This document shows positions 1 to 51,060 of a stretch of DNA of 51,060 nucleotides, piece after piece. Source of the stretch: an uncultured Coriobacteriaceae bacterium (GTDB taxonomy: Bacteria > Actinomycetota > Coriobacteriia > Coriobacteriales > Atopobiaceae); NCBI GenBank assembly GCA_902797175.1, contig CADBRX010000087.1:1-51060 (forward strand), written 5' to 3'. Position 1 is the stretch's first letter, and every line of letters starts with the position of its first letter. A model generated the notes under the pieces. It did not search any database. It was not told the origin of the DNA and worked only from the letters and a program-made list of their open reading frames with translations. A program made the position numbers and the translations under genes.

Positions 1-84
1 ACAACGTTCCGTATCCGGTTGTCAAGGTGCTGCGAAACTCGAAAAACCTCGATCTAACCTGTTGACAAATTCATAGCTGGCTCC

Positions 85-957
85 TTATATGGTTTGCGAT
101 GGGTCCAGAAACGCCGGCATCCCTCCCGTTTGCGCTGCCTTCGCGATCTCGAACAGCGCATCGGCCACCGCGTCGTCTGCCGAGGGGCCGATGCGGAAGT
201 GCGCCGCCGCCAGCGCCTCGGGGCTGGCGTTGTCCACCACGATGGAGTGGGGGACCGCCTCGAGCATGGAGACGTCGTTTTCCGAGTCGCCGAACACCGC
301 CACCTCGTCGAGCGTGAGCTTGAGCTCCTCGGCCAGCACCTCGACGGCACGGCCCTTGCTCCAGCCCTTGGGGAGGATGTCGATGAAGGGCCCGTACATG
401 GTGGGGAACACGAAGTCGATCATGGGAAACTGCTCGCGGAGCGTGTCGCGCAGGGTGACCATCTCGTCCCAGGGGAGGTCACAACGGAGGTTTGCCTTGA
501 TGTATGTGGCGCGGTCGAGGCGGTCGATCACGTTTGGACGGGTGCCGAACGATGACTCGTGCCGGGCAAGCTCCTCGCGTGTCGCGCCAAGGTAGTACGT
601 GGCCCCGTCGGTCGTCTCGGAAATGTCGTCAAGGTCGTAGATTGCCAGAGCACATCCCTTGACGTCGCGTATCCAGGCTCCCACCTCGGTGAGGTGAGCC
701 CCGGACAGCAGCTCCTGGTGCACCAACCTTCCGTCGACATACACGAGCTGGCCGTTGACGTAGGCGCCGGTCTTGCCGCACTCCGTGTCCCCGCCAAACA
801 TCCAGCGCATGGCCGCCGGGACCCTGCCCGAGACGGGGCCAAAGTGGAGGCCCGCATCGAGCATCGCGTGGATGCCGGCAATGGCACGCATGCTTGCATG
901 GGGTGCTCCCAGCGGGATGAGCGTGTTGTCGAGGTCGGTGAGGGCAAGCTTTATCAT
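85..957 (-). CDS. Cof-type HAD-IIB family sugar-phosphate phosphatase/hydrolase
   Basis: 290-aa ORF. HAD motif I is TDLDNTL near the N-terminus and motif IV is FGDSENDVSML near the C-terminus, with a cap-sized insert between them. AAGGAG lies 6 nt upstream of the ATG. Confidence 0.85.
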   Translation of the reverse strand: MIKLALTDLDNTLIPLGAPHASMRAIAGIHAMLDAGLHFGPVSGRVPAAMRWMFGGDTECGKTGAYVNGQLVYVDGRLVHQELLSGAHLTEVGAWIRDVKGCALAIYDLDDISETTDGATYYLGATREELARHESSFGTRPNVIDRLDRATYIKANLRCDLPWDEMVTLRDTLREQFPMIDFVFPTMYGPFIDILPKGWSKGRAVEVLAEELKLTLDEVAVFGDSENDVSMLEAVPHSIVVDNASPEALAAAHFRIGPSADDAVADALFEIAKAAQTGGMPAFLDPSQTI

Positions 958-989
958 GGGGTTCTCCTTGCATGTCGGGGTGACTGATA

Positions 990-1072
990 CAAAGGGGTGT
1001 AACCCTTTTGTGTCACAGGGTGACCCTTCTGACTGAACGAAAGCCGTGATGCAAAAGGGTTACACCCTTTTG
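990..1072. terminator. Inverted-repeat element with 27-nt arms (990-1016 and 1046-1072, 3 mismatches, 29-nt spacer); each arm is itself a mini-hairpin AAAGGGG-loop-CCCTTTT; probable terminator downstream of galT
   Basis: The left arm is caaaggggtgtaacccttttgtgtcac. The reverse complement of the right arm is caaaagggtgtaacccttttgcatcac. The element lies in the 132-nt gap after the galT stop (1090) and has T-runs at the stem ends on both strands. Confidence 0.55.
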
Positions 1073-1089
1073 CATCAGACGACGGTGTC

Positions 1090-2499
1090 CTACAGGCATT
1101 CAAGAAAGCGCCCGAGGGCTGCGCGGCCGTCCTCGTCCCACTTGAACACGCCGGCATCCTCCAAGACGCCGGCAAACGTGTGGCCGACCGCGTCGCGTGT
1201 CAGGGTCCCGTCGTATATCGACTCATACAGGCGAGGCGGCAGGATGGCCATGCCCATGACCTCGATGAGGCCGATGTTCTCCTTCTTTATGTGCCACTTG
1301 TCCTCGTGGGGATGAAAGACGCCCAACGGGTGCTCGGCCGAGGTGACGTTGCAGCGCAAGGCAAGGTAGAGCTCATACTCCTCGCCGCATCTGCGCGCGA
1401 TCGGCGTGACCGTGTTGTGCGGGGTGCCGTTTTGGTCGTACGCCAGCACCCCGGCGGCCTGGTCGTTCCACGAGCGCCAGGCCTGCGCGATGTGGCATGC
1501 CGCATCGAGGAGCTCCTTGCGGTCCGTGCTCCGCAGGCGCAGCACGGAGAGGGGCCAGCGCAACGAGACGCAGGTCACGCCCTCAAAGCCAGGCAGGCTG
1601 ACCGTGCGTTCGACCTCTGCGCGCATCATGGGGAACTCATGGCGCCCACCTTGGAAATGGTCATGGGAGAGAATGGACCCGCCAACGATGGGGAGGTCGG
1701 CATTCGACCCCACGAAGTAGTGGGGGAGGAAATCGATGAAGTCAAGGAGACGCCCCATGTTGGCACGGTTGATGGCCATCGGCCGATGCTCCGCGCTCAT
1801 GGTGATGCAGTGCTCCTCGAAGTAGGCGTAGGGGCTGTATTGGAAGCCCCACGTCTCCCCGCCGAGCTCGATGGGAACGACGCGCAGGTTCTGCCGGGCG
1901 GGATGGGGACCAAGGGGCGAGCGGGCGCCCCGCCCGTAATAGCCCTCGTTCTCAACGCAGAGCTGGCATGCCGGGTATTGCGCGCCAACGAGGGCCTTGC
2001 CTTCGGCCGCGATGAAGGCGGGATCCTTCTCGGGCTTTGAGAGGTTGATGGTGATCTCCAGTTCGCCCCAGGCGGTGGAGGTCCTCCAGCTCATGTTACG
2101 CGCGATGGCTGCCTCTCGCACGTAGCGCGCGTCGCAGCACAGGCGATAGAACCAGTCGGTCGCGGCTTGCGGGCCCTCGGTCCGCATCAGGGCGTGGAAG
2201 CGTTCGTTTATGGTGCTGGGGCGGGCCATCAGAAGGCCCATGAGCTCGGTCTCGATGCGGTCGCGGCCCGAAGGGGTGTCCTCGTCGACACCCGCCTCGA
2301 CACCTGCCGCGCTGAGGCGGTTCATGACCGCCTCGAGGTCGAACTCCTCGACGTCGACGGCATCCCACAGCGGCGTGGAGCCGCTCTGGCGCAGGGCGCC
2401 GAGGATGCGGTTGAATGCCCAGGTCCTGTCGTCTGGGCTGATGATGGCGCATCGCGCTGCGTAGGCGACCAGCGCCGCCGCGCTCTGTGTTATAGCCAT
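1090..2499 (-). CDS. galT: Galactose-1-phosphate uridylyltransferase (long, Gram-positive type)
   Basis: 469-aa ORF with motifs YPACQLCVENEGYYGR, WGFQYSPYAYFEEHCI and GGSILSHDHFQGG (active-site His motif). The length fits the ~490-aa GalT family. Its ATG overlaps the galK stop by 10 nt. Confidence 0.9.
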   Translation of the reverse strand: MAITQSAAALVAYAARCAIISPDDRTWAFNRILGALRQSGSTPLWDAVDVEEFDLEAVMNRLSAAGVEAGVDEDTPSGRDRIETELMGLLMARPSTINERFHALMRTEGPQAATDWFYRLCCDARYVREAAIARNMSWRTSTAWGELEITINLSKPEKDPAFIAAEGKALVGAQYPACQLCVENEGYYGRGARSPLGPHPARQNLRVVPIELGGETWGFQYSPYAYFEEHCITMSAEHRPMAINRANMGRLLDFIDFLPHYFVGSNADLPIVGGSILSHDHFQGGRHEFPMMRAEVERTVSLPGFEGVTCVSLRWPLSVLRLRSTDRKELLDAACHIAQAWRSWNDQAAGVLAYDQNGTPHNTVTPIARRCGEEYELYLALRCNVTSAEHPLGVFHPHEDKWHIKKENIGLIEVMGMAILPPRLYESIYDGTLTRDAVGHTFAGVLEDAGVFKWDEDGRAALGRFLECL

Positions 2500-3686
2500 T
2501 CTGCCTCAGCTCCTTCGTCGGCAATCTCGTACACCTTGCAGGCGTCCGAGCCCAGCCACTTGTTCATGCCGGCAGCATACATGCTCGTAAGCTCCGAGGG
2601 GACAAAGGCCTGGATGGAGCCGCCGAAGCCCCCTCCGTGGATGCGCGTGGCGCCGCGGCCTTGCAGGAGGTGCTCAGACAGCGCGATGGCAACCATGCAG
2701 TCCTGCTCTCGTGCCCCTGCTGCGCTCACGTTCTGCAAAAACATCGCCGAGCTCGCGCCCGAGCGACGGGTCAGCTCGATGAAGCGCCCCATGTCGCCCT
2801 TCTTGAGGGCATCCCAACGGGCGTCAACCAGACGCATCTCCTGGAAGTAGTGGAAGGCCCACAATACCGGGCGATCGCCCAGGCGGTGGCGCAGGGCGCG
2901 CAGATACCAAAACAGCGCGTCCTCCTTGATGTCGGCGAGCCGCTCATAGCCCAAGGCCTCGGCGACCTGCTTCATCTCGGTTGGTACGGCGGCGTACTCG
3001 TCGGTGTAGGCGCTGTGGTCGCATCCGACTTCGGTGAGGACCAGCGCGTAGTCGTGCTCGGCAAAGTCAAAGGAAAGCTTCTGCGCCCGGGGGTCCGCGT
3101 CCCTGAAGTCCATGTAGGACAGGCCACCAAGGCTCACGGCAAGCTGGTCCATGAGTCCGCACGGCTTGCCAAACCAATCCTGCTCGACGCGCTGCGCCAT
3201 CTGCGCCGCCTCGATGGGGTCGATTGCCCGTCCTGGCCAGAGCGCCTCCATCGCTCGGCAGAGCGCCAGCTCGTAGGCTGCCGAGGACGACAGTCCTCCG
3301 CCCGAGGGGATGTCGCTTGTCATGACGAGTGCGAAGCCTTGGGGTGTGCGTCCCGTGGCGAGCATCTGCGCGGCCATGCCGCGGACGAGAGCGGTGGAGC
3401 TCACGTATTCGTCCGGGCGGGGCTCAAGATCATCAAGCGTCACATGGACGGGCTCGAAGCCCTCGCTGTATACGCGCAGCTCATGCGAGGCGACAGGCGT
3501 CGCAAGGCACTCGATGCTTCGGTCAAGCGCGCCTGCGATCACGCGCCCGCCCTCGTGGTCGGTGTGGTTTCCGGCGATCTCGCTGCGGGCGGGCGAGCGT
3601 ATGGCGAGCACCGGTCCCGAGGGGCCTTCAACCTTGCTGGCAAGATAGGGGGACAGACGATCCGCAATGCTGTTGATGTCTTTCAT
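2490..3686 (-). CDS. galK: Galactokinase (GHMP kinase family)
   Basis: I place the start at ATG 3686, preceded by GGGAGGAG, giving 398 aa. The 65-codon upstream extension in the ORF track overlaps the lacG 3' end and looks non-coding. Motifs are AGNHTDHEGG (galactokinase signature-like), PSGGGLSSSAA (GHMP ATP site) and HGGGFGGS. The gene is translationally coupled to galT. Confidence 0.8.
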   Translation of the reverse strand: MKDINSIADRLSPYLASKVEGPSGPVLAIRSPARSEIAGNHTDHEGGRVIAGALDRSIECLATPVASHELRVYSEGFEPVHVTLDDLEPRPDEYVSSTALVRGMAAQMLATGRTPQGFALVMTSDIPSGGGLSSSAAYELALCRAMEALWPGRAIDPIEAAQMAQRVEQDWFGKPCGLMDQLAVSLGGLSYMDFRDADPRAQKLSFDFAEHDYALVLTEVGCDHSAYTDEYAAVPTEMKQVAEALGYERLADIKEDALFWYLRALRHRLGDRPVLWAFHYFQEMRLVDARWDALKKGDMGRFIELTRRSGASSAMFLQNVSAAGAREQDCMVAIALSEHLLQGRGATRIHGGGFGGSIQAFVPSELTSMYAAGMNKWLGSDACKVYEIADEGAEAEWL

Positions 3687-3733
3687 CGGGTGCTCCTCCC
3701 TCGTTGTGGGCGCGTCCTTGCGCCGCGGAGCTG

Positions 3734-5152
3734 CTAGGTGAGCCTGCCTAATCGAACGACCTGCGCATACCAGTACGCAGATGCCTTGGGAATGCGCCTT
3801 TGGGTCTCGAAGTCGACGTAGAAGAAGCCGTAGCGCTTGCCGTAACCGTTGGTCCAGCTGAACATGTCCATGAGCGACCACAGGAAGTAGCCGGTGACGT
3901 TGACGCCTGCGTCAACGGCCTTGAGAAGCCACTCCAGGTGGGCCCGCACGTAGTCGATGCGGTAGGAGTCGTCGACGGTGTCCTCTACCAGCGCGTCCTT
4001 GGCGCCCATCCCGTTTTCGGTGATGAGGATCTCTTGGTAGTTGGGGTACTGCAGGCGGATGCGCACGAGCAGGTCGTACATGCCCTCCGGGTAGATGAGC
4101 CAGTCCCAGTCCGTGCGGGGGATGCCCTCCTTGTTCACGCGCTCGCCCACGCCCGCGAGGGCAAAGCGCTCGGTGCCCTTGTCGCCCGTCGCGTTGTGGT
4201 GCAGGACCGTGGGGCCGTCATAGCTGCGCAAGAAGCGGCTCTGGTAGTAGTTGATGCCCAGGTAGTCGTTGTGCTGCGCTGCCCGCCGCATGCAGAGGAG
4301 GTCCTCCTCGCGGATGTCGAGCGCACCTCCCGAAAGCGCGGCGAGGCGTTCTGCGCACTCCAGCGTGTCAGGCGCGTAGTCGCCCCTGAACGTCGCGTCG
4401 AGCAGGAACTGGTTCTGCAGGACGTCTTCGTTCTTGGCCGCCTGGATGTCGGCGGGGTCGTTCTCGTCGTAGGGGTACTTGCTCTCAAAGGTGTGCACCA
4501 CGCCGATCTTGCCCCTGTGACCCCCTTCGTGGAAGGCGAGCACCGCCCGGGCGTGGGCAAGCATCATGTTGTGGTTGCACTGCAGCGCCTTGTCGAGGGC
4601 ACCCGTGATGCCTCCCGGAGGGAAGGTCCCCTCGATGAAGGTGTTGCTGGCCACGGCCCAGATCTCGTTGAAGGTGAACCAGTTGCTGACCTCGTCGCCA
4701 TACTCCGCAAAGCAGAAGCGGGCATAGTCCTCAAAGGCGTCGATGGTGGCACGGTCGAGGAAGCCGCCCTTGTCAAAGAGGGCAAGCGGCGTGTCAAAGT
4801 GGTGCAGCGTGACGTAGGGCTCCACGCCATGGGCGCGGCAGGCGCGGAACACGTCATGGTAGAACGCGATGCCTTCGGGGTTCCTTGCGCCGACGCCTTG
4901 GGGGAAGATCCGGCTCCAGGCTATGGAGATGCGGATGCCGTTGATGCCAAAGCGCTCGCACAGGGCAAGGTCATGCTCGTAGCTATGGTAGAAGTCCGAG
5001 GCGGGGTCAGCGGAGAAGCGACCCTTCTTGGCGAGGAACGGGTCCCAGGACACCTCTCCCTTGCCGTGCCCGTGCGTCTCTCCCTCGCACTGGTACGCTG
5101 CGGTGGCTGCTCCAAAGACGAAGCCGGCAGGAAATGTGTTCGTAGGGGTCAT
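3734..5152 (-). CDS. lacG: 6-phospho-beta-galactosidase (GH1)
   Basis: I place the start at ATG 5152 (AAGGAG 7 nt upstream), giving 472 aa. The protein is colinear with my recollection of staphylococcal/lactococcal LacG. Motifs are FGAATAAYQCEG, NGIRISIAWSRIFP, TLHHFDTP, TFNEI (acid/base Glu), ITENG (nucleophile Glu) and FSWTNGYGKRYGFFYVDF (Ser/Lys/Tyr phosphate-binding region). Confidence 0.9.
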   Translation of the reverse strand: MTPTNTFPAGFVFGAATAAYQCEGETHGHGKGEVSWDPFLAKKGRFSADPASDFYHSYEHDLALCERFGINGIRISIAWSRIFPQGVGARNPEGIAFYHDVFRACRAHGVEPYVTLHHFDTPLALFDKGGFLDRATIDAFEDYARFCFAEYGDEVSNWFTFNEIWAVASNTFIEGTFPPGGITGALDKALQCNHNMMLAHARAVLAFHEGGHRGKIGVVHTFESKYPYDENDPADIQAAKNEDVLQNQFLLDATFRGDYAPDTLECAERLAALSGGALDIREEDLLCMRRAAQHNDYLGINYYQSRFLRSYDGPTVLHHNATGDKGTERFALAGVGERVNKEGIPRTDWDWLIYPEGMYDLLVRIRLQYPNYQEILITENGMGAKDALVEDTVDDSYRIDYVRAHLEWLLKAVDAGVNVTGYFLWSLMDMFSWTNGYGKRYGFFYVDFETQRRIPKASAYWYAQVVRLGRLT

Positions 5153-5228
5153 CGGTGCTCCTTTGCAGGTGACGGGCCTCTCGACAGGGGAGGGGCTTGC
5201 GGTGGCAGGGCATGGTGCTGGGTAACGT

Positions 5229-5263
5229 TGGGCGCCCCACGCAGCAAATGGGGCGCCCCACGC
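5229..5263. repeat. Intercistronic GC-rich direct repeat (GGGCGCCCCACGC x2, at 5230-5242 and 5251-5263) between lacE and lacG; each copy is self-complementary and the two can pair into a ~12-bp stem
   Basis: Read directly from ttgggcgccccacgcagcaaatggggcgccccacgcc. It lies in the 121-nt lacE-lacG gap. Confidence 0.6.
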
Positions 5264-5273
5264 CAAGGGAGGG

Positions 5274-7016
5274 CTATTTGCTCAGGTGGTCGCTAACGAA
5301 GCTGAGCGCTTCCTCGCCGTTGCGGGTAAGCGCGATGTACTGGCGTCCCTCGCAGGCGGCGACCTTCACGCCCATGCGGTCGGCGTCGATCTTGAGGTCC
5401 TCGAGGTAGGAGGCGACCTGCGGTGCCAGCACGACCAGGTCGAAGTCGGGCATGATGTCGAGGTGCGCCCCATAGGAGCCTGCCGCGCTCTCGAGGTCGA
5501 TGCCGTGCTCGTCCGCCGCCTTTGCGAGGGCGTTGGCGAGGAGCCCCGAGGTCCCTCCGCCCGCGCAGAGCACGAGCACCTTCTTGCCCTCAAGGCTGCC
5601 TGCCGAGGCAGTCGATGTGGCAGGGGAGGCGATGGAGGCCTTGGCGGGCGCAGCCTTCGCGACGGCCGCGGCGGGTGCCTTGCCCTGGAAGGCATCGCTC
5701 ATGCGTGCGGCCTTGTCGGCGGCGCGCGCCTCGAGCTCCTCGGCCTCGATCTGGGCCTCTTCCTCGCACTTCTCCAGGTCGTACATCTTGAAGAATGGGT
5801 AGTAGATGACGAAGTCCATGACGAGGGCGACGGCCACAAAGACAAACGAGAGCGGGCTGAGGCCGCAGCCAAGGACGATGCCGAGGGGTGCCGGCGTGGT
5901 CCACGGCAGCGTGTAGAGGAAGCCGTTCATGCCCAACACGTCGATGAAGAGCTTGAAGACCCACGCGTTGGCCACGGGTGCCACCACAAACGGGATGAGG
6001 AAGACGGGGTTGAGCACCATGGGCGCGCCAAAGAGGAAGGGCTCGTTGACGCCAAAGGTCACGGGGACGGCCGAGGCACGACCAACCGCGCGCAGCTCTT
6101 TTGACCGCGCCAAGAAGGCAAACATCATGCAGGGCACCAGCGTGGCACCCGTGCCGCCCATGGTGACCACAAAGAACTGCAGGTCAAGGCTGAGGGCGTG
6201 GGTGGCGTGCTGCCCCGCCTGGAAGGCGGCGAGGTTCTCGGTCATGCCCGCCAGCAGGGCGACCTCAACGGCTGGCTCCACGATGGAGGGGCCATGCACG
6301 CCCACAAACCAGAAGAGCGACATGGCGCCATAGATGATGGCGATGCCAAGGTAGCTGTCAGCGGCGGAGAAGATGGGCTGGAACAGCTGAATGACCCCCT
6401 CTGCCACACAGCTGCCCGTGAGGGTGCGCACAGCGAGGTCGACCAGCCAGAACAGGATGACCGAGAGCGAGAAGGGAATGATGTCCTTGAAGGTCTGCGA
6501 GATGTTGGGCGGAACCTGCTCGGGCATGTGGATGGTGATGTTGCGCGAGACGCAGAACTTGTAGATACCGCCGACCACGAATGCGGCGATGAAGGCGGTG
6601 AGCAGGCCCTTGCTGCCGAGGCAGTCGGAAGCGAAGCCGCCCTCGAGGGGGTCGGATGCCAGGATGAACAGGCCGACCGTCGCGCACACCATGGTGGAGA
6701 GGAAGTTGATCTGGTTGTTGCGCGGCATGTCACGGTTGAGGCTGTCCGTGAAGTGCTTTGCCGTGGTGGCTGCCACCACTACCGAGAGGATGCCCATCGA
6801 GTAGCCGTAGGGCTTGGTGATGATGGCCTCGAGCTCGGGCGGCCAGGTGAAGCCCCAGATGTTGGGCACATAGGCCACCAGCAGGAAGATGGACGAGAAG
6901 ATGACGATGGGCATGCACGAGATGAAGCCATCCTTGATGGCCTTGAGGTACTTGTTGCGGGCAACGTTGTCAAAGAACGGCTTGAACTTCTGTATGGTCG
7001 CGATGAGTTTGTCCAC
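5274..7016 (-). CDS. lacE: PTS lactose-specific EIICB component
   Basis: 580 aa with a GTG start and GGAGG 6 nt upstream. The N-terminus MDKLIATIQKFKPFFDNVARNKYLKAIKDGFISCMPIVIFSSIFLL is colinear with LacE. EIIC motifs are GPSIVEP and FGVNEPFLFGAP. An Ala/Glu-rich linker leads to a C-terminal EIIB with the active Cys in KVLVLCAGGGTSGLLANAL. Confidence 0.92.
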   Translation of the reverse strand: MDKLIATIQKFKPFFDNVARNKYLKAIKDGFISCMPIVIFSSIFLLVAYVPNIWGFTWPPELEAIITKPYGYSMGILSVVVAATTAKHFTDSLNRDMPRNNQINFLSTMVCATVGLFILASDPLEGGFASDCLGSKGLLTAFIAAFVVGGIYKFCVSRNITIHMPEQVPPNISQTFKDIIPFSLSVILFWLVDLAVRTLTGSCVAEGVIQLFQPIFSAADSYLGIAIIYGAMSLFWFVGVHGPSIVEPAVEVALLAGMTENLAAFQAGQHATHALSLDLQFFVVTMGGTGATLVPCMMFAFLARSKELRAVGRASAVPVTFGVNEPFLFGAPMVLNPVFLIPFVVAPVANAWVFKLFIDVLGMNGFLYTLPWTTPAPLGIVLGCGLSPLSFVFVAVALVMDFVIYYPFFKMYDLEKCEEEAQIEAEELEARAADKAARMSDAFQGKAPAAAVAKAAPAKASIASPATSTASAGSLEGKKVLVLCAGGGTSGLLANALAKAADEHGIDLESAAGSYGAHLDIMPDFDLVVLAPQVASYLEDLKIDADRMGVKVAACEGRQYIALTRNGEEALSFVSDHLSK

Positions 7017-7046
7017 GACGCCTCCTTCTTGCGTTGCGGGTCTGAG

Positions 7047-7355
7047 CTAGCGGTAGATATCGACAAGGGTTTCGATGACGTCGCGCAGGAGCATGCTGGT
7101 CATGAGGTGGTCCTGCGCATGCACGAGCAGGATCGTGGGGGAGGTCACCTCTCCACGGGCCTCTGCGGTGAGCAGGTTGGTCTGGGCTTTGTGGGCATCG
7201 TTGAGCAGCTCTTGCGCCTCGTTGATGAGGGCATGCGTGTGGTCGAGGTTGCCCTCCTTTGCCTCCTTCACGGCGCTCAGAAGCTTTGTGCGCGCGTCTC
7301 CCGAGAAGGCGACGATCTCGATCATCATCATTTCGAGCTCTTCGTTGGTGATCAT
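7047..7355 (-). CDS. lacF: PTS lactose/cellobiose-family EIIA component
   Basis: 102 aa with motifs IVAFSGDAR and AHKAQTNLL and the phospho-His context LVHAQDHLMT. GAAGGG lies 7 nt upstream of the ATG. It is the first gene of the operon. Confidence 0.9.
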   Translation of the reverse strand: MITNEELEMMMIEIVAFSGDARTKLLSAVKEAKEGNLDHTHALINEAQELLNDAHKAQTNLLTAEARGEVTSPTILLVHAQDHLMTSMLLRDVIETLVDIYR

Positions 7356-7395
7356 GGCAATCCCTTCTATGCGAGGTTGCTGGACAGCGTGCTTA

Positions 7396-7445
7396 GAGAA
7401 ATGTTAACGTGAACATCCTCTTGAATGTTAACGTTAACATTTCTC
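7396..7445. promoter_or_regulatory. Tandem LacI/GalR-type operators in the lacF / regulator divergent region: O1 atgttaacgtgaacat (7401-7416, 14/16 symmetric) and O2 aatgttaacgttaacatt (7424-7441, perfect 18-bp palindrome); centres 24 bp apart
   Basis: Both palindromes are centred on CG and resemble the TGnnAACGnTnnCA class of LacI-family/cre sites. The outer flanks gagaaatgttaacg and cgttaacatttctc are also inverted repeats. The sites lie 53 and 77 nt upstream of the lacF ATG, next to a divergent LacI-family gene. Confidence 0.6.
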
Positions 7446-7678
7446 ATTTAGTTCGTCTATAGCAATCGCGAACGTTCAATCTGAAGAGACGAACGGCGGA
7501 GGGCGGCAGATTGTCCGAAGGAGGCGGCGAGCAACCCGTTCCGGACAAGTTTCCGCTCACGCAAACCACAACCCAAAGAAGCCACGGTCGCGCCCGCCCT
7601 TTGAGGGGTTGGGGCAGCTCCCCTTAAGCGTGCTCGCTGCCCTTTGCGCTACCATGGGTGGGTCGAGAGGGGATTACC

Positions 7679-8689
7679 ATGGCATTCGGCTCTAGTTCGA
7701 GCGCATCCATCGCCGACGTGGCAAAGCTTGCGGGCGTTTCGACGCAGACGGTGTCACGCGTGGCAAATGGGTCGGATGCCGTGCGCCCTGCGACCAAGGA
7801 GCGCGTGCTGGCGGCCATGGCGGAGTTGGGCTATCGTCCCAGCTTTGCCGCGCGGAGCCTTCGCGCCGGAAGCTACCACAGCGTCGGCTTGGCCATGTCG
7901 GGCGACATAGCCGCCACGGGAAGGCGTTACCAGGTCGAGGGGGTGGCGACGGCTGCGGCGCAGCACCGCTACGCCATGACCCTGCTGCAGCTGCCCGATG
8001 ACGAGGCGACCTTGAGCGAGGCGTCGCGTCGCATGAGCTCCCTGCCGGTCGACGGGCAGATACTCTACCTTGGCTCTGACCCTTCCGACTTCGCCTCGTT
8101 CGAGCCGCCCGCGGCACTGCCCACCGTCATCATCAGCACGAGGCACCACTCTCACTGCGCAACCGTGAGCAACGACCAGATGGGGTGCGCTGTCTCCATC
8201 GTGAACCACCTGACCCAGAAGGGTCACAGGGAGATTCGCTTTGTGGGCGGCCGCCGCGACTCCTACGCCAACGTCAGCCGTCAGAAGGGCTGGGAGCAGG
8301 CCTTGCGCACGCGCGGCCTGCATGTGGTGGAGCCCTTTCACGGCGACTGGACGGCGGATAGCGGATACGAGCTGGGCGCGCGCCTTGCGCAGGACGAGAC
8401 CTGCACGGCCATCTTTGCGTCGAACGACGCCATTGCGGTGGGGGTGATCTATGCCCTGCGCGACGCGGGCCTGCGCGTTCCCGAGGACGTGAGCGTGATC
8501 GGCGTGGACGACTCGCTGGTCGGCGTGATCCCACACCTGGATCTGAGCTCGTATCGCTTCAACGGCACGCGGGTGGGCGCCATCGCCTTTGACCTTGCGA
8601 CCAACCCGCCCGAAGGCGGGGAGATCCCGCACATCCTGGTTCCAGGCACCATCGTTGAGCGCTCGACCGTGGCGCAGGCCTCGCGCTAG
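7679..8689 (+). CDS. LacI/GalR-family transcriptional regulator (probable repressor of the lac-gal operon)
   Basis: The N-terminal HTH is SIADVAKLAGVSTQTVSRVANGSDAVRPATKERVLAAMAELGYRPSFAARSL, followed by a periplasmic-binding-protein-like sugar-binding core. I prefer ATG 7679 (GAGAGGGG upstream); GTG 7658 from the ORF track is an alternative. Confidence 0.9.
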   Translation: MAFGSSSSASIADVAKLAGVSTQTVSRVANGSDAVRPATKERVLAAMAELGYRPSFAARSLRAGSYHSVGLAMSGDIAATGRRYQVEGVATAAAQHRYAMTLLQLPDDEATLSEASRRMSSLPVDGQILYLGSDPSDFASFEPPAALPTVIISTRHHSHCATVSNDQMGCAVSIVNHLTQKGHREIRFVGGRRDSYANVSRQKGWEQALRTRGLHVVEPFHGDWTADSGYELGARLAQDETCTAIFASNDAIAVGVIYALRDAGLRVPEDVSVIGVDDSLVGVIPHLDLSSYRFNGTRVGAIAFDLATNPPEGGEIPHILVPGTIVERSTVAQASR

Positions 8690-8707
8690 CAGGCACCCCG
8701 CGAAAAC

Positions 8708-10618
8708 CTACGGTTGCCGCGAGCGCTGATTATGGCGCTTGCCATTACGTCTGTTTTGAGAGTTCCCCGATTTGCCCTTCGCGCCCCTGTCCCTCGCGTC
8801 CTTCTCCGGTCGCACGAGGCACTTGGGGCCGTAGCCAATGAGGTCCTCTCGGTGCGCGCGCCTGAGCGCCTCGATGACCAGCGCGCGGTTCTTGGGGTTG
8901 CGGTACTGGATGAGTGCGCGCTGCATGGCCTTTTCGTGCGGGTCGCGCGGGCAGTACACGTGCTCCATGGTGCGCGGGTCGAGCCCCGTGTAGTAGATGC
9001 AGGTGCTGATGGTCGAGGGCGTGGGGTAGAAGTCGCTGACCTGTTCGGGGTTGTAGCCCAGGTCGCGGCAGAACTCGGCGAGCTCGACGGCAACCTTCAT
9101 CGTGGAGCCCGGGTGGCTGCTCATGAGGTAGGGGAGCACGTACTGCTCTTTGCCGGCTGCCTTTGATGCGGCGTCAAACTCCTTGCAGAAGGCCTGGTAG
9201 ACATCGTTTGACGGCTTTCCCATAACGGACAGGACCTCGTCCGACACATGCTCGGGTGCCAGACGCAGCTGGCCGCTCGTGTGGTGCTTTGCCAGCTCGC
9301 GGATGAAGGCGTGGTCGGGGTCAAGCAGGGCGTAGTCAAAGCGGATGCCGCTGCGCACGAAGACCTTTTTGACGCCGGGCACCTCACGTAGCTTGCGCAG
9401 CAGCTTGAGGTAGCTCTTGTGCGTGACGCGCAGCGCCTTGCAGGGCTTGGGGCTCAGGCAGCGGCGGTCGGTGCAAGCGCCCGCCTTGAGCTGCTTGGCG
9501 CAGGCGGGAATGCGGAACTGCGCCGTGGGACCCCCCACGTCGTGGATGTATCCCTTGAAGTCAGGGTCATGCGTCATGAGTTCCGCCTCGGCGAGGATGG
9601 ACTCGTCCGAGCGCGTCTGTATGATGCGTCCCTGGTGGAAGTTGAGGGAGCAGAAGGCGCAGTCCCCCAGGCATCCGCGGTTGACGGTGAGCGAGAACTT
9701 GACCTCCGCAAGCGCCGGGATGCCGCCTTCCTTGTCGTAGCGGGGGTGCCACGTGCGGGCGTAGGGCAGCTCGTATACCTGGTCAAACTCCTCGGTGGTG
9801 AGCGGAGTCGACGGCGGGTTCTGTATCACGTAGACGCCGTGCGGGTACTCCTCCACCAGGGGGTGCCCCAAGAAGGGATTGAGGTTGCGATACTGCTCGC
9901 CAAAGCTTTGCGCATAGGCCCTTTTGCTCTGCGAGATCTCTTCCCACGTGGGAAGGAAGATGGGGTCCACGCACTGTTCGGTCGTGCGGGAGCGGTAGAC
10001 CGTCCCCTGAATGAAGGTGAGGTCATGCACGTCGAGGCCCGCGTTCAGGGCATCGGCGATCTCTACGATGGAGTGCTCTCCCATGCCGTAGCTGATGAGG
10101 TCTGCGCCAGAGTCGAGCAGGATGGAGCGCTTGAGCGAGTCGGACCAGTAGTCGTAGTGGGCAAGCCGGCGCAGGGACGCCTCGATGCCCCCCAAGATGA
10201 TGGGCGTGCGCTTGTAGGTGCGACGGATGAGGTTGCCGTAGACCACGCATGCGTGGTCGGGGCGCAGGCCCATCTTGCCGCCGGGGGAGTAGTAGTCCTT
10301 TGAGCGTCGGCGCTTTGCCACGGTGTAATGGTTGACCATGGAGTCCATGTTGCCCGACGAGACCAAAAAGCCCAGCCGCGGCTCTCCCAGGACGGTGACG
10401 CTGGCGGGGTCTCGCCAATCGGGCTGTGCGATGATGCCCACCTTGTAGCCGTTGGCTTCGAGCAGGCGGCTGATGATGGCGGGCCCAAAGGAGGGGTGGT
10501 CTACGTAGGCGTCTCCGCTGACGTAGACAAAGTCGCACTGATCCCAGCCCCGCTCATGCATCTCGCGGCGGGTGGTAGGGAGGAAGGCGGCCGTGGCGCT
10601 TTGGCTCTTCTCTTCCAT
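8708..10618 (-). CDS. ygiQ: YgiQ-family radical SAM protein (UPF0313), function unknown
   Basis: 636 aa. The N-terminus FLPTTRREMHERGWDQCDFVYVSGDAYVDHPSFG is typical of YgiQ. The radical-SAM cluster motif is CLGDCAFCS, and the C-terminal tail is basic. The start lies 3 nt after the thioesterase stop. Confidence 0.88.
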   Translation of the reverse strand: MEEKSQSATAAFLPTTRREMHERGWDQCDFVYVSGDAYVDHPSFGPAIISRLLEANGYKVGIIAQPDWRDPASVTVLGEPRLGFLVSSGNMDSMVNHYTVAKRRRSKDYYSPGGKMGLRPDHACVVYGNLIRRTYKRTPIILGGIEASLRRLAHYDYWSDSLKRSILLDSGADLISYGMGEHSIVEIADALNAGLDVHDLTFIQGTVYRSRTTEQCVDPIFLPTWEEISQSKRAYAQSFGEQYRNLNPFLGHPLVEEYPHGVYVIQNPPSTPLTTEEFDQVYELPYARTWHPRYDKEGGIPALAEVKFSLTVNRGCLGDCAFCSLNFHQGRIIQTRSDESILAEAELMTHDPDFKGYIHDVGGPTAQFRIPACAKQLKAGACTDRRCLSPKPCKALRVTHKSYLKLLRKLREVPGVKKVFVRSGIRFDYALLDPDHAFIRELAKHHTSGQLRLAPEHVSDEVLSVMGKPSNDVYQAFCKEFDAASKAAGKEQYVLPYLMSSHPGSTMKVAVELAEFCRDLGYNPEQVSDFYPTPSTISTCIYYTGLDPRTMEHVYCPRDPHEKAMQRALIQYRNPKNRALVIEALRRAHREDLIGYGPKCLVRPEKDARDRGAKGKSGNSQNRRNGKRHNQRSRQP

Positions 10619-10621
10619 GGG

Positions 10622-11119
10622 CTATACGCCCTCCGCACGGCGCATCTTGCGGATCTCGGCGCGACGACGTGCCCCGTCGCATTCCTCGTGCTGCTCGGGC
10701 GTGGTGGCCACGAGGCCCCAGGGCACCGTCATGGGATGGCCCTCGTCATCCACGCACACCTCGGTGAGGTAGGCGTGGTTGATCATTGTGCGCTCTCCGC
10801 TTGCCGGGTCGATTACATAGGTGTCGGCGCGAACCTCCATTGAGGTGTTGCCCACGTGCGTGACCCACGCCTCGATGACCACGATGTCGTTGAGGTAGGC
10901 CGGGTGCTTGAACTCGAGCGTGTCGATGGCGGCGGTGGTGACGTTGCCTCCGCACTGCAGGCGCGCCGCGATGCCGGCCGCGTCGTCGATCCATTCCATG
11001 AGGCGTCCGCCAAACAGGCGGTTCGAGCCATTGATGTCCTCGTGACGCAGCATGTGGGTGGCGACGGCGCTTGCCTCGCCTACGGTCTTGATGCCCATGG
11101 GGTGCTCGACGTCGGCCAT
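10622..11119 (-). CDS. Acyl-CoA thioesterase (hotdog fold, YciA/acyl-CoA hydrolase-like)
   Basis: 165 aa with DINGSNRLFGGRLMEWIDDAAGIAA and VTTAAIDTLEFKHPAYLNDIVVIEAWVTHVGNTSMEV, typical of the acyl-CoA hydrolase hotdog family. GGAGG lies 6 nt upstream. Confidence 0.85.
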   Translation of the reverse strand: MADVEHPMGIKTVGEASAVATHMLRHEDINGSNRLFGGRLMEWIDDAAGIAARLQCGGNVTTAAIDTLEFKHPAYLNDIVVIEAWVTHVGNTSMEVRADTYVIDPASGERTMINHAYLTEVCVDDEGHPMTVPWGLVATTPEQHEECDGARRRAEIRKMRRAEGV

Positions 11120-11267
11120 GGCGGCCTCCTTCTGACGTGTCGGAACAAAGAACGGTCACTGGCTATGGTATCCGATGCGCATGCCAAAAGCTTCGGGACC
11201 ACAGGGTCCGACCTTCTGGCCCCGTGCGTTACAATTGCAGGCAAACGCATATATGAGGAGGTAGAGC

Positions 11268-11966
11268 ATGGCAAACGAGAACTGGATTCAGATTGACGGG
11301 CGTACGTGGCGCTATGAGGATCGCGGTGTCCGCTTCTTCCTTCTGACGGGAGACGAGCAGGCGCTCCTGCTTGACAGCGGCATGACCGTCGACAACGCGC
11401 GCGAGCTCGCGGAGGAGCTGACCACGCTTCCGCTTGCGCTCCTCAACACCCATGCCGACCGCGACCACGTGGCGGGCAACGCCGCGTTCGAGCGCATCTA
11501 CGTGAGTCCCTGTGAGCTGGTCCATCCGCAGCTGCGTGCGCTCACTTCCGGGCAGGTCGTGCCCGTGTGGGATGGCGACGTGATTGACTTGGGCGGCCGC
11601 GAGCTTGAGGCCATCGCGCTGCCGGGCCACACACCGGGCTCGATGGCGCTTCTTGACCGCACGACCGGCATGCTCTTTGCGGGCGACCCCATCCAGCGCA
11701 ACGGCCGCATCTTCATGTTCGGAGCCATGCGCTCGCTGCCGGCCTACATCCACAGCCTGAGGCGCCTGCGCACGCGTGCGGACGAGATTGTCTCCATATG
11801 GCCTTGCCATGCCGACTGTCCCGTTGACGTGGGCACCATCGACGAACTCATCTCCGGAGCCGAGGCCGTCGAGCGTGGTGAGGTTGCGTACTCCCTGGCC
11901 GAGATGCACGGCACGCCCATTCGCGAGTACGACATCGGCGTATCGGTGCTCCTCCTTGACGCATAG
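11268..11966 (+). CDS. MBL-fold metallo-hydrolase
   Basis: 232 aa with the metal-binding motif LLNTHADRDHVAGN (HxHxDH variant) and LPGHTPGS. GAGGAGG lies 7 nt upstream. Confidence 0.8.
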   Translation: MANENWIQIDGRTWRYEDRGVRFFLLTGDEQALLLDSGMTVDNARELAEELTTLPLALLNTHADRDHVAGNAAFERIYVSPCELVHPQLRALTSGQVVPVWDGDVIDLGGRELEAIALPGHTPGSMALLDRTTGMLFAGDPIQRNGRIFMFGAMRSLPAYIHSLRRLRTRADEIVSIWPCHADCPVDVGTIDELISGAEAVERGEVAYSLAEMHGTPIREYDIGVSVLLLDA

Positions 11967-12024
11967 CCCGTGCTGCCGCCGGCGTCGTACGGGGATGAGG
12001 CCCTCAAGCGCGGCGTGGCGACCG

Positions 12025-13464
12025 TTACGAGATGCCGAGCGAGCGATAGGTCGGGTCGTGCAGCTTCTGCAGGCAGATGGCCATCTCGCCCAGATAGACG
12101 CGCTCGATGTAGTCGTCTACGACATAGAGCGGCGGCACGTGTTCGGGTGGGAAGATCTTGCAGAGTGCCTGGCGTAGCTCGTCCATGTCGTCGACGGTGT
12201 CCACGCCCAGGTAGATTGCCTCGGGTGCGGTGAGGGCGATGCTTACGGCGCACACATTCTTGGCGATTTGGAAGAGCCCTTCTTCGCTCCAGAGGGCGTC
12301 GTCGAAAGGCATGTCCAACGCAAAGAGATTCTCGTAGTAGCGTGGCTCACCGGCCAGATTGCCCCTGCCCTTGAGCAGGCGGCCATCGATGATGGTGCCC
12401 AGGCCTCCCGCAGCGTGTCCGAAGGCGTGGCGGAAGAACACGAGGTTCTCGTACTTGTCCTGGCTGACGTAGCACCCCACGGCGGCGGCATTGCAGTTGT
12501 TGTCCACGTAGGTCTTGATGCCAAAGCGCCCCTCGATGTGGCCGCGCAGGTCATGGGTGCCCTCGACGATTCCCTCCAGCGTCACGGTGCCGCGATAGGC
12601 AACGCCTGGCACGGCAATGCCCACGGCATCCAGGTTGTCGATGGCCACGCCACGCCCGGGGAGCGTCTCGATGAGGTCCTCGATGTCTCGAAAGTCGAGG
12701 CGCGGCTTGCGTACGGCGCCCTCGCTTGCAATGACGCCATGGTCAAACAGCCGATAGCCAACGCGGGAATGGTCGCGTAGCGTGAAGAGGGTGATGATGA
12801 GGATGCGACGGTCGTTTGCGAGGTCACGTGTGGCCCGAAGGTCGTTGTGTCGTGTGATGGGCGTCTGGACGTCATGCAGGGCGTGCATCACCAGCTGCAG
12901 CGCCGCGGCAGCATCAAAGCTGCCAAAGACCTTGCCAGGAATCTCGAACACCACGGCGTTGGGATGGGCATCCATGATCTGCTGGCGCATATGGCTCACT
13001 TGGGGGGCCAGCAGCACGGCAGCCCAGTCGCCTCCCGGCTGGAGCGCCTCGGTGACGGGCATGGCCGTGAAGTCGTAGTCAAGCGACAGCGCAATGGCGA
13101 CGTCGCCCATCTTCGAGGCAAAGAGCGTGGTGGTGAGGGCAGAGGTGCAGCACAGAAGGACATGCGTCGCCTGCTGCTCGTTTTCGCTCTCGAGGGCCTC
13201 GACCATCTCCTCAAAGAGCTCCTTTGCGCGCTCGAGGTCGTCAAGCAGCACATGCAGGAAGAAGATGGGCTCGTTGTCAAGGTGGCGGACGATGCGGTAT
13301 TCGGCAATCTCCTCGCTGCCGTCCAGGCCAGCGTAGATGTTGACCTCTGCGGTGACGGTCATGAGCTTGATGCGCATGTGGTCGGTGTCAACGGCGGTCG
13401 GAGCGATTCCGTCGATGCGCTGGGCAAGGACCCACTTCCTGAACCTCGTGCCAATCGTTGCCAT
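12025..13464 (-). CDS. Multidomain protein of unknown function: unassigned ~90-aa N-domain + PTS EIIB(Lac/Cel/Chb-type)-like domain + degenerate ROK/sugar-kinase-like domain
   Basis: 479 aa. The EIIB-like region is THVLLCCTSALTTTLF...AAVLLAPQVSHMRQQI...AVVFEIPGKVFGSFD. The ROK-like region has GIAVPGVAY, YVDNNCNAAAVGCY and GRGNLAGEPRYY. It lacks a DxGGT phosphate-1 motif, the CxCGxxGC zinc motif and an HTH. It is a full-length paralogue of the C-terminal 470 aa of the 19025..21241 product. Confidence 0.7.
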   Translation of the reverse strand: MATIGTRFRKWVLAQRIDGIAPTAVDTDHMRIKLMTVTAEVNIYAGLDGSEEIAEYRIVRHLDNEPIFFLHVLLDDLERAKELFEEMVEALESENEQQATHVLLCCTSALTTTLFASKMGDVAIALSLDYDFTAMPVTEALQPGGDWAAVLLAPQVSHMRQQIMDAHPNAVVFEIPGKVFGSFDAAAALQLVMHALHDVQTPITRHNDLRATRDLANDRRILIITLFTLRDHSRVGYRLFDHGVIASEGAVRKPRLDFRDIEDLIETLPGRGVAIDNLDAVGIAVPGVAYRGTVTLEGIVEGTHDLRGHIEGRFGIKTYVDNNCNAAAVGCYVSQDKYENLVFFRHAFGHAAGGLGTIIDGRLLKGRGNLAGEPRYYENLFALDMPFDDALWSEEGLFQIAKNVCAVSIALTAPEAIYLGVDTVDDMDELRQALCKIFPPEHVPPLYVVDDYIERVYLGEMAICLQKLHDPTYRSLGIS

Positions 13465-13585
13465 AGCCTTACCCCTCGAAGCCCTCTGTCATACATCATT
13501 ATGCTACGCCATAAGAAGTGTCAGAAACGTTAACCCTTGCTCTGCGGAGCCCTCCGGTCGAGAAAAGAGCTGCTCGTCCATGACA

Positions 13586-13615
13586 ACGCCCGCAGTGGAT
13601 GGACACTGCGGGCGT
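13586..13615. terminator. Stem-loop (12-bp perfect stem, 6-nt loop) downstream of the HAD gene 13644..14477
   Basis: The sequence is acgcccgcagtg-gatgga-cactgcgggcgt, located 29 nt after the stop codon. There is no clear U-tract, so its function as an intrinsic terminator is uncertain. Confidence 0.5.
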
Positions 13616-13643
13616 CGTCAGAGTATCGGTAACGACTGCGGGC

Positions 13644-14477
13644 CTAGATCAGGTCCAGGTGCTTGAAGGCATTGTAGAGGCCGTCATCGTCCACGTCGTC
13701 GGTGATGTAGTCTGCCGCCGCCTTGATCTCGGGACCGCCGTTGCCCATGGCCACGTTGAAGGCGCAGAGCTCAAACATGGAAAGATCGATCTTGGCGTCG
13801 CCAAAGCTGATGGTGTCGGCCTGATCTGCGCCCAGATGCTCGAGCAGCACCTCGATGGCGTGCTTCTTGGTGATGCCCTTGGGTCCCAGGTCGCCAAAGA
13901 GCGCCTGCTCGTCCTTGCCGCCCCAGGTGTTGGCCTCCATGTCGGGGAACTCGACACGGCTGTCAAGATGGTCCTGATAGCTGGAGAGGATGAAGCTGAC
14001 CTTGTTCACGTCGTCGCGATACAGGTCGTCAGTGCGGATCATGGAGTTGACGAAGCTCTGGCCAGCGGCTTTCGCGGCCTCCTCGGTCGCGCCCTTGCCC
14101 ATGGCGTACTTGTACATGACTGCGGGTGCCTGCTCGACAAACCAGCTGTTGATGTACATGCCGCTGTTGGCCTCGAGGTAGAAGCCCAAGTGTCGCTCGT
14201 TGCACCAGTCGACGATATGCTTGACCTGCTCAACGGTGAGCGCCTGGTGCATGACCACCTGGCCATCGTCCTCAACGTAGCCGCCGTTGGCGCCGATCAT
14301 GCCGTCAAGCTCGGGCAGGTCGCGCTGCTCGATCTCTGCCTTGGAGCAACCGGTGCAGATATACACCTTGTGGCCGTGTGCACGGGCCTCCTCAACGGCG
14401 CGCTTTGCGGATTCGGGGCAGACGGCATCGTAGTTGATGAGGGTCCCGTCCACGTCGAGAAACACGATCTTGCTCAT
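13644..14477 (-). CDS. Cof-type HAD-IIB family phosphatase/hydrolase
   Basis: The N-terminus is MSKIVFLDVDGTLINY (motif I) and motif IV is SFGDAKIDLSMFE. I prefer the second ATG (14477), which has better spacing to the GAAAGG Shine-Dalgarno sequence. The ORF-track start at 14483 is 2 codons longer. Confidence 0.85.
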   Translation of the reverse strand: MSKIVFLDVDGTLINYDAVCPESAKRAVEEARAHGHKVYICTGCSKAEIEQRDLPELDGMIGANGGYVEDDGQVVMHQALTVEQVKHIVDWCNERHLGFYLEANSGMYINSWFVEQAPAVMYKYAMGKGATEEAAKAAGQSFVNSMIRTDDLYRDDVNKVSFILSSYQDHLDSRVEFPDMEANTWGGKDEQALFGDLGPKGITKKHAIEVLLEHLGADQADTISFGDAKIDLSMFELCAFNVAMGNGGPEIKAAADYITDDVDDDGLYNAFKHLDLI

Positions 14478-14579
14478 GGTCATCCTTTCAGCTGGTTTCA
14501 GTTGTCGTTTGTCATGCTAACATGACTTGGTTGCTCAACGGGGTTGCGCGACAAGGATTTCAAGGCGGGGGAGGTCAGC

Positions 14580-14855
14580 ATGGCTGGCAATGACAATGGG
14601 TGGAACTCCTTCATGCAAAGCAAGCAGGCTCGCATCATCCTCAACGGGTTCTGCGCCGTCATGTGCGCCGTCTATGCGGTTGACGCGGCGCGCGAGCTGC
14701 TGGGAGGCGGCAACGCCCTGCTCATCGAGCAGGTTGGCCAGACCGCCTATGTGGCCCTGACCGCCATTCGCGGACTTGTGTGTGCCTGGGTGGCATTCGT
14801 CTTTGGCCGCATGACGTACAAGACGTTCATGGAGTCTGACGAGGACAACCGCTAA
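14580..14855 (+). CDS. Small hypothetical membrane protein (two predicted hydrophobic helices)
   Basis: 91 aa from ATG 14580, with GGGGGAGG 6 nt upstream. The hydrophobic segments are IILNGFCAVMCAVYAV and YVALTAIRGLVCAWVAFVF. I recognise no family. The stop is 19 nt before tdk. Confidence 0.5.
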   Translation: MAGNDNGWNSFMQSKQARIILNGFCAVMCAVYAVDAARELLGGGNALLIEQVGQTAYVALTAIRGLVCAWVAFVFGRMTYKTFMESDEDNR

Positions 14856-14874
14856 CGTCCCAAGGGGGTTCGCC

Positions 14875-15450
14875 ATGGCAAAGCTCTACTTCCGCTACGG
14901 CTCGATGGGCAGCTCAAAGACTGCCAATGCGCTGATGGTCGCCTACAACTACCAGGAGAAGGGCCAGAGGGCCCTTCTGGCCAAGCCGGCGCTGGACAAC
15001 CGTGATGGCGACGGGGTCATGGCGTCGCGCATCGGCCTCTCACGCCCGTGCATCTCAGTCGAGCGCCTCATGCAGATGAGCCAGCAGGAAATCAGCTCCT
15101 ATGACTGCGTGATCATTGACGAGGCGCAGTTCTGCACCAAGGAGCAGGTGGCCTTTCTGACCGACATCGTCGATGTGTACGGCGTCCCCGTCATTGCGTA
15201 TGGACTGCGCACCGACTTCCAGCGGAACCTCTTCGAGGGATCGCTCTGGCTGCTTGCCTGGGCAGATGTCATAGAGGAGATCAAAACCGTGTGCTGGTGC
15301 GGCAAGGCGGCAACGTGCGTCGCGCGCTTTGACGAGAAGGGCGTCATGGTCACCGAGGGAAGCCAGGTGCAGCTGGGCGGAAACGACAGCTACACCAGCG
15401 TCTGTCGTGCCCACCACAAGCTTCGTATGATTCACGGGCCAAAGAGCTGA
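14875..15450 (+). CDS. tdk: Thymidine kinase
   Basis: 191 aa with the P-loop GSMGSSKT, the IIDEAQF motif, and the zinc ribbon CWCGKAAT...SVCRAHH. Confidence 0.92.
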   Translation: MAKLYFRYGSMGSSKTANALMVAYNYQEKGQRALLAKPALDNRDGDGVMASRIGLSRPCISVERLMQMSQQEISSYDCVIIDEAQFCTKEQVAFLTDIVDVYGVPVIAYGLRTDFQRNLFEGSLWLLAWADVIEEIKTVCWCGKAATCVARFDEKGVMVTEGSQVQLGGNDSYTSVCRAHHKLRMIHGPKS

Positions 15451-15489
15451 AGCGACTGGTTCGTCGGCCGACTGATATGCGCATAAGTT

Positions 15490-15518
15490 CCTTCACTTAG
15501 ATACTATCTTGGTGAAGG
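15490..15518. repeat. 29-bp imperfect palindrome (12/14 arm matches), locally AT-rich, between tdk and the permease-GGDEF gene; role unknown (operator or tdk terminator)
   Basis: The sequence is ccttcacttagata-c-tatcttggtgaagg, read directly. It ends 29 nt upstream of ATG 15547. Confidence 0.5.
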
Positions 15519-15546
15519 TCGACGAGCGTTGTGGGGGTCAAGCGGC

Positions 15547-17763
15547 ATGGCTGACAAAGCGACTCATCAAGGGAAAGGGAAGGGGGCTCTGCAATCCTAC
15601 CTTTCACCGATGGCTGCCTGGGCTTTCTCGATCGGAACCAGCATCGGCTGGGGTTCGCTTGTCATCACGGGAAGCACCTATCTTGCAGAGGCCGGACCCA
15701 TGGGCAGCGTGCTTGGCATGTTGGTCGGCCTTGCGATCATGCTGGTGATCGCCCACAACTATCACTACCTGATGAGCCTGCATGCGGGACCCGGAGGCGT
15801 GTACGCCTATGCGCGCGACGTCTTTGGCTTTGACCACGGCGTGCTCGTCGCATGGTTTCTGTGCCTCACCTACGCCGCCATTCTGTGGGCAAACGCCACC
15901 TCGCTGCCGCTCTTTGCCCGCTTCTTTGTAGGCGACCTCTTCCGTGTCGGCAAGCTCTACCAGCTGTTTGGCTACGACGTCTATCTGGGTGAGGTGCTTC
16001 TTTCGGTCGGCGCCATCCTGCTTGCCGGCTACTTCTGCCAGTCGAGGAAGAGGGGCCTTTCGTTTGCCATGGTCGTCATGGCGCTCATCTTTTCGGTGGG
16101 GATAACGATCTGCTTTGCGGGCAGCCTGTTCGGACGCGACGCTGCGCAGTTTAGCTTTGAACCTGGGTTTGTTCCCGGGTCGGACGCCATCTCCCAGGTG
16201 ATGCACGTGGCGTGCATGTCGTCGTGGGCCTTCATCGGCTTCGAGAGCATCTCGCACCTGTCGGGCGAGTTCTCCTTTTCCGCCGACCGGTCATTCAGGG
16301 TCTTGGTGGTGGCGCTCGTGTCCACCACGGCGCTCTACGTGTTTGTCACGCTCCTTTCCGTCACGGCGTATCCTACGCAGTACGGCAGCTGGTACGAGTA
16401 CATTCAGGCCCACGGCTCTGCCCAGGGCATCGAGGGCATTCCTGCCTTCTTTGCGGCGCGCTACTACCTTGGTGGGGCCGGTGTCGGCATCCTCATGTTC
16501 GCGCTTCTCGCGCTCATACTGTCGAGCCTCGTGGGCAACATGGTTGCGCTGAGCAGATTGCTGTATGCCCTGGCAAAGGACCATGTCGTCTCGTTGGGCC
16601 TTGACGAGCTGAATGGGCGGGCGATTCCTGCGAGGGCGATCCAGCTCATCGTTGCCGTTTCGGTCTTTGTCCCCTTGCTGGGCAGGACGGCCATCGGCTG
16701 GATCGTTGACGTGACGACGCTTGGCGCGACGTTTGTCTACGGCTTTGTCTCGGTTTGCGCGCTGCGCGAAGGACGTCTCAGGCGTGATGCGCGCGAAAGC
16801 ATATCCGGCGCCGTCGGTACCGCGCTCATGGCGCTGATCGGCGCGTACCTCATGCTGCCGAGCCTCCTCTCGGAAGGGAGCATGGCAACGGAGTCGTACT
16901 TTCTGTTTACCGTGTGGGCCATTCTGGGCTTCCTCTTCTTCCGCCACCTGCTCTTGCACGACGAGGAGCGCAGGTTTGGAAAGTCCATCATCAGCTGGGT
17001 GGTGCTCCTTGCGCTCGTCCTCTTTGCCTCGCTCGCGTGGATGGGACAAACGACGGGTGACGCGACCGGCAAGGCCATGGAGAGCGTGCACGAGTACTTT
17101 GGCAACGAGTCTGGCGCCGTGCTGGCCGACGCGGACGAGGAGTACCTGCGCCAGACCATGGAGACGCTCAACAGCTCCATAGCCCGGGGCATCGCGGTGA
17201 TGGCGGGGTCGTTCACGTTTTCGTTGGGAATCATGCTCAGCAACTTTGCCATCATGCAGCGTCGCGAGGTCGAGGCGCAGCAGATAGCAAACCGCGACCC
17301 GCTGACCGGCGTGAAGAGCAAGCATGCCTACGTCACCAGGGAGGCGGAGCTCAACGAGCAGATCTTAGGCGGAGACCTTGGCGACCTGGCCGTCGTGGTG
17401 TGCGACGTCAACGACCTCAAGCAGGTGAACGACACGCTGGGCCATAAGGCGGGGGACGACTACATCCGCCAGGCGTGCAGCATGATCTGCCAGCTCTTCA
17501 AGCACAGCCCGGTCTTCCGCATCGGTGGCGACGAGTTCGTCGTGCTGCTGCAGGGATCTGACTACGAGCGTCGACAGCAGATAATGGCCGAGCTGCAAGC
17601 CCAGTCACAAGCTAACAGGGGGACGGGCAGCCCGGTTGTCGCCGCGGGCATCGCGGAGTACGCAGCTGGCAGCGATGCGCGCCTGCATGAGGTCTTCGAG
17701 CGCGCGGATGCGCTCATGTATCAGCGCAAGGAGGAACTCAAGGGTGGCGTATCGAGGCGCTAG
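15547..17763 (+). CDS. APC-superfamily permease-like domain fused to a C-terminal GGDEF diguanylate cyclase domain
   Basis: 738 aa from ATG 15547 (TTG 15529 in the ORF track). The N-terminal polytopic region has the APC-like pattern AWAFSIGTSIGWGSLVITG and more than 12 hydrophobic segments. The C-terminal domain has RDPLTGVKSKHAY, DVNDLKQVNDTLGHKAGD and an intact RIGGDEFVVLL. No RxxD I-site lies 5 residues upstream. Confidence 0.85.
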   Translation: MADKATHQGKGKGALQSYLSPMAAWAFSIGTSIGWGSLVITGSTYLAEAGPMGSVLGMLVGLAIMLVIAHNYHYLMSLHAGPGGVYAYARDVFGFDHGVLVAWFLCLTYAAILWANATSLPLFARFFVGDLFRVGKLYQLFGYDVYLGEVLLSVGAILLAGYFCQSRKRGLSFAMVVMALIFSVGITICFAGSLFGRDAAQFSFEPGFVPGSDAISQVMHVACMSSWAFIGFESISHLSGEFSFSADRSFRVLVVALVSTTALYVFVTLLSVTAYPTQYGSWYEYIQAHGSAQGIEGIPAFFAARYYLGGAGVGILMFALLALILSSLVGNMVALSRLLYALAKDHVVSLGLDELNGRAIPARAIQLIVAVSVFVPLLGRTAIGWIVDVTTLGATFVYGFVSVCALREGRLRRDARESISGAVGTALMALIGAYLMLPSLLSEGSMATESYFLFTVWAILGFLFFRHLLLHDEERRFGKSIISWVVLLALVLFASLAWMGQTTGDATGKAMESVHEYFGNESGAVLADADEEYLRQTMETLNSSIARGIAVMAGSFTFSLGIMLSNFAIMQRREVEAQQIANRDPLTGVKSKHAYVTREAELNEQILGGDLGDLAVVVCDVNDLKQVNDTLGHKAGDDYIRQACSMICQLFKHSPVFRIGGDEFVVLLQGSDYERRQQIMAELQAQSQANRGTGSPVVAAGIAEYAAGSDARLHEVFERADALMYQRKEELKGGVSRR

Positions 17764-17772
17764 GGCGTCCCG

Positions 17773-18393
17773 TTACTCACCGTCCAGATGAGCCTGGATG
17801 CGGTTTACGAGCATGTCGAGCGCCACGAGGTTCTGCCCTCCCGTGGGAATGATGATGTCCGCATAGCGCTTTGAGGGCTCGACGAAGGCCTCGTGCATGG
17901 GCTTTACCGTCGTCAGGTACTGGTTGATGACGCTTTCCAGGCTGCGGCCACGCTCCTGCACGTCGCGCAGGATGCGCCGAAGGATGCGGACGTCGGCATC
18001 GGCGTCGACAAAGACCTTCACGTCCATGAGGTCACGCAGCTCGGGATGCGCAAAGATGACGATGCCCTCCACGATGATGGCGCGCGACGGCTTCACCGTG
18101 GTGGTGCGGTCGGTGCGGTCGTAGGTCGTGAAGTCATACACCGGGACCTCAACCGACTCGCCGCGGCGCAGGGCGGCCAGGTGCTCGACCAGAAGTTCCG
18201 TCTCATAGGCGTCGGGATGGTCGTAGTTGAGCAGCGTCCGTTCCTCGTAGGTCATCTCGTGATGCGCGCGATAGTAGTTGTCATGGGTGATGACGGTGAC
18301 CTCGTCTCCCAGCCGCTCAGAAATCTGGCCCGTTATGGTGGTCTTTCCGCTGCCGGTTCCTCCCGCGATGCCTATGACCATGATGTCGCCCAT
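17773..18393 (-). CDS. udk: Uridine kinase
   Basis: 206 aa from ATG 18393 (GAGGGGG 8 nt upstream). Motifs are the P-loop IAGGTGSGKTT, HDNYY, LNYDHPDAYE and PVYDFTTYDR. Confidence 0.92.
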   Translation of the reverse strand: MGDIMVIGIAGGTGSGKTTITGQISERLGDEVTVITHDNYYRAHHEMTYEERTLLNYDHPDAYETELLVEHLAALRRGESVEVPVYDFTTYDRTDRTTTVKPSRAIIVEGIVIFAHPELRDLMDVKVFVDADADVRILRRILRDVQERGRSLESVINQYLTTVKPMHEAFVEPSKRYADIIIPTGGQNLVALDMLVNRIQAHLDGE

Positions 18394-18504
18394 AGTTGAT
18401 GCCCCCTCGCCGCTTGCCAAACGCTGCATCCACCGTCCATTGTGACGCAAGTTGTCGTACCCTTTTCATGACAATGCTGCCCAACGGAGATGAGGGGGAG
18501 TCAC

Positions 18505-18900
18505 ATGGGTGTCTATCTCGACCGCGCCAAGGAGCTCAGAAAGATTGCGAGCCCCCACTACAACTGCGCCCAAGCCGTTCTCGTGCCCTTTGCCGAGCGC
18601 AGCGACATGGGAGGCGAACAGGCCTATGCCGTGGCGCAGGCATTTGGTCGCGGCATGCATTCGGGCAGCGTCTGCGGTGCCTGCGTGGGAGCCCTCATGG
18701 CCCTGGGCGTCGAGGGGCTGGCAGACCCCAAGACGACATCCGGCCTCGTGCGCACGATGAAGGAAAACCACGGCGGCGTGATAACGTGCGCCGAGCTGCT
18801 ACGCCGCTGCGCCGAGGCGGGCCAGGACCGTCACGTCCATTGTGATCGCATGGTGTTCGAGGGCGTGTCTCTTGTGGAGGAGCTGCTTGGGGTTCAGTGA
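18505..18900 (+). CDS. C_GCAxxG_C_C family (putative redox-active) protein
   Basis: 131 aa from ATG 18505 (GAGGGGGAG 5 nt upstream). The family Cys pattern is present: YNCAQAVL, GSVCGACVGALMALG, ITCAELL and HCDRMV. Confidence 0.8.
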   Translation: MGVYLDRAKELRKIASPHYNCAQAVLVPFAERSDMGGEQAYAVAQAFGRGMHSGSVCGACVGALMALGVEGLADPKTTSGLVRTMKENHGGVITCAELLRRCAEAGQDRHVHCDRMVFEGVSLVEELLGVQ

Positions 18901-19024
18901 GACACGCGCTGCATGTGACCCAATGAAACGATACCCCTCGCAGATAGCATGATTGACCATACCAAAGACGTGCTGATACCTTGTCTTATGACTGACTGTA
19001 TTTTCTTGTCGAGAGGTGTGGACC

Positions 19025-21241
19025 ATGGCCGTCTTCGTCACGGGTGACATCCACGGGTGGCTTGACATAGGCAAGCTCACGCCCGATCGGTGGCCGGAGG
19101 GGACAAAGCTCAAGCGCAGTGACTTCGTGGTCATCTGCGGGGACTTTGGCCTGGTCTGGAACAACCCGATCACCCTGGAGGAGAAGTTCTTCATCGACTG
19201 GCTCGAGAGCCGGCCGTGGACCACGCTCTTTGTTGACGGCAACCACGAGAACTACGACCTGCTCGACAGCTTCCCGACCACCAAGTGGCATGGGGGCAAG
19301 GTGGCCCGCCTTCCCGGCGCGCGCCACGTCATCCACCTCCTTCGTGGCCAGGTGTACGAGATGGGCAGCTACGGACGCTGGTTCTGCATGGGCGGCGCGC
19401 CATCGCATGACATCGCGAGCCGCAGGGCGGGCGAGACGTGGTGGCCACGCGAGATCCCAAGCCAGGCAGAGCTTGATGAGGGCTGGGAGAACCTCGAGAA
19501 GGTCGACTTCAGCGTCGACTACGTGTTCAGCCACGACGTGCCCCGAAAGCTCCGCCGCTTTGCCATGGCGCGCCACTACGACGAGAGCCGCGAGCAGGAT
19601 GACGCGATCTCCGCCTTCCTGCAGCAGGTCGACGAGAAGCTGGACCGAGATCGCCTCAAGATGTGGTATGCCGGCCACTACCACGACGACATCATGGTCC
19701 GCGACCATCATCACTGCGTGCTCTACAACCAGATCGTTCCTTTGGGCGAGCTTCCCGACGGTAAGGTGCATCGCCACATGCCCTATTGCCAGGAGTCCTG
19801 GATTGGCGTGGGCGAGGCCGGCAGGCTCTACCGCGAGTGGGTCCTTTCGCGGCGCATCGAGGGCTGCACCATCACCTGGAAGGACAACGAGCACATCGGC
19901 CTTGCCACGGCCACGATGTTTGGCAAGATCACGTTCTATCCGCAGCCCGATGGCCAGCCCGAGGTCGTGGAGCTGATGATCGTGCGCAAGAACGACGGCG
20001 CTCCCATGTTCCACGTGCGCTTCGAGCTCAACGACGAGCTCCGTTCCAAGGAGCTCTTCCTCGAGATGACCGAGGTGCTGGAACGCACCGACAACCGCGG
20101 GTCGCTGCACGTGCTGCTGTGCTGCACCGCGGGCATCACCACCACCATGTACGAGCGCAAGCTCAACGCGCTCGCGGAGTCCCTCTCGCTGCACTACGAG
20201 TTCACGGCGACGCCGCTCGACTTGGCCATCAAGCGCAGGAACCATTACGACGTGGTCATGGTCGCACCTCAGCTGGGGTACCGGCGCAAAGATGCGCAGG
20301 ACGCCTATCCCAATGCGCTCGTCATGGAGATCCCGGGCGAGATCTTCTCGCGCTTTGACGTCGAGGCGACCCTGCACCTCCTGCTTGACGCGCTGGGCGA
20401 AGGCGTGGAGCAGGCGCCGGCCGGCAAGGAGCTCATGATCCAGCGGCCCATCGACGACACCAAGGACGTCATGGTCGTCTCGGTCACCCACCGAGAGGAC
20501 ACCTCCGTCATCGGCTACCGCGTGTTTGCCAACAAGGGCATTGTCGCCGATGGCACGGTATACAAGAAGCACGTGAACTTCCGCGACATCGAGGATGTGC
20601 TGGCTACCGTCAAGGTGGATGGAGTCAACGTCCGCGAGCTTGACGCGGTGGGCATCGCCATGCCGGGCATCATCAACCGCGAGTCGGTTTCGATGCCGGC
20701 GTCAGACATCCGCGACTACGACCTGGGGCGCGAGCTGGAACGCCGCTATGGCATCGAGGTCTACATGGACAACGACGCAAACGCGGCGGCCATGGGTTGC
20801 TACATGAGCCAGACGGACTTTGACTCGGTGGTGTTCCACATCCAGCAGACAGGCAAGATTCCGTGCAGCGAGGGCGTCGTGGCCGATGGCCACCTGGTCA
20901 AGGGCCGCCTCAACTACGCGGGCGAGCTCGAGCCCGTCGCCTGGCTGATGGGATTCTCGGGCGATCCGTACGAGATGGTCTGGACGTACGAGGGCATGAC
21001 CGAGCTTGTGGCAAACTACCTGACCGCGAGCATCTGCACGGTCTCGCCCGATGCCATCTATGTGTCGTCACCGCTGGTGCGCGACATGGACGAGCTGCGC
21101 GAATGGATCTGGCGCACCGTGCCGATGGCGTACGTGCCGGAGCTGAGGTGGGTGGGAGACCCACGCGAGCTGATGTATCTGGGCGAGCTGGCGCTCTGCA
21201 TCGACAAGCTGGTCAATCCACGGCCGCATCGCAAGTGGTAA
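19025..21241 (+). CDS. Four-domain protein of unknown function: calcineurin-like metallophosphoesterase + unassigned domain + PTS EIIB(Lac/Cel/Chb-type)-like + degenerate ROK/sugar-kinase-like
   Basis: 738 aa from ATG 19025 (GAGAGG upstream; GTG 19016 in the ORF track). Metallophosphoesterase motifs are GDIHG, CGDFG, DGNHEN and GHYH. The shared unassigned domain begins YREWVLSRRIEG. The EIIB-like region is HVLLCCTAGITTTMY...VVMVAPQLGY...LVMEIPGEIFSRFD. ROK-like motifs are GIAMPGIIN, YMDNDANAAAMGCY and GRLNYAGELE. Confidence 0.7.
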   Translation: MAVFVTGDIHGWLDIGKLTPDRWPEGTKLKRSDFVVICGDFGLVWNNPITLEEKFFIDWLESRPWTTLFVDGNHENYDLLDSFPTTKWHGGKVARLPGARHVIHLLRGQVYEMGSYGRWFCMGGAPSHDIASRRAGETWWPREIPSQAELDEGWENLEKVDFSVDYVFSHDVPRKLRRFAMARHYDESREQDDAISAFLQQVDEKLDRDRLKMWYAGHYHDDIMVRDHHHCVLYNQIVPLGELPDGKVHRHMPYCQESWIGVGEAGRLYREWVLSRRIEGCTITWKDNEHIGLATATMFGKITFYPQPDGQPEVVELMIVRKNDGAPMFHVRFELNDELRSKELFLEMTEVLERTDNRGSLHVLLCCTAGITTTMYERKLNALAESLSLHYEFTATPLDLAIKRRNHYDVVMVAPQLGYRRKDAQDAYPNALVMEIPGEIFSRFDVEATLHLLLDALGEGVEQAPAGKELMIQRPIDDTKDVMVVSVTHREDTSVIGYRVFANKGIVADGTVYKKHVNFRDIEDVLATVKVDGVNVRELDAVGIAMPGIINRESVSMPASDIRDYDLGRELERRYGIEVYMDNDANAAAMGCYMSQTDFDSVVFHIQQTGKIPCSEGVVADGHLVKGRLNYAGELEPVAWLMGFSGDPYEMVWTYEGMTELVANYLTASICTVSPDAIYVSSPLVRDMDELREWIWRTVPMAYVPELRWVGDPRELMYLGELALCIDKLVNPRPHRKW

Positions 21242-21263
21242 GGCAAACCGTGTTCGCATGGCG

Positions 21264-21317
21264 CAAAGGGGTCCCACCCTTTCGTGCGGTACCGCACGAA
21301 AGGGTGGGACCCCTTTG
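21264..21317. terminator. 54-bp perfect palindrome (27-nt arms, no spacer) between convergent genes; probable bidirectional terminator and member of the CAAAGGGGT hairpin family
   Basis: The sequence is caaaggggtcccaccctttcgtgcggt|accgcacgaaagggtgggacccctttg. Symmetry stops at the flanks (g at 21263, t at 21318). It lies 22 nt after the 19025..21241 stop and 5 nt after the cysE stop. Confidence 0.65.
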
Positions 21318-21322
21318 TGTGG

Positions 21323-22240
21323 TCAGATCTCGTAGCACCAGACGGGCTCTGGCTCGCCCACGCGGCGAACGACCACCTCTTGGTCCTTGACGCCCACGCG
21401 CGCGTTTTCGGGCACCGACTCGACCACAAAGGCGCTGCCGCCAATGACCGACCCAGATCCGATGACGGTGTCGCCTCCCAAGACGCTCGCGTTTGAGTAG
21501 ACCGTGACGTAGTCGCCCAGGGTGGGGTGGCGCTTGACGCCAGAGAGCGCCTGGCCCTTGCGCGTTGAGGCCGCGCCCAGCGTGACGCCCTGGTAGATCT
21601 TTCCGTGCGTTCCGATCTCGGTCGTCTCGCCAATGACCACGCCCGTTCCGTGATCGATGAAGAAGTATTCGCCGATCGTGGCGCCCGGATGGATGTCGAT
21701 GCCCGTGGCGCTGTGCGCCTGCTCGCTCATGAGGCGTGGAATAAGGGGGACGTTGCGCACATACAGCTCGTGCGCAATGCGATGCACCAGGATGGCGTGC
21801 ATGCCGGGGTAGCACAGGATGACCTCCTCGCGACTCTGGGCCGCGGGGTCTCCCTCAAATGCCGCCTCGGCATCCTTCAGCAGCAGCTGCTGGAGCCGGG
21901 GAAGCTCGTCGCAGAACTCCTCGGCAATGACGGCGGCTCGCTCGCACGCCTCCTCTTCTGCGAGGTTGTGATCGGCGTAGAGGAGGGCTCGACGCACCTG
22001 CTCGCCCAAGATGCGCTCGATGCGCATGAGGCGCTCGCCCACCAGCGTGGAGCTGCTCTCGCCTGCAGGGGAGTCATCGTCAAAGTACCCGGGAAACATG
22101 AGGGCGCGTATCTCCTCCACCAAGCGGTAGATTGCGCTGCGCCGCGGAAAGATGCTCTTGTGTCTCTCGAAGAAGGCCGCCTCGTCACCATAGCCATTCA
22201 TGATTGCGTTGATGCGGCGCTCCAGGCTGTGTGCCACCAT
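21323..22240 (-). CDS. cysE: Serine O-acetyltransferase (long form)
   Basis: 305 aa from ATG 22240 (GAGGAG 8 nt upstream; GTG 22288 in the ORF track). Evidence is an N-terminal SATase helical domain and hexapeptide repeats GIDIHPGATIGEYFFIDHGTGVVIGETTEIG, KRHPTLGDYVTVYSNASVLGGDTVIGSGSVIGG. Confidence 0.88.
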   Translation of the reverse strand: MVAHSLERRINAIMNGYGDEAAFFERHKSIFPRRSAIYRLVEEIRALMFPGYFDDDSPAGESSSTLVGERLMRIERILGEQVRRALLYADHNLAEEEACERAAVIAEEFCDELPRLQQLLLKDAEAAFEGDPAAQSREEVILCYPGMHAILVHRIAHELYVRNVPLIPRLMSEQAHSATGIDIHPGATIGEYFFIDHGTGVVIGETTEIGTHGKIYQGVTLGAASTRKGQALSGVKRHPTLGDYVTVYSNASVLGGDTVIGSGSVIGGSAFVVESVPENARVGVKDQEVVVRRVGEPEPVWCYEI

Positions 22241-22378
22241 AGCTGGTCTCCTCTGGCCGACGTTGTCTGAGAGCTGACAGCGTAGCACAGAGGTTAGTCC
22301 ATCTGCGGCTTTTCACCTAAGCGTTGCCTCTCTTGCAACACATGGCTGCTACGATTGACTAGTGATGTGGGAGGGTGA

Positions 22379-25300
22379 ATGTACATGGGTGAAAAGAAGG
22401 CCAACACAACACGCATAGCCCTTGTCGGCAGCATCATTGTTGCAATCATCGTCGTGCTTGGCACCGTTTGGATGGGACAAAGCGCCGCACGGGACACCAA
22501 GAAGGCGGCACGTGCGGTCAGCTTGCTGTACCTTGACGAGCTGGCGGGCCGCAGGGAACAGGTCGTCGCTGCCAACCTGCAGGAATACATCAATGACATG
22601 TCCGTGGCAATCGGACTCATGTCAGATGAGGACCTGAGCGACTTCGAGCACTTTAGGCAATACCAGGGGCGCCTGAAGACCATCTACCACCTTGACAAGT
22701 TTGCCTTTGTCGACGATGAGGGCGTCATCTACACGTCGCAGGGCACGCAGGACGACATCGGCATGTACCGCTTTAACCCAAAGACGATTAGCGGACCGGA
22801 GATTTCCATCCTCAACCTGGAGACCCCCGACAAGAAGGTCGTCATTGCCATGCCAGCAGACCTTACGGTCGAGGAGACCCACCTGCTCGCATGCTTCATA
22901 GAGATAGACATGAACGAGATGCTCAGGGGCGTTTCGATGGAGTCGCTGGAAAACGAGGCGACCTTCTGCAACATCTACACCAACTCCGGCATCGCGTTGA
23001 GCAACACGGTCCTAGGTGGCCTTGCCGTAGAGGACAACCTCCTCTCTGCCATGACGAACGCACAGTTTGACGATGGCTATTCGTACGATACGTTTATCGA
23101 GGCGTTCGAAAACGGTCAGCGGGGCGAGGTGTCGTTTACCTATAACGGCATCGAGGAGACATTGAGCTTTGCGCCCATCGAAGGCACCAACTGGCTGCTG
23201 ACGTACCTCATCCGCGAAAGCGTCATCAGCGAGCGCATCGGCTCGATCTCCGATGACATCATCATACGCAGCGTCATCCAGTCACTTCTGACGATTGCGG
23301 CCCTCGTCTCGATGTTTGCCTTCATCATCTCGCAGGGCCGCAAGAACGCCCAGCTGCTTCTTGAGCAAGAGACGGCCGCTGCGGAAAACCGAGCGCGAAA
23401 CCAGGAGCTCGAGCAGAGGCTTGCCCTGCAGGAGCAGCTGCTCGAGCAGGAACGCAGACGCGAGCAGCAGACCCAGATGATCACGGCGCTCGCCTCGGAC
23501 TACCGCAGCGTCTACTTCATTGACCTGGATAGCGACAGTGGCGTGTGCTACCAGGCCCGCGCTGGTGCCGAGAAGGGCTTGTCGGCTGGCGAGACCTTCC
23601 GCTATCTGAACGCCTTCACCGCATACGCGGACAACTACATCACAGAGCAGTACCACGACGAGTTCATCCGCTTCATCCAACCGGAGGCGGTGAGGGAGGC
23701 CCTGGGTGAGAACAGGGTGATCTCGTACCGCTATATGGTGCACCTCGATGGCCGCGACTCCTACGAGATGATCCGCATGTCCGGCGTGAACACGAAGGAC
23801 AACGAGGACGGCGCCGTTCACGCCGTGGGTGCGGCCCTCATGGACGTGGACGCAGAGACGCGCAAGGCCTTGGCGCAAAACCAGGTGCTGAGCGACGCGC
23901 TCGAGGCTGCCGAGCGTGCCAACAAGGCAAAGACCTCGTTCCTCTCCAACATGAGCCACGAGATCCGCACCCCCATGAACGCCATCATCGGCCTCGACAA
24001 CATCGCGCTCAACGACCCCGACACGCCCCAGAAGACCAGGGAGTTCCTCGAGAAGATCGGGGCTTCGGCAGAGCACCTGTTGGGCCTCATCAACGACATC
24101 CTCGACATGTCGCGCATCGAGAGCGGACGGATGGTGCTCCGGGAGGAGGAGTTCTCGTTCTCGCAGCTGCTCGAGGCCATCAACACCATGTTCAGCGGCC
24201 AGTGTGAGGACCGCGGGCTGAACTACCAGTGCAACATCATCGGCGAGGTGGATCGAAACTACATCGGCGACAACATGAAGCTTCGCCAGGTGCTCATCAA
24301 CATCCTCGGCAACGCCGTCAAGTTCACCCCCAAGGGCGGAAGCGTCACGATGGACGTCGAGCGCATCGCTCACTTCGAGAGCCAGTCGACGCTGCGCTTC
24401 ACCATCTCCGACACGGGCATCGGCATGAGCGAGGAGTTCCTGCCGCACATCTTTGACACGTTTGCCCAAGAGGACTCCTCTGCGACAAACAGGTACGGGA
24501 GCTCTGGCCTGGGAATGGCGATAACCAAGATCATCGTCGAGATGATGAACGGCACCATCAAGGTGGAGAGCGTGAAGGGGGAGGGCTCGACGTTCTATGT
24601 AACCGTTACGCTCTCTGACGCCCAACATGCCGAAGGCGAGGTGGATCCCACCGAAATCCAGCCGCAAGACATGGTGGTGCTCATCGTGGACGACGATCCC
24701 GTGGCGTGCGAGCATGCCAAGCTCGTCCTGGGAAAGGCCGGCATCGCGTCGGAGGTTGCCGAGAGCGGGGCCAAGGCCGTGGAAATGGTGCGCCTGCGCC
24801 ACGCGCGTCGCAACCCCTACAACCTTATCTTGATCGACTGGCAGATGCCCGAGATGGACGGCGTGGAGGCCACGCGCCAGATCCGCTCCATCATCGGCAA
24901 CGAGTCTGCCATCGTGATCCTGACGGCCTACAAGTGGGATGACATCCTGGAGGAGGCGCTCGAGGCCGGCGTGGACAGCATCATCCCCAAGCCCCTCTTT
25001 GCCGAGACGGTCATCGAGGAGTTCAAGTCGGCCATGAAGCGCAAGGGGGCGGCAAGCAAGGGCGTCCACAAGGCGGACCTGACGGGCAGGAGGATTCTGC
25101 TTGCGGAGGACATGCAGGTCAACGCCGAGATCATGATGATGGTCCTCAAGATGCGCGAGATGGAGGTCGACCTTGCCGAGAACGGCAGGATCGCCGTCGA
25201 GAAGTTCTCGTCGCATCCTGAGGGGTACTACGACGCCGTGCTCATGGACATGCGCATGCCCGAGATGGATGGTCTCGAGGCGACGCAGACCATTCGCGCC

Positions 25301-25465
25301 ATGGAGCGTGCGGACGCCAAGGCGATACCCATCATCGCCCTGACCGCAAACGCCTTTGACGAGGACGTGCAGAGGAGCCTCCAGGCGGGTCTGAACGCCC
25401 ACCTCACCAAGCCCGTGCAGCCCGACTCGCTCTTCGAGACCCTGGAGAGCCTCATCCAGGACTAG
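22379..25465 (+). CDS. Hybrid sensor histidine kinase with two C-terminal receiver domains
   Basis: 1028 aa. It has TM1 ([20 protein letters not shown]), a ~270-aa extracytoplasmic domain, TM2, the coiled coil [23 protein letters not shown] and a PAS-like region. The H-box is [18 protein letters not shown]. ATPase boxes are [18 protein letters not shown] and [12 protein letters not shown]1 is VLIVDDDP...[13 protein letters not shown] and REC2 is ILLAEDMQ...[16 protein letters not shown] 22385 is an alternative start. Confidence 0.9.
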
Positions 25466-25503
25466 CCTTTGCCGTCTGCGGCGGCGAGAAGGCGCTCGCC
25501 GCA

Positions 25504-25557
25504 CAAAGGGGTGGGACCCCTAAGTGCTGTACAGCACTTAGGGGTCCCACCCCTTTG
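25504..25557. terminator. Symmetry centre of the whole window; inferred native 54-bp palindromic hairpin (27-nt arms) downstream of the histidine-kinase gene
   Basis: The sequence is caaaggggtgggacccctaagtgctgt|acagcacttaggggtcccacccctttg. It has the same 27-nt arm length, the same CAAAGGGGT start and the same GGGTGGGACCCC-type core as the autonomous palindrome at 21264-21317. Its native extent cannot be proven because the flanks are also mirrored. Confidence 0.6.
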
Positions 25558-25595
25558 TGCGGCGAGCGCCTTCTCGCCGCCGCAGACGGCAAAGG

Positions 25596-28500
25596 CTAGT
25601 CCTGGATGAGGCTCTCCAGGGTCTCGAAGAGCGAGTCGGGCTGCACGGGCTTGGTGAGGTGGGCGTTCAGACCCGCCTGGAGGCTCCTCTGCACGTCCTC
25701 GTCAAAGGCGTTTGCGGTCAGGGCGATGATGGGTATCGCCTTGGCGTCCGCACGCTCCATGGCGCGAATGGTCTGCGTCGCCTCGAGACCATCCATCTCG
25801 GGCATGCGCATGTCCATGAGCACGGCGTCGTAGTACCCCTCAGGATGCGACGAGAACTTCTCGACGGCGATCCTGCCGTTCTCGGCAAGGTCGACCTCCA
25901 TCTCGCGCATCTTGAGGACCATCATCATGATCTCGGCGTTGACCTGCATGTCCTCCGCAAGCAGAATCCTCCTGCCCGTCAGGTCCGCCTTGTGGACGCC
26001 CTTGCTTGCCGCCCCCTTGCGCTTCATGGCCGACTTGAACTCCTCGATGACCGTCTCGGCAAAGAGGGGCTTGGGGATGATGCTGTCCACGCCGGCCTCG
26101 AGCGCCTCCTCCAGGATGTCATCCCACTTGTAGGCCGTCAGGATCACGATGGCAGACTCGTTGCCGATGATGGAGCGGATCTGGCGCGTGGCCTCCACGC
26201 CGTCCATCTCGGGCATCTGCCAGTCGATCAAGATAAGGTTGTAGGGGTTGCGACGCGCGTGGCGCAGGCGCACCATTTCCACGGCCTTGGCCCCGCTCTC
26301 GGCAACCTCCGACGCGATGCCGGCCTTTCCCAGGACGAGCTTGGCATGCTCGCACGCCACGGGATCGTCGTCCACGATGAGCACCACCATGTCTTGCGGC
26401 TGGATTTCGGTGGGATCCACCTCGCCTTCGGCATGTTGGGCGTCAGAGAGCGTAACGGTTACATAGAACGTCGAGCCCTCCCCCTTCACGCTCTCCACCT
26501 TGATGGTGCCGTTCATCATCTCGACGATGATCTTGGTTATCGCCATTCCCAGGCCAGAGCTCCCGTACCTGTTTGTCGCAGAGGAGTCCTCTTGGGCAAA
26601 CGTGTCAAAGATGTGCGGCAGGAACTCCTCGCTCATGCCGATGCCCGTGTCGGAGATGGTGAAGCGCAGCGTCGACTGGCTCTCGAAGTGAGCGATGCGC
26701 TCGACGTCCATCGTGACGCTTCCGCCCTTGGGGGTGAACTTGACGGCGTTGCCGAGGATGTTGATGAGCACCTGGCGAAGCTTCATGTTGTCGCCGATGT
26801 AGTTTCGATCCACCTCGCCGATGATGTTGCACTGGTAGTTCAGCCCGCGGTCCTCACACTGGCCGCTGAACATGGTGTTGATGGCCTCGAGCAGCTGCGA
26901 GAACGAGAACTCCTCCTCCCGGAGCACCATCCGTCCGCTCTCGATGCGCGACATGTCGAGGATGTCGTTGATGAGGCCCAACAGGTGCTCTGCCGAAGCC
27001 CCGATCTTCTCGAGGAACTCCCTGGTCTTCTGGGGCGTGTCGGGGTCGTTGAGCGCGATGTTGTCGAGGCCGATGATGGCGTTCATGGGGGTGCGGATCT
27101 CGTGGCTCATGTTGGAGAGGAACGAGGTCTTTGCCTTGTTGGCACGCTCGGCAGCCTCGAGCGCGTCGCTCAGCACCTGGTTTTGCGCCAAGGCCTTGCG
27201 CGTCTCTGCGTCCACGTCCATGAGGGCCGCACCCACGGCGTGAACGGCGCCGTCCTCGTTGTCCTTCGTGTTCACGCCGGACATGCGGATCATCTCGTAG
27301 GAGTCGCGGCCATCGAGGTGCACCATATAGCGGTACGAGATCACCCTGTTCTCACCCAGGGCCTCCCTCACCGCCTCCGGTTGGATGAAGCGGATGAACT
27401 CGTCGTGGTACTGCTCTGTGATGTAGTTGTCCGCGTATGCGGTGAAGGCGTTCAGATAGCGGAAGGTCTCGCCAGCCGACAAGCCCTTCTCGGCACCAGC
27501 GCGGGCCTGGTAGCACACGCCACTGTCGCTATCCAGGTCAATGAAGTAGACGCTGCGGTAGTCCGAGGCGAGCGCCGTGATCATCTGGGTCTGCTGCTCG
27601 CGTCTGCGTTCCTGCTCGAGCAGCTGCTCCTGCAGGGCAAGCCTCTGCTCGAGCTCCTGGTTTCGCGCTCGGTTTTCCGCAGCGGCCGTCTCTTGCTCAA
27701 GAAGCAGCTGGGCGTTCTTGCGGCCCTGCGAGATGATGAAGGCAAACATCGAGACGAGGGCCGCAATCGTCAGAAGTGACTGGATGACGCTGCGTATGAT
27801 GATGTCATCGGAGATCGAGCCGATGCGCTCGCTGATGACGCTTTCGCGGATGAGGTACGTCAGCAGCCAGTTGGTGCCTTCGATGGGCGCAAAGCTCAAT
27901 GTCTCCTCGATGCCGTTATAGGTAAACGACACCTCGCCCCGCTGACCGTTTTCGAACGCCTCGATAAACGTATCGTACGAATAGCCATCGTCAAACTGTG
28001 CGTTCGTCATGGCAGAGAGGAGGTTGTCCTCTACGGCAAGGCCACCTAGGACCGTGTTGCTCAACGCGATGCCGGAGTTGGTGTAGATGTTGCAGAAGGT
28101 CGCCTCGTTTTCCAGCGACTCCATCGAAACGCCCCTGAGCATCTCGTTCATGTCTATCTCTATGAAGCATGCGAGCAGGTGGGTCTCCTCGACCGTAAGG
28201 TCTGCTGGCATGGCAATGACGACCTTCTTGTCGGGGGTCTCCAGGTTGAGGATGGAAATCTCCGGTCCGCTAATCGTCTTTGGGTTAAAGCGGTACATGC
28301 CGATGTCGTCCTGCGTGCCCTGCGACGTGTAGATGACGCCCTCATCGTCGACAAAGGCAAACTTGTCAAGGTGGTAGATGGTCTTCAGGCGCCCCTGGTA
28401 TTGCCTAAAGTGCTCGAAGTCGCTCAGGTCCTCATCTGACATGAGTCCGATTGCCACGGACATGTCATTGATGTATTCCTGCAGGTTGGCAGCGACGACC

Positions 28501-28682
28501 TGTTCCCTGCGGCCCGCCAGCTCGTCAAGGTACAGCAAGCTGACCGCACGTGCCGCCTTCTTGGTGTCCCGTGCGGCGCTTTGTCCCATCCAAACGGTGC
28601 CAAGCACGACGATGATTGCAACAATGATGCTGCCGACAAGGGCTATGCGTGTTGTGTTGGCCTTCTTTTCACCCATGTACAT
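25596..28682 (-). CDS. Hybrid sensor histidine kinase with two receiver domains (mirror copy)
   Basis: Exact reverse-complement twin of 22379..25465 with an identical 1028-aa protein. Probably not an independent locus. Confidence 0.85.
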
Positions 28683-28820
28683 TCACCCTCCCACATCACT
28701 AGTCAATCGTAGCAGCCATGTGTTGCAAGAGAGGCAACGCTTAGGTGAAAAGCCGCAGATGGACTAACCTCTGTGCTACGCTGTCAGCTCTCAGACAACG
28801 TCGGCCAGAGGAGACCAGCT

Positions 28821-29738
28821 ATGGTGGCACACAGCCTGGAGCGCCGCATCAACGCAATCATGAATGGCTATGGTGACGAGGCGGCCTTCTTCGAGAGACA
28901 CAAGAGCATCTTTCCGCGGCGCAGCGCAATCTACCGCTTGGTGGAGGAGATACGCGCCCTCATGTTTCCCGGGTACTTTGACGATGACTCCCCTGCAGGC
29001 GAGAGCAGCTCCACGCTGGTGGGCGAGCGCCTCATGCGCATCGAGCGCATCTTGGGCGAGCAGGTGCGTCGAGCCCTCCTCTACGCCGATCACAACCTCG
29101 CAGAAGAGGAGGCGTGCGAGCGAGCCGCCGTCATTGCCGAGGAGTTCTGCGACGAGCTTCCCCGGCTCCAGCAGCTGCTGCTGAAGGATGCCGAGGCGGC
29201 ATTTGAGGGAGACCCCGCGGCCCAGAGTCGCGAGGAGGTCATCCTGTGCTACCCCGGCATGCACGCCATCCTGGTGCATCGCATTGCGCACGAGCTGTAT
29301 GTGCGCAACGTCCCCCTTATTCCACGCCTCATGAGCGAGCAGGCGCACAGCGCCACGGGCATCGACATCCATCCGGGCGCCACGATCGGCGAATACTTCT
29401 TCATCGATCACGGAACGGGCGTGGTCATTGGCGAGACGACCGAGATCGGAACGCACGGAAAGATCTACCAGGGCGTCACGCTGGGCGCGGCCTCAACGCG
29501 CAAGGGCCAGGCGCTCTCTGGCGTCAAGCGCCACCCCACCCTGGGCGACTACGTCACGGTCTACTCAAACGCGAGCGTCTTGGGAGGCGACACCGTCATC
29601 GGATCTGGGTCGGTCATTGGCGGCAGCGCCTTTGTGGTCGAGTCGGTGCCCGAAAACGCGCGCGTGGGCGTCAAGGACCAAGAGGTGGTCGTTCGCCGCG
29701 TGGGCGAGCCAGAGCCCGTCTGGTGCTACGAGATCTGA
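28821..29738 (+). CDS. cysE: Serine O-acetyltransferase (mirror copy)
   Basis: Exact twin of 21323..22240. Confidence 0.85.
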   Translation: MVAHSLERRINAIMNGYGDEAAFFERHKSIFPRRSAIYRLVEEIRALMFPGYFDDDSPAGESSSTLVGERLMRIERILGEQVRRALLYADHNLAEEEACERAAVIAEEFCDELPRLQQLLLKDAEAAFEGDPAAQSREEVILCYPGMHAILVHRIAHELYVRNVPLIPRLMSEQAHSATGIDIHPGATIGEYFFIDHGTGVVIGETTEIGTHGKIYQGVTLGAASTRKGQALSGVKRHPTLGDYVTVYSNASVLGGDTVIGSGSVIGGSAFVVESVPENARVGVKDQEVVVRRVGEPEPVWCYEI

Positions 29739-29743
29739 CCACA

Positions 29744-29797
29744 CAAAGGGGTCCCACCCTTTCGTGCGGTACCGCACGAAAGGGTGGGACCCCTTTG
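29744..29797. terminator. 54-bp perfect palindrome (mirror copy)
   Basis: Exact twin of 21264..21317. Confidence 0.6.
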
Positions 29798-29819
29798 CGC
29801 CATGCGAACACGGTTTGCC

Positions 29820-32036
29820 TTACCACTTGCGATGCGGCCGTGGATTGACCAGCTTGTCGATGCAGAGCGCCAGCTCGCCCAGATACATCAGCTCGCGTGG
29901 GTCTCCCACCCACCTCAGCTCCGGCACGTACGCCATCGGCACGGTGCGCCAGATCCATTCGCGCAGCTCGTCCATGTCGCGCACCAGCGGTGACGACACA
30001 TAGATGGCATCGGGCGAGACCGTGCAGATGCTCGCGGTCAGGTAGTTTGCCACAAGCTCGGTCATGCCCTCGTACGTCCAGACCATCTCGTACGGATCGC
30101 CCGAGAATCCCATCAGCCAGGCGACGGGCTCGAGCTCGCCCGCGTAGTTGAGGCGGCCCTTGACCAGGTGGCCATCGGCCACGACGCCCTCGCTGCACGG
30201 AATCTTGCCTGTCTGCTGGATGTGGAACACCACCGAGTCAAAGTCCGTCTGGCTCATGTAGCAACCCATGGCCGCCGCGTTTGCGTCGTTGTCCATGTAG
30301 ACCTCGATGCCATAGCGGCGTTCCAGCTCGCGCCCCAGGTCGTAGTCGCGGATGTCTGACGCCGGCATCGAAACCGACTCGCGGTTGATGATGCCCGGCA
30401 TGGCGATGCCCACCGCGTCAAGCTCGCGGACGTTGACTCCATCCACCTTGACGGTAGCCAGCACATCCTCGATGTCGCGGAAGTTCACGTGCTTCTTGTA
30501 TACCGTGCCATCGGCGACAATGCCCTTGTTGGCAAACACGCGGTAGCCGATGACGGAGGTGTCCTCTCGGTGGGTGACCGAGACGACCATGACGTCCTTG
30601 GTGTCGTCGATGGGCCGCTGGATCATGAGCTCCTTGCCGGCCGGCGCCTGCTCCACGCCTTCGCCCAGCGCGTCAAGCAGGAGGTGCAGGGTCGCCTCGA
30701 CGTCAAAGCGCGAGAAGATCTCGCCCGGGATCTCCATGACGAGCGCATTGGGATAGGCGTCCTGCGCATCTTTGCGCCGGTACCCCAGCTGAGGTGCGAC
30801 CATGACCACGTCGTAATGGTTCCTGCGCTTGATGGCCAAGTCGAGCGGCGTCGCCGTGAACTCGTAGTGCAGCGAGAGGGACTCCGCGAGCGCGTTGAGC
30901 TTGCGCTCGTACATGGTGGTGGTGATGCCCGCGGTGCAGCACAGCAGCACGTGCAGCGACCCGCGGTTGTCGGTGCGTTCCAGCACCTCGGTCATCTCGA
31001 GGAAGAGCTCCTTGGAACGGAGCTCGTCGTTGAGCTCGAAGCGCACGTGGAACATGGGAGCGCCGTCGTTCTTGCGCACGATCATCAGCTCCACGACCTC
31101 GGGCTGGCCATCGGGCTGCGGATAGAACGTGATCTTGCCAAACATCGTGGCCGTGGCAAGGCCGATGTGCTCGTTGTCCTTCCAGGTGATGGTGCAGCCC
31201 TCGATGCGCCGCGAAAGGACCCACTCGCGGTAGAGCCTGCCGGCCTCGCCCACGCCAATCCAGGACTCCTGGCAATAGGGCATGTGGCGATGCACCTTAC
31301 CGTCGGGAAGCTCGCCCAAAGGAACGATCTGGTTGTAGAGCACGCAGTGATGATGGTCGCGGACCATGATGTCGTCGTGGTAGTGGCCGGCATACCACAT
31401 CTTGAGGCGATCTCGGTCCAGCTTCTCGTCGACCTGCTGCAGGAAGGCGGAGATCGCGTCATCCTGCTCGCGGCTCTCGTCGTAGTGGCGCGCCATGGCA
31501 AAGCGGCGGAGCTTTCGGGGCACGTCGTGGCTGAACACGTAGTCGACGCTGAAGTCGACCTTCTCGAGGTTCTCCCAGCCCTCATCAAGCTCTGCCTGGC
31601 TTGGGATCTCGCGTGGCCACCACGTCTCGCCCGCCCTGCGGCTCGCGATGTCATGCGATGGCGCGCCGCCCATGCAGAACCAGCGTCCGTAGCTGCCCAT
31701 CTCGTACACCTGGCCACGAAGGAGGTGGATGACGTGGCGCGCGCCGGGAAGGCGGGCCACCTTGCCCCCATGCCACTTGGTGGTCGGGAAGCTGTCGAGC
31801 AGGTCGTAGTTCTCGTGGTTGCCGTCAACAAAGAGCGTGGTCCACGGCCGGCTCTCGAGCCAGTCGATGAAGAACTTCTCCTCCAGGGTGATCGGGTTGT
31901 TCCAGACCAGGCCAAAGTCCCCGCAGATGACCACGAAGTCACTGCGCTTGAGCTTTGTCCCCTCCGGCCACCGATCGGGCGTGAGCTTGCCTATGTCAAG
32001 CCACCCGTGGATGTCACCCGTGACGAAGACGGCCAT
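29820..32036 (-). CDS. Metallophosphoesterase + unassigned + EIIB-like + ROK-like four-domain protein (mirror copy)
   Basis: Exact twin of 19025..21241. Confidence 0.65.
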   Translation of the reverse strand: MAVFVTGDIHGWLDIGKLTPDRWPEGTKLKRSDFVVICGDFGLVWNNPITLEEKFFIDWLESRPWTTLFVDGNHENYDLLDSFPTTKWHGGKVARLPGARHVIHLLRGQVYEMGSYGRWFCMGGAPSHDIASRRAGETWWPREIPSQAELDEGWENLEKVDFSVDYVFSHDVPRKLRRFAMARHYDESREQDDAISAFLQQVDEKLDRDRLKMWYAGHYHDDIMVRDHHHCVLYNQIVPLGELPDGKVHRHMPYCQESWIGVGEAGRLYREWVLSRRIEGCTITWKDNEHIGLATATMFGKITFYPQPDGQPEVVELMIVRKNDGAPMFHVRFELNDELRSKELFLEMTEVLERTDNRGSLHVLLCCTAGITTTMYERKLNALAESLSLHYEFTATPLDLAIKRRNHYDVVMVAPQLGYRRKDAQDAYPNALVMEIPGEIFSRFDVEATLHLLLDALGEGVEQAPAGKELMIQRPIDDTKDVMVVSVTHREDTSVIGYRVFANKGIVADGTVYKKHVNFRDIEDVLATVKVDGVNVRELDAVGIAMPGIINRESVSMPASDIRDYDLGRELERRYGIEVYMDNDANAAAMGCYMSQTDFDSVVFHIQQTGKIPCSEGVVADGHLVKGRLNYAGELEPVAWLMGFSGDPYEMVWTYEGMTELVANYLTASICTVSPDAIYVSSPLVRDMDELREWIWRTVPMAYVPELRWVGDPRELMYLGELALCIDKLVNPRPHRKW

Positions 32037-32160
32037 GGTCCACACCTCTCGACAAGAAAATACAGTCAGTCATAAGACAAGGTATCAGCACGTCTTTGGT
32101 ATGGTCAATCATGCTATCTGCGAGGGGTATCGTTTCATTGGGTCACATGCAGCGCGTGTC

Positions 32161-32556
32161 TCACTGAACCCCAAGCAGCTCCTCCACAAGAGACACGCCC
32201 TCGAACACCATGCGATCACAATGGACGTGACGGTCCTGGCCCGCCTCGGCGCAGCGGCGTAGCAGCTCGGCGCACGTTATCACGCCGCCGTGGTTTTCCT
32301 TCATCGTGCGCACGAGGCCGGATGTCGTCTTGGGGTCTGCCAGCCCCTCGACGCCCAGGGCCATGAGGGCTCCCACGCAGGCACCGCAGACGCTGCCCGA
32401 ATGCATGCCGCGACCAAATGCCTGCGCCACGGCATAGGCCTGTTCGCCTCCCATGTCGCTGCGCTCGGCAAAGGGCACGAGAACGGCTTGGGCGCAGTTG
32501 TAGTGGGGGCTCGCAATCTTTCTGAGCTCCTTGGCGCGGTCGAGATAGACACCCAT
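32161..32556 (-). CDS. C_GCAxxG_C_C family protein (mirror copy)
   Basis: Exact twin of 18505..18900. Confidence 0.75.
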   Translation of the reverse strand: MGVYLDRAKELRKIASPHYNCAQAVLVPFAERSDMGGEQAYAVAQAFGRGMHSGSVCGACVGALMALGVEGLADPKTTSGLVRTMKENHGGVITCAELLRRCAEAGQDRHVHCDRMVFEGVSLVEELLGVQ

Positions 32557-32667
32557 GTGACTCCCCCTCATCTCCGTTGGGCAGCATTGTCATGAAAAGG
32601 GTACGACAACTTGCGTCACAATGGACGGTGGATGCAGCGTTTGGCAAGCGGCGAGGGGGCATCAACT

Positions 32668-33288
32668 ATGGGCGACATCATGGTCATAGGCATCGCGGGA
32701 GGAACCGGCAGCGGAAAGACCACCATAACGGGCCAGATTTCTGAGCGGCTGGGAGACGAGGTCACCGTCATCACCCATGACAACTACTATCGCGCGCATC
32801 ACGAGATGACCTACGAGGAACGGACGCTGCTCAACTACGACCATCCCGACGCCTATGAGACGGAACTTCTGGTCGAGCACCTGGCCGCCCTGCGCCGCGG
32901 CGAGTCGGTTGAGGTCCCGGTGTATGACTTCACGACCTACGACCGCACCGACCGCACCACCACGGTGAAGCCGTCGCGCGCCATCATCGTGGAGGGCATC
33001 GTCATCTTTGCGCATCCCGAGCTGCGTGACCTCATGGACGTGAAGGTCTTTGTCGACGCCGATGCCGACGTCCGCATCCTTCGGCGCATCCTGCGCGACG
33101 TGCAGGAGCGTGGCCGCAGCCTGGAAAGCGTCATCAACCAGTACCTGACGACGGTAAAGCCCATGCACGAGGCCTTCGTCGAGCCCTCAAAGCGCTATGC
33201 GGACATCATCATTCCCACGGGAGGGCAGAACCTCGTGGCGCTCGACATGCTCGTAAACCGCATCCAGGCTCATCTGGACGGTGAGTAA
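32668..33288 (+). CDS. udk: Uridine kinase (mirror copy)
   Basis: Exact twin of 17773..18393. Confidence 0.88.
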   Translation: MGDIMVIGIAGGTGSGKTTITGQISERLGDEVTVITHDNYYRAHHEMTYEERTLLNYDHPDAYETELLVEHLAALRRGESVEVPVYDFTTYDRTDRTTTVKPSRAIIVEGIVIFAHPELRDLMDVKVFVDADADVRILRRILRDVQERGRSLESVINQYLTTVKPMHEAFVEPSKRYADIIIPTGGQNLVALDMLVNRIQAHLDGE

Positions 33289-33297
33289 CGGGACGCC

Positions 33298-35514
33298 CTA
33301 GCGCCTCGATACGCCACCCTTGAGTTCCTCCTTGCGCTGATACATGAGCGCATCCGCGCGCTCGAAGACCTCATGCAGGCGCGCATCGCTGCCAGCTGCG
33401 TACTCCGCGATGCCCGCGGCGACAACCGGGCTGCCCGTCCCCCTGTTAGCTTGTGACTGGGCTTGCAGCTCGGCCATTATCTGCTGTCGACGCTCGTAGT
33501 CAGATCCCTGCAGCAGCACGACGAACTCGTCGCCACCGATGCGGAAGACCGGGCTGTGCTTGAAGAGCTGGCAGATCATGCTGCACGCCTGGCGGATGTA
33601 GTCGTCCCCCGCCTTATGGCCCAGCGTGTCGTTCACCTGCTTGAGGTCGTTGACGTCGCACACCACGACGGCCAGGTCGCCAAGGTCTCCGCCTAAGATC
33701 TGCTCGTTGAGCTCCGCCTCCCTGGTGACGTAGGCATGCTTGCTCTTCACGCCGGTCAGCGGGTCGCGGTTTGCTATCTGCTGCGCCTCGACCTCGCGAC
33801 GCTGCATGATGGCAAAGTTGCTGAGCATGATTCCCAACGAAAACGTGAACGACCCCGCCATCACCGCGATGCCCCGGGCTATGGAGCTGTTGAGCGTCTC
33901 CATGGTCTGGCGCAGGTACTCCTCGTCCGCGTCGGCCAGCACGGCGCCAGACTCGTTGCCAAAGTACTCGTGCACGCTCTCCATGGCCTTGCCGGTCGCG
34001 TCACCCGTCGTTTGTCCCATCCACGCGAGCGAGGCAAAGAGGACGAGCGCAAGGAGCACCACCCAGCTGATGATGGACTTTCCAAACCTGCGCTCCTCGT
34101 CGTGCAAGAGCAGGTGGCGGAAGAAGAGGAAGCCCAGAATGGCCCACACGGTAAACAGAAAGTACGACTCCGTTGCCATGCTCCCTTCCGAGAGGAGGCT
34201 CGGCAGCATGAGGTACGCGCCGATCAGCGCCATGAGCGCGGTACCGACGGCGCCGGATATGCTTTCGCGCGCATCACGCCTGAGACGTCCTTCGCGCAGC
34301 GCGCAAACCGAGACAAAGCCGTAGACAAACGTCGCGCCAAGCGTCGTCACGTCAACGATCCAGCCGATGGCCGTCCTGCCCAGCAAGGGGACAAAGACCG
34401 AAACGGCAACGATGAGCTGGATCGCCCTCGCAGGAATCGCCCGCCCATTCAGCTCGTCAAGGCCCAACGAGACGACATGGTCCTTTGCCAGGGCATACAG
34501 CAATCTGCTCAGCGCAACCATGTTGCCCACGAGGCTCGACAGTATGAGCGCGAGAAGCGCGAACATGAGGATGCCGACACCGGCCCCACCAAGGTAGTAG
34601 CGCGCCGCAAAGAAGGCAGGAATGCCCTCGATGCCCTGGGCAGAGCCGTGGGCCTGAATGTACTCGTACCAGCTGCCGTACTGCGTAGGATACGCCGTGA
34701 CGGAAAGGAGCGTGACAAACACGTAGAGCGCCGTGGTGGACACGAGCGCCACCACCAAGACCCTGAATGACCGGTCGGCGGAAAAGGAGAACTCGCCCGA
34801 CAGGTGCGAGATGCTCTCGAAGCCGATGAAGGCCCACGACGACATGCACGCCACGTGCATCACCTGGGAGATGGCGTCCGACCCGGGAACAAACCCAGGT
34901 TCAAAGCTAAACTGCGCAGCGTCGCGTCCGAACAGGCTGCCCGCAAAGCAGATCGTTATCCCCACCGAAAAGATGAGCGCCATGACGACCATGGCAAACG
35001 AAAGGCCCCTCTTCCTCGACTGGCAGAAGTAGCCGGCAAGCAGGATGGCGCCGACCGAAAGAAGCACCTCACCCAGATAGACGTCGTAGCCAAACAGCTG
35101 GTAGAGCTTGCCGACACGGAAGAGGTCGCCTACAAAGAAGCGGGCAAAGAGCGGCAGCGAGGTGGCGTTTGCCCACAGAATGGCGGCGTAGGTGAGGCAC
35201 AGAAACCATGCGACGAGCACGCCGTGGTCAAAGCCAAAGACGTCGCGCGCATAGGCGTACACGCCTCCGGGTCCCGCATGCAGGCTCATCAGGTAGTGAT
35301 AGTTGTGGGCGATCACCAGCATGATCGCAAGGCCGACCAACATGCCAAGCACGCTGCCCATGGGTCCGGCCTCTGCAAGATAGGTGCTTCCCGTGATGAC
35401 AAGCGAACCCCAGCCGATGCTGGTTCCGATCGAGAAAGCCCAGGCAGCCATCGGTGAAAGGTAGGATTGCAGAGCCCCCTTCCCTTTCCCTTGATGAGTC
35501 GCTTTGTCAGCCAT
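33298..35514 (-). CDS. APC-permease-like / GGDEF fusion (mirror copy)
   Basis: Exact twin of 15547..17763. Confidence 0.8.
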   Translation of the reverse strand: MADKATHQGKGKGALQSYLSPMAAWAFSIGTSIGWGSLVITGSTYLAEAGPMGSVLGMLVGLAIMLVIAHNYHYLMSLHAGPGGVYAYARDVFGFDHGVLVAWFLCLTYAAILWANATSLPLFARFFVGDLFRVGKLYQLFGYDVYLGEVLLSVGAILLAGYFCQSRKRGLSFAMVVMALIFSVGITICFAGSLFGRDAAQFSFEPGFVPGSDAISQVMHVACMSSWAFIGFESISHLSGEFSFSADRSFRVLVVALVSTTALYVFVTLLSVTAYPTQYGSWYEYIQAHGSAQGIEGIPAFFAARYYLGGAGVGILMFALLALILSSLVGNMVALSRLLYALAKDHVVSLGLDELNGRAIPARAIQLIVAVSVFVPLLGRTAIGWIVDVTTLGATFVYGFVSVCALREGRLRRDARESISGAVGTALMALIGAYLMLPSLLSEGSMATESYFLFTVWAILGFLFFRHLLLHDEERRFGKSIISWVVLLALVLFASLAWMGQTTGDATGKAMESVHEYFGNESGAVLADADEEYLRQTMETLNSSIARGIAVMAGSFTFSLGIMLSNFAIMQRREVEAQQIANRDPLTGVKSKHAYVTREAELNEQILGGDLGDLAVVVCDVNDLKQVNDTLGHKAGDDYIRQACSMICQLFKHSPVFRIGGDEFVVLLQGSDYERRQQIMAELQAQSQANRGTGSPVVAAGIAEYAAGSDARLHEVFERADALMYQRKEELKGGVSRR

Positions 35515-35542
35515 GCCGCTTGACCCCCACAACGCTCGTCGA

Positions 35543-35571
35543 CCTTCACCAAGATAGTATCTAAGTGAAGG
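35543..35571. repeat. 29-bp imperfect palindrome (mirror copy)
   Basis: Exact twin of 15490..15518. Confidence 0.45.
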
Positions 35572-35610
35572 AACTTATGCGCATATCAGTCGGCCGACGA
35601 ACCAGTCGCT

Positions 35611-36186
35611 TCAGCTCTTTGGCCCGTGAATCATACGAAGCTTGTGGTGGGCACGACAGACGCTGGTGTAGCTGTCGTTTCCGCCCAGCTGCACCTGGCT
35701 TCCCTCGGTGACCATGACGCCCTTCTCGTCAAAGCGCGCGACGCACGTTGCCGCCTTGCCGCACCAGCACACGGTTTTGATCTCCTCTATGACATCTGCC
35801 CAGGCAAGCAGCCAGAGCGATCCCTCGAAGAGGTTCCGCTGGAAGTCGGTGCGCAGTCCATACGCAATGACGGGGACGCCGTACACATCGACGATGTCGG
35901 TCAGAAAGGCCACCTGCTCCTTGGTGCAGAACTGCGCCTCGTCAATGATCACGCAGTCATAGGAGCTGATTTCCTGCTGGCTCATCTGCATGAGGCGCTC
36001 GACTGAGATGCACGGGCGTGAGAGGCCGATGCGCGACGCCATGACCCCGTCGCCATCACGGTTGTCCAGCGCCGGCTTGGCCAGAAGGGCCCTCTGGCCC
36101 TTCTCCTGGTAGTTGTAGGCGACCATCAGCGCATTGGCAGTCTTTGAGCTGCCCATCGAGCCGTAGCGGAAGTAGAGCTTTGCCAT
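35611..36186 (-). CDS. tdk: Thymidine kinase (mirror copy)
   Basis: Exact twin of 14875..15450. Confidence 0.88.
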   Translation of the reverse strand: MAKLYFRYGSMGSSKTANALMVAYNYQEKGQRALLAKPALDNRDGDGVMASRIGLSRPCISVERLMQMSQQEISSYDCVIIDEAQFCTKEQVAFLTDIVDVYGVPVIAYGLRTDFQRNLFEGSLWLLAWADVIEEIKTVCWCGKAATCVARFDEKGVMVTEGSQVQLGGNDSYTSVCRAHHKLRMIHGPKS

Positions 36187-36205
36187 GGCGAACCCCCTTG
36201 GGACG

Positions 36206-36481
36206 TTAGCGGTTGTCCTCGTCAGACTCCATGAACGTCTTGTACGTCATGCGGCCAAAGACGAATGCCACCCAGGCACACACAAGTCCGCGAATGGCGG
36301 TCAGGGCCACATAGGCGGTCTGGCCAACCTGCTCGATGAGCAGGGCGTTGCCGCCTCCCAGCAGCTCGCGCGCCGCGTCAACCGCATAGACGGCGCACAT
36401 GACGGCGCAGAACCCGTTGAGGATGATGCGAGCCTGCTTGCTTTGCATGAAGGAGTTCCACCCATTGTCATTGCCAGCCAT
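36206..36481 (-). CDS. Small hypothetical membrane protein (mirror copy)
   Basis: Exact twin of 14580..14855. Confidence 0.45.
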   Translation of the reverse strand: MAGNDNGWNSFMQSKQARIILNGFCAVMCAVYAVDAARELLGGGNALLIEQVGQTAYVALTAIRGLVCAWVAFVFGRMTYKTFMESDEDNR

Positions 36482-36583
36482 GCTGACCTCCCCCGCCTTG
36501 AAATCCTTGTCGCGCAACCCCGTTGAGCAACCAAGTCATGTTAGCATGACAAACGACAACTGAAACCAGCTGAAAGGATGACC

Positions 36584-37417
36584 ATGAGCAAGATCGTGTT
36601 TCTCGACGTGGACGGGACCCTCATCAACTACGATGCCGTCTGCCCCGAATCCGCAAAGCGCGCCGTTGAGGAGGCCCGTGCACACGGCCACAAGGTGTAT
36701 ATCTGCACCGGTTGCTCCAAGGCAGAGATCGAGCAGCGCGACCTGCCCGAGCTTGACGGCATGATCGGCGCCAACGGCGGCTACGTTGAGGACGATGGCC
36801 AGGTGGTCATGCACCAGGCGCTCACCGTTGAGCAGGTCAAGCATATCGTCGACTGGTGCAACGAGCGACACTTGGGCTTCTACCTCGAGGCCAACAGCGG
36901 CATGTACATCAACAGCTGGTTTGTCGAGCAGGCACCCGCAGTCATGTACAAGTACGCCATGGGCAAGGGCGCGACCGAGGAGGCCGCGAAAGCCGCTGGC
37001 CAGAGCTTCGTCAACTCCATGATCCGCACTGACGACCTGTATCGCGACGACGTGAACAAGGTCAGCTTCATCCTCTCCAGCTATCAGGACCATCTTGACA
37101 GCCGTGTCGAGTTCCCCGACATGGAGGCCAACACCTGGGGCGGCAAGGACGAGCAGGCGCTCTTTGGCGACCTGGGACCCAAGGGCATCACCAAGAAGCA
37201 CGCCATCGAGGTGCTGCTCGAGCATCTGGGCGCAGATCAGGCCGACACCATCAGCTTTGGCGACGCCAAGATCGATCTTTCCATGTTTGAGCTCTGCGCC
37301 TTCAACGTGGCCATGGGCAACGGCGGTCCCGAGATCAAGGCGGCGGCAGACTACATCACCGACGACGTGGACGATGACGGCCTCTACAATGCCTTCAAGC
37401 ACCTGGACCTGATCTAG
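36584..37417 (+). CDS. Cof-type HAD-IIB phosphatase/hydrolase (mirror copy)
   Basis: Exact twin of 13644..14477. Confidence 0.8.
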   Translation: MSKIVFLDVDGTLINYDAVCPESAKRAVEEARAHGHKVYICTGCSKAEIEQRDLPELDGMIGANGGYVEDDGQVVMHQALTVEQVKHIVDWCNERHLGFYLEANSGMYINSWFVEQAPAVMYKYAMGKGATEEAAKAAGQSFVNSMIRTDDLYRDDVNKVSFILSSYQDHLDSRVEFPDMEANTWGGKDEQALFGDLGPKGITKKHAIEVLLEHLGADQADTISFGDAKIDLSMFELCAFNVAMGNGGPEIKAAADYITDDVDDDGLYNAFKHLDLI

Positions 37418-37445
37418 GCCCGCAGTCGTTACCGATACTCTGACG

Positions 37446-37475
37446 ACGCCCGCAGTGTCCATCCACTGCGGGCGT
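37446..37475. terminator. 12-bp-stem hairpin downstream of the HAD gene (mirror copy)
   Basis: Exact twin of 13586..13615. Confidence 0.45.
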
Positions 37476-37596
37476 TGTCATGGACGAGCAGCTCTTTTCT
37501 CGACCGGAGGGCTCCGCAGAGCAAGGGTTAACGTTTCTGACACTTCTTATGGCGTAGCATAATGATGTATGACAGAGGGCTTCGAGGGGTAAGGCT

Positions 37597-39036
37597 ATGG
37601 CAACGATTGGCACGAGGTTCAGGAAGTGGGTCCTTGCCCAGCGCATCGACGGAATCGCTCCGACCGCCGTTGACACCGACCACATGCGCATCAAGCTCAT
37701 GACCGTCACCGCAGAGGTCAACATCTACGCTGGCCTGGACGGCAGCGAGGAGATTGCCGAATACCGCATCGTCCGCCACCTTGACAACGAGCCCATCTTC
37801 TTCCTGCATGTGCTGCTTGACGACCTCGAGCGCGCAAAGGAGCTCTTTGAGGAGATGGTCGAGGCCCTCGAGAGCGAAAACGAGCAGCAGGCGACGCATG
37901 TCCTTCTGTGCTGCACCTCTGCCCTCACCACCACGCTCTTTGCCTCGAAGATGGGCGACGTCGCCATTGCGCTGTCGCTTGACTACGACTTCACGGCCAT
38001 GCCCGTCACCGAGGCGCTCCAGCCGGGAGGCGACTGGGCTGCCGTGCTGCTGGCCCCCCAAGTGAGCCATATGCGCCAGCAGATCATGGATGCCCATCCC
38101 AACGCCGTGGTGTTCGAGATTCCTGGCAAGGTCTTTGGCAGCTTTGATGCTGCCGCGGCGCTGCAGCTGGTGATGCACGCCCTGCATGACGTCCAGACGC
38201 CCATCACACGACACAACGACCTTCGGGCCACACGTGACCTCGCAAACGACCGTCGCATCCTCATCATCACCCTCTTCACGCTACGCGACCATTCCCGCGT
38301 TGGCTATCGGCTGTTTGACCATGGCGTCATTGCAAGCGAGGGCGCCGTACGCAAGCCGCGCCTCGACTTTCGAGACATCGAGGACCTCATCGAGACGCTC
38401 CCCGGGCGTGGCGTGGCCATCGACAACCTGGATGCCGTGGGCATTGCCGTGCCAGGCGTTGCCTATCGCGGCACCGTGACGCTGGAGGGAATCGTCGAGG
38501 GCACCCATGACCTGCGCGGCCACATCGAGGGGCGCTTTGGCATCAAGACCTACGTGGACAACAACTGCAATGCCGCCGCCGTGGGGTGCTACGTCAGCCA
38601 GGACAAGTACGAGAACCTCGTGTTCTTCCGCCACGCCTTCGGACACGCTGCGGGAGGCCTGGGCACCATCATCGATGGCCGCCTGCTCAAGGGCAGGGGC
38701 AATCTGGCCGGTGAGCCACGCTACTACGAGAATCTCTTTGCGTTGGACATGCCTTTCGACGACGCCCTCTGGAGCGAAGAAGGGCTCTTCCAAATCGCCA
38801 AGAATGTGTGCGCCGTAAGCATCGCCCTCACCGCACCCGAGGCAATCTACCTGGGCGTGGACACCGTCGACGACATGGACGAGCTACGCCAGGCACTCTG
38901 CAAGATCTTCCCACCCGAACACGTGCCGCCGCTCTATGTCGTAGACGACTACATCGAGCGCGTCTATCTGGGCGAGATGGCCATCTGCCTGCAGAAGCTG
39001 CACGACCCGACCTATCGCTCGCTCGGCATCTCGTAA
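37597..39036 (+). CDS. Unassigned N-domain + EIIB-like + ROK-like protein (mirror copy)
   Basis: Exact twin of 12025..13464. Confidence 0.65.
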   Translation: MATIGTRFRKWVLAQRIDGIAPTAVDTDHMRIKLMTVTAEVNIYAGLDGSEEIAEYRIVRHLDNEPIFFLHVLLDDLERAKELFEEMVEALESENEQQATHVLLCCTSALTTTLFASKMGDVAIALSLDYDFTAMPVTEALQPGGDWAAVLLAPQVSHMRQQIMDAHPNAVVFEIPGKVFGSFDAAAALQLVMHALHDVQTPITRHNDLRATRDLANDRRILIITLFTLRDHSRVGYRLFDHGVIASEGAVRKPRLDFRDIEDLIETLPGRGVAIDNLDAVGIAVPGVAYRGTVTLEGIVEGTHDLRGHIEGRFGIKTYVDNNCNAAAVGCYVSQDKYENLVFFRHAFGHAAGGLGTIIDGRLLKGRGNLAGEPRYYENLFALDMPFDDALWSEEGLFQIAKNVCAVSIALTAPEAIYLGVDTVDDMDELRQALCKIFPPEHVPPLYVVDDYIERVYLGEMAICLQKLHDPTYRSLGIS

Positions 39037-39094
39037 CGGTCGCCACGCCGCGCTTGAGGGCCTCATCCCCGTACGACGCCGGCGGCAGCACGGG

Positions 39095-39793
39095 CTATGC
39101 GTCAAGGAGGAGCACCGATACGCCGATGTCGTACTCGCGAATGGGCGTGCCGTGCATCTCGGCCAGGGAGTACGCAACCTCACCACGCTCGACGGCCTCG
39201 GCTCCGGAGATGAGTTCGTCGATGGTGCCCACGTCAACGGGACAGTCGGCATGGCAAGGCCATATGGAGACAATCTCGTCCGCACGCGTGCGCAGGCGCC
39301 TCAGGCTGTGGATGTAGGCCGGCAGCGAGCGCATGGCTCCGAACATGAAGATGCGGCCGTTGCGCTGGATGGGGTCGCCCGCAAAGAGCATGCCGGTCGT
39401 GCGGTCAAGAAGCGCCATCGAGCCCGGTGTGTGGCCCGGCAGCGCGATGGCCTCAAGCTCGCGGCCGCCCAAGTCAATCACGTCGCCATCCCACACGGGC
39501 ACGACCTGCCCGGAAGTGAGCGCACGCAGCTGCGGATGGACCAGCTCACAGGGACTCACGTAGATGCGCTCGAACGCGGCGTTGCCCGCCACGTGGTCGC
39601 GGTCGGCATGGGTGTTGAGGAGCGCAAGCGGAAGCGTGGTCAGCTCCTCCGCGAGCTCGCGCGCGTTGTCGACGGTCATGCCGCTGTCAAGCAGGAGCGC
39701 CTGCTCGTCTCCCGTCAGAAGGAAGAAGCGGACACCGCGATCCTCATAGCGCCACGTACGCCCGTCAATCTGAATCCAGTTCTCGTTTGCCAT
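39095..39793 (-). CDS. MBL-fold metallo-hydrolase (mirror copy)
   Basis: Exact twin of 11268..11966. Confidence 0.75.
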   Translation of the reverse strand: MANENWIQIDGRTWRYEDRGVRFFLLTGDEQALLLDSGMTVDNARELAEELTTLPLALLNTHADRDHVAGNAAFERIYVSPCELVHPQLRALTSGQVVPVWDGDVIDLGGRELEAIALPGHTPGSMALLDRTTGMLFAGDPIQRNGRIFMFGAMRSLPAYIHSLRRLRTRADEIVSIWPCHADCPVDVGTIDELISGAEAVERGEVAYSLAEMHGTPIREYDIGVSVLLLDA

Positions 39794-39941
39794 GCTCTAC
39801 CTCCTCATATATGCGTTTGCCTGCAATTGTAACGCACGGGGCCAGAAGGTCGGACCCTGTGGTCCCGAAGCTTTTGGCATGCGCATCGGATACCATAGCC
39901 AGTGACCGTTCTTTGTTCCGACACGTCAGAAGGAGGCCGCC

Positions 39942-40439
39942 ATGGCCGACGTCGAGCACCCCATGGGCATCAAGACCGTAGGCGAGGCAAGCGCCGTCGC
40001 CACCCACATGCTGCGTCACGAGGACATCAATGGCTCGAACCGCCTGTTTGGCGGACGCCTCATGGAATGGATCGACGACGCGGCCGGCATCGCGGCGCGC
40101 CTGCAGTGCGGAGGCAACGTCACCACCGCCGCCATCGACACGCTCGAGTTCAAGCACCCGGCCTACCTCAACGACATCGTGGTCATCGAGGCGTGGGTCA
40201 CGCACGTGGGCAACACCTCAATGGAGGTTCGCGCCGACACCTATGTAATCGACCCGGCAAGCGGAGAGCGCACAATGATCAACCACGCCTACCTCACCGA
40301 GGTGTGCGTGGATGACGAGGGCCATCCCATGACGGTGCCCTGGGGCCTCGTGGCCACCACGCCCGAGCAGCACGAGGAATGCGACGGGGCACGTCGTCGC
40401 GCCGAGATCCGCAAGATGCGCCGTGCGGAGGGCGTATAG
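39942..40439 (+). CDS. Acyl-CoA thioesterase (mirror copy)
   Basis: Exact twin of 10622..11119. Confidence 0.8.
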   Translation: MADVEHPMGIKTVGEASAVATHMLRHEDINGSNRLFGGRLMEWIDDAAGIAARLQCGGNVTTAAIDTLEFKHPAYLNDIVVIEAWVTHVGNTSMEVRADTYVIDPASGERTMINHAYLTEVCVDDEGHPMTVPWGLVATTPEQHEECDGARRRAEIRKMRRAEGV

Positions 40440-40442
40440 CCC

Positions 40443-42353
40443 ATGGAAGAGAAGAGCCAAAGCGCCACGGCCGCCTTCCTCCCTACCACCCGCCGCGAGA
40501 TGCATGAGCGGGGCTGGGATCAGTGCGACTTTGTCTACGTCAGCGGAGACGCCTACGTAGACCACCCCTCCTTTGGGCCCGCCATCATCAGCCGCCTGCT
40601 CGAAGCCAACGGCTACAAGGTGGGCATCATCGCACAGCCCGATTGGCGAGACCCCGCCAGCGTCACCGTCCTGGGAGAGCCGCGGCTGGGCTTTTTGGTC
40701 TCGTCGGGCAACATGGACTCCATGGTCAACCATTACACCGTGGCAAAGCGCCGACGCTCAAAGGACTACTACTCCCCCGGCGGCAAGATGGGCCTGCGCC
40801 CCGACCACGCATGCGTGGTCTACGGCAACCTCATCCGTCGCACCTACAAGCGCACGCCCATCATCTTGGGGGGCATCGAGGCGTCCCTGCGCCGGCTTGC
40901 CCACTACGACTACTGGTCCGACTCGCTCAAGCGCTCCATCCTGCTCGACTCTGGCGCAGACCTCATCAGCTACGGCATGGGAGAGCACTCCATCGTAGAG
41001 ATCGCCGATGCCCTGAACGCGGGCCTCGACGTGCATGACCTCACCTTCATTCAGGGGACGGTCTACCGCTCCCGCACGACCGAACAGTGCGTGGACCCCA
41101 TCTTCCTTCCCACGTGGGAAGAGATCTCGCAGAGCAAAAGGGCCTATGCGCAAAGCTTTGGCGAGCAGTATCGCAACCTCAATCCCTTCTTGGGGCACCC
41201 CCTGGTGGAGGAGTACCCGCACGGCGTCTACGTGATACAGAACCCGCCGTCGACTCCGCTCACCACCGAGGAGTTTGACCAGGTATACGAGCTGCCCTAC
41301 GCCCGCACGTGGCACCCCCGCTACGACAAGGAAGGCGGCATCCCGGCGCTTGCGGAGGTCAAGTTCTCGCTCACCGTCAACCGCGGATGCCTGGGGGACT
41401 GCGCCTTCTGCTCCCTCAACTTCCACCAGGGACGCATCATACAGACGCGCTCGGACGAGTCCATCCTCGCCGAGGCGGAACTCATGACGCATGACCCTGA
41501 CTTCAAGGGATACATCCACGACGTGGGGGGTCCCACGGCGCAGTTCCGCATTCCCGCCTGCGCCAAGCAGCTCAAGGCGGGCGCTTGCACCGACCGCCGC
41601 TGCCTGAGCCCCAAGCCCTGCAAGGCGCTGCGCGTCACGCACAAGAGCTACCTCAAGCTGCTGCGCAAGCTACGTGAGGTGCCCGGCGTCAAAAAGGTCT
41701 TCGTGCGCAGCGGCATCCGCTTTGACTACGCCCTGCTTGACCCCGACCACGCCTTCATCCGCGAGCTGGCAAAGCACCACACGAGCGGCCAGCTGCGTCT
41801 GGCACCCGAGCATGTGTCGGACGAGGTCCTGTCCGTTATGGGAAAGCCGTCAAACGATGTCTACCAGGCCTTCTGCAAGGAGTTTGACGCCGCATCAAAG
41901 GCAGCCGGCAAAGAGCAGTACGTGCTCCCCTACCTCATGAGCAGCCACCCGGGCTCCACGATGAAGGTTGCCGTCGAGCTCGCCGAGTTCTGCCGCGACC
42001 TGGGCTACAACCCCGAACAGGTCAGCGACTTCTACCCCACGCCCTCGACCATCAGCACCTGCATCTACTACACGGGGCTCGACCCGCGCACCATGGAGCA
42101 CGTGTACTGCCCGCGCGACCCGCACGAAAAGGCCATGCAGCGCGCACTCATCCAGTACCGCAACCCCAAGAACCGCGCGCTGGTCATCGAGGCGCTCAGG
42201 CGCGCGCACCGAGAGGACCTCATTGGCTACGGCCCCAAGTGCCTCGTGCGACCGGAGAAGGACGCGAGGGACAGGGGCGCGAAGGGCAAATCGGGGAACT
42301 CTCAAAACAGACGTAATGGCAAGCGCCATAATCAGCGCTCGCGGCAACCGTAG
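40443..42353 (+). CDS. ygiQ: YgiQ-family radical SAM protein (mirror copy)
   Basis: Exact twin of 8708..10618. Confidence 0.85.
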   Translation: MEEKSQSATAAFLPTTRREMHERGWDQCDFVYVSGDAYVDHPSFGPAIISRLLEANGYKVGIIAQPDWRDPASVTVLGEPRLGFLVSSGNMDSMVNHYTVAKRRRSKDYYSPGGKMGLRPDHACVVYGNLIRRTYKRTPIILGGIEASLRRLAHYDYWSDSLKRSILLDSGADLISYGMGEHSIVEIADALNAGLDVHDLTFIQGTVYRSRTTEQCVDPIFLPTWEEISQSKRAYAQSFGEQYRNLNPFLGHPLVEEYPHGVYVIQNPPSTPLTTEEFDQVYELPYARTWHPRYDKEGGIPALAEVKFSLTVNRGCLGDCAFCSLNFHQGRIIQTRSDESILAEAELMTHDPDFKGYIHDVGGPTAQFRIPACAKQLKAGACTDRRCLSPKPCKALRVTHKSYLKLLRKLREVPGVKKVFVRSGIRFDYALLDPDHAFIRELAKHHTSGQLRLAPEHVSDEVLSVMGKPSNDVYQAFCKEFDAASKAAGKEQYVLPYLMSSHPGSTMKVAVELAEFCRDLGYNPEQVSDFYPTPSTISTCIYYTGLDPRTMEHVYCPRDPHEKAMQRALIQYRNPKNRALVIEALRRAHREDLIGYGPKCLVRPEKDARDRGAKGKSGNSQNRRNGKRHNQRSRQP

Positions 42354-42371
42354 GTTTTCGCGGGGTGCCTG

Positions 42372-43382
42372 CTAGCGCGAGGCCTGCGCCACGGTCGAGC
42401 GCTCAACGATGGTGCCTGGAACCAGGATGTGCGGGATCTCCCCGCCTTCGGGCGGGTTGGTCGCAAGGTCAAAGGCGATGGCGCCCACCCGCGTGCCGTT
42501 GAAGCGATACGAGCTCAGATCCAGGTGTGGGATCACGCCGACCAGCGAGTCGTCCACGCCGATCACGCTCACGTCCTCGGGAACGCGCAGGCCCGCGTCG
42601 CGCAGGGCATAGATCACCCCCACCGCAATGGCGTCGTTCGACGCAAAGATGGCCGTGCAGGTCTCGTCCTGCGCAAGGCGCGCGCCCAGCTCGTATCCGC
42701 TATCCGCCGTCCAGTCGCCGTGAAAGGGCTCCACCACATGCAGGCCGCGCGTGCGCAAGGCCTGCTCCCAGCCCTTCTGACGGCTGACGTTGGCGTAGGA
42801 GTCGCGGCGGCCGCCCACAAAGCGAATCTCCCTGTGACCCTTCTGGGTCAGGTGGTTCACGATGGAGACAGCGCACCCCATCTGGTCGTTGCTCACGGTT
42901 GCGCAGTGAGAGTGGTGCCTCGTGCTGATGATGACGGTGGGCAGTGCCGCGGGCGGCTCGAACGAGGCGAAGTCGGAAGGGTCAGAGCCAAGGTAGAGTA
43001 TCTGCCCGTCGACCGGCAGGGAGCTCATGCGACGCGACGCCTCGCTCAAGGTCGCCTCGTCATCGGGCAGCTGCAGCAGGGTCATGGCGTAGCGGTGCTG
43101 CGCCGCAGCCGTCGCCACCCCCTCGACCTGGTAACGCCTTCCCGTGGCGGCTATGTCGCCCGACATGGCCAAGCCGACGCTGTGGTAGCTTCCGGCGCGA
43201 AGGCTCCGCGCGGCAAAGCTGGGACGATAGCCCAACTCCGCCATGGCCGCCAGCACGCGCTCCTTGGTCGCAGGGCGCACGGCATCCGACCCATTTGCCA
43301 CGCGTGACACCGTCTGCGTCGAAACGCCCGCAAGCTTTGCCACGTCGGCGATGGATGCGCTCGAACTAGAGCCGAATGCCAT
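42372..43382 (-). CDS. LacI/GalR-family transcriptional regulator (mirror copy)
   Basis: Exact twin of 7679..8689. Confidence 0.85.
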   Translation of the reverse strand: MAFGSSSSASIADVAKLAGVSTQTVSRVANGSDAVRPATKERVLAAMAELGYRPSFAARSLRAGSYHSVGLAMSGDIAATGRRYQVEGVATAAAQHRYAMTLLQLPDDEATLSEASRRMSSLPVDGQILYLGSDPSDFASFEPPAALPTVIISTRHHSHCATVSNDQMGCAVSIVNHLTQKGHREIRFVGGRRDSYANVSRQKGWEQALRTRGLHVVEPFHGDWTADSGYELGARLAQDETCTAIFASNDAIAVGVIYALRDAGLRVPEDVSVIGVDDSLVGVIPHLDLSSYRFNGTRVGAIAFDLATNPPEGGEIPHILVPGTIVERSTVAQASR

Positions 43383-43615
43383 GGTAATCCCCTCTCGACC
43401 CACCCATGGTAGCGCAAAGGGCAGCGAGCACGCTTAAGGGGAGCTGCCCCAACCCCTCAAAGGGCGGGCGCGACCGTGGCTTCTTTGGGTTGTGGTTTGC
43501 GTGAGCGGAAACTTGTCCGGAACGGGTTGCTCGCCGCCTCCTTCGGACAATCTGCCGCCCTCCGCCGTTCGTCTCTTCAGATTGAACGTTCGCGATTGCT
43601 ATAGACGAACTAAAT

Positions 43616-43665
43616 GAGAAATGTTAACGTTAACATTCAAGAGGATGTTCACGTTAACATTTCTC
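43616..43665. promoter_or_regulatory. Tandem LacI-type operators (mirror copy)
   Basis: Exact twin of 7396..7445. I checked base by base that 43621-43680 is the reverse complement of 7381-7440. Confidence 0.55.
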
Positions 43666-43705
43666 TAAGCACGCTGTCCAGCAACCTCGCATAGAAGGGA
43701 TTGCC

Positions 43706-44014
43706 ATGATCACCAACGAAGAGCTCGAAATGATGATGATCGAGATCGTCGCCTTCTCGGGAGACGCGCGCACAAAGCTTCTGAGCGCCGTGAAGGAGGC
43801 AAAGGAGGGCAACCTCGACCACACGCATGCCCTCATCAACGAGGCGCAAGAGCTGCTCAACGATGCCCACAAAGCCCAGACCAACCTGCTCACCGCAGAG
43901 GCCCGTGGAGAGGTGACCTCCCCCACGATCCTGCTCGTGCATGCGCAGGACCACCTCATGACCAGCATGCTCCTGCGCGACGTCATCGAAACCCTTGTCG
44001 ATATCTACCGCTAG
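43706..44014 (+). CDS. lacF: PTS lactose/cellobiose-family EIIA (mirror copy)
   Basis: Exact twin of 7047..7355. Confidence 0.85.
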   Translation: MITNEELEMMMIEIVAFSGDARTKLLSAVKEAKEGNLDHTHALINEAQELLNDAHKAQTNLLTAEARGEVTSPTILLVHAQDHLMTSMLLRDVIETLVDIYR

Positions 44015-44044
44015 CTCAGACCCGCAACGCAAGAAGGAGGCGTC

Positions 44045-45787
44045 GTGGACAAACTCATCGCGACCATACAGAAGTTCAAGCCGTTCTTTGACAACGTTGC
44101 CCGCAACAAGTACCTCAAGGCCATCAAGGATGGCTTCATCTCGTGCATGCCCATCGTCATCTTCTCGTCCATCTTCCTGCTGGTGGCCTATGTGCCCAAC
44201 ATCTGGGGCTTCACCTGGCCGCCCGAGCTCGAGGCCATCATCACCAAGCCCTACGGCTACTCGATGGGCATCCTCTCGGTAGTGGTGGCAGCCACCACGG
44301 CAAAGCACTTCACGGACAGCCTCAACCGTGACATGCCGCGCAACAACCAGATCAACTTCCTCTCCACCATGGTGTGCGCGACGGTCGGCCTGTTCATCCT
44401 GGCATCCGACCCCCTCGAGGGCGGCTTCGCTTCCGACTGCCTCGGCAGCAAGGGCCTGCTCACCGCCTTCATCGCCGCATTCGTGGTCGGCGGTATCTAC
44501 AAGTTCTGCGTCTCGCGCAACATCACCATCCACATGCCCGAGCAGGTTCCGCCCAACATCTCGCAGACCTTCAAGGACATCATTCCCTTCTCGCTCTCGG
44601 TCATCCTGTTCTGGCTGGTCGACCTCGCTGTGCGCACCCTCACGGGCAGCTGTGTGGCAGAGGGGGTCATTCAGCTGTTCCAGCCCATCTTCTCCGCCGC
44701 TGACAGCTACCTTGGCATCGCCATCATCTATGGCGCCATGTCGCTCTTCTGGTTTGTGGGCGTGCATGGCCCCTCCATCGTGGAGCCAGCCGTTGAGGTC
44801 GCCCTGCTGGCGGGCATGACCGAGAACCTCGCCGCCTTCCAGGCGGGGCAGCACGCCACCCACGCCCTCAGCCTTGACCTGCAGTTCTTTGTGGTCACCA
44901 TGGGCGGCACGGGTGCCACGCTGGTGCCCTGCATGATGTTTGCCTTCTTGGCGCGGTCAAAAGAGCTGCGCGCGGTTGGTCGTGCCTCGGCCGTCCCCGT
45001 GACCTTTGGCGTCAACGAGCCCTTCCTCTTTGGCGCGCCCATGGTGCTCAACCCCGTCTTCCTCATCCCGTTTGTGGTGGCACCCGTGGCCAACGCGTGG
45101 GTCTTCAAGCTCTTCATCGACGTGTTGGGCATGAACGGCTTCCTCTACACGCTGCCGTGGACCACGCCGGCACCCCTCGGCATCGTCCTTGGCTGCGGCC
45201 TCAGCCCGCTCTCGTTTGTCTTTGTGGCCGTCGCCCTCGTCATGGACTTCGTCATCTACTACCCATTCTTCAAGATGTACGACCTGGAGAAGTGCGAGGA
45301 AGAGGCCCAGATCGAGGCCGAGGAGCTCGAGGCGCGCGCCGCCGACAAGGCCGCACGCATGAGCGATGCCTTCCAGGGCAAGGCACCCGCCGCGGCCGTC
45401 GCGAAGGCTGCGCCCGCCAAGGCCTCCATCGCCTCCCCTGCCACATCGACTGCCTCGGCAGGCAGCCTTGAGGGCAAGAAGGTGCTCGTGCTCTGCGCGG
45501 GCGGAGGGACCTCGGGGCTCCTCGCCAACGCCCTCGCAAAGGCGGCGGACGAGCACGGCATCGACCTCGAGAGCGCGGCAGGCTCCTATGGGGCGCACCT
45601 CGACATCATGCCCGACTTCGACCTGGTCGTGCTGGCACCGCAGGTCGCCTCCTACCTCGAGGACCTCAAGATCGACGCCGACCGCATGGGCGTGAAGGTC
45701 GCCGCCTGCGAGGGACGCCAGTACATCGCGCTTACCCGCAACGGCGAGGAAGCGCTCAGCTTCGTTAGCGACCACCTGAGCAAATAG
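44045..45787 (+). CDS. lacE: PTS lactose-specific EIICB (mirror copy)
   Basis: Exact twin of 5274..7016. The GTG start at 44045 has GGAGG upstream. Confidence 0.88.
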   Translation: MDKLIATIQKFKPFFDNVARNKYLKAIKDGFISCMPIVIFSSIFLLVAYVPNIWGFTWPPELEAIITKPYGYSMGILSVVVAATTAKHFTDSLNRDMPRNNQINFLSTMVCATVGLFILASDPLEGGFASDCLGSKGLLTAFIAAFVVGGIYKFCVSRNITIHMPEQVPPNISQTFKDIIPFSLSVILFWLVDLAVRTLTGSCVAEGVIQLFQPIFSAADSYLGIAIIYGAMSLFWFVGVHGPSIVEPAVEVALLAGMTENLAAFQAGQHATHALSLDLQFFVVTMGGTGATLVPCMMFAFLARSKELRAVGRASAVPVTFGVNEPFLFGAPMVLNPVFLIPFVVAPVANAWVFKLFIDVLGMNGFLYTLPWTTPAPLGIVLGCGLSPLSFVFVAVALVMDFVIYYPFFKMYDLEKCEEEAQIEAEELEARAADKAARMSDAFQGKAPAAAVAKAAPAKASIASPATSTASAGSLEGKKVLVLCAGGGTSGLLANALAKAADEHGIDLESAAGSYGAHLDIMPDFDLVVLAPQVASYLEDLKIDADRMGVKVAACEGRQYIALTRNGEEALSFVSDHLSK

Positions 45788-45797
45788 CCCTCCCTTG

Positions 45798-45832
45798 GCG
45801 TGGGGCGCCCCATTTGCTGCGTGGGGCGCCCA
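45798..45832. repeat. Intercistronic GC-rich direct repeat (mirror copy)
   Basis: Exact twin of 5229..5263. Confidence 0.55.
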
Positions 45833-45908
45833 ACGTTACCCAGCACCATGCCCTGCCACCGCAAGCCCCTCCCCTGTCGAGAGGCCCGTCACCTGCAAAG
45901 GAGCACCG

Positions 45909-47327
45909 ATGACCCCTACGAACACATTTCCTGCCGGCTTCGTCTTTGGAGCAGCCACCGCAGCGTACCAGTGCGAGGGAGAGACGCACGGGCACGGCAA
46001 GGGAGAGGTGTCCTGGGACCCGTTCCTCGCCAAGAAGGGTCGCTTCTCCGCTGACCCCGCCTCGGACTTCTACCATAGCTACGAGCATGACCTTGCCCTG
46101 TGCGAGCGCTTTGGCATCAACGGCATCCGCATCTCCATAGCCTGGAGCCGGATCTTCCCCCAAGGCGTCGGCGCAAGGAACCCCGAAGGCATCGCGTTCT
46201 ACCATGACGTGTTCCGCGCCTGCCGCGCCCATGGCGTGGAGCCCTACGTCACGCTGCACCACTTTGACACGCCGCTTGCCCTCTTTGACAAGGGCGGCTT
46301 CCTCGACCGTGCCACCATCGACGCCTTTGAGGACTATGCCCGCTTCTGCTTTGCGGAGTATGGCGACGAGGTCAGCAACTGGTTCACCTTCAACGAGATC
46401 TGGGCCGTGGCCAGCAACACCTTCATCGAGGGGACCTTCCCTCCGGGAGGCATCACGGGTGCCCTCGACAAGGCGCTGCAGTGCAACCACAACATGATGC
46501 TTGCCCACGCCCGGGCGGTGCTCGCCTTCCACGAAGGGGGTCACAGGGGCAAGATCGGCGTGGTGCACACCTTTGAGAGCAAGTACCCCTACGACGAGAA
46601 CGACCCCGCCGACATCCAGGCGGCCAAGAACGAAGACGTCCTGCAGAACCAGTTCCTGCTCGACGCGACGTTCAGGGGCGACTACGCGCCTGACACGCTG
46701 GAGTGCGCAGAACGCCTCGCCGCGCTTTCGGGAGGTGCGCTCGACATCCGCGAGGAGGACCTCCTCTGCATGCGGCGGGCAGCGCAGCACAACGACTACC
46801 TGGGCATCAACTACTACCAGAGCCGCTTCTTGCGCAGCTATGACGGCCCCACGGTCCTGCACCACAACGCGACGGGCGACAAGGGCACCGAGCGCTTTGC
46901 CCTCGCGGGCGTGGGCGAGCGCGTGAACAAGGAGGGCATCCCCCGCACGGACTGGGACTGGCTCATCTACCCGGAGGGCATGTACGACCTGCTCGTGCGC
47001 ATCCGCCTGCAGTACCCCAACTACCAAGAGATCCTCATCACCGAAAACGGGATGGGCGCCAAGGACGCGCTGGTAGAGGACACCGTCGACGACTCCTACC
47101 GCATCGACTACGTGCGGGCCCACCTGGAGTGGCTTCTCAAGGCCGTTGACGCAGGCGTCAACGTCACCGGCTACTTCCTGTGGTCGCTCATGGACATGTT
47201 CAGCTGGACCAACGGTTACGGCAAGCGCTACGGCTTCTTCTACGTCGACTTCGAGACCCAAAGGCGCATTCCCAAGGCATCTGCGTACTGGTATGCGCAG
47301 GTCGTTCGATTAGGCAGGCTCACCTAG
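45909..47327 (+). CDS. lacG: 6-phospho-beta-galactosidase, GH1 (mirror copy)
   Basis: Exact twin of 3734..5152. Confidence 0.85.
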   Translation: MTPTNTFPAGFVFGAATAAYQCEGETHGHGKGEVSWDPFLAKKGRFSADPASDFYHSYEHDLALCERFGINGIRISIAWSRIFPQGVGARNPEGIAFYHDVFRACRAHGVEPYVTLHHFDTPLALFDKGGFLDRATIDAFEDYARFCFAEYGDEVSNWFTFNEIWAVASNTFIEGTFPPGGITGALDKALQCNHNMMLAHARAVLAFHEGGHRGKIGVVHTFESKYPYDENDPADIQAAKNEDVLQNQFLLDATFRGDYAPDTLECAERLAALSGGALDIREEDLLCMRRAAQHNDYLGINYYQSRFLRSYDGPTVLHHNATGDKGTERFALAGVGERVNKEGIPRTDWDWLIYPEGMYDLLVRIRLQYPNYQEILITENGMGAKDALVEDTVDDSYRIDYVRAHLEWLLKAVDAGVNVTGYFLWSLMDMFSWTNGYGKRYGFFYVDFETQRRIPKASAYWYAQVVRLGRLT

Positions 47328-47374
47328 CAGCTCCGCGGCGCAAGGACGCGCCCACAACGAGGGAGGAGCACCCG

Positions 47375-48571
47375 ATGAAAGACATCAACAGCATTGCGGA
47401 TCGTCTGTCCCCCTATCTTGCCAGCAAGGTTGAAGGCCCCTCGGGACCGGTGCTCGCCATACGCTCGCCCGCCCGCAGCGAGATCGCCGGAAACCACACC
47501 GACCACGAGGGCGGGCGCGTGATCGCAGGCGCGCTTGACCGAAGCATCGAGTGCCTTGCGACGCCTGTCGCCTCGCATGAGCTGCGCGTATACAGCGAGG
47601 GCTTCGAGCCCGTCCATGTGACGCTTGATGATCTTGAGCCCCGCCCGGACGAATACGTGAGCTCCACCGCTCTCGTCCGCGGCATGGCCGCGCAGATGCT
47701 CGCCACGGGACGCACACCCCAAGGCTTCGCACTCGTCATGACAAGCGACATCCCCTCGGGCGGAGGACTGTCGTCCTCGGCAGCCTACGAGCTGGCGCTC
47801 TGCCGAGCGATGGAGGCGCTCTGGCCAGGACGGGCAATCGACCCCATCGAGGCGGCGCAGATGGCGCAGCGCGTCGAGCAGGATTGGTTTGGCAAGCCGT
47901 GCGGACTCATGGACCAGCTTGCCGTGAGCCTTGGTGGCCTGTCCTACATGGACTTCAGGGACGCGGACCCCCGGGCGCAGAAGCTTTCCTTTGACTTTGC
48001 CGAGCACGACTACGCGCTGGTCCTCACCGAAGTCGGATGCGACCACAGCGCCTACACCGACGAGTACGCCGCCGTACCAACCGAGATGAAGCAGGTCGCC
48101 GAGGCCTTGGGCTATGAGCGGCTCGCCGACATCAAGGAGGACGCGCTGTTTTGGTATCTGCGCGCCCTGCGCCACCGCCTGGGCGATCGCCCGGTATTGT
48201 GGGCCTTCCACTACTTCCAGGAGATGCGTCTGGTTGACGCCCGTTGGGATGCCCTCAAGAAGGGCGACATGGGGCGCTTCATCGAGCTGACCCGTCGCTC
48301 GGGCGCGAGCTCGGCGATGTTTTTGCAGAACGTGAGCGCAGCAGGGGCACGAGAGCAGGACTGCATGGTTGCCATCGCGCTGTCTGAGCACCTCCTGCAA
48401 GGCCGCGGCGCCACGCGCATCCACGGAGGGGGCTTCGGCGGCTCCATCCAGGCCTTTGTCCCCTCGGAGCTTACGAGCATGTATGCTGCCGGCATGAACA
48501 AGTGGCTGGGCTCGGACGCCTGCAAGGTGTACGAGATTGCCGACGAAGGAGCTGAGGCAGAATGGCTATAA
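47375..48571 (+). CDS. galK: Galactokinase (mirror copy)
   Basis: Exact twin of 2490..3686. The ATG at 47375 is preceded by GGGAGGAG. Confidence 0.75.
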   Translation: MKDINSIADRLSPYLASKVEGPSGPVLAIRSPARSEIAGNHTDHEGGRVIAGALDRSIECLATPVASHELRVYSEGFEPVHVTLDDLEPRPDEYVSSTALVRGMAAQMLATGRTPQGFALVMTSDIPSGGGLSSSAAYELALCRAMEALWPGRAIDPIEAAQMAQRVEQDWFGKPCGLMDQLAVSLGGLSYMDFRDADPRAQKLSFDFAEHDYALVLTEVGCDHSAYTDEYAAVPTEMKQVAEALGYERLADIKEDALFWYLRALRHRLGDRPVLWAFHYFQEMRLVDARWDALKKGDMGRFIELTRRSGASSAMFLQNVSAAGAREQDCMVAIALSEHLLQGRGATRIHGGGFGGSIQAFVPSELTSMYAAGMNKWLGSDACKVYEIADEGAEAEWL

Positions 48572-49971
48572 CACAGAGCGCGGCGGCGCTGGTCGCCTAC
48601 GCAGCGCGATGCGCCATCATCAGCCCAGACGACAGGACCTGGGCATTCAACCGCATCCTCGGCGCCCTGCGCCAGAGCGGCTCCACGCCGCTGTGGGATG
48701 CCGTCGACGTCGAGGAGTTCGACCTCGAGGCGGTCATGAACCGCCTCAGCGCGGCAGGTGTCGAGGCGGGTGTCGACGAGGACACCCCTTCGGGCCGCGA
48801 CCGCATCGAGACCGAGCTCATGGGCCTTCTGATGGCCCGCCCCAGCACCATAAACGAACGCTTCCACGCCCTGATGCGGACCGAGGGCCCGCAAGCCGCG
48901 ACCGACTGGTTCTATCGCCTGTGCTGCGACGCGCGCTACGTGCGAGAGGCAGCCATCGCGCGTAACATGAGCTGGAGGACCTCCACCGCCTGGGGCGAAC
49001 TGGAGATCACCATCAACCTCTCAAAGCCCGAGAAGGATCCCGCCTTCATCGCGGCCGAAGGCAAGGCCCTCGTTGGCGCGCAATACCCGGCATGCCAGCT
49101 CTGCGTTGAGAACGAGGGCTATTACGGGCGGGGCGCCCGCTCGCCCCTTGGTCCCCATCCCGCCCGGCAGAACCTGCGCGTCGTTCCCATCGAGCTCGGC
49201 GGGGAGACGTGGGGCTTCCAATACAGCCCCTACGCCTACTTCGAGGAGCACTGCATCACCATGAGCGCGGAGCATCGGCCGATGGCCATCAACCGTGCCA
49301 ACATGGGGCGTCTCCTTGACTTCATCGATTTCCTCCCCCACTACTTCGTGGGGTCGAATGCCGACCTCCCCATCGTTGGCGGGTCCATTCTCTCCCATGA
49401 CCATTTCCAAGGTGGGCGCCATGAGTTCCCCATGATGCGCGCAGAGGTCGAACGCACGGTCAGCCTGCCTGGCTTTGAGGGCGTGACCTGCGTCTCGTTG
49501 CGCTGGCCCCTCTCCGTGCTGCGCCTGCGGAGCACGGACCGCAAGGAGCTCCTCGATGCGGCATGCCACATCGCGCAGGCCTGGCGCTCGTGGAACGACC
49601 AGGCCGCCGGGGTGCTGGCGTACGACCAAAACGGCACCCCGCACAACACGGTCACGCCGATCGCGCGCAGATGCGGCGAGGAGTATGAGCTCTACCTTGC
49701 CTTGCGCTGCAACGTCACCTCGGCCGAGCACCCGTTGGGCGTCTTTCATCCCCACGAGGACAAGTGGCACATAAAGAAGGAGAACATCGGCCTCATCGAG
49801 GTCATGGGCATGGCCATCCTGCCGCCTCGCCTGTATGAGTCGATATACGACGGGACCCTGACACGCGACGCGGTCGGCCACACGTTTGCCGGCGTCTTGG
49901 AGGATGCCGGCGTGTTCAAGTGGGACGAGGACGGCCGCGCAGCCCTCGGGCGCTTTCTTGAATGCCTGTAG
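48562..49971 (+). CDS. galT: Galactose-1-phosphate uridylyltransferase (mirror copy)
   Basis: Exact twin of 1090..2499. Confidence 0.85.
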   Translation: MAITQSAAALVAYAARCAIISPDDRTWAFNRILGALRQSGSTPLWDAVDVEEFDLEAVMNRLSAAGVEAGVDEDTPSGRDRIETELMGLLMARPSTINERFHALMRTEGPQAATDWFYRLCCDARYVREAAIARNMSWRTSTAWGELEITINLSKPEKDPAFIAAEGKALVGAQYPACQLCVENEGYYGRGARSPLGPHPARQNLRVVPIELGGETWGFQYSPYAYFEEHCITMSAEHRPMAINRANMGRLLDFIDFLPHYFVGSNADLPIVGGSILSHDHFQGGRHEFPMMRAEVERTVSLPGFEGVTCVSLRWPLSVLRLRSTDRKELLDAACHIAQAWRSWNDQAAGVLAYDQNGTPHNTVTPIARRCGEEYELYLALRCNVTSAEHPLGVFHPHEDKWHIKKENIGLIEVMGMAILPPRLYESIYDGTLTRDAVGHTFAGVLEDAGVFKWDEDGRAALGRFLECL

Positions 49972-49988
49972 GACACCGTCGTCTGATG

Positions 49989-50071
49989 CAAAAGGGTGTA
50001 ACCCTTTTGCATCACGGCTTTCGTTCAGTCAGAAGGGTCACCCTGTGACACAAAAGGGTTACACCCCTTTG
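49989..50071. terminator. 27-nt-armed inverted-repeat element (mirror copy)
   Basis: Exact twin of 990..1072. Confidence 0.5.
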
Positions 50072-50103
50072 TATCAGTCACCCCGACATGCAAGGAGAAC
50101 CCC

Positions 50104-50976
50104 ATGATAAAGCTTGCCCTCACCGACCTCGACAACACGCTCATCCCGCTGGGAGCACCCCATGCAAGCATGCGTGCCATTGCCGGCATCCACGCGATGC
50201 TCGATGCGGGCCTCCACTTTGGCCCCGTCTCGGGCAGGGTCCCGGCGGCCATGCGCTGGATGTTTGGCGGGGACACGGAGTGCGGCAAGACCGGCGCCTA
50301 CGTCAACGGCCAGCTCGTGTATGTCGACGGAAGGTTGGTGCACCAGGAGCTGCTGTCCGGGGCTCACCTCACCGAGGTGGGAGCCTGGATACGCGACGTC
50401 AAGGGATGTGCTCTGGCAATCTACGACCTTGACGACATTTCCGAGACGACCGACGGGGCCACGTACTACCTTGGCGCGACACGCGAGGAGCTTGCCCGGC
50501 ACGAGTCATCGTTCGGCACCCGTCCAAACGTGATCGACCGCCTCGACCGCGCCACATACATCAAGGCAAACCTCCGTTGTGACCTCCCCTGGGACGAGAT
50601 GGTCACCCTGCGCGACACGCTCCGCGAGCAGTTTCCCATGATCGACTTCGTGTTCCCCACCATGTACGGGCCCTTCATCGACATCCTCCCCAAGGGCTGG
50701 AGCAAGGGCCGTGCCGTCGAGGTGCTGGCCGAGGAGCTCAAGCTCACGCTCGACGAGGTGGCGGTGTTCGGCGACTCGGAAAACGACGTCTCCATGCTCG
50801 AGGCGGTCCCCCACTCCATCGTGGTGGACAACGCCAGCCCCGAGGCGCTGGCGGCGGCGCACTTCCGCATCGGCCCCTCGGCAGACGACGCGGTGGCCGA
50901 TGCGCTGTTCGAGATCGCGAAGGCAGCGCAAACGGGAGGGATGCCGGCGTTTCTGGACCCATCGCAAACCATATAA
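50104..50976 (+). CDS. Cof-type HAD-IIB phosphatase/hydrolase (mirror copy)
   Basis: Exact twin of 85..957. Confidence 0.8.
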   Translation: MIKLALTDLDNTLIPLGAPHASMRAIAGIHAMLDAGLHFGPVSGRVPAAMRWMFGGDTECGKTGAYVNGQLVYVDGRLVHQELLSGAHLTEVGAWIRDVKGCALAIYDLDDISETTDGATYYLGATREELARHESSFGTRPNVIDRLDRATYIKANLRCDLPWDEMVTLRDTLREQFPMIDFVFPTMYGPFIDILPKGWSKGRAVEVLAEELKLTLDEVAVFGDSENDVSMLEAVPHSIVVDNASPEALAAAHFRIGPSADDAVADALFEIAKAAQTGGMPAFLDPSQTI

Positions 50977-51060
50977 GGAGCCAGCTATGAATTTGTCAAC
51001 AGGTTAGATCGAGGTTTTTCGAGTTTCGCAGCACCTTGACAACCGGATACGGAACGTTGT

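What the first reader, a model, noticed from the sequence alone, without database searches (positions are those of the whole stretch)
1..51060. The whole window is one perfect 51,060-bp reverse-complement palindrome (2 x 25,530 bp, zero spacer)
Seen directly: base x pairs with base 51061-x. I checked the two ends (1-60 vs 51001-51060), an intergenic block (7381-7440 vs 43621-43680) and the centre (…taagtgctgt|acagcactta…). Every ORF in all six frames also has a twin with an identical translation and coordinates summing to 51061, which leaves almost no room for even single-base differences. The symmetry runs exactly to both window ends, so no unique flank is visible. Established knowledge: long perfect palindromes are highly unstable in bacteria because of hairpin/cruciform cleavage by SbcCD and replication slippage. 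Fold-back contigs are a known artefact of multiple-displacement-amplification chimeras, of missed hairpin adapters or duplex fold-back long reads, and of de Bruijn graph traversal through a palindromic k-mer. Inference: this is most likely such an artefact, and the true information content is 25.5 kb. Less likely real alternatives are a snap-back symmetrical inverted duplication seeded at a short palindrome, or a replicated hairpin-telomere junction. I disfavour the telomere option because the content is ordinary chromosomal housekeeping and sugar metabolism, with no protelomerase, replication, phage or plasmid genes.
Basis: partly seen in the sequence, partly recalled or inferred. Interest (0 to 1): 0.7.

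Follow-up and report, generated by a model that had tools for sequence, protein, structure and literature searches.

The report
Fold-back assembly artefact at a hairpin
The 51-kb "perfect palindrome" is almost certainly an assembler error: a 25.5-kb stretch of ordinary rumen-bacterium chromosome printed once forwards and once as its reverse complement, folded at a real 70-bp hairpin, so only half of it carries information.

Summary
The window equals its own reverse complement with 0 mismatches over 51,060 bp.

The biology is not real. Independent contigs are 100% identical to the arm. They run through the centre for 35 bp and then leave into unique chromosome, starting with a convergent GlgA-like gene. 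A diverged strain in a JGI metagenome shows the same order.

The genome therefore holds only a native 70-bp perfect palindrome, at window 25496-25565, between two convergent genes. The window folds back exactly on its centre.

Every k-mer of the window up to k=71 exists in the non-palindromic contigs. At k=72 a single new word appears, the fold-back junction.

Both window ends stop 87 bases inside an IS110-family element. "k141" contigs stop 141 bases in and another contig set stops 55 bases in. This points to a de Bruijn contig with final k=87, the MEGAHIT k-list used for rumen co-assemblies.

A multi-k unitig simulation with no input crossing the palindrome/right-flank boundary reproduces the window base for base.

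Verdict: palindromic-unitig artefact, low interest. Reads were not available.

The parts
1..25530 (+). Arm A: genuine chromosomal sequence of a high-G+C rumen bacterium. Genes: HAD hydrolase 85-957(-), galT 1090-2499(-), galK 2490-3686(-), GH1 3734-5152(-), PTS EIIC-IIB 5274-7016(-), PTS IIA 7047-7355(-), LacI 7679-8689(+), radical SAM 8708-10618(-), thioesterase 10622-11119(-), MBL-fold 11268-11966(+), ROK-like 12025-13464(-), HAD 13644-14477(-), thymidine kinase 14875-15450(+), permease-GGDEF 15610-17763(+), uridine kinase 17773-18429(-), PTS_IIB/ROK 19025-21241(+), hexapeptide protein 21323-22240(-), hybrid histidine kinase 22379-25465(+).
   Evidence: 100% identical to independent contigs: k141_553366 covers 1-10957 and 12379-25565; STEW19 scaffold_3656 covers 8768-14466. 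Pfam assignments.
25531..51060 (-). Arm B: exact reverse complement of arm A. Only its first 35 bases (25531-25565) are supported by independent contigs. The remaining 25,495 bases are the artefactual copy.
25496..25565 (.). Native 70-bp perfect palindrome (35+35, no spacer), TCGCCGCACAAAGGGGTGGGACCCCTAAGTGCTGT|ACAGCACTTAGGGGTCCCACCCCTTTGTGCGGCGA. It lies in the 144-bp spacer between the convergent histidine-kinase and GlgA-like genes. This is the seed of the fold-back.
   Evidence: Present in L001 13118-13187 with a unique right flank. It is 70/70 identical in a diverged strain, L092. The intergenic RNA fold gives -96.6 kcal/mol, z = -10.3.
25495..25566 (.). The fold-back junction: the only 72-mer of the whole window that is absent from the independent, non-palindromic contigs.
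   Evidence: 0 missing k-mers for k<=71, exactly 1 at k=72, 70 at k=141.
1..87 (-). Contig end: 87 bases that belong to an IS110-family element lying immediately after the HAD gene stop codon. Read as the k-base overhang of a k=87 de Bruijn contig into a repeat.
   Evidence: L005 and L006 continue from here into a 400-aa IS110 transposase. Overhangs past the stop codon are 138 (two k141 contigs), 52 (STEW19 scaffolds) and 84 (window), that is K-3 for K=141, 55 and 87. The simulation reproduces all three.
50974..51060 (+). Mirror image of the same IS overhang at the other contig end.
21264..21317 (.). Second native perfect palindrome (54 bp, 27+27), between the convergent PTS_IIB/ROK and hexapeptide genes. 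It shares the unit GGGGTCCCACCC(C)TTT(C)GTGCGG with the 70-bp palindrome. No fold-back occurred here.
   Evidence: It is absent from strain L092, which has a simple hairpin instead.

Best explanation
The window is a palindromic unitig produced by a multi-k de Bruijn graph assembler, most likely MEGAHIT with final k=87. The real genome reads L - P - R. L is the 25.5-kb arm, P is a native 70-bp perfect palindrome, and R is a GlgA-like gene followed by more chromosome. Because P is its own reverse complement, for every k up to about 70 the graph contains both the path L-P-R and the path L-P-rc(L). If the words crossing the P|R boundary are missing or pruned in that data set, P has a single neighbour on both sides. 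Possible causes are a coverage gap, a hairpin-related dropout, or pruning of a low-depth strain-variable branch. The maximal unitig is then L-P-rc(L). This contig is carried into the graphs of higher k and printed in full. It grows symmetrically until the first branch in L, which is a multi-copy IS110 element, and stops k bases inside it at both ends. Shown here: the symmetry, the native palindrome with its unique right flank, the k-mer content, the end overhangs, and sufficiency by simulation. Inferred: the assembler and its k, and the absence of P|R words in the source reads.
For: (1) Zero mismatches between the arms over 25,530 bp, as expected if arm B is a computed reverse complement and not an independent measurement. 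(2) The independent 77,991-bp contig k141_553366 is 100% identical to window 1-10957 and 12379-25565, then diverges into unique sequence. That sequence encodes a 735-aa starch-synthase-like protein, a LysR regulator, a flavodoxin and an aldo-keto reductase. (3) A JGI contig from a diverged strain has the identical 70-bp palindrome and the same 20 bases of right flank, and continues 1.6 kb further. (4) All window k-mers with k<=71 occur in non-palindromic contigs, and only one 72-mer is new. (5) Contig ends overhang one repeat boundary by 141, 55 and 87 bases in three assembly sets, and the 141 matches the 'k141_' contig names. (6) The k-list 27,37...,87 is the published MEGAHIT setting for rumen co-assemblies (PMC6785717), and the organism occurs in those samples (STEW19 contigs). 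(7) Simulated multi-k unitig building with no input crossing P|R gives a 51,060-bp contig identical to the window. Full coverage, or a single k=87, gives no fold-back. (8) Rahman & Medvedev 2022 show that coverage gaps make unitigs unsafe and that SPAdes and MEGAHIT print palindromic unitigs in full (PMC9528984). Whole-contig palindromes are reported as assembly errors in PMC9455707 and in bioRxiv 10.1101/2023.06.06.543983.
Against: No reads, depth values or source record were available, so the lack of read support for the junction is inferred, not observed. The model needs the P|R words to be missing or pruned in the source data, and I cannot verify that. The k=87 inference rests on one IS boundary model. 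It is supported by the 141 and 55 coincidences and by a CCATAT motif at both ends of a 1,527-bp element, but I did not see a second IS copy in another context. A de Bruijn assembler would print the same contig if the inverted duplication were real, so the contig by itself cannot separate the two cases.
Confidence: 0.9

Rival explanations
1. In-vitro snap-back. During library preparation or amplification (MDA, PCR, end repair), single strands ending in the 70-bp palindrome folded back and were extended. This would create chimeric molecules and reads with the L-P-rc(L) junction, which the assembler then followed.
For: The axis sits on a very stable hairpin. Inverted chimeras dominate MDA artefacts, at more than 85% (PMC1855051). 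Such reads would supply the 72-mers and longer words that the native genome lacks.
Against: They are not needed: carry-over from k<=67 already reproduces the contig. True P-R reads would normally outnumber chimeras and create a branch that breaks the unitig, so the R branch must be missing anyway. Rumen digesta metagenomes are not usually MDA-amplified (my own knowledge, not checked here).
Confidence: 0.05
2. A real in-vivo symmetrical inverted duplication, at least 25.5 kb per arm, formed by snap-back or template switching at the 70-bp palindrome in part of the population of the sampled strain.
For: A suitable seed exists. The lineage shows small-scale palindrome growth: a 54-bp perfect palindrome stands where a sister strain has a simple hairpin. 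A de Bruijn assembler would collapse and print a real duplication the same way.
Against: Two independent data sets show the ordinary L-P-R order, one of them 100% identical to the arm. Long perfect palindromes are highly unstable in bacteria (established knowledge on SbcCD and replication slippage). The symmetry runs exactly to a graph branch k bases into an IS at both ends, which is a property of the graph and not of a duplication endpoint. The window holds no positive evidence beyond one adjacency that is free for k<=70.
Confidence: 0.03
3. Long-read fold-back: a missed hairpin adapter, a duplex or '2D-like' read, or a ligation chimera assembled as one contig.
For: Such inverted-repeat chimeric reads are documented for ligation-based nanopore libraries (PMC13141652, abstract seen in the listing).
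Against: The fold point would be an arbitrary fragment end, not the exact centre of a native palindrome. 25.5-kb arms with 0 differences are unlikely for independently read strands. The ends show a k-sized overhang typical of de Bruijn contigs.
Confidence: 0.01
4. A hairpin telomere of a linear replicon, or a replicated telomere junction.
For: Only the geometry: reading around a covalently closed end gives L-rc(L).
Against: The same sequence continues past the palindrome into chromosomal genes in two data sets. No protelomerase, replication, phage or plasmid domains appear in the arm. The palindrome is absent from the viral contig collection.
Confidence: 0.005

Closest known systems
Palindromic maximal unitigs and unsafe unitigs in de Bruijn graph assemblers (Rahman & Medvedev, Genome Res 2022, PMC9528984)
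   Same: The contig equals its own reverse complement and arises at a word that is its own reverse complement. It needs missing k-mers, as in the 'unsafe unitig' case. SPAdes and MEGAHIT print such unitigs in full. All k-mers are genuine and only the adjacency is false.
   Different: The paper treats mostly short palindromic unitigs and simulated data. Here one arm is 25.5 kb, and the fold-back must have been carried over from a lower k (<=67) to the final k (87), which I inferred by simulation and did not observe.
Whole-contig palindromes reported as assembly errors in Mycobacterium bovis SPAdes assemblies (PMC9455707) and in cyanobacterial single-cell assemblies (bioRxiv 10.1101/2023.06.06.543983)
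   Same: [quoted passage not shown]
   Different: Those reports do not identify the seed. Here the seed (a native 70-bp palindrome), the k bracket and the end points are worked out.
Inverted chimeras of multiple displacement amplification (Lasken & Stockwell 2007, PMC1855051)
   Same: Inverted junctions primed at short complementary sequences.
   Different: MDA chimeras usually carry an intervening deletion and sit at many sites. They would not give a zero-spacer axis on a native palindrome centre plus k-sized contig ends, and there is no sign that MDA was used.
Snap-back symmetrical inverted duplications and palindromic amplification in vivo (tandem inversion duplications in Salmonella; palindromes in yeast and tumours, e.g. 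PMC4689423, PMC7999016)
   Same: Seeded at a short palindrome or inverted repeat, and the product is L-P-rc(L).
   Different: There is no read, depth or flank evidence here. The sister contigs show the unduplicated order. Real cases are usually asymmetric or quickly remodelled.
Hairpin telomeres resolved by protelomerase (Borrelia, phage N15, the Agrobacterium linear chromosome)
   Same: Sequencing around a closed end gives a perfect fold-back at a palindromic site.
   Different: The site is internal to a chromosome in other assemblies, and no resolvase gene is present.

Membership tests
De Bruijn palindromic-unitig (fold-back contig) artefact | The contig is identical to its own reverse complement over its full length | tested here: met
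   0 mismatches in 51,060 bp.
De Bruijn palindromic-unitig (fold-back contig) artefact | The fold axis coincides with a genuine palindrome in the genome that is at least as long as a k used by the assembler | tested here: met
   A 70-bp perfect palindrome in independent contigs L001 and L092 is centred on the window axis. It is longer than k=27-67 of the inferred k-list.
De Bruijn palindromic-unitig (fold-back contig) artefact | The contig holds no sequence words beyond those of the non-duplicated genome, apart from the junction | tested here: met
   no novel k-mers for k<=71 and one novel 72-mer.
De Bruijn palindromic-unitig (fold-back contig) artefact | Independent assemblies of the same DNA pass the axis into non-mirrored sequence | tested here: met
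   k141_553366 at 100% identity and JGI Ga0256405_10004307.
De Bruijn palindromic-unitig (fold-back contig) artefact | Both ends stop at the same graph branch with a k-sized overhang | tested here: met
   Overhangs into the IS110 element are 141, 55 and 87 bases in three assembly sets. The simulation reproduces them and the exact window.
De Bruijn palindromic-unitig (fold-back contig) artefact | No or negligible read support for the fold-back junction, and 1x depth | not testable with these tools
   Reads and depth of the source assembly are not available.
In-vivo snap-back inverted duplication | A short palindrome or inverted repeat at the axis | tested here: met
   The 70-bp palindrome. This feature is shared with the artefact model, so it does not discriminate.
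In-vivo snap-back inverted duplication | Junction-spanning molecules and doubled copy number | not testable with these tools
   No reads.
In-vivo snap-back inverted duplication | Outer duplication end points joined to unique flanks | tested here: not met
   Symmetry runs to both ends, which stop k bases inside an IS. No outer junction is visible.
Hairpin telomere / protelomerase system | The palindrome is the physical end of the replicon, with nothing beyond it | tested here: not met
   Native contigs continue into a glgA-like gene, LysR and other genes.
Hairpin telomere / protelomerase system | A telomere resolvase or protelomerase gene in the replicon | tested here: not met
   No such Pfam domain in any scanned ORF of the arm or the native flank. 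Only 25.5 kb plus 10 kb were seen.
Long-read missed-adapter or duplex fold-back | The fold point lies at an arbitrary fragment end, and the arms differ by read errors | tested here: not met
   The axis is exactly the centre of a native palindrome and the arms have 0 differences.

The most novel reading that the evidence does not exclude
In the sampled rumen community, a sub-population of this high-G+C bacterium truly carries a giant snap-back inverted duplication (at least 25.5 kb per arm) seeded at the 70-bp terminator-like palindrome. This would be the large-scale counterpart of the small palindrome growth seen at 21264-21317. The assembler output would then reflect real junction molecules.
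Probability: 0.03. Interest if true: 0.6.

Novelty: not a real feature. Interest (0 to 1): 0.08.

Why it matters
As biology it does not matter. The window holds 25.5 kb of ordinary sugar- and nucleotide-metabolism genes, counted twice.

It matters as data hygiene. Such contigs double gene counts and inflate contig length and N50. They create false paralogues and false "convergent twin" operons, and they can mislead MAG completeness and contamination estimates and pangenome analyses.

The case also gives a compact recipe for recognising them without reads:
- check that the contig equals its own reverse complement;
- find the native palindrome at the axis in sister assemblies;
- find the smallest k at which a novel word appears;
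- look for k-sized overhangs at the ends.

The real feature left over is a 70-bp perfect palindrome between convergent genes. It belongs to a small family of hairpin units and is a modest curiosity.

Tried and rejected
(1) Synteny downstream of the histidine kinase in reference genomes. The GTDB scan found more than 590 homologous stretches, but the best is only 69% identical and none shares neighbours. It was uninformative, so I used same-species metagenome contigs instead.

(2) I tried to surface the window's own record, or the tail of STEW19 scaffold_3656 (27,211 bp), by repeating the look-up with a small flank and with a neighbouring protein. By coordinates that scaffold extends 1,678 bp past the palindrome. 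Similar places are collapsed in the output, so I could not read its tail. Under the native reading it would end inside an 18/24-bp tandem repeat of the glgA-like gene, which is a natural break point. This remains an inference.

(3) I first thought the JGI contig ended 20 bp into the right flank, which would have meant an assembly break at the palindrome. One search shows the locus is only a stored chunk (contig positions 1614-10744), so I dropped that idea.

(4) The simple scan found no canonical intrinsic terminator (hairpin plus T-run) at the palindrome.

(5) Nothing relevant came from tRNA search, Rfam or the viral contig collection.

The multi-copy status rests on the k-overhang pattern and on 5-6 mismatches in the IS part of contigs whose flank is 100% identical.
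Full report
**1. Observation.** The window is exactly its own reverse complement. A base-by-base comparison gives 0 mismatches over 51,060 bp, with the axis between 25530 and 25531. Composition and skews are mirrored. This cannot be chance.

**2. Content of one arm.** Pfam scans and the gene calls on sister contigs show ordinary chromosome:
- a HAD hydrolase, galT, galK, a GH1 phospho-glycosidase, and lactose/cellobiose-type PTS EIIC-IIB and IIA;
- a LacI regulator, a YgiQ-like radical-SAM protein, a thioesterase, an MBL-fold hydrolase and ROK-domain proteins;
- thymidine kinase, a permease-GGDEF protein, uridine kinase and a hexapeptide-repeat protein;
- a 1028-aa hybrid histidine kinase (22379-25465) whose stop codon is 65 bp from the axis.

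There are no tRNAs, no Rfam families and no phage, plasmid or telomere functions. G+C is 62.6%. All related material comes from ruminant gut metagenomes.

**3. What the real genome looks like at the axis.** An independent MEGAHIT contig, ena:ERZ27280472:k141_553366 (77,991 bp), carries the same genes. It is 100% identical to window 1-10957 and 12379-25565. The gap is covered at 100% identity by another independent scaffold (8768-14466).

The identity runs 35 bases past the window axis and then stops. The contig continues with TCCGATGACGGACGC... into a convergent 735-aa starch-synthase-like gene, then a LysR regulator, a flavodoxin, an aldo-keto reductase and further genes.

So the genome holds a 70-bp perfect palindrome (35+35, no spacer; window 25496-25565). 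It begins 30 nt after the kinase stop codon and ends 44 nt before the stop codon of the convergent gene.

A JGI metagenome contig, Ga0256405_10004307, comes from a diverged strain. It is 98.8% identical over much of the arm, but only about 80% identical in the C-terminal part of the kinase. It has the identical 70 bp and the same first 20 bases of right flank, and the contig continues 1.6 kb beyond the stored chunk.

The native order L-P-R is therefore seen in two independent data sets. The window is L-P-rc(L).

**4. Information content.** Every k-mer of the window with k<=71 is present, on one strand or the other, in the non-palindromic contigs. At k=72 exactly one word is new, 25495-25566: the palindrome plus one base on each side. 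At k=141 seventy words are new. The whole second arm adds a single adjacency. That adjacency is automatically available in any de Bruijn graph with k up to about 70, because P is its own reverse complement.

**5. The ends.** Beyond window position 1, six independent contigs continue identically. Two of them reach a 400-aa IS110-family transposase. Contigs that stop here do so at three discrete depths past the HAD stop codon:
- 138 bases for two 'k141_' contigs;
- 52 bases for the STEW19 scaffolds (two read directly, and a third, scaffold_3656, by coordinates);
- 84 bases for the window.

With one repeat boundary at the T of the stop codon, these are overhangs of 141, 55 and 87 bases, the k-base overhang that an edge-centric de Bruijn contig shows when it runs into a repeat. 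This boundary falls at the end of a CCATAT motif that recurs 1,527 bp away, at the far end of the element. The 141 matches the contig names, which fixes the boundary independently.

The IS portion of two contigs has 5-6 mismatches while their flank is 100% identical, as expected for a multi-copy element.

The window therefore behaves as a contig from a graph with final k=87. The k-list 27,37,47,57,67,77,87 is the published MEGAHIT setting for the large rumen co-assemblies (PMC6785717), and it recurs in other rumen studies. The organism is present in those samples (STEW19-labelled contigs).

**6. Sufficiency test.** I built unitigs from three inputs: the native sequence (far flank + IS + arm + P + R), a second IS copy in a random context, and the k series 27-87 with each contig fed to the next k.
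- With full coverage, unitigs break at the 54-bp palindrome for k<=47, break at the 70-bp palindrome for k=57-67, and pass correctly into R for k>=77.
- When no input crosses the P|R boundary, a palindromic unitig appears at k=57 and is carried forward. At k=87 it is 51,060 bp long and identical to the window.
- A single-k graph at 77, 87 or 141 does not fold back.
- The same model gives contig starts at window coordinates 33, 1 and -53 for k=55, 87 and 141, as observed.

This shows that the mechanism is sufficient and quantitatively consistent. It does not prove that the source reads lacked P|R words.

**7. Comparison with what is known.**
- Rahman & Medvedev (PMC9528984) prove that coverage gaps make unitigs unsafe even with error-free reads. 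They also show that SPAdes and MEGAHIT print palindromic unitigs in full. Because of strand symmetry, one gap at P|R removes both the entry rc(R)->P and the exit P->R.
- Whole-contig palindromes judged to be assembly errors are reported for M. bovis SPAdes assemblies (PMC9455707) and for cyanobacterial single-cell assemblies.
- Chimeric snap-back molecules, as in MDA, could also supply the junction. They are unnecessary and would still need the true branch to be missing.
- Missed-adapter long-read fold-backs do not fit an axis lying on a native palindrome centre, nor arms with 0 differences.
- A hairpin telomere is excluded by the native right flank.
- A real inverted duplication cannot be excluded from the contig alone, since a de Bruijn graph would print it identically. 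It has no positive support and is contradicted by the sister contigs and by what is known of palindrome instability.

**8. Verdict.** Confidence is about 0.9. The remainder is split between in-vitro chimeras, a real duplication and other artefacts. Interest is low. The only genuine feature is the 70-bp palindrome and its relatives.

Noticed in passing
window 21264-21317 (mirror 29744-29797); L092 about 4260-4290: The 54-bp perfect palindrome between convergent genes is strain-polymorphic. The JGI strain has only a simple 9-bp-stem hairpin, CACAAAGGGCGGGACCCCTTTGTG, at this site. The window strain has 34 extra bases that amount to an inverted copy of the hairpin unit. This looks like a perfect palindrome grown by local template switching.
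   Followed up: partly
window 990-1006, 21268-21313, 25504-25557 (plus mirrors): A small family of hairpin units (CAAAGGGGTGGGACCCC and variants) lies at the 3' ends of genes: 8 hits against 0.07 expected. The units are arranged tail-to-tail in the 70-bp palindrome and head-to-head in the 54-bp one. They may be REP-like or U-tract-less bidirectional terminators. The consensus scan found no canonical terminator.
   Followed up: partly
window 22379-25465; loci L011-L090: The 1028-aa hybrid histidine kinase has 59-69% identical full-length homologues in more than 590 stretches of ruminant-gut MAGs labelled as very different phyla, including Clostridia, Atopobiaceae, Eggerthellaceae, Selenomonadaceae, Treponema, Succinivibrionaceae and Flexilinea. 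The neighbours are not conserved. This suggests wide horizontal spread in the rumen.
   Followed up: no
window about 23900-25430 versus L092: Mosaic divergence between strains. The arm is 98-100% identical to the JGI strain, except for the C-terminal 1.5 kb of the kinase (receiver domains) at about 75-83%, while the adjacent 70-bp palindrome is 70/70 identical. Two other assemblies break inside the kinase at about 23,980-23,995, consistent with co-existing alleles.
   Followed up: partly
beyond window position 1; L006 2538-4065, L005: An IS110-family element (400-aa DEDD/Transposase_20 protein) of about 1,527 bp is inserted right at the HAD stop codon. The motif CCATAT lies at the left junction and at the right end. 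This element is why contigs end here.
   Followed up: partly
L005 1-1555 (equivalent to window 1090-2613): In one assembly (ERZ919296) galT is split into 385-aa and 89-aa ORFs by a small indel relative to the window. This is either a frameshift variant or an assembly error.
   Followed up: no
L001 14692-15008 (native right flank, not in the window): The GlgA-like gene downstream of the palindrome has an N-terminal extension encoded by an 18/24-bp tandem repeat array (a Pro/Glu/Ala-rich region with a weak PARP-like hit). This is a likely break point for short-k assemblies.
   Followed up: no
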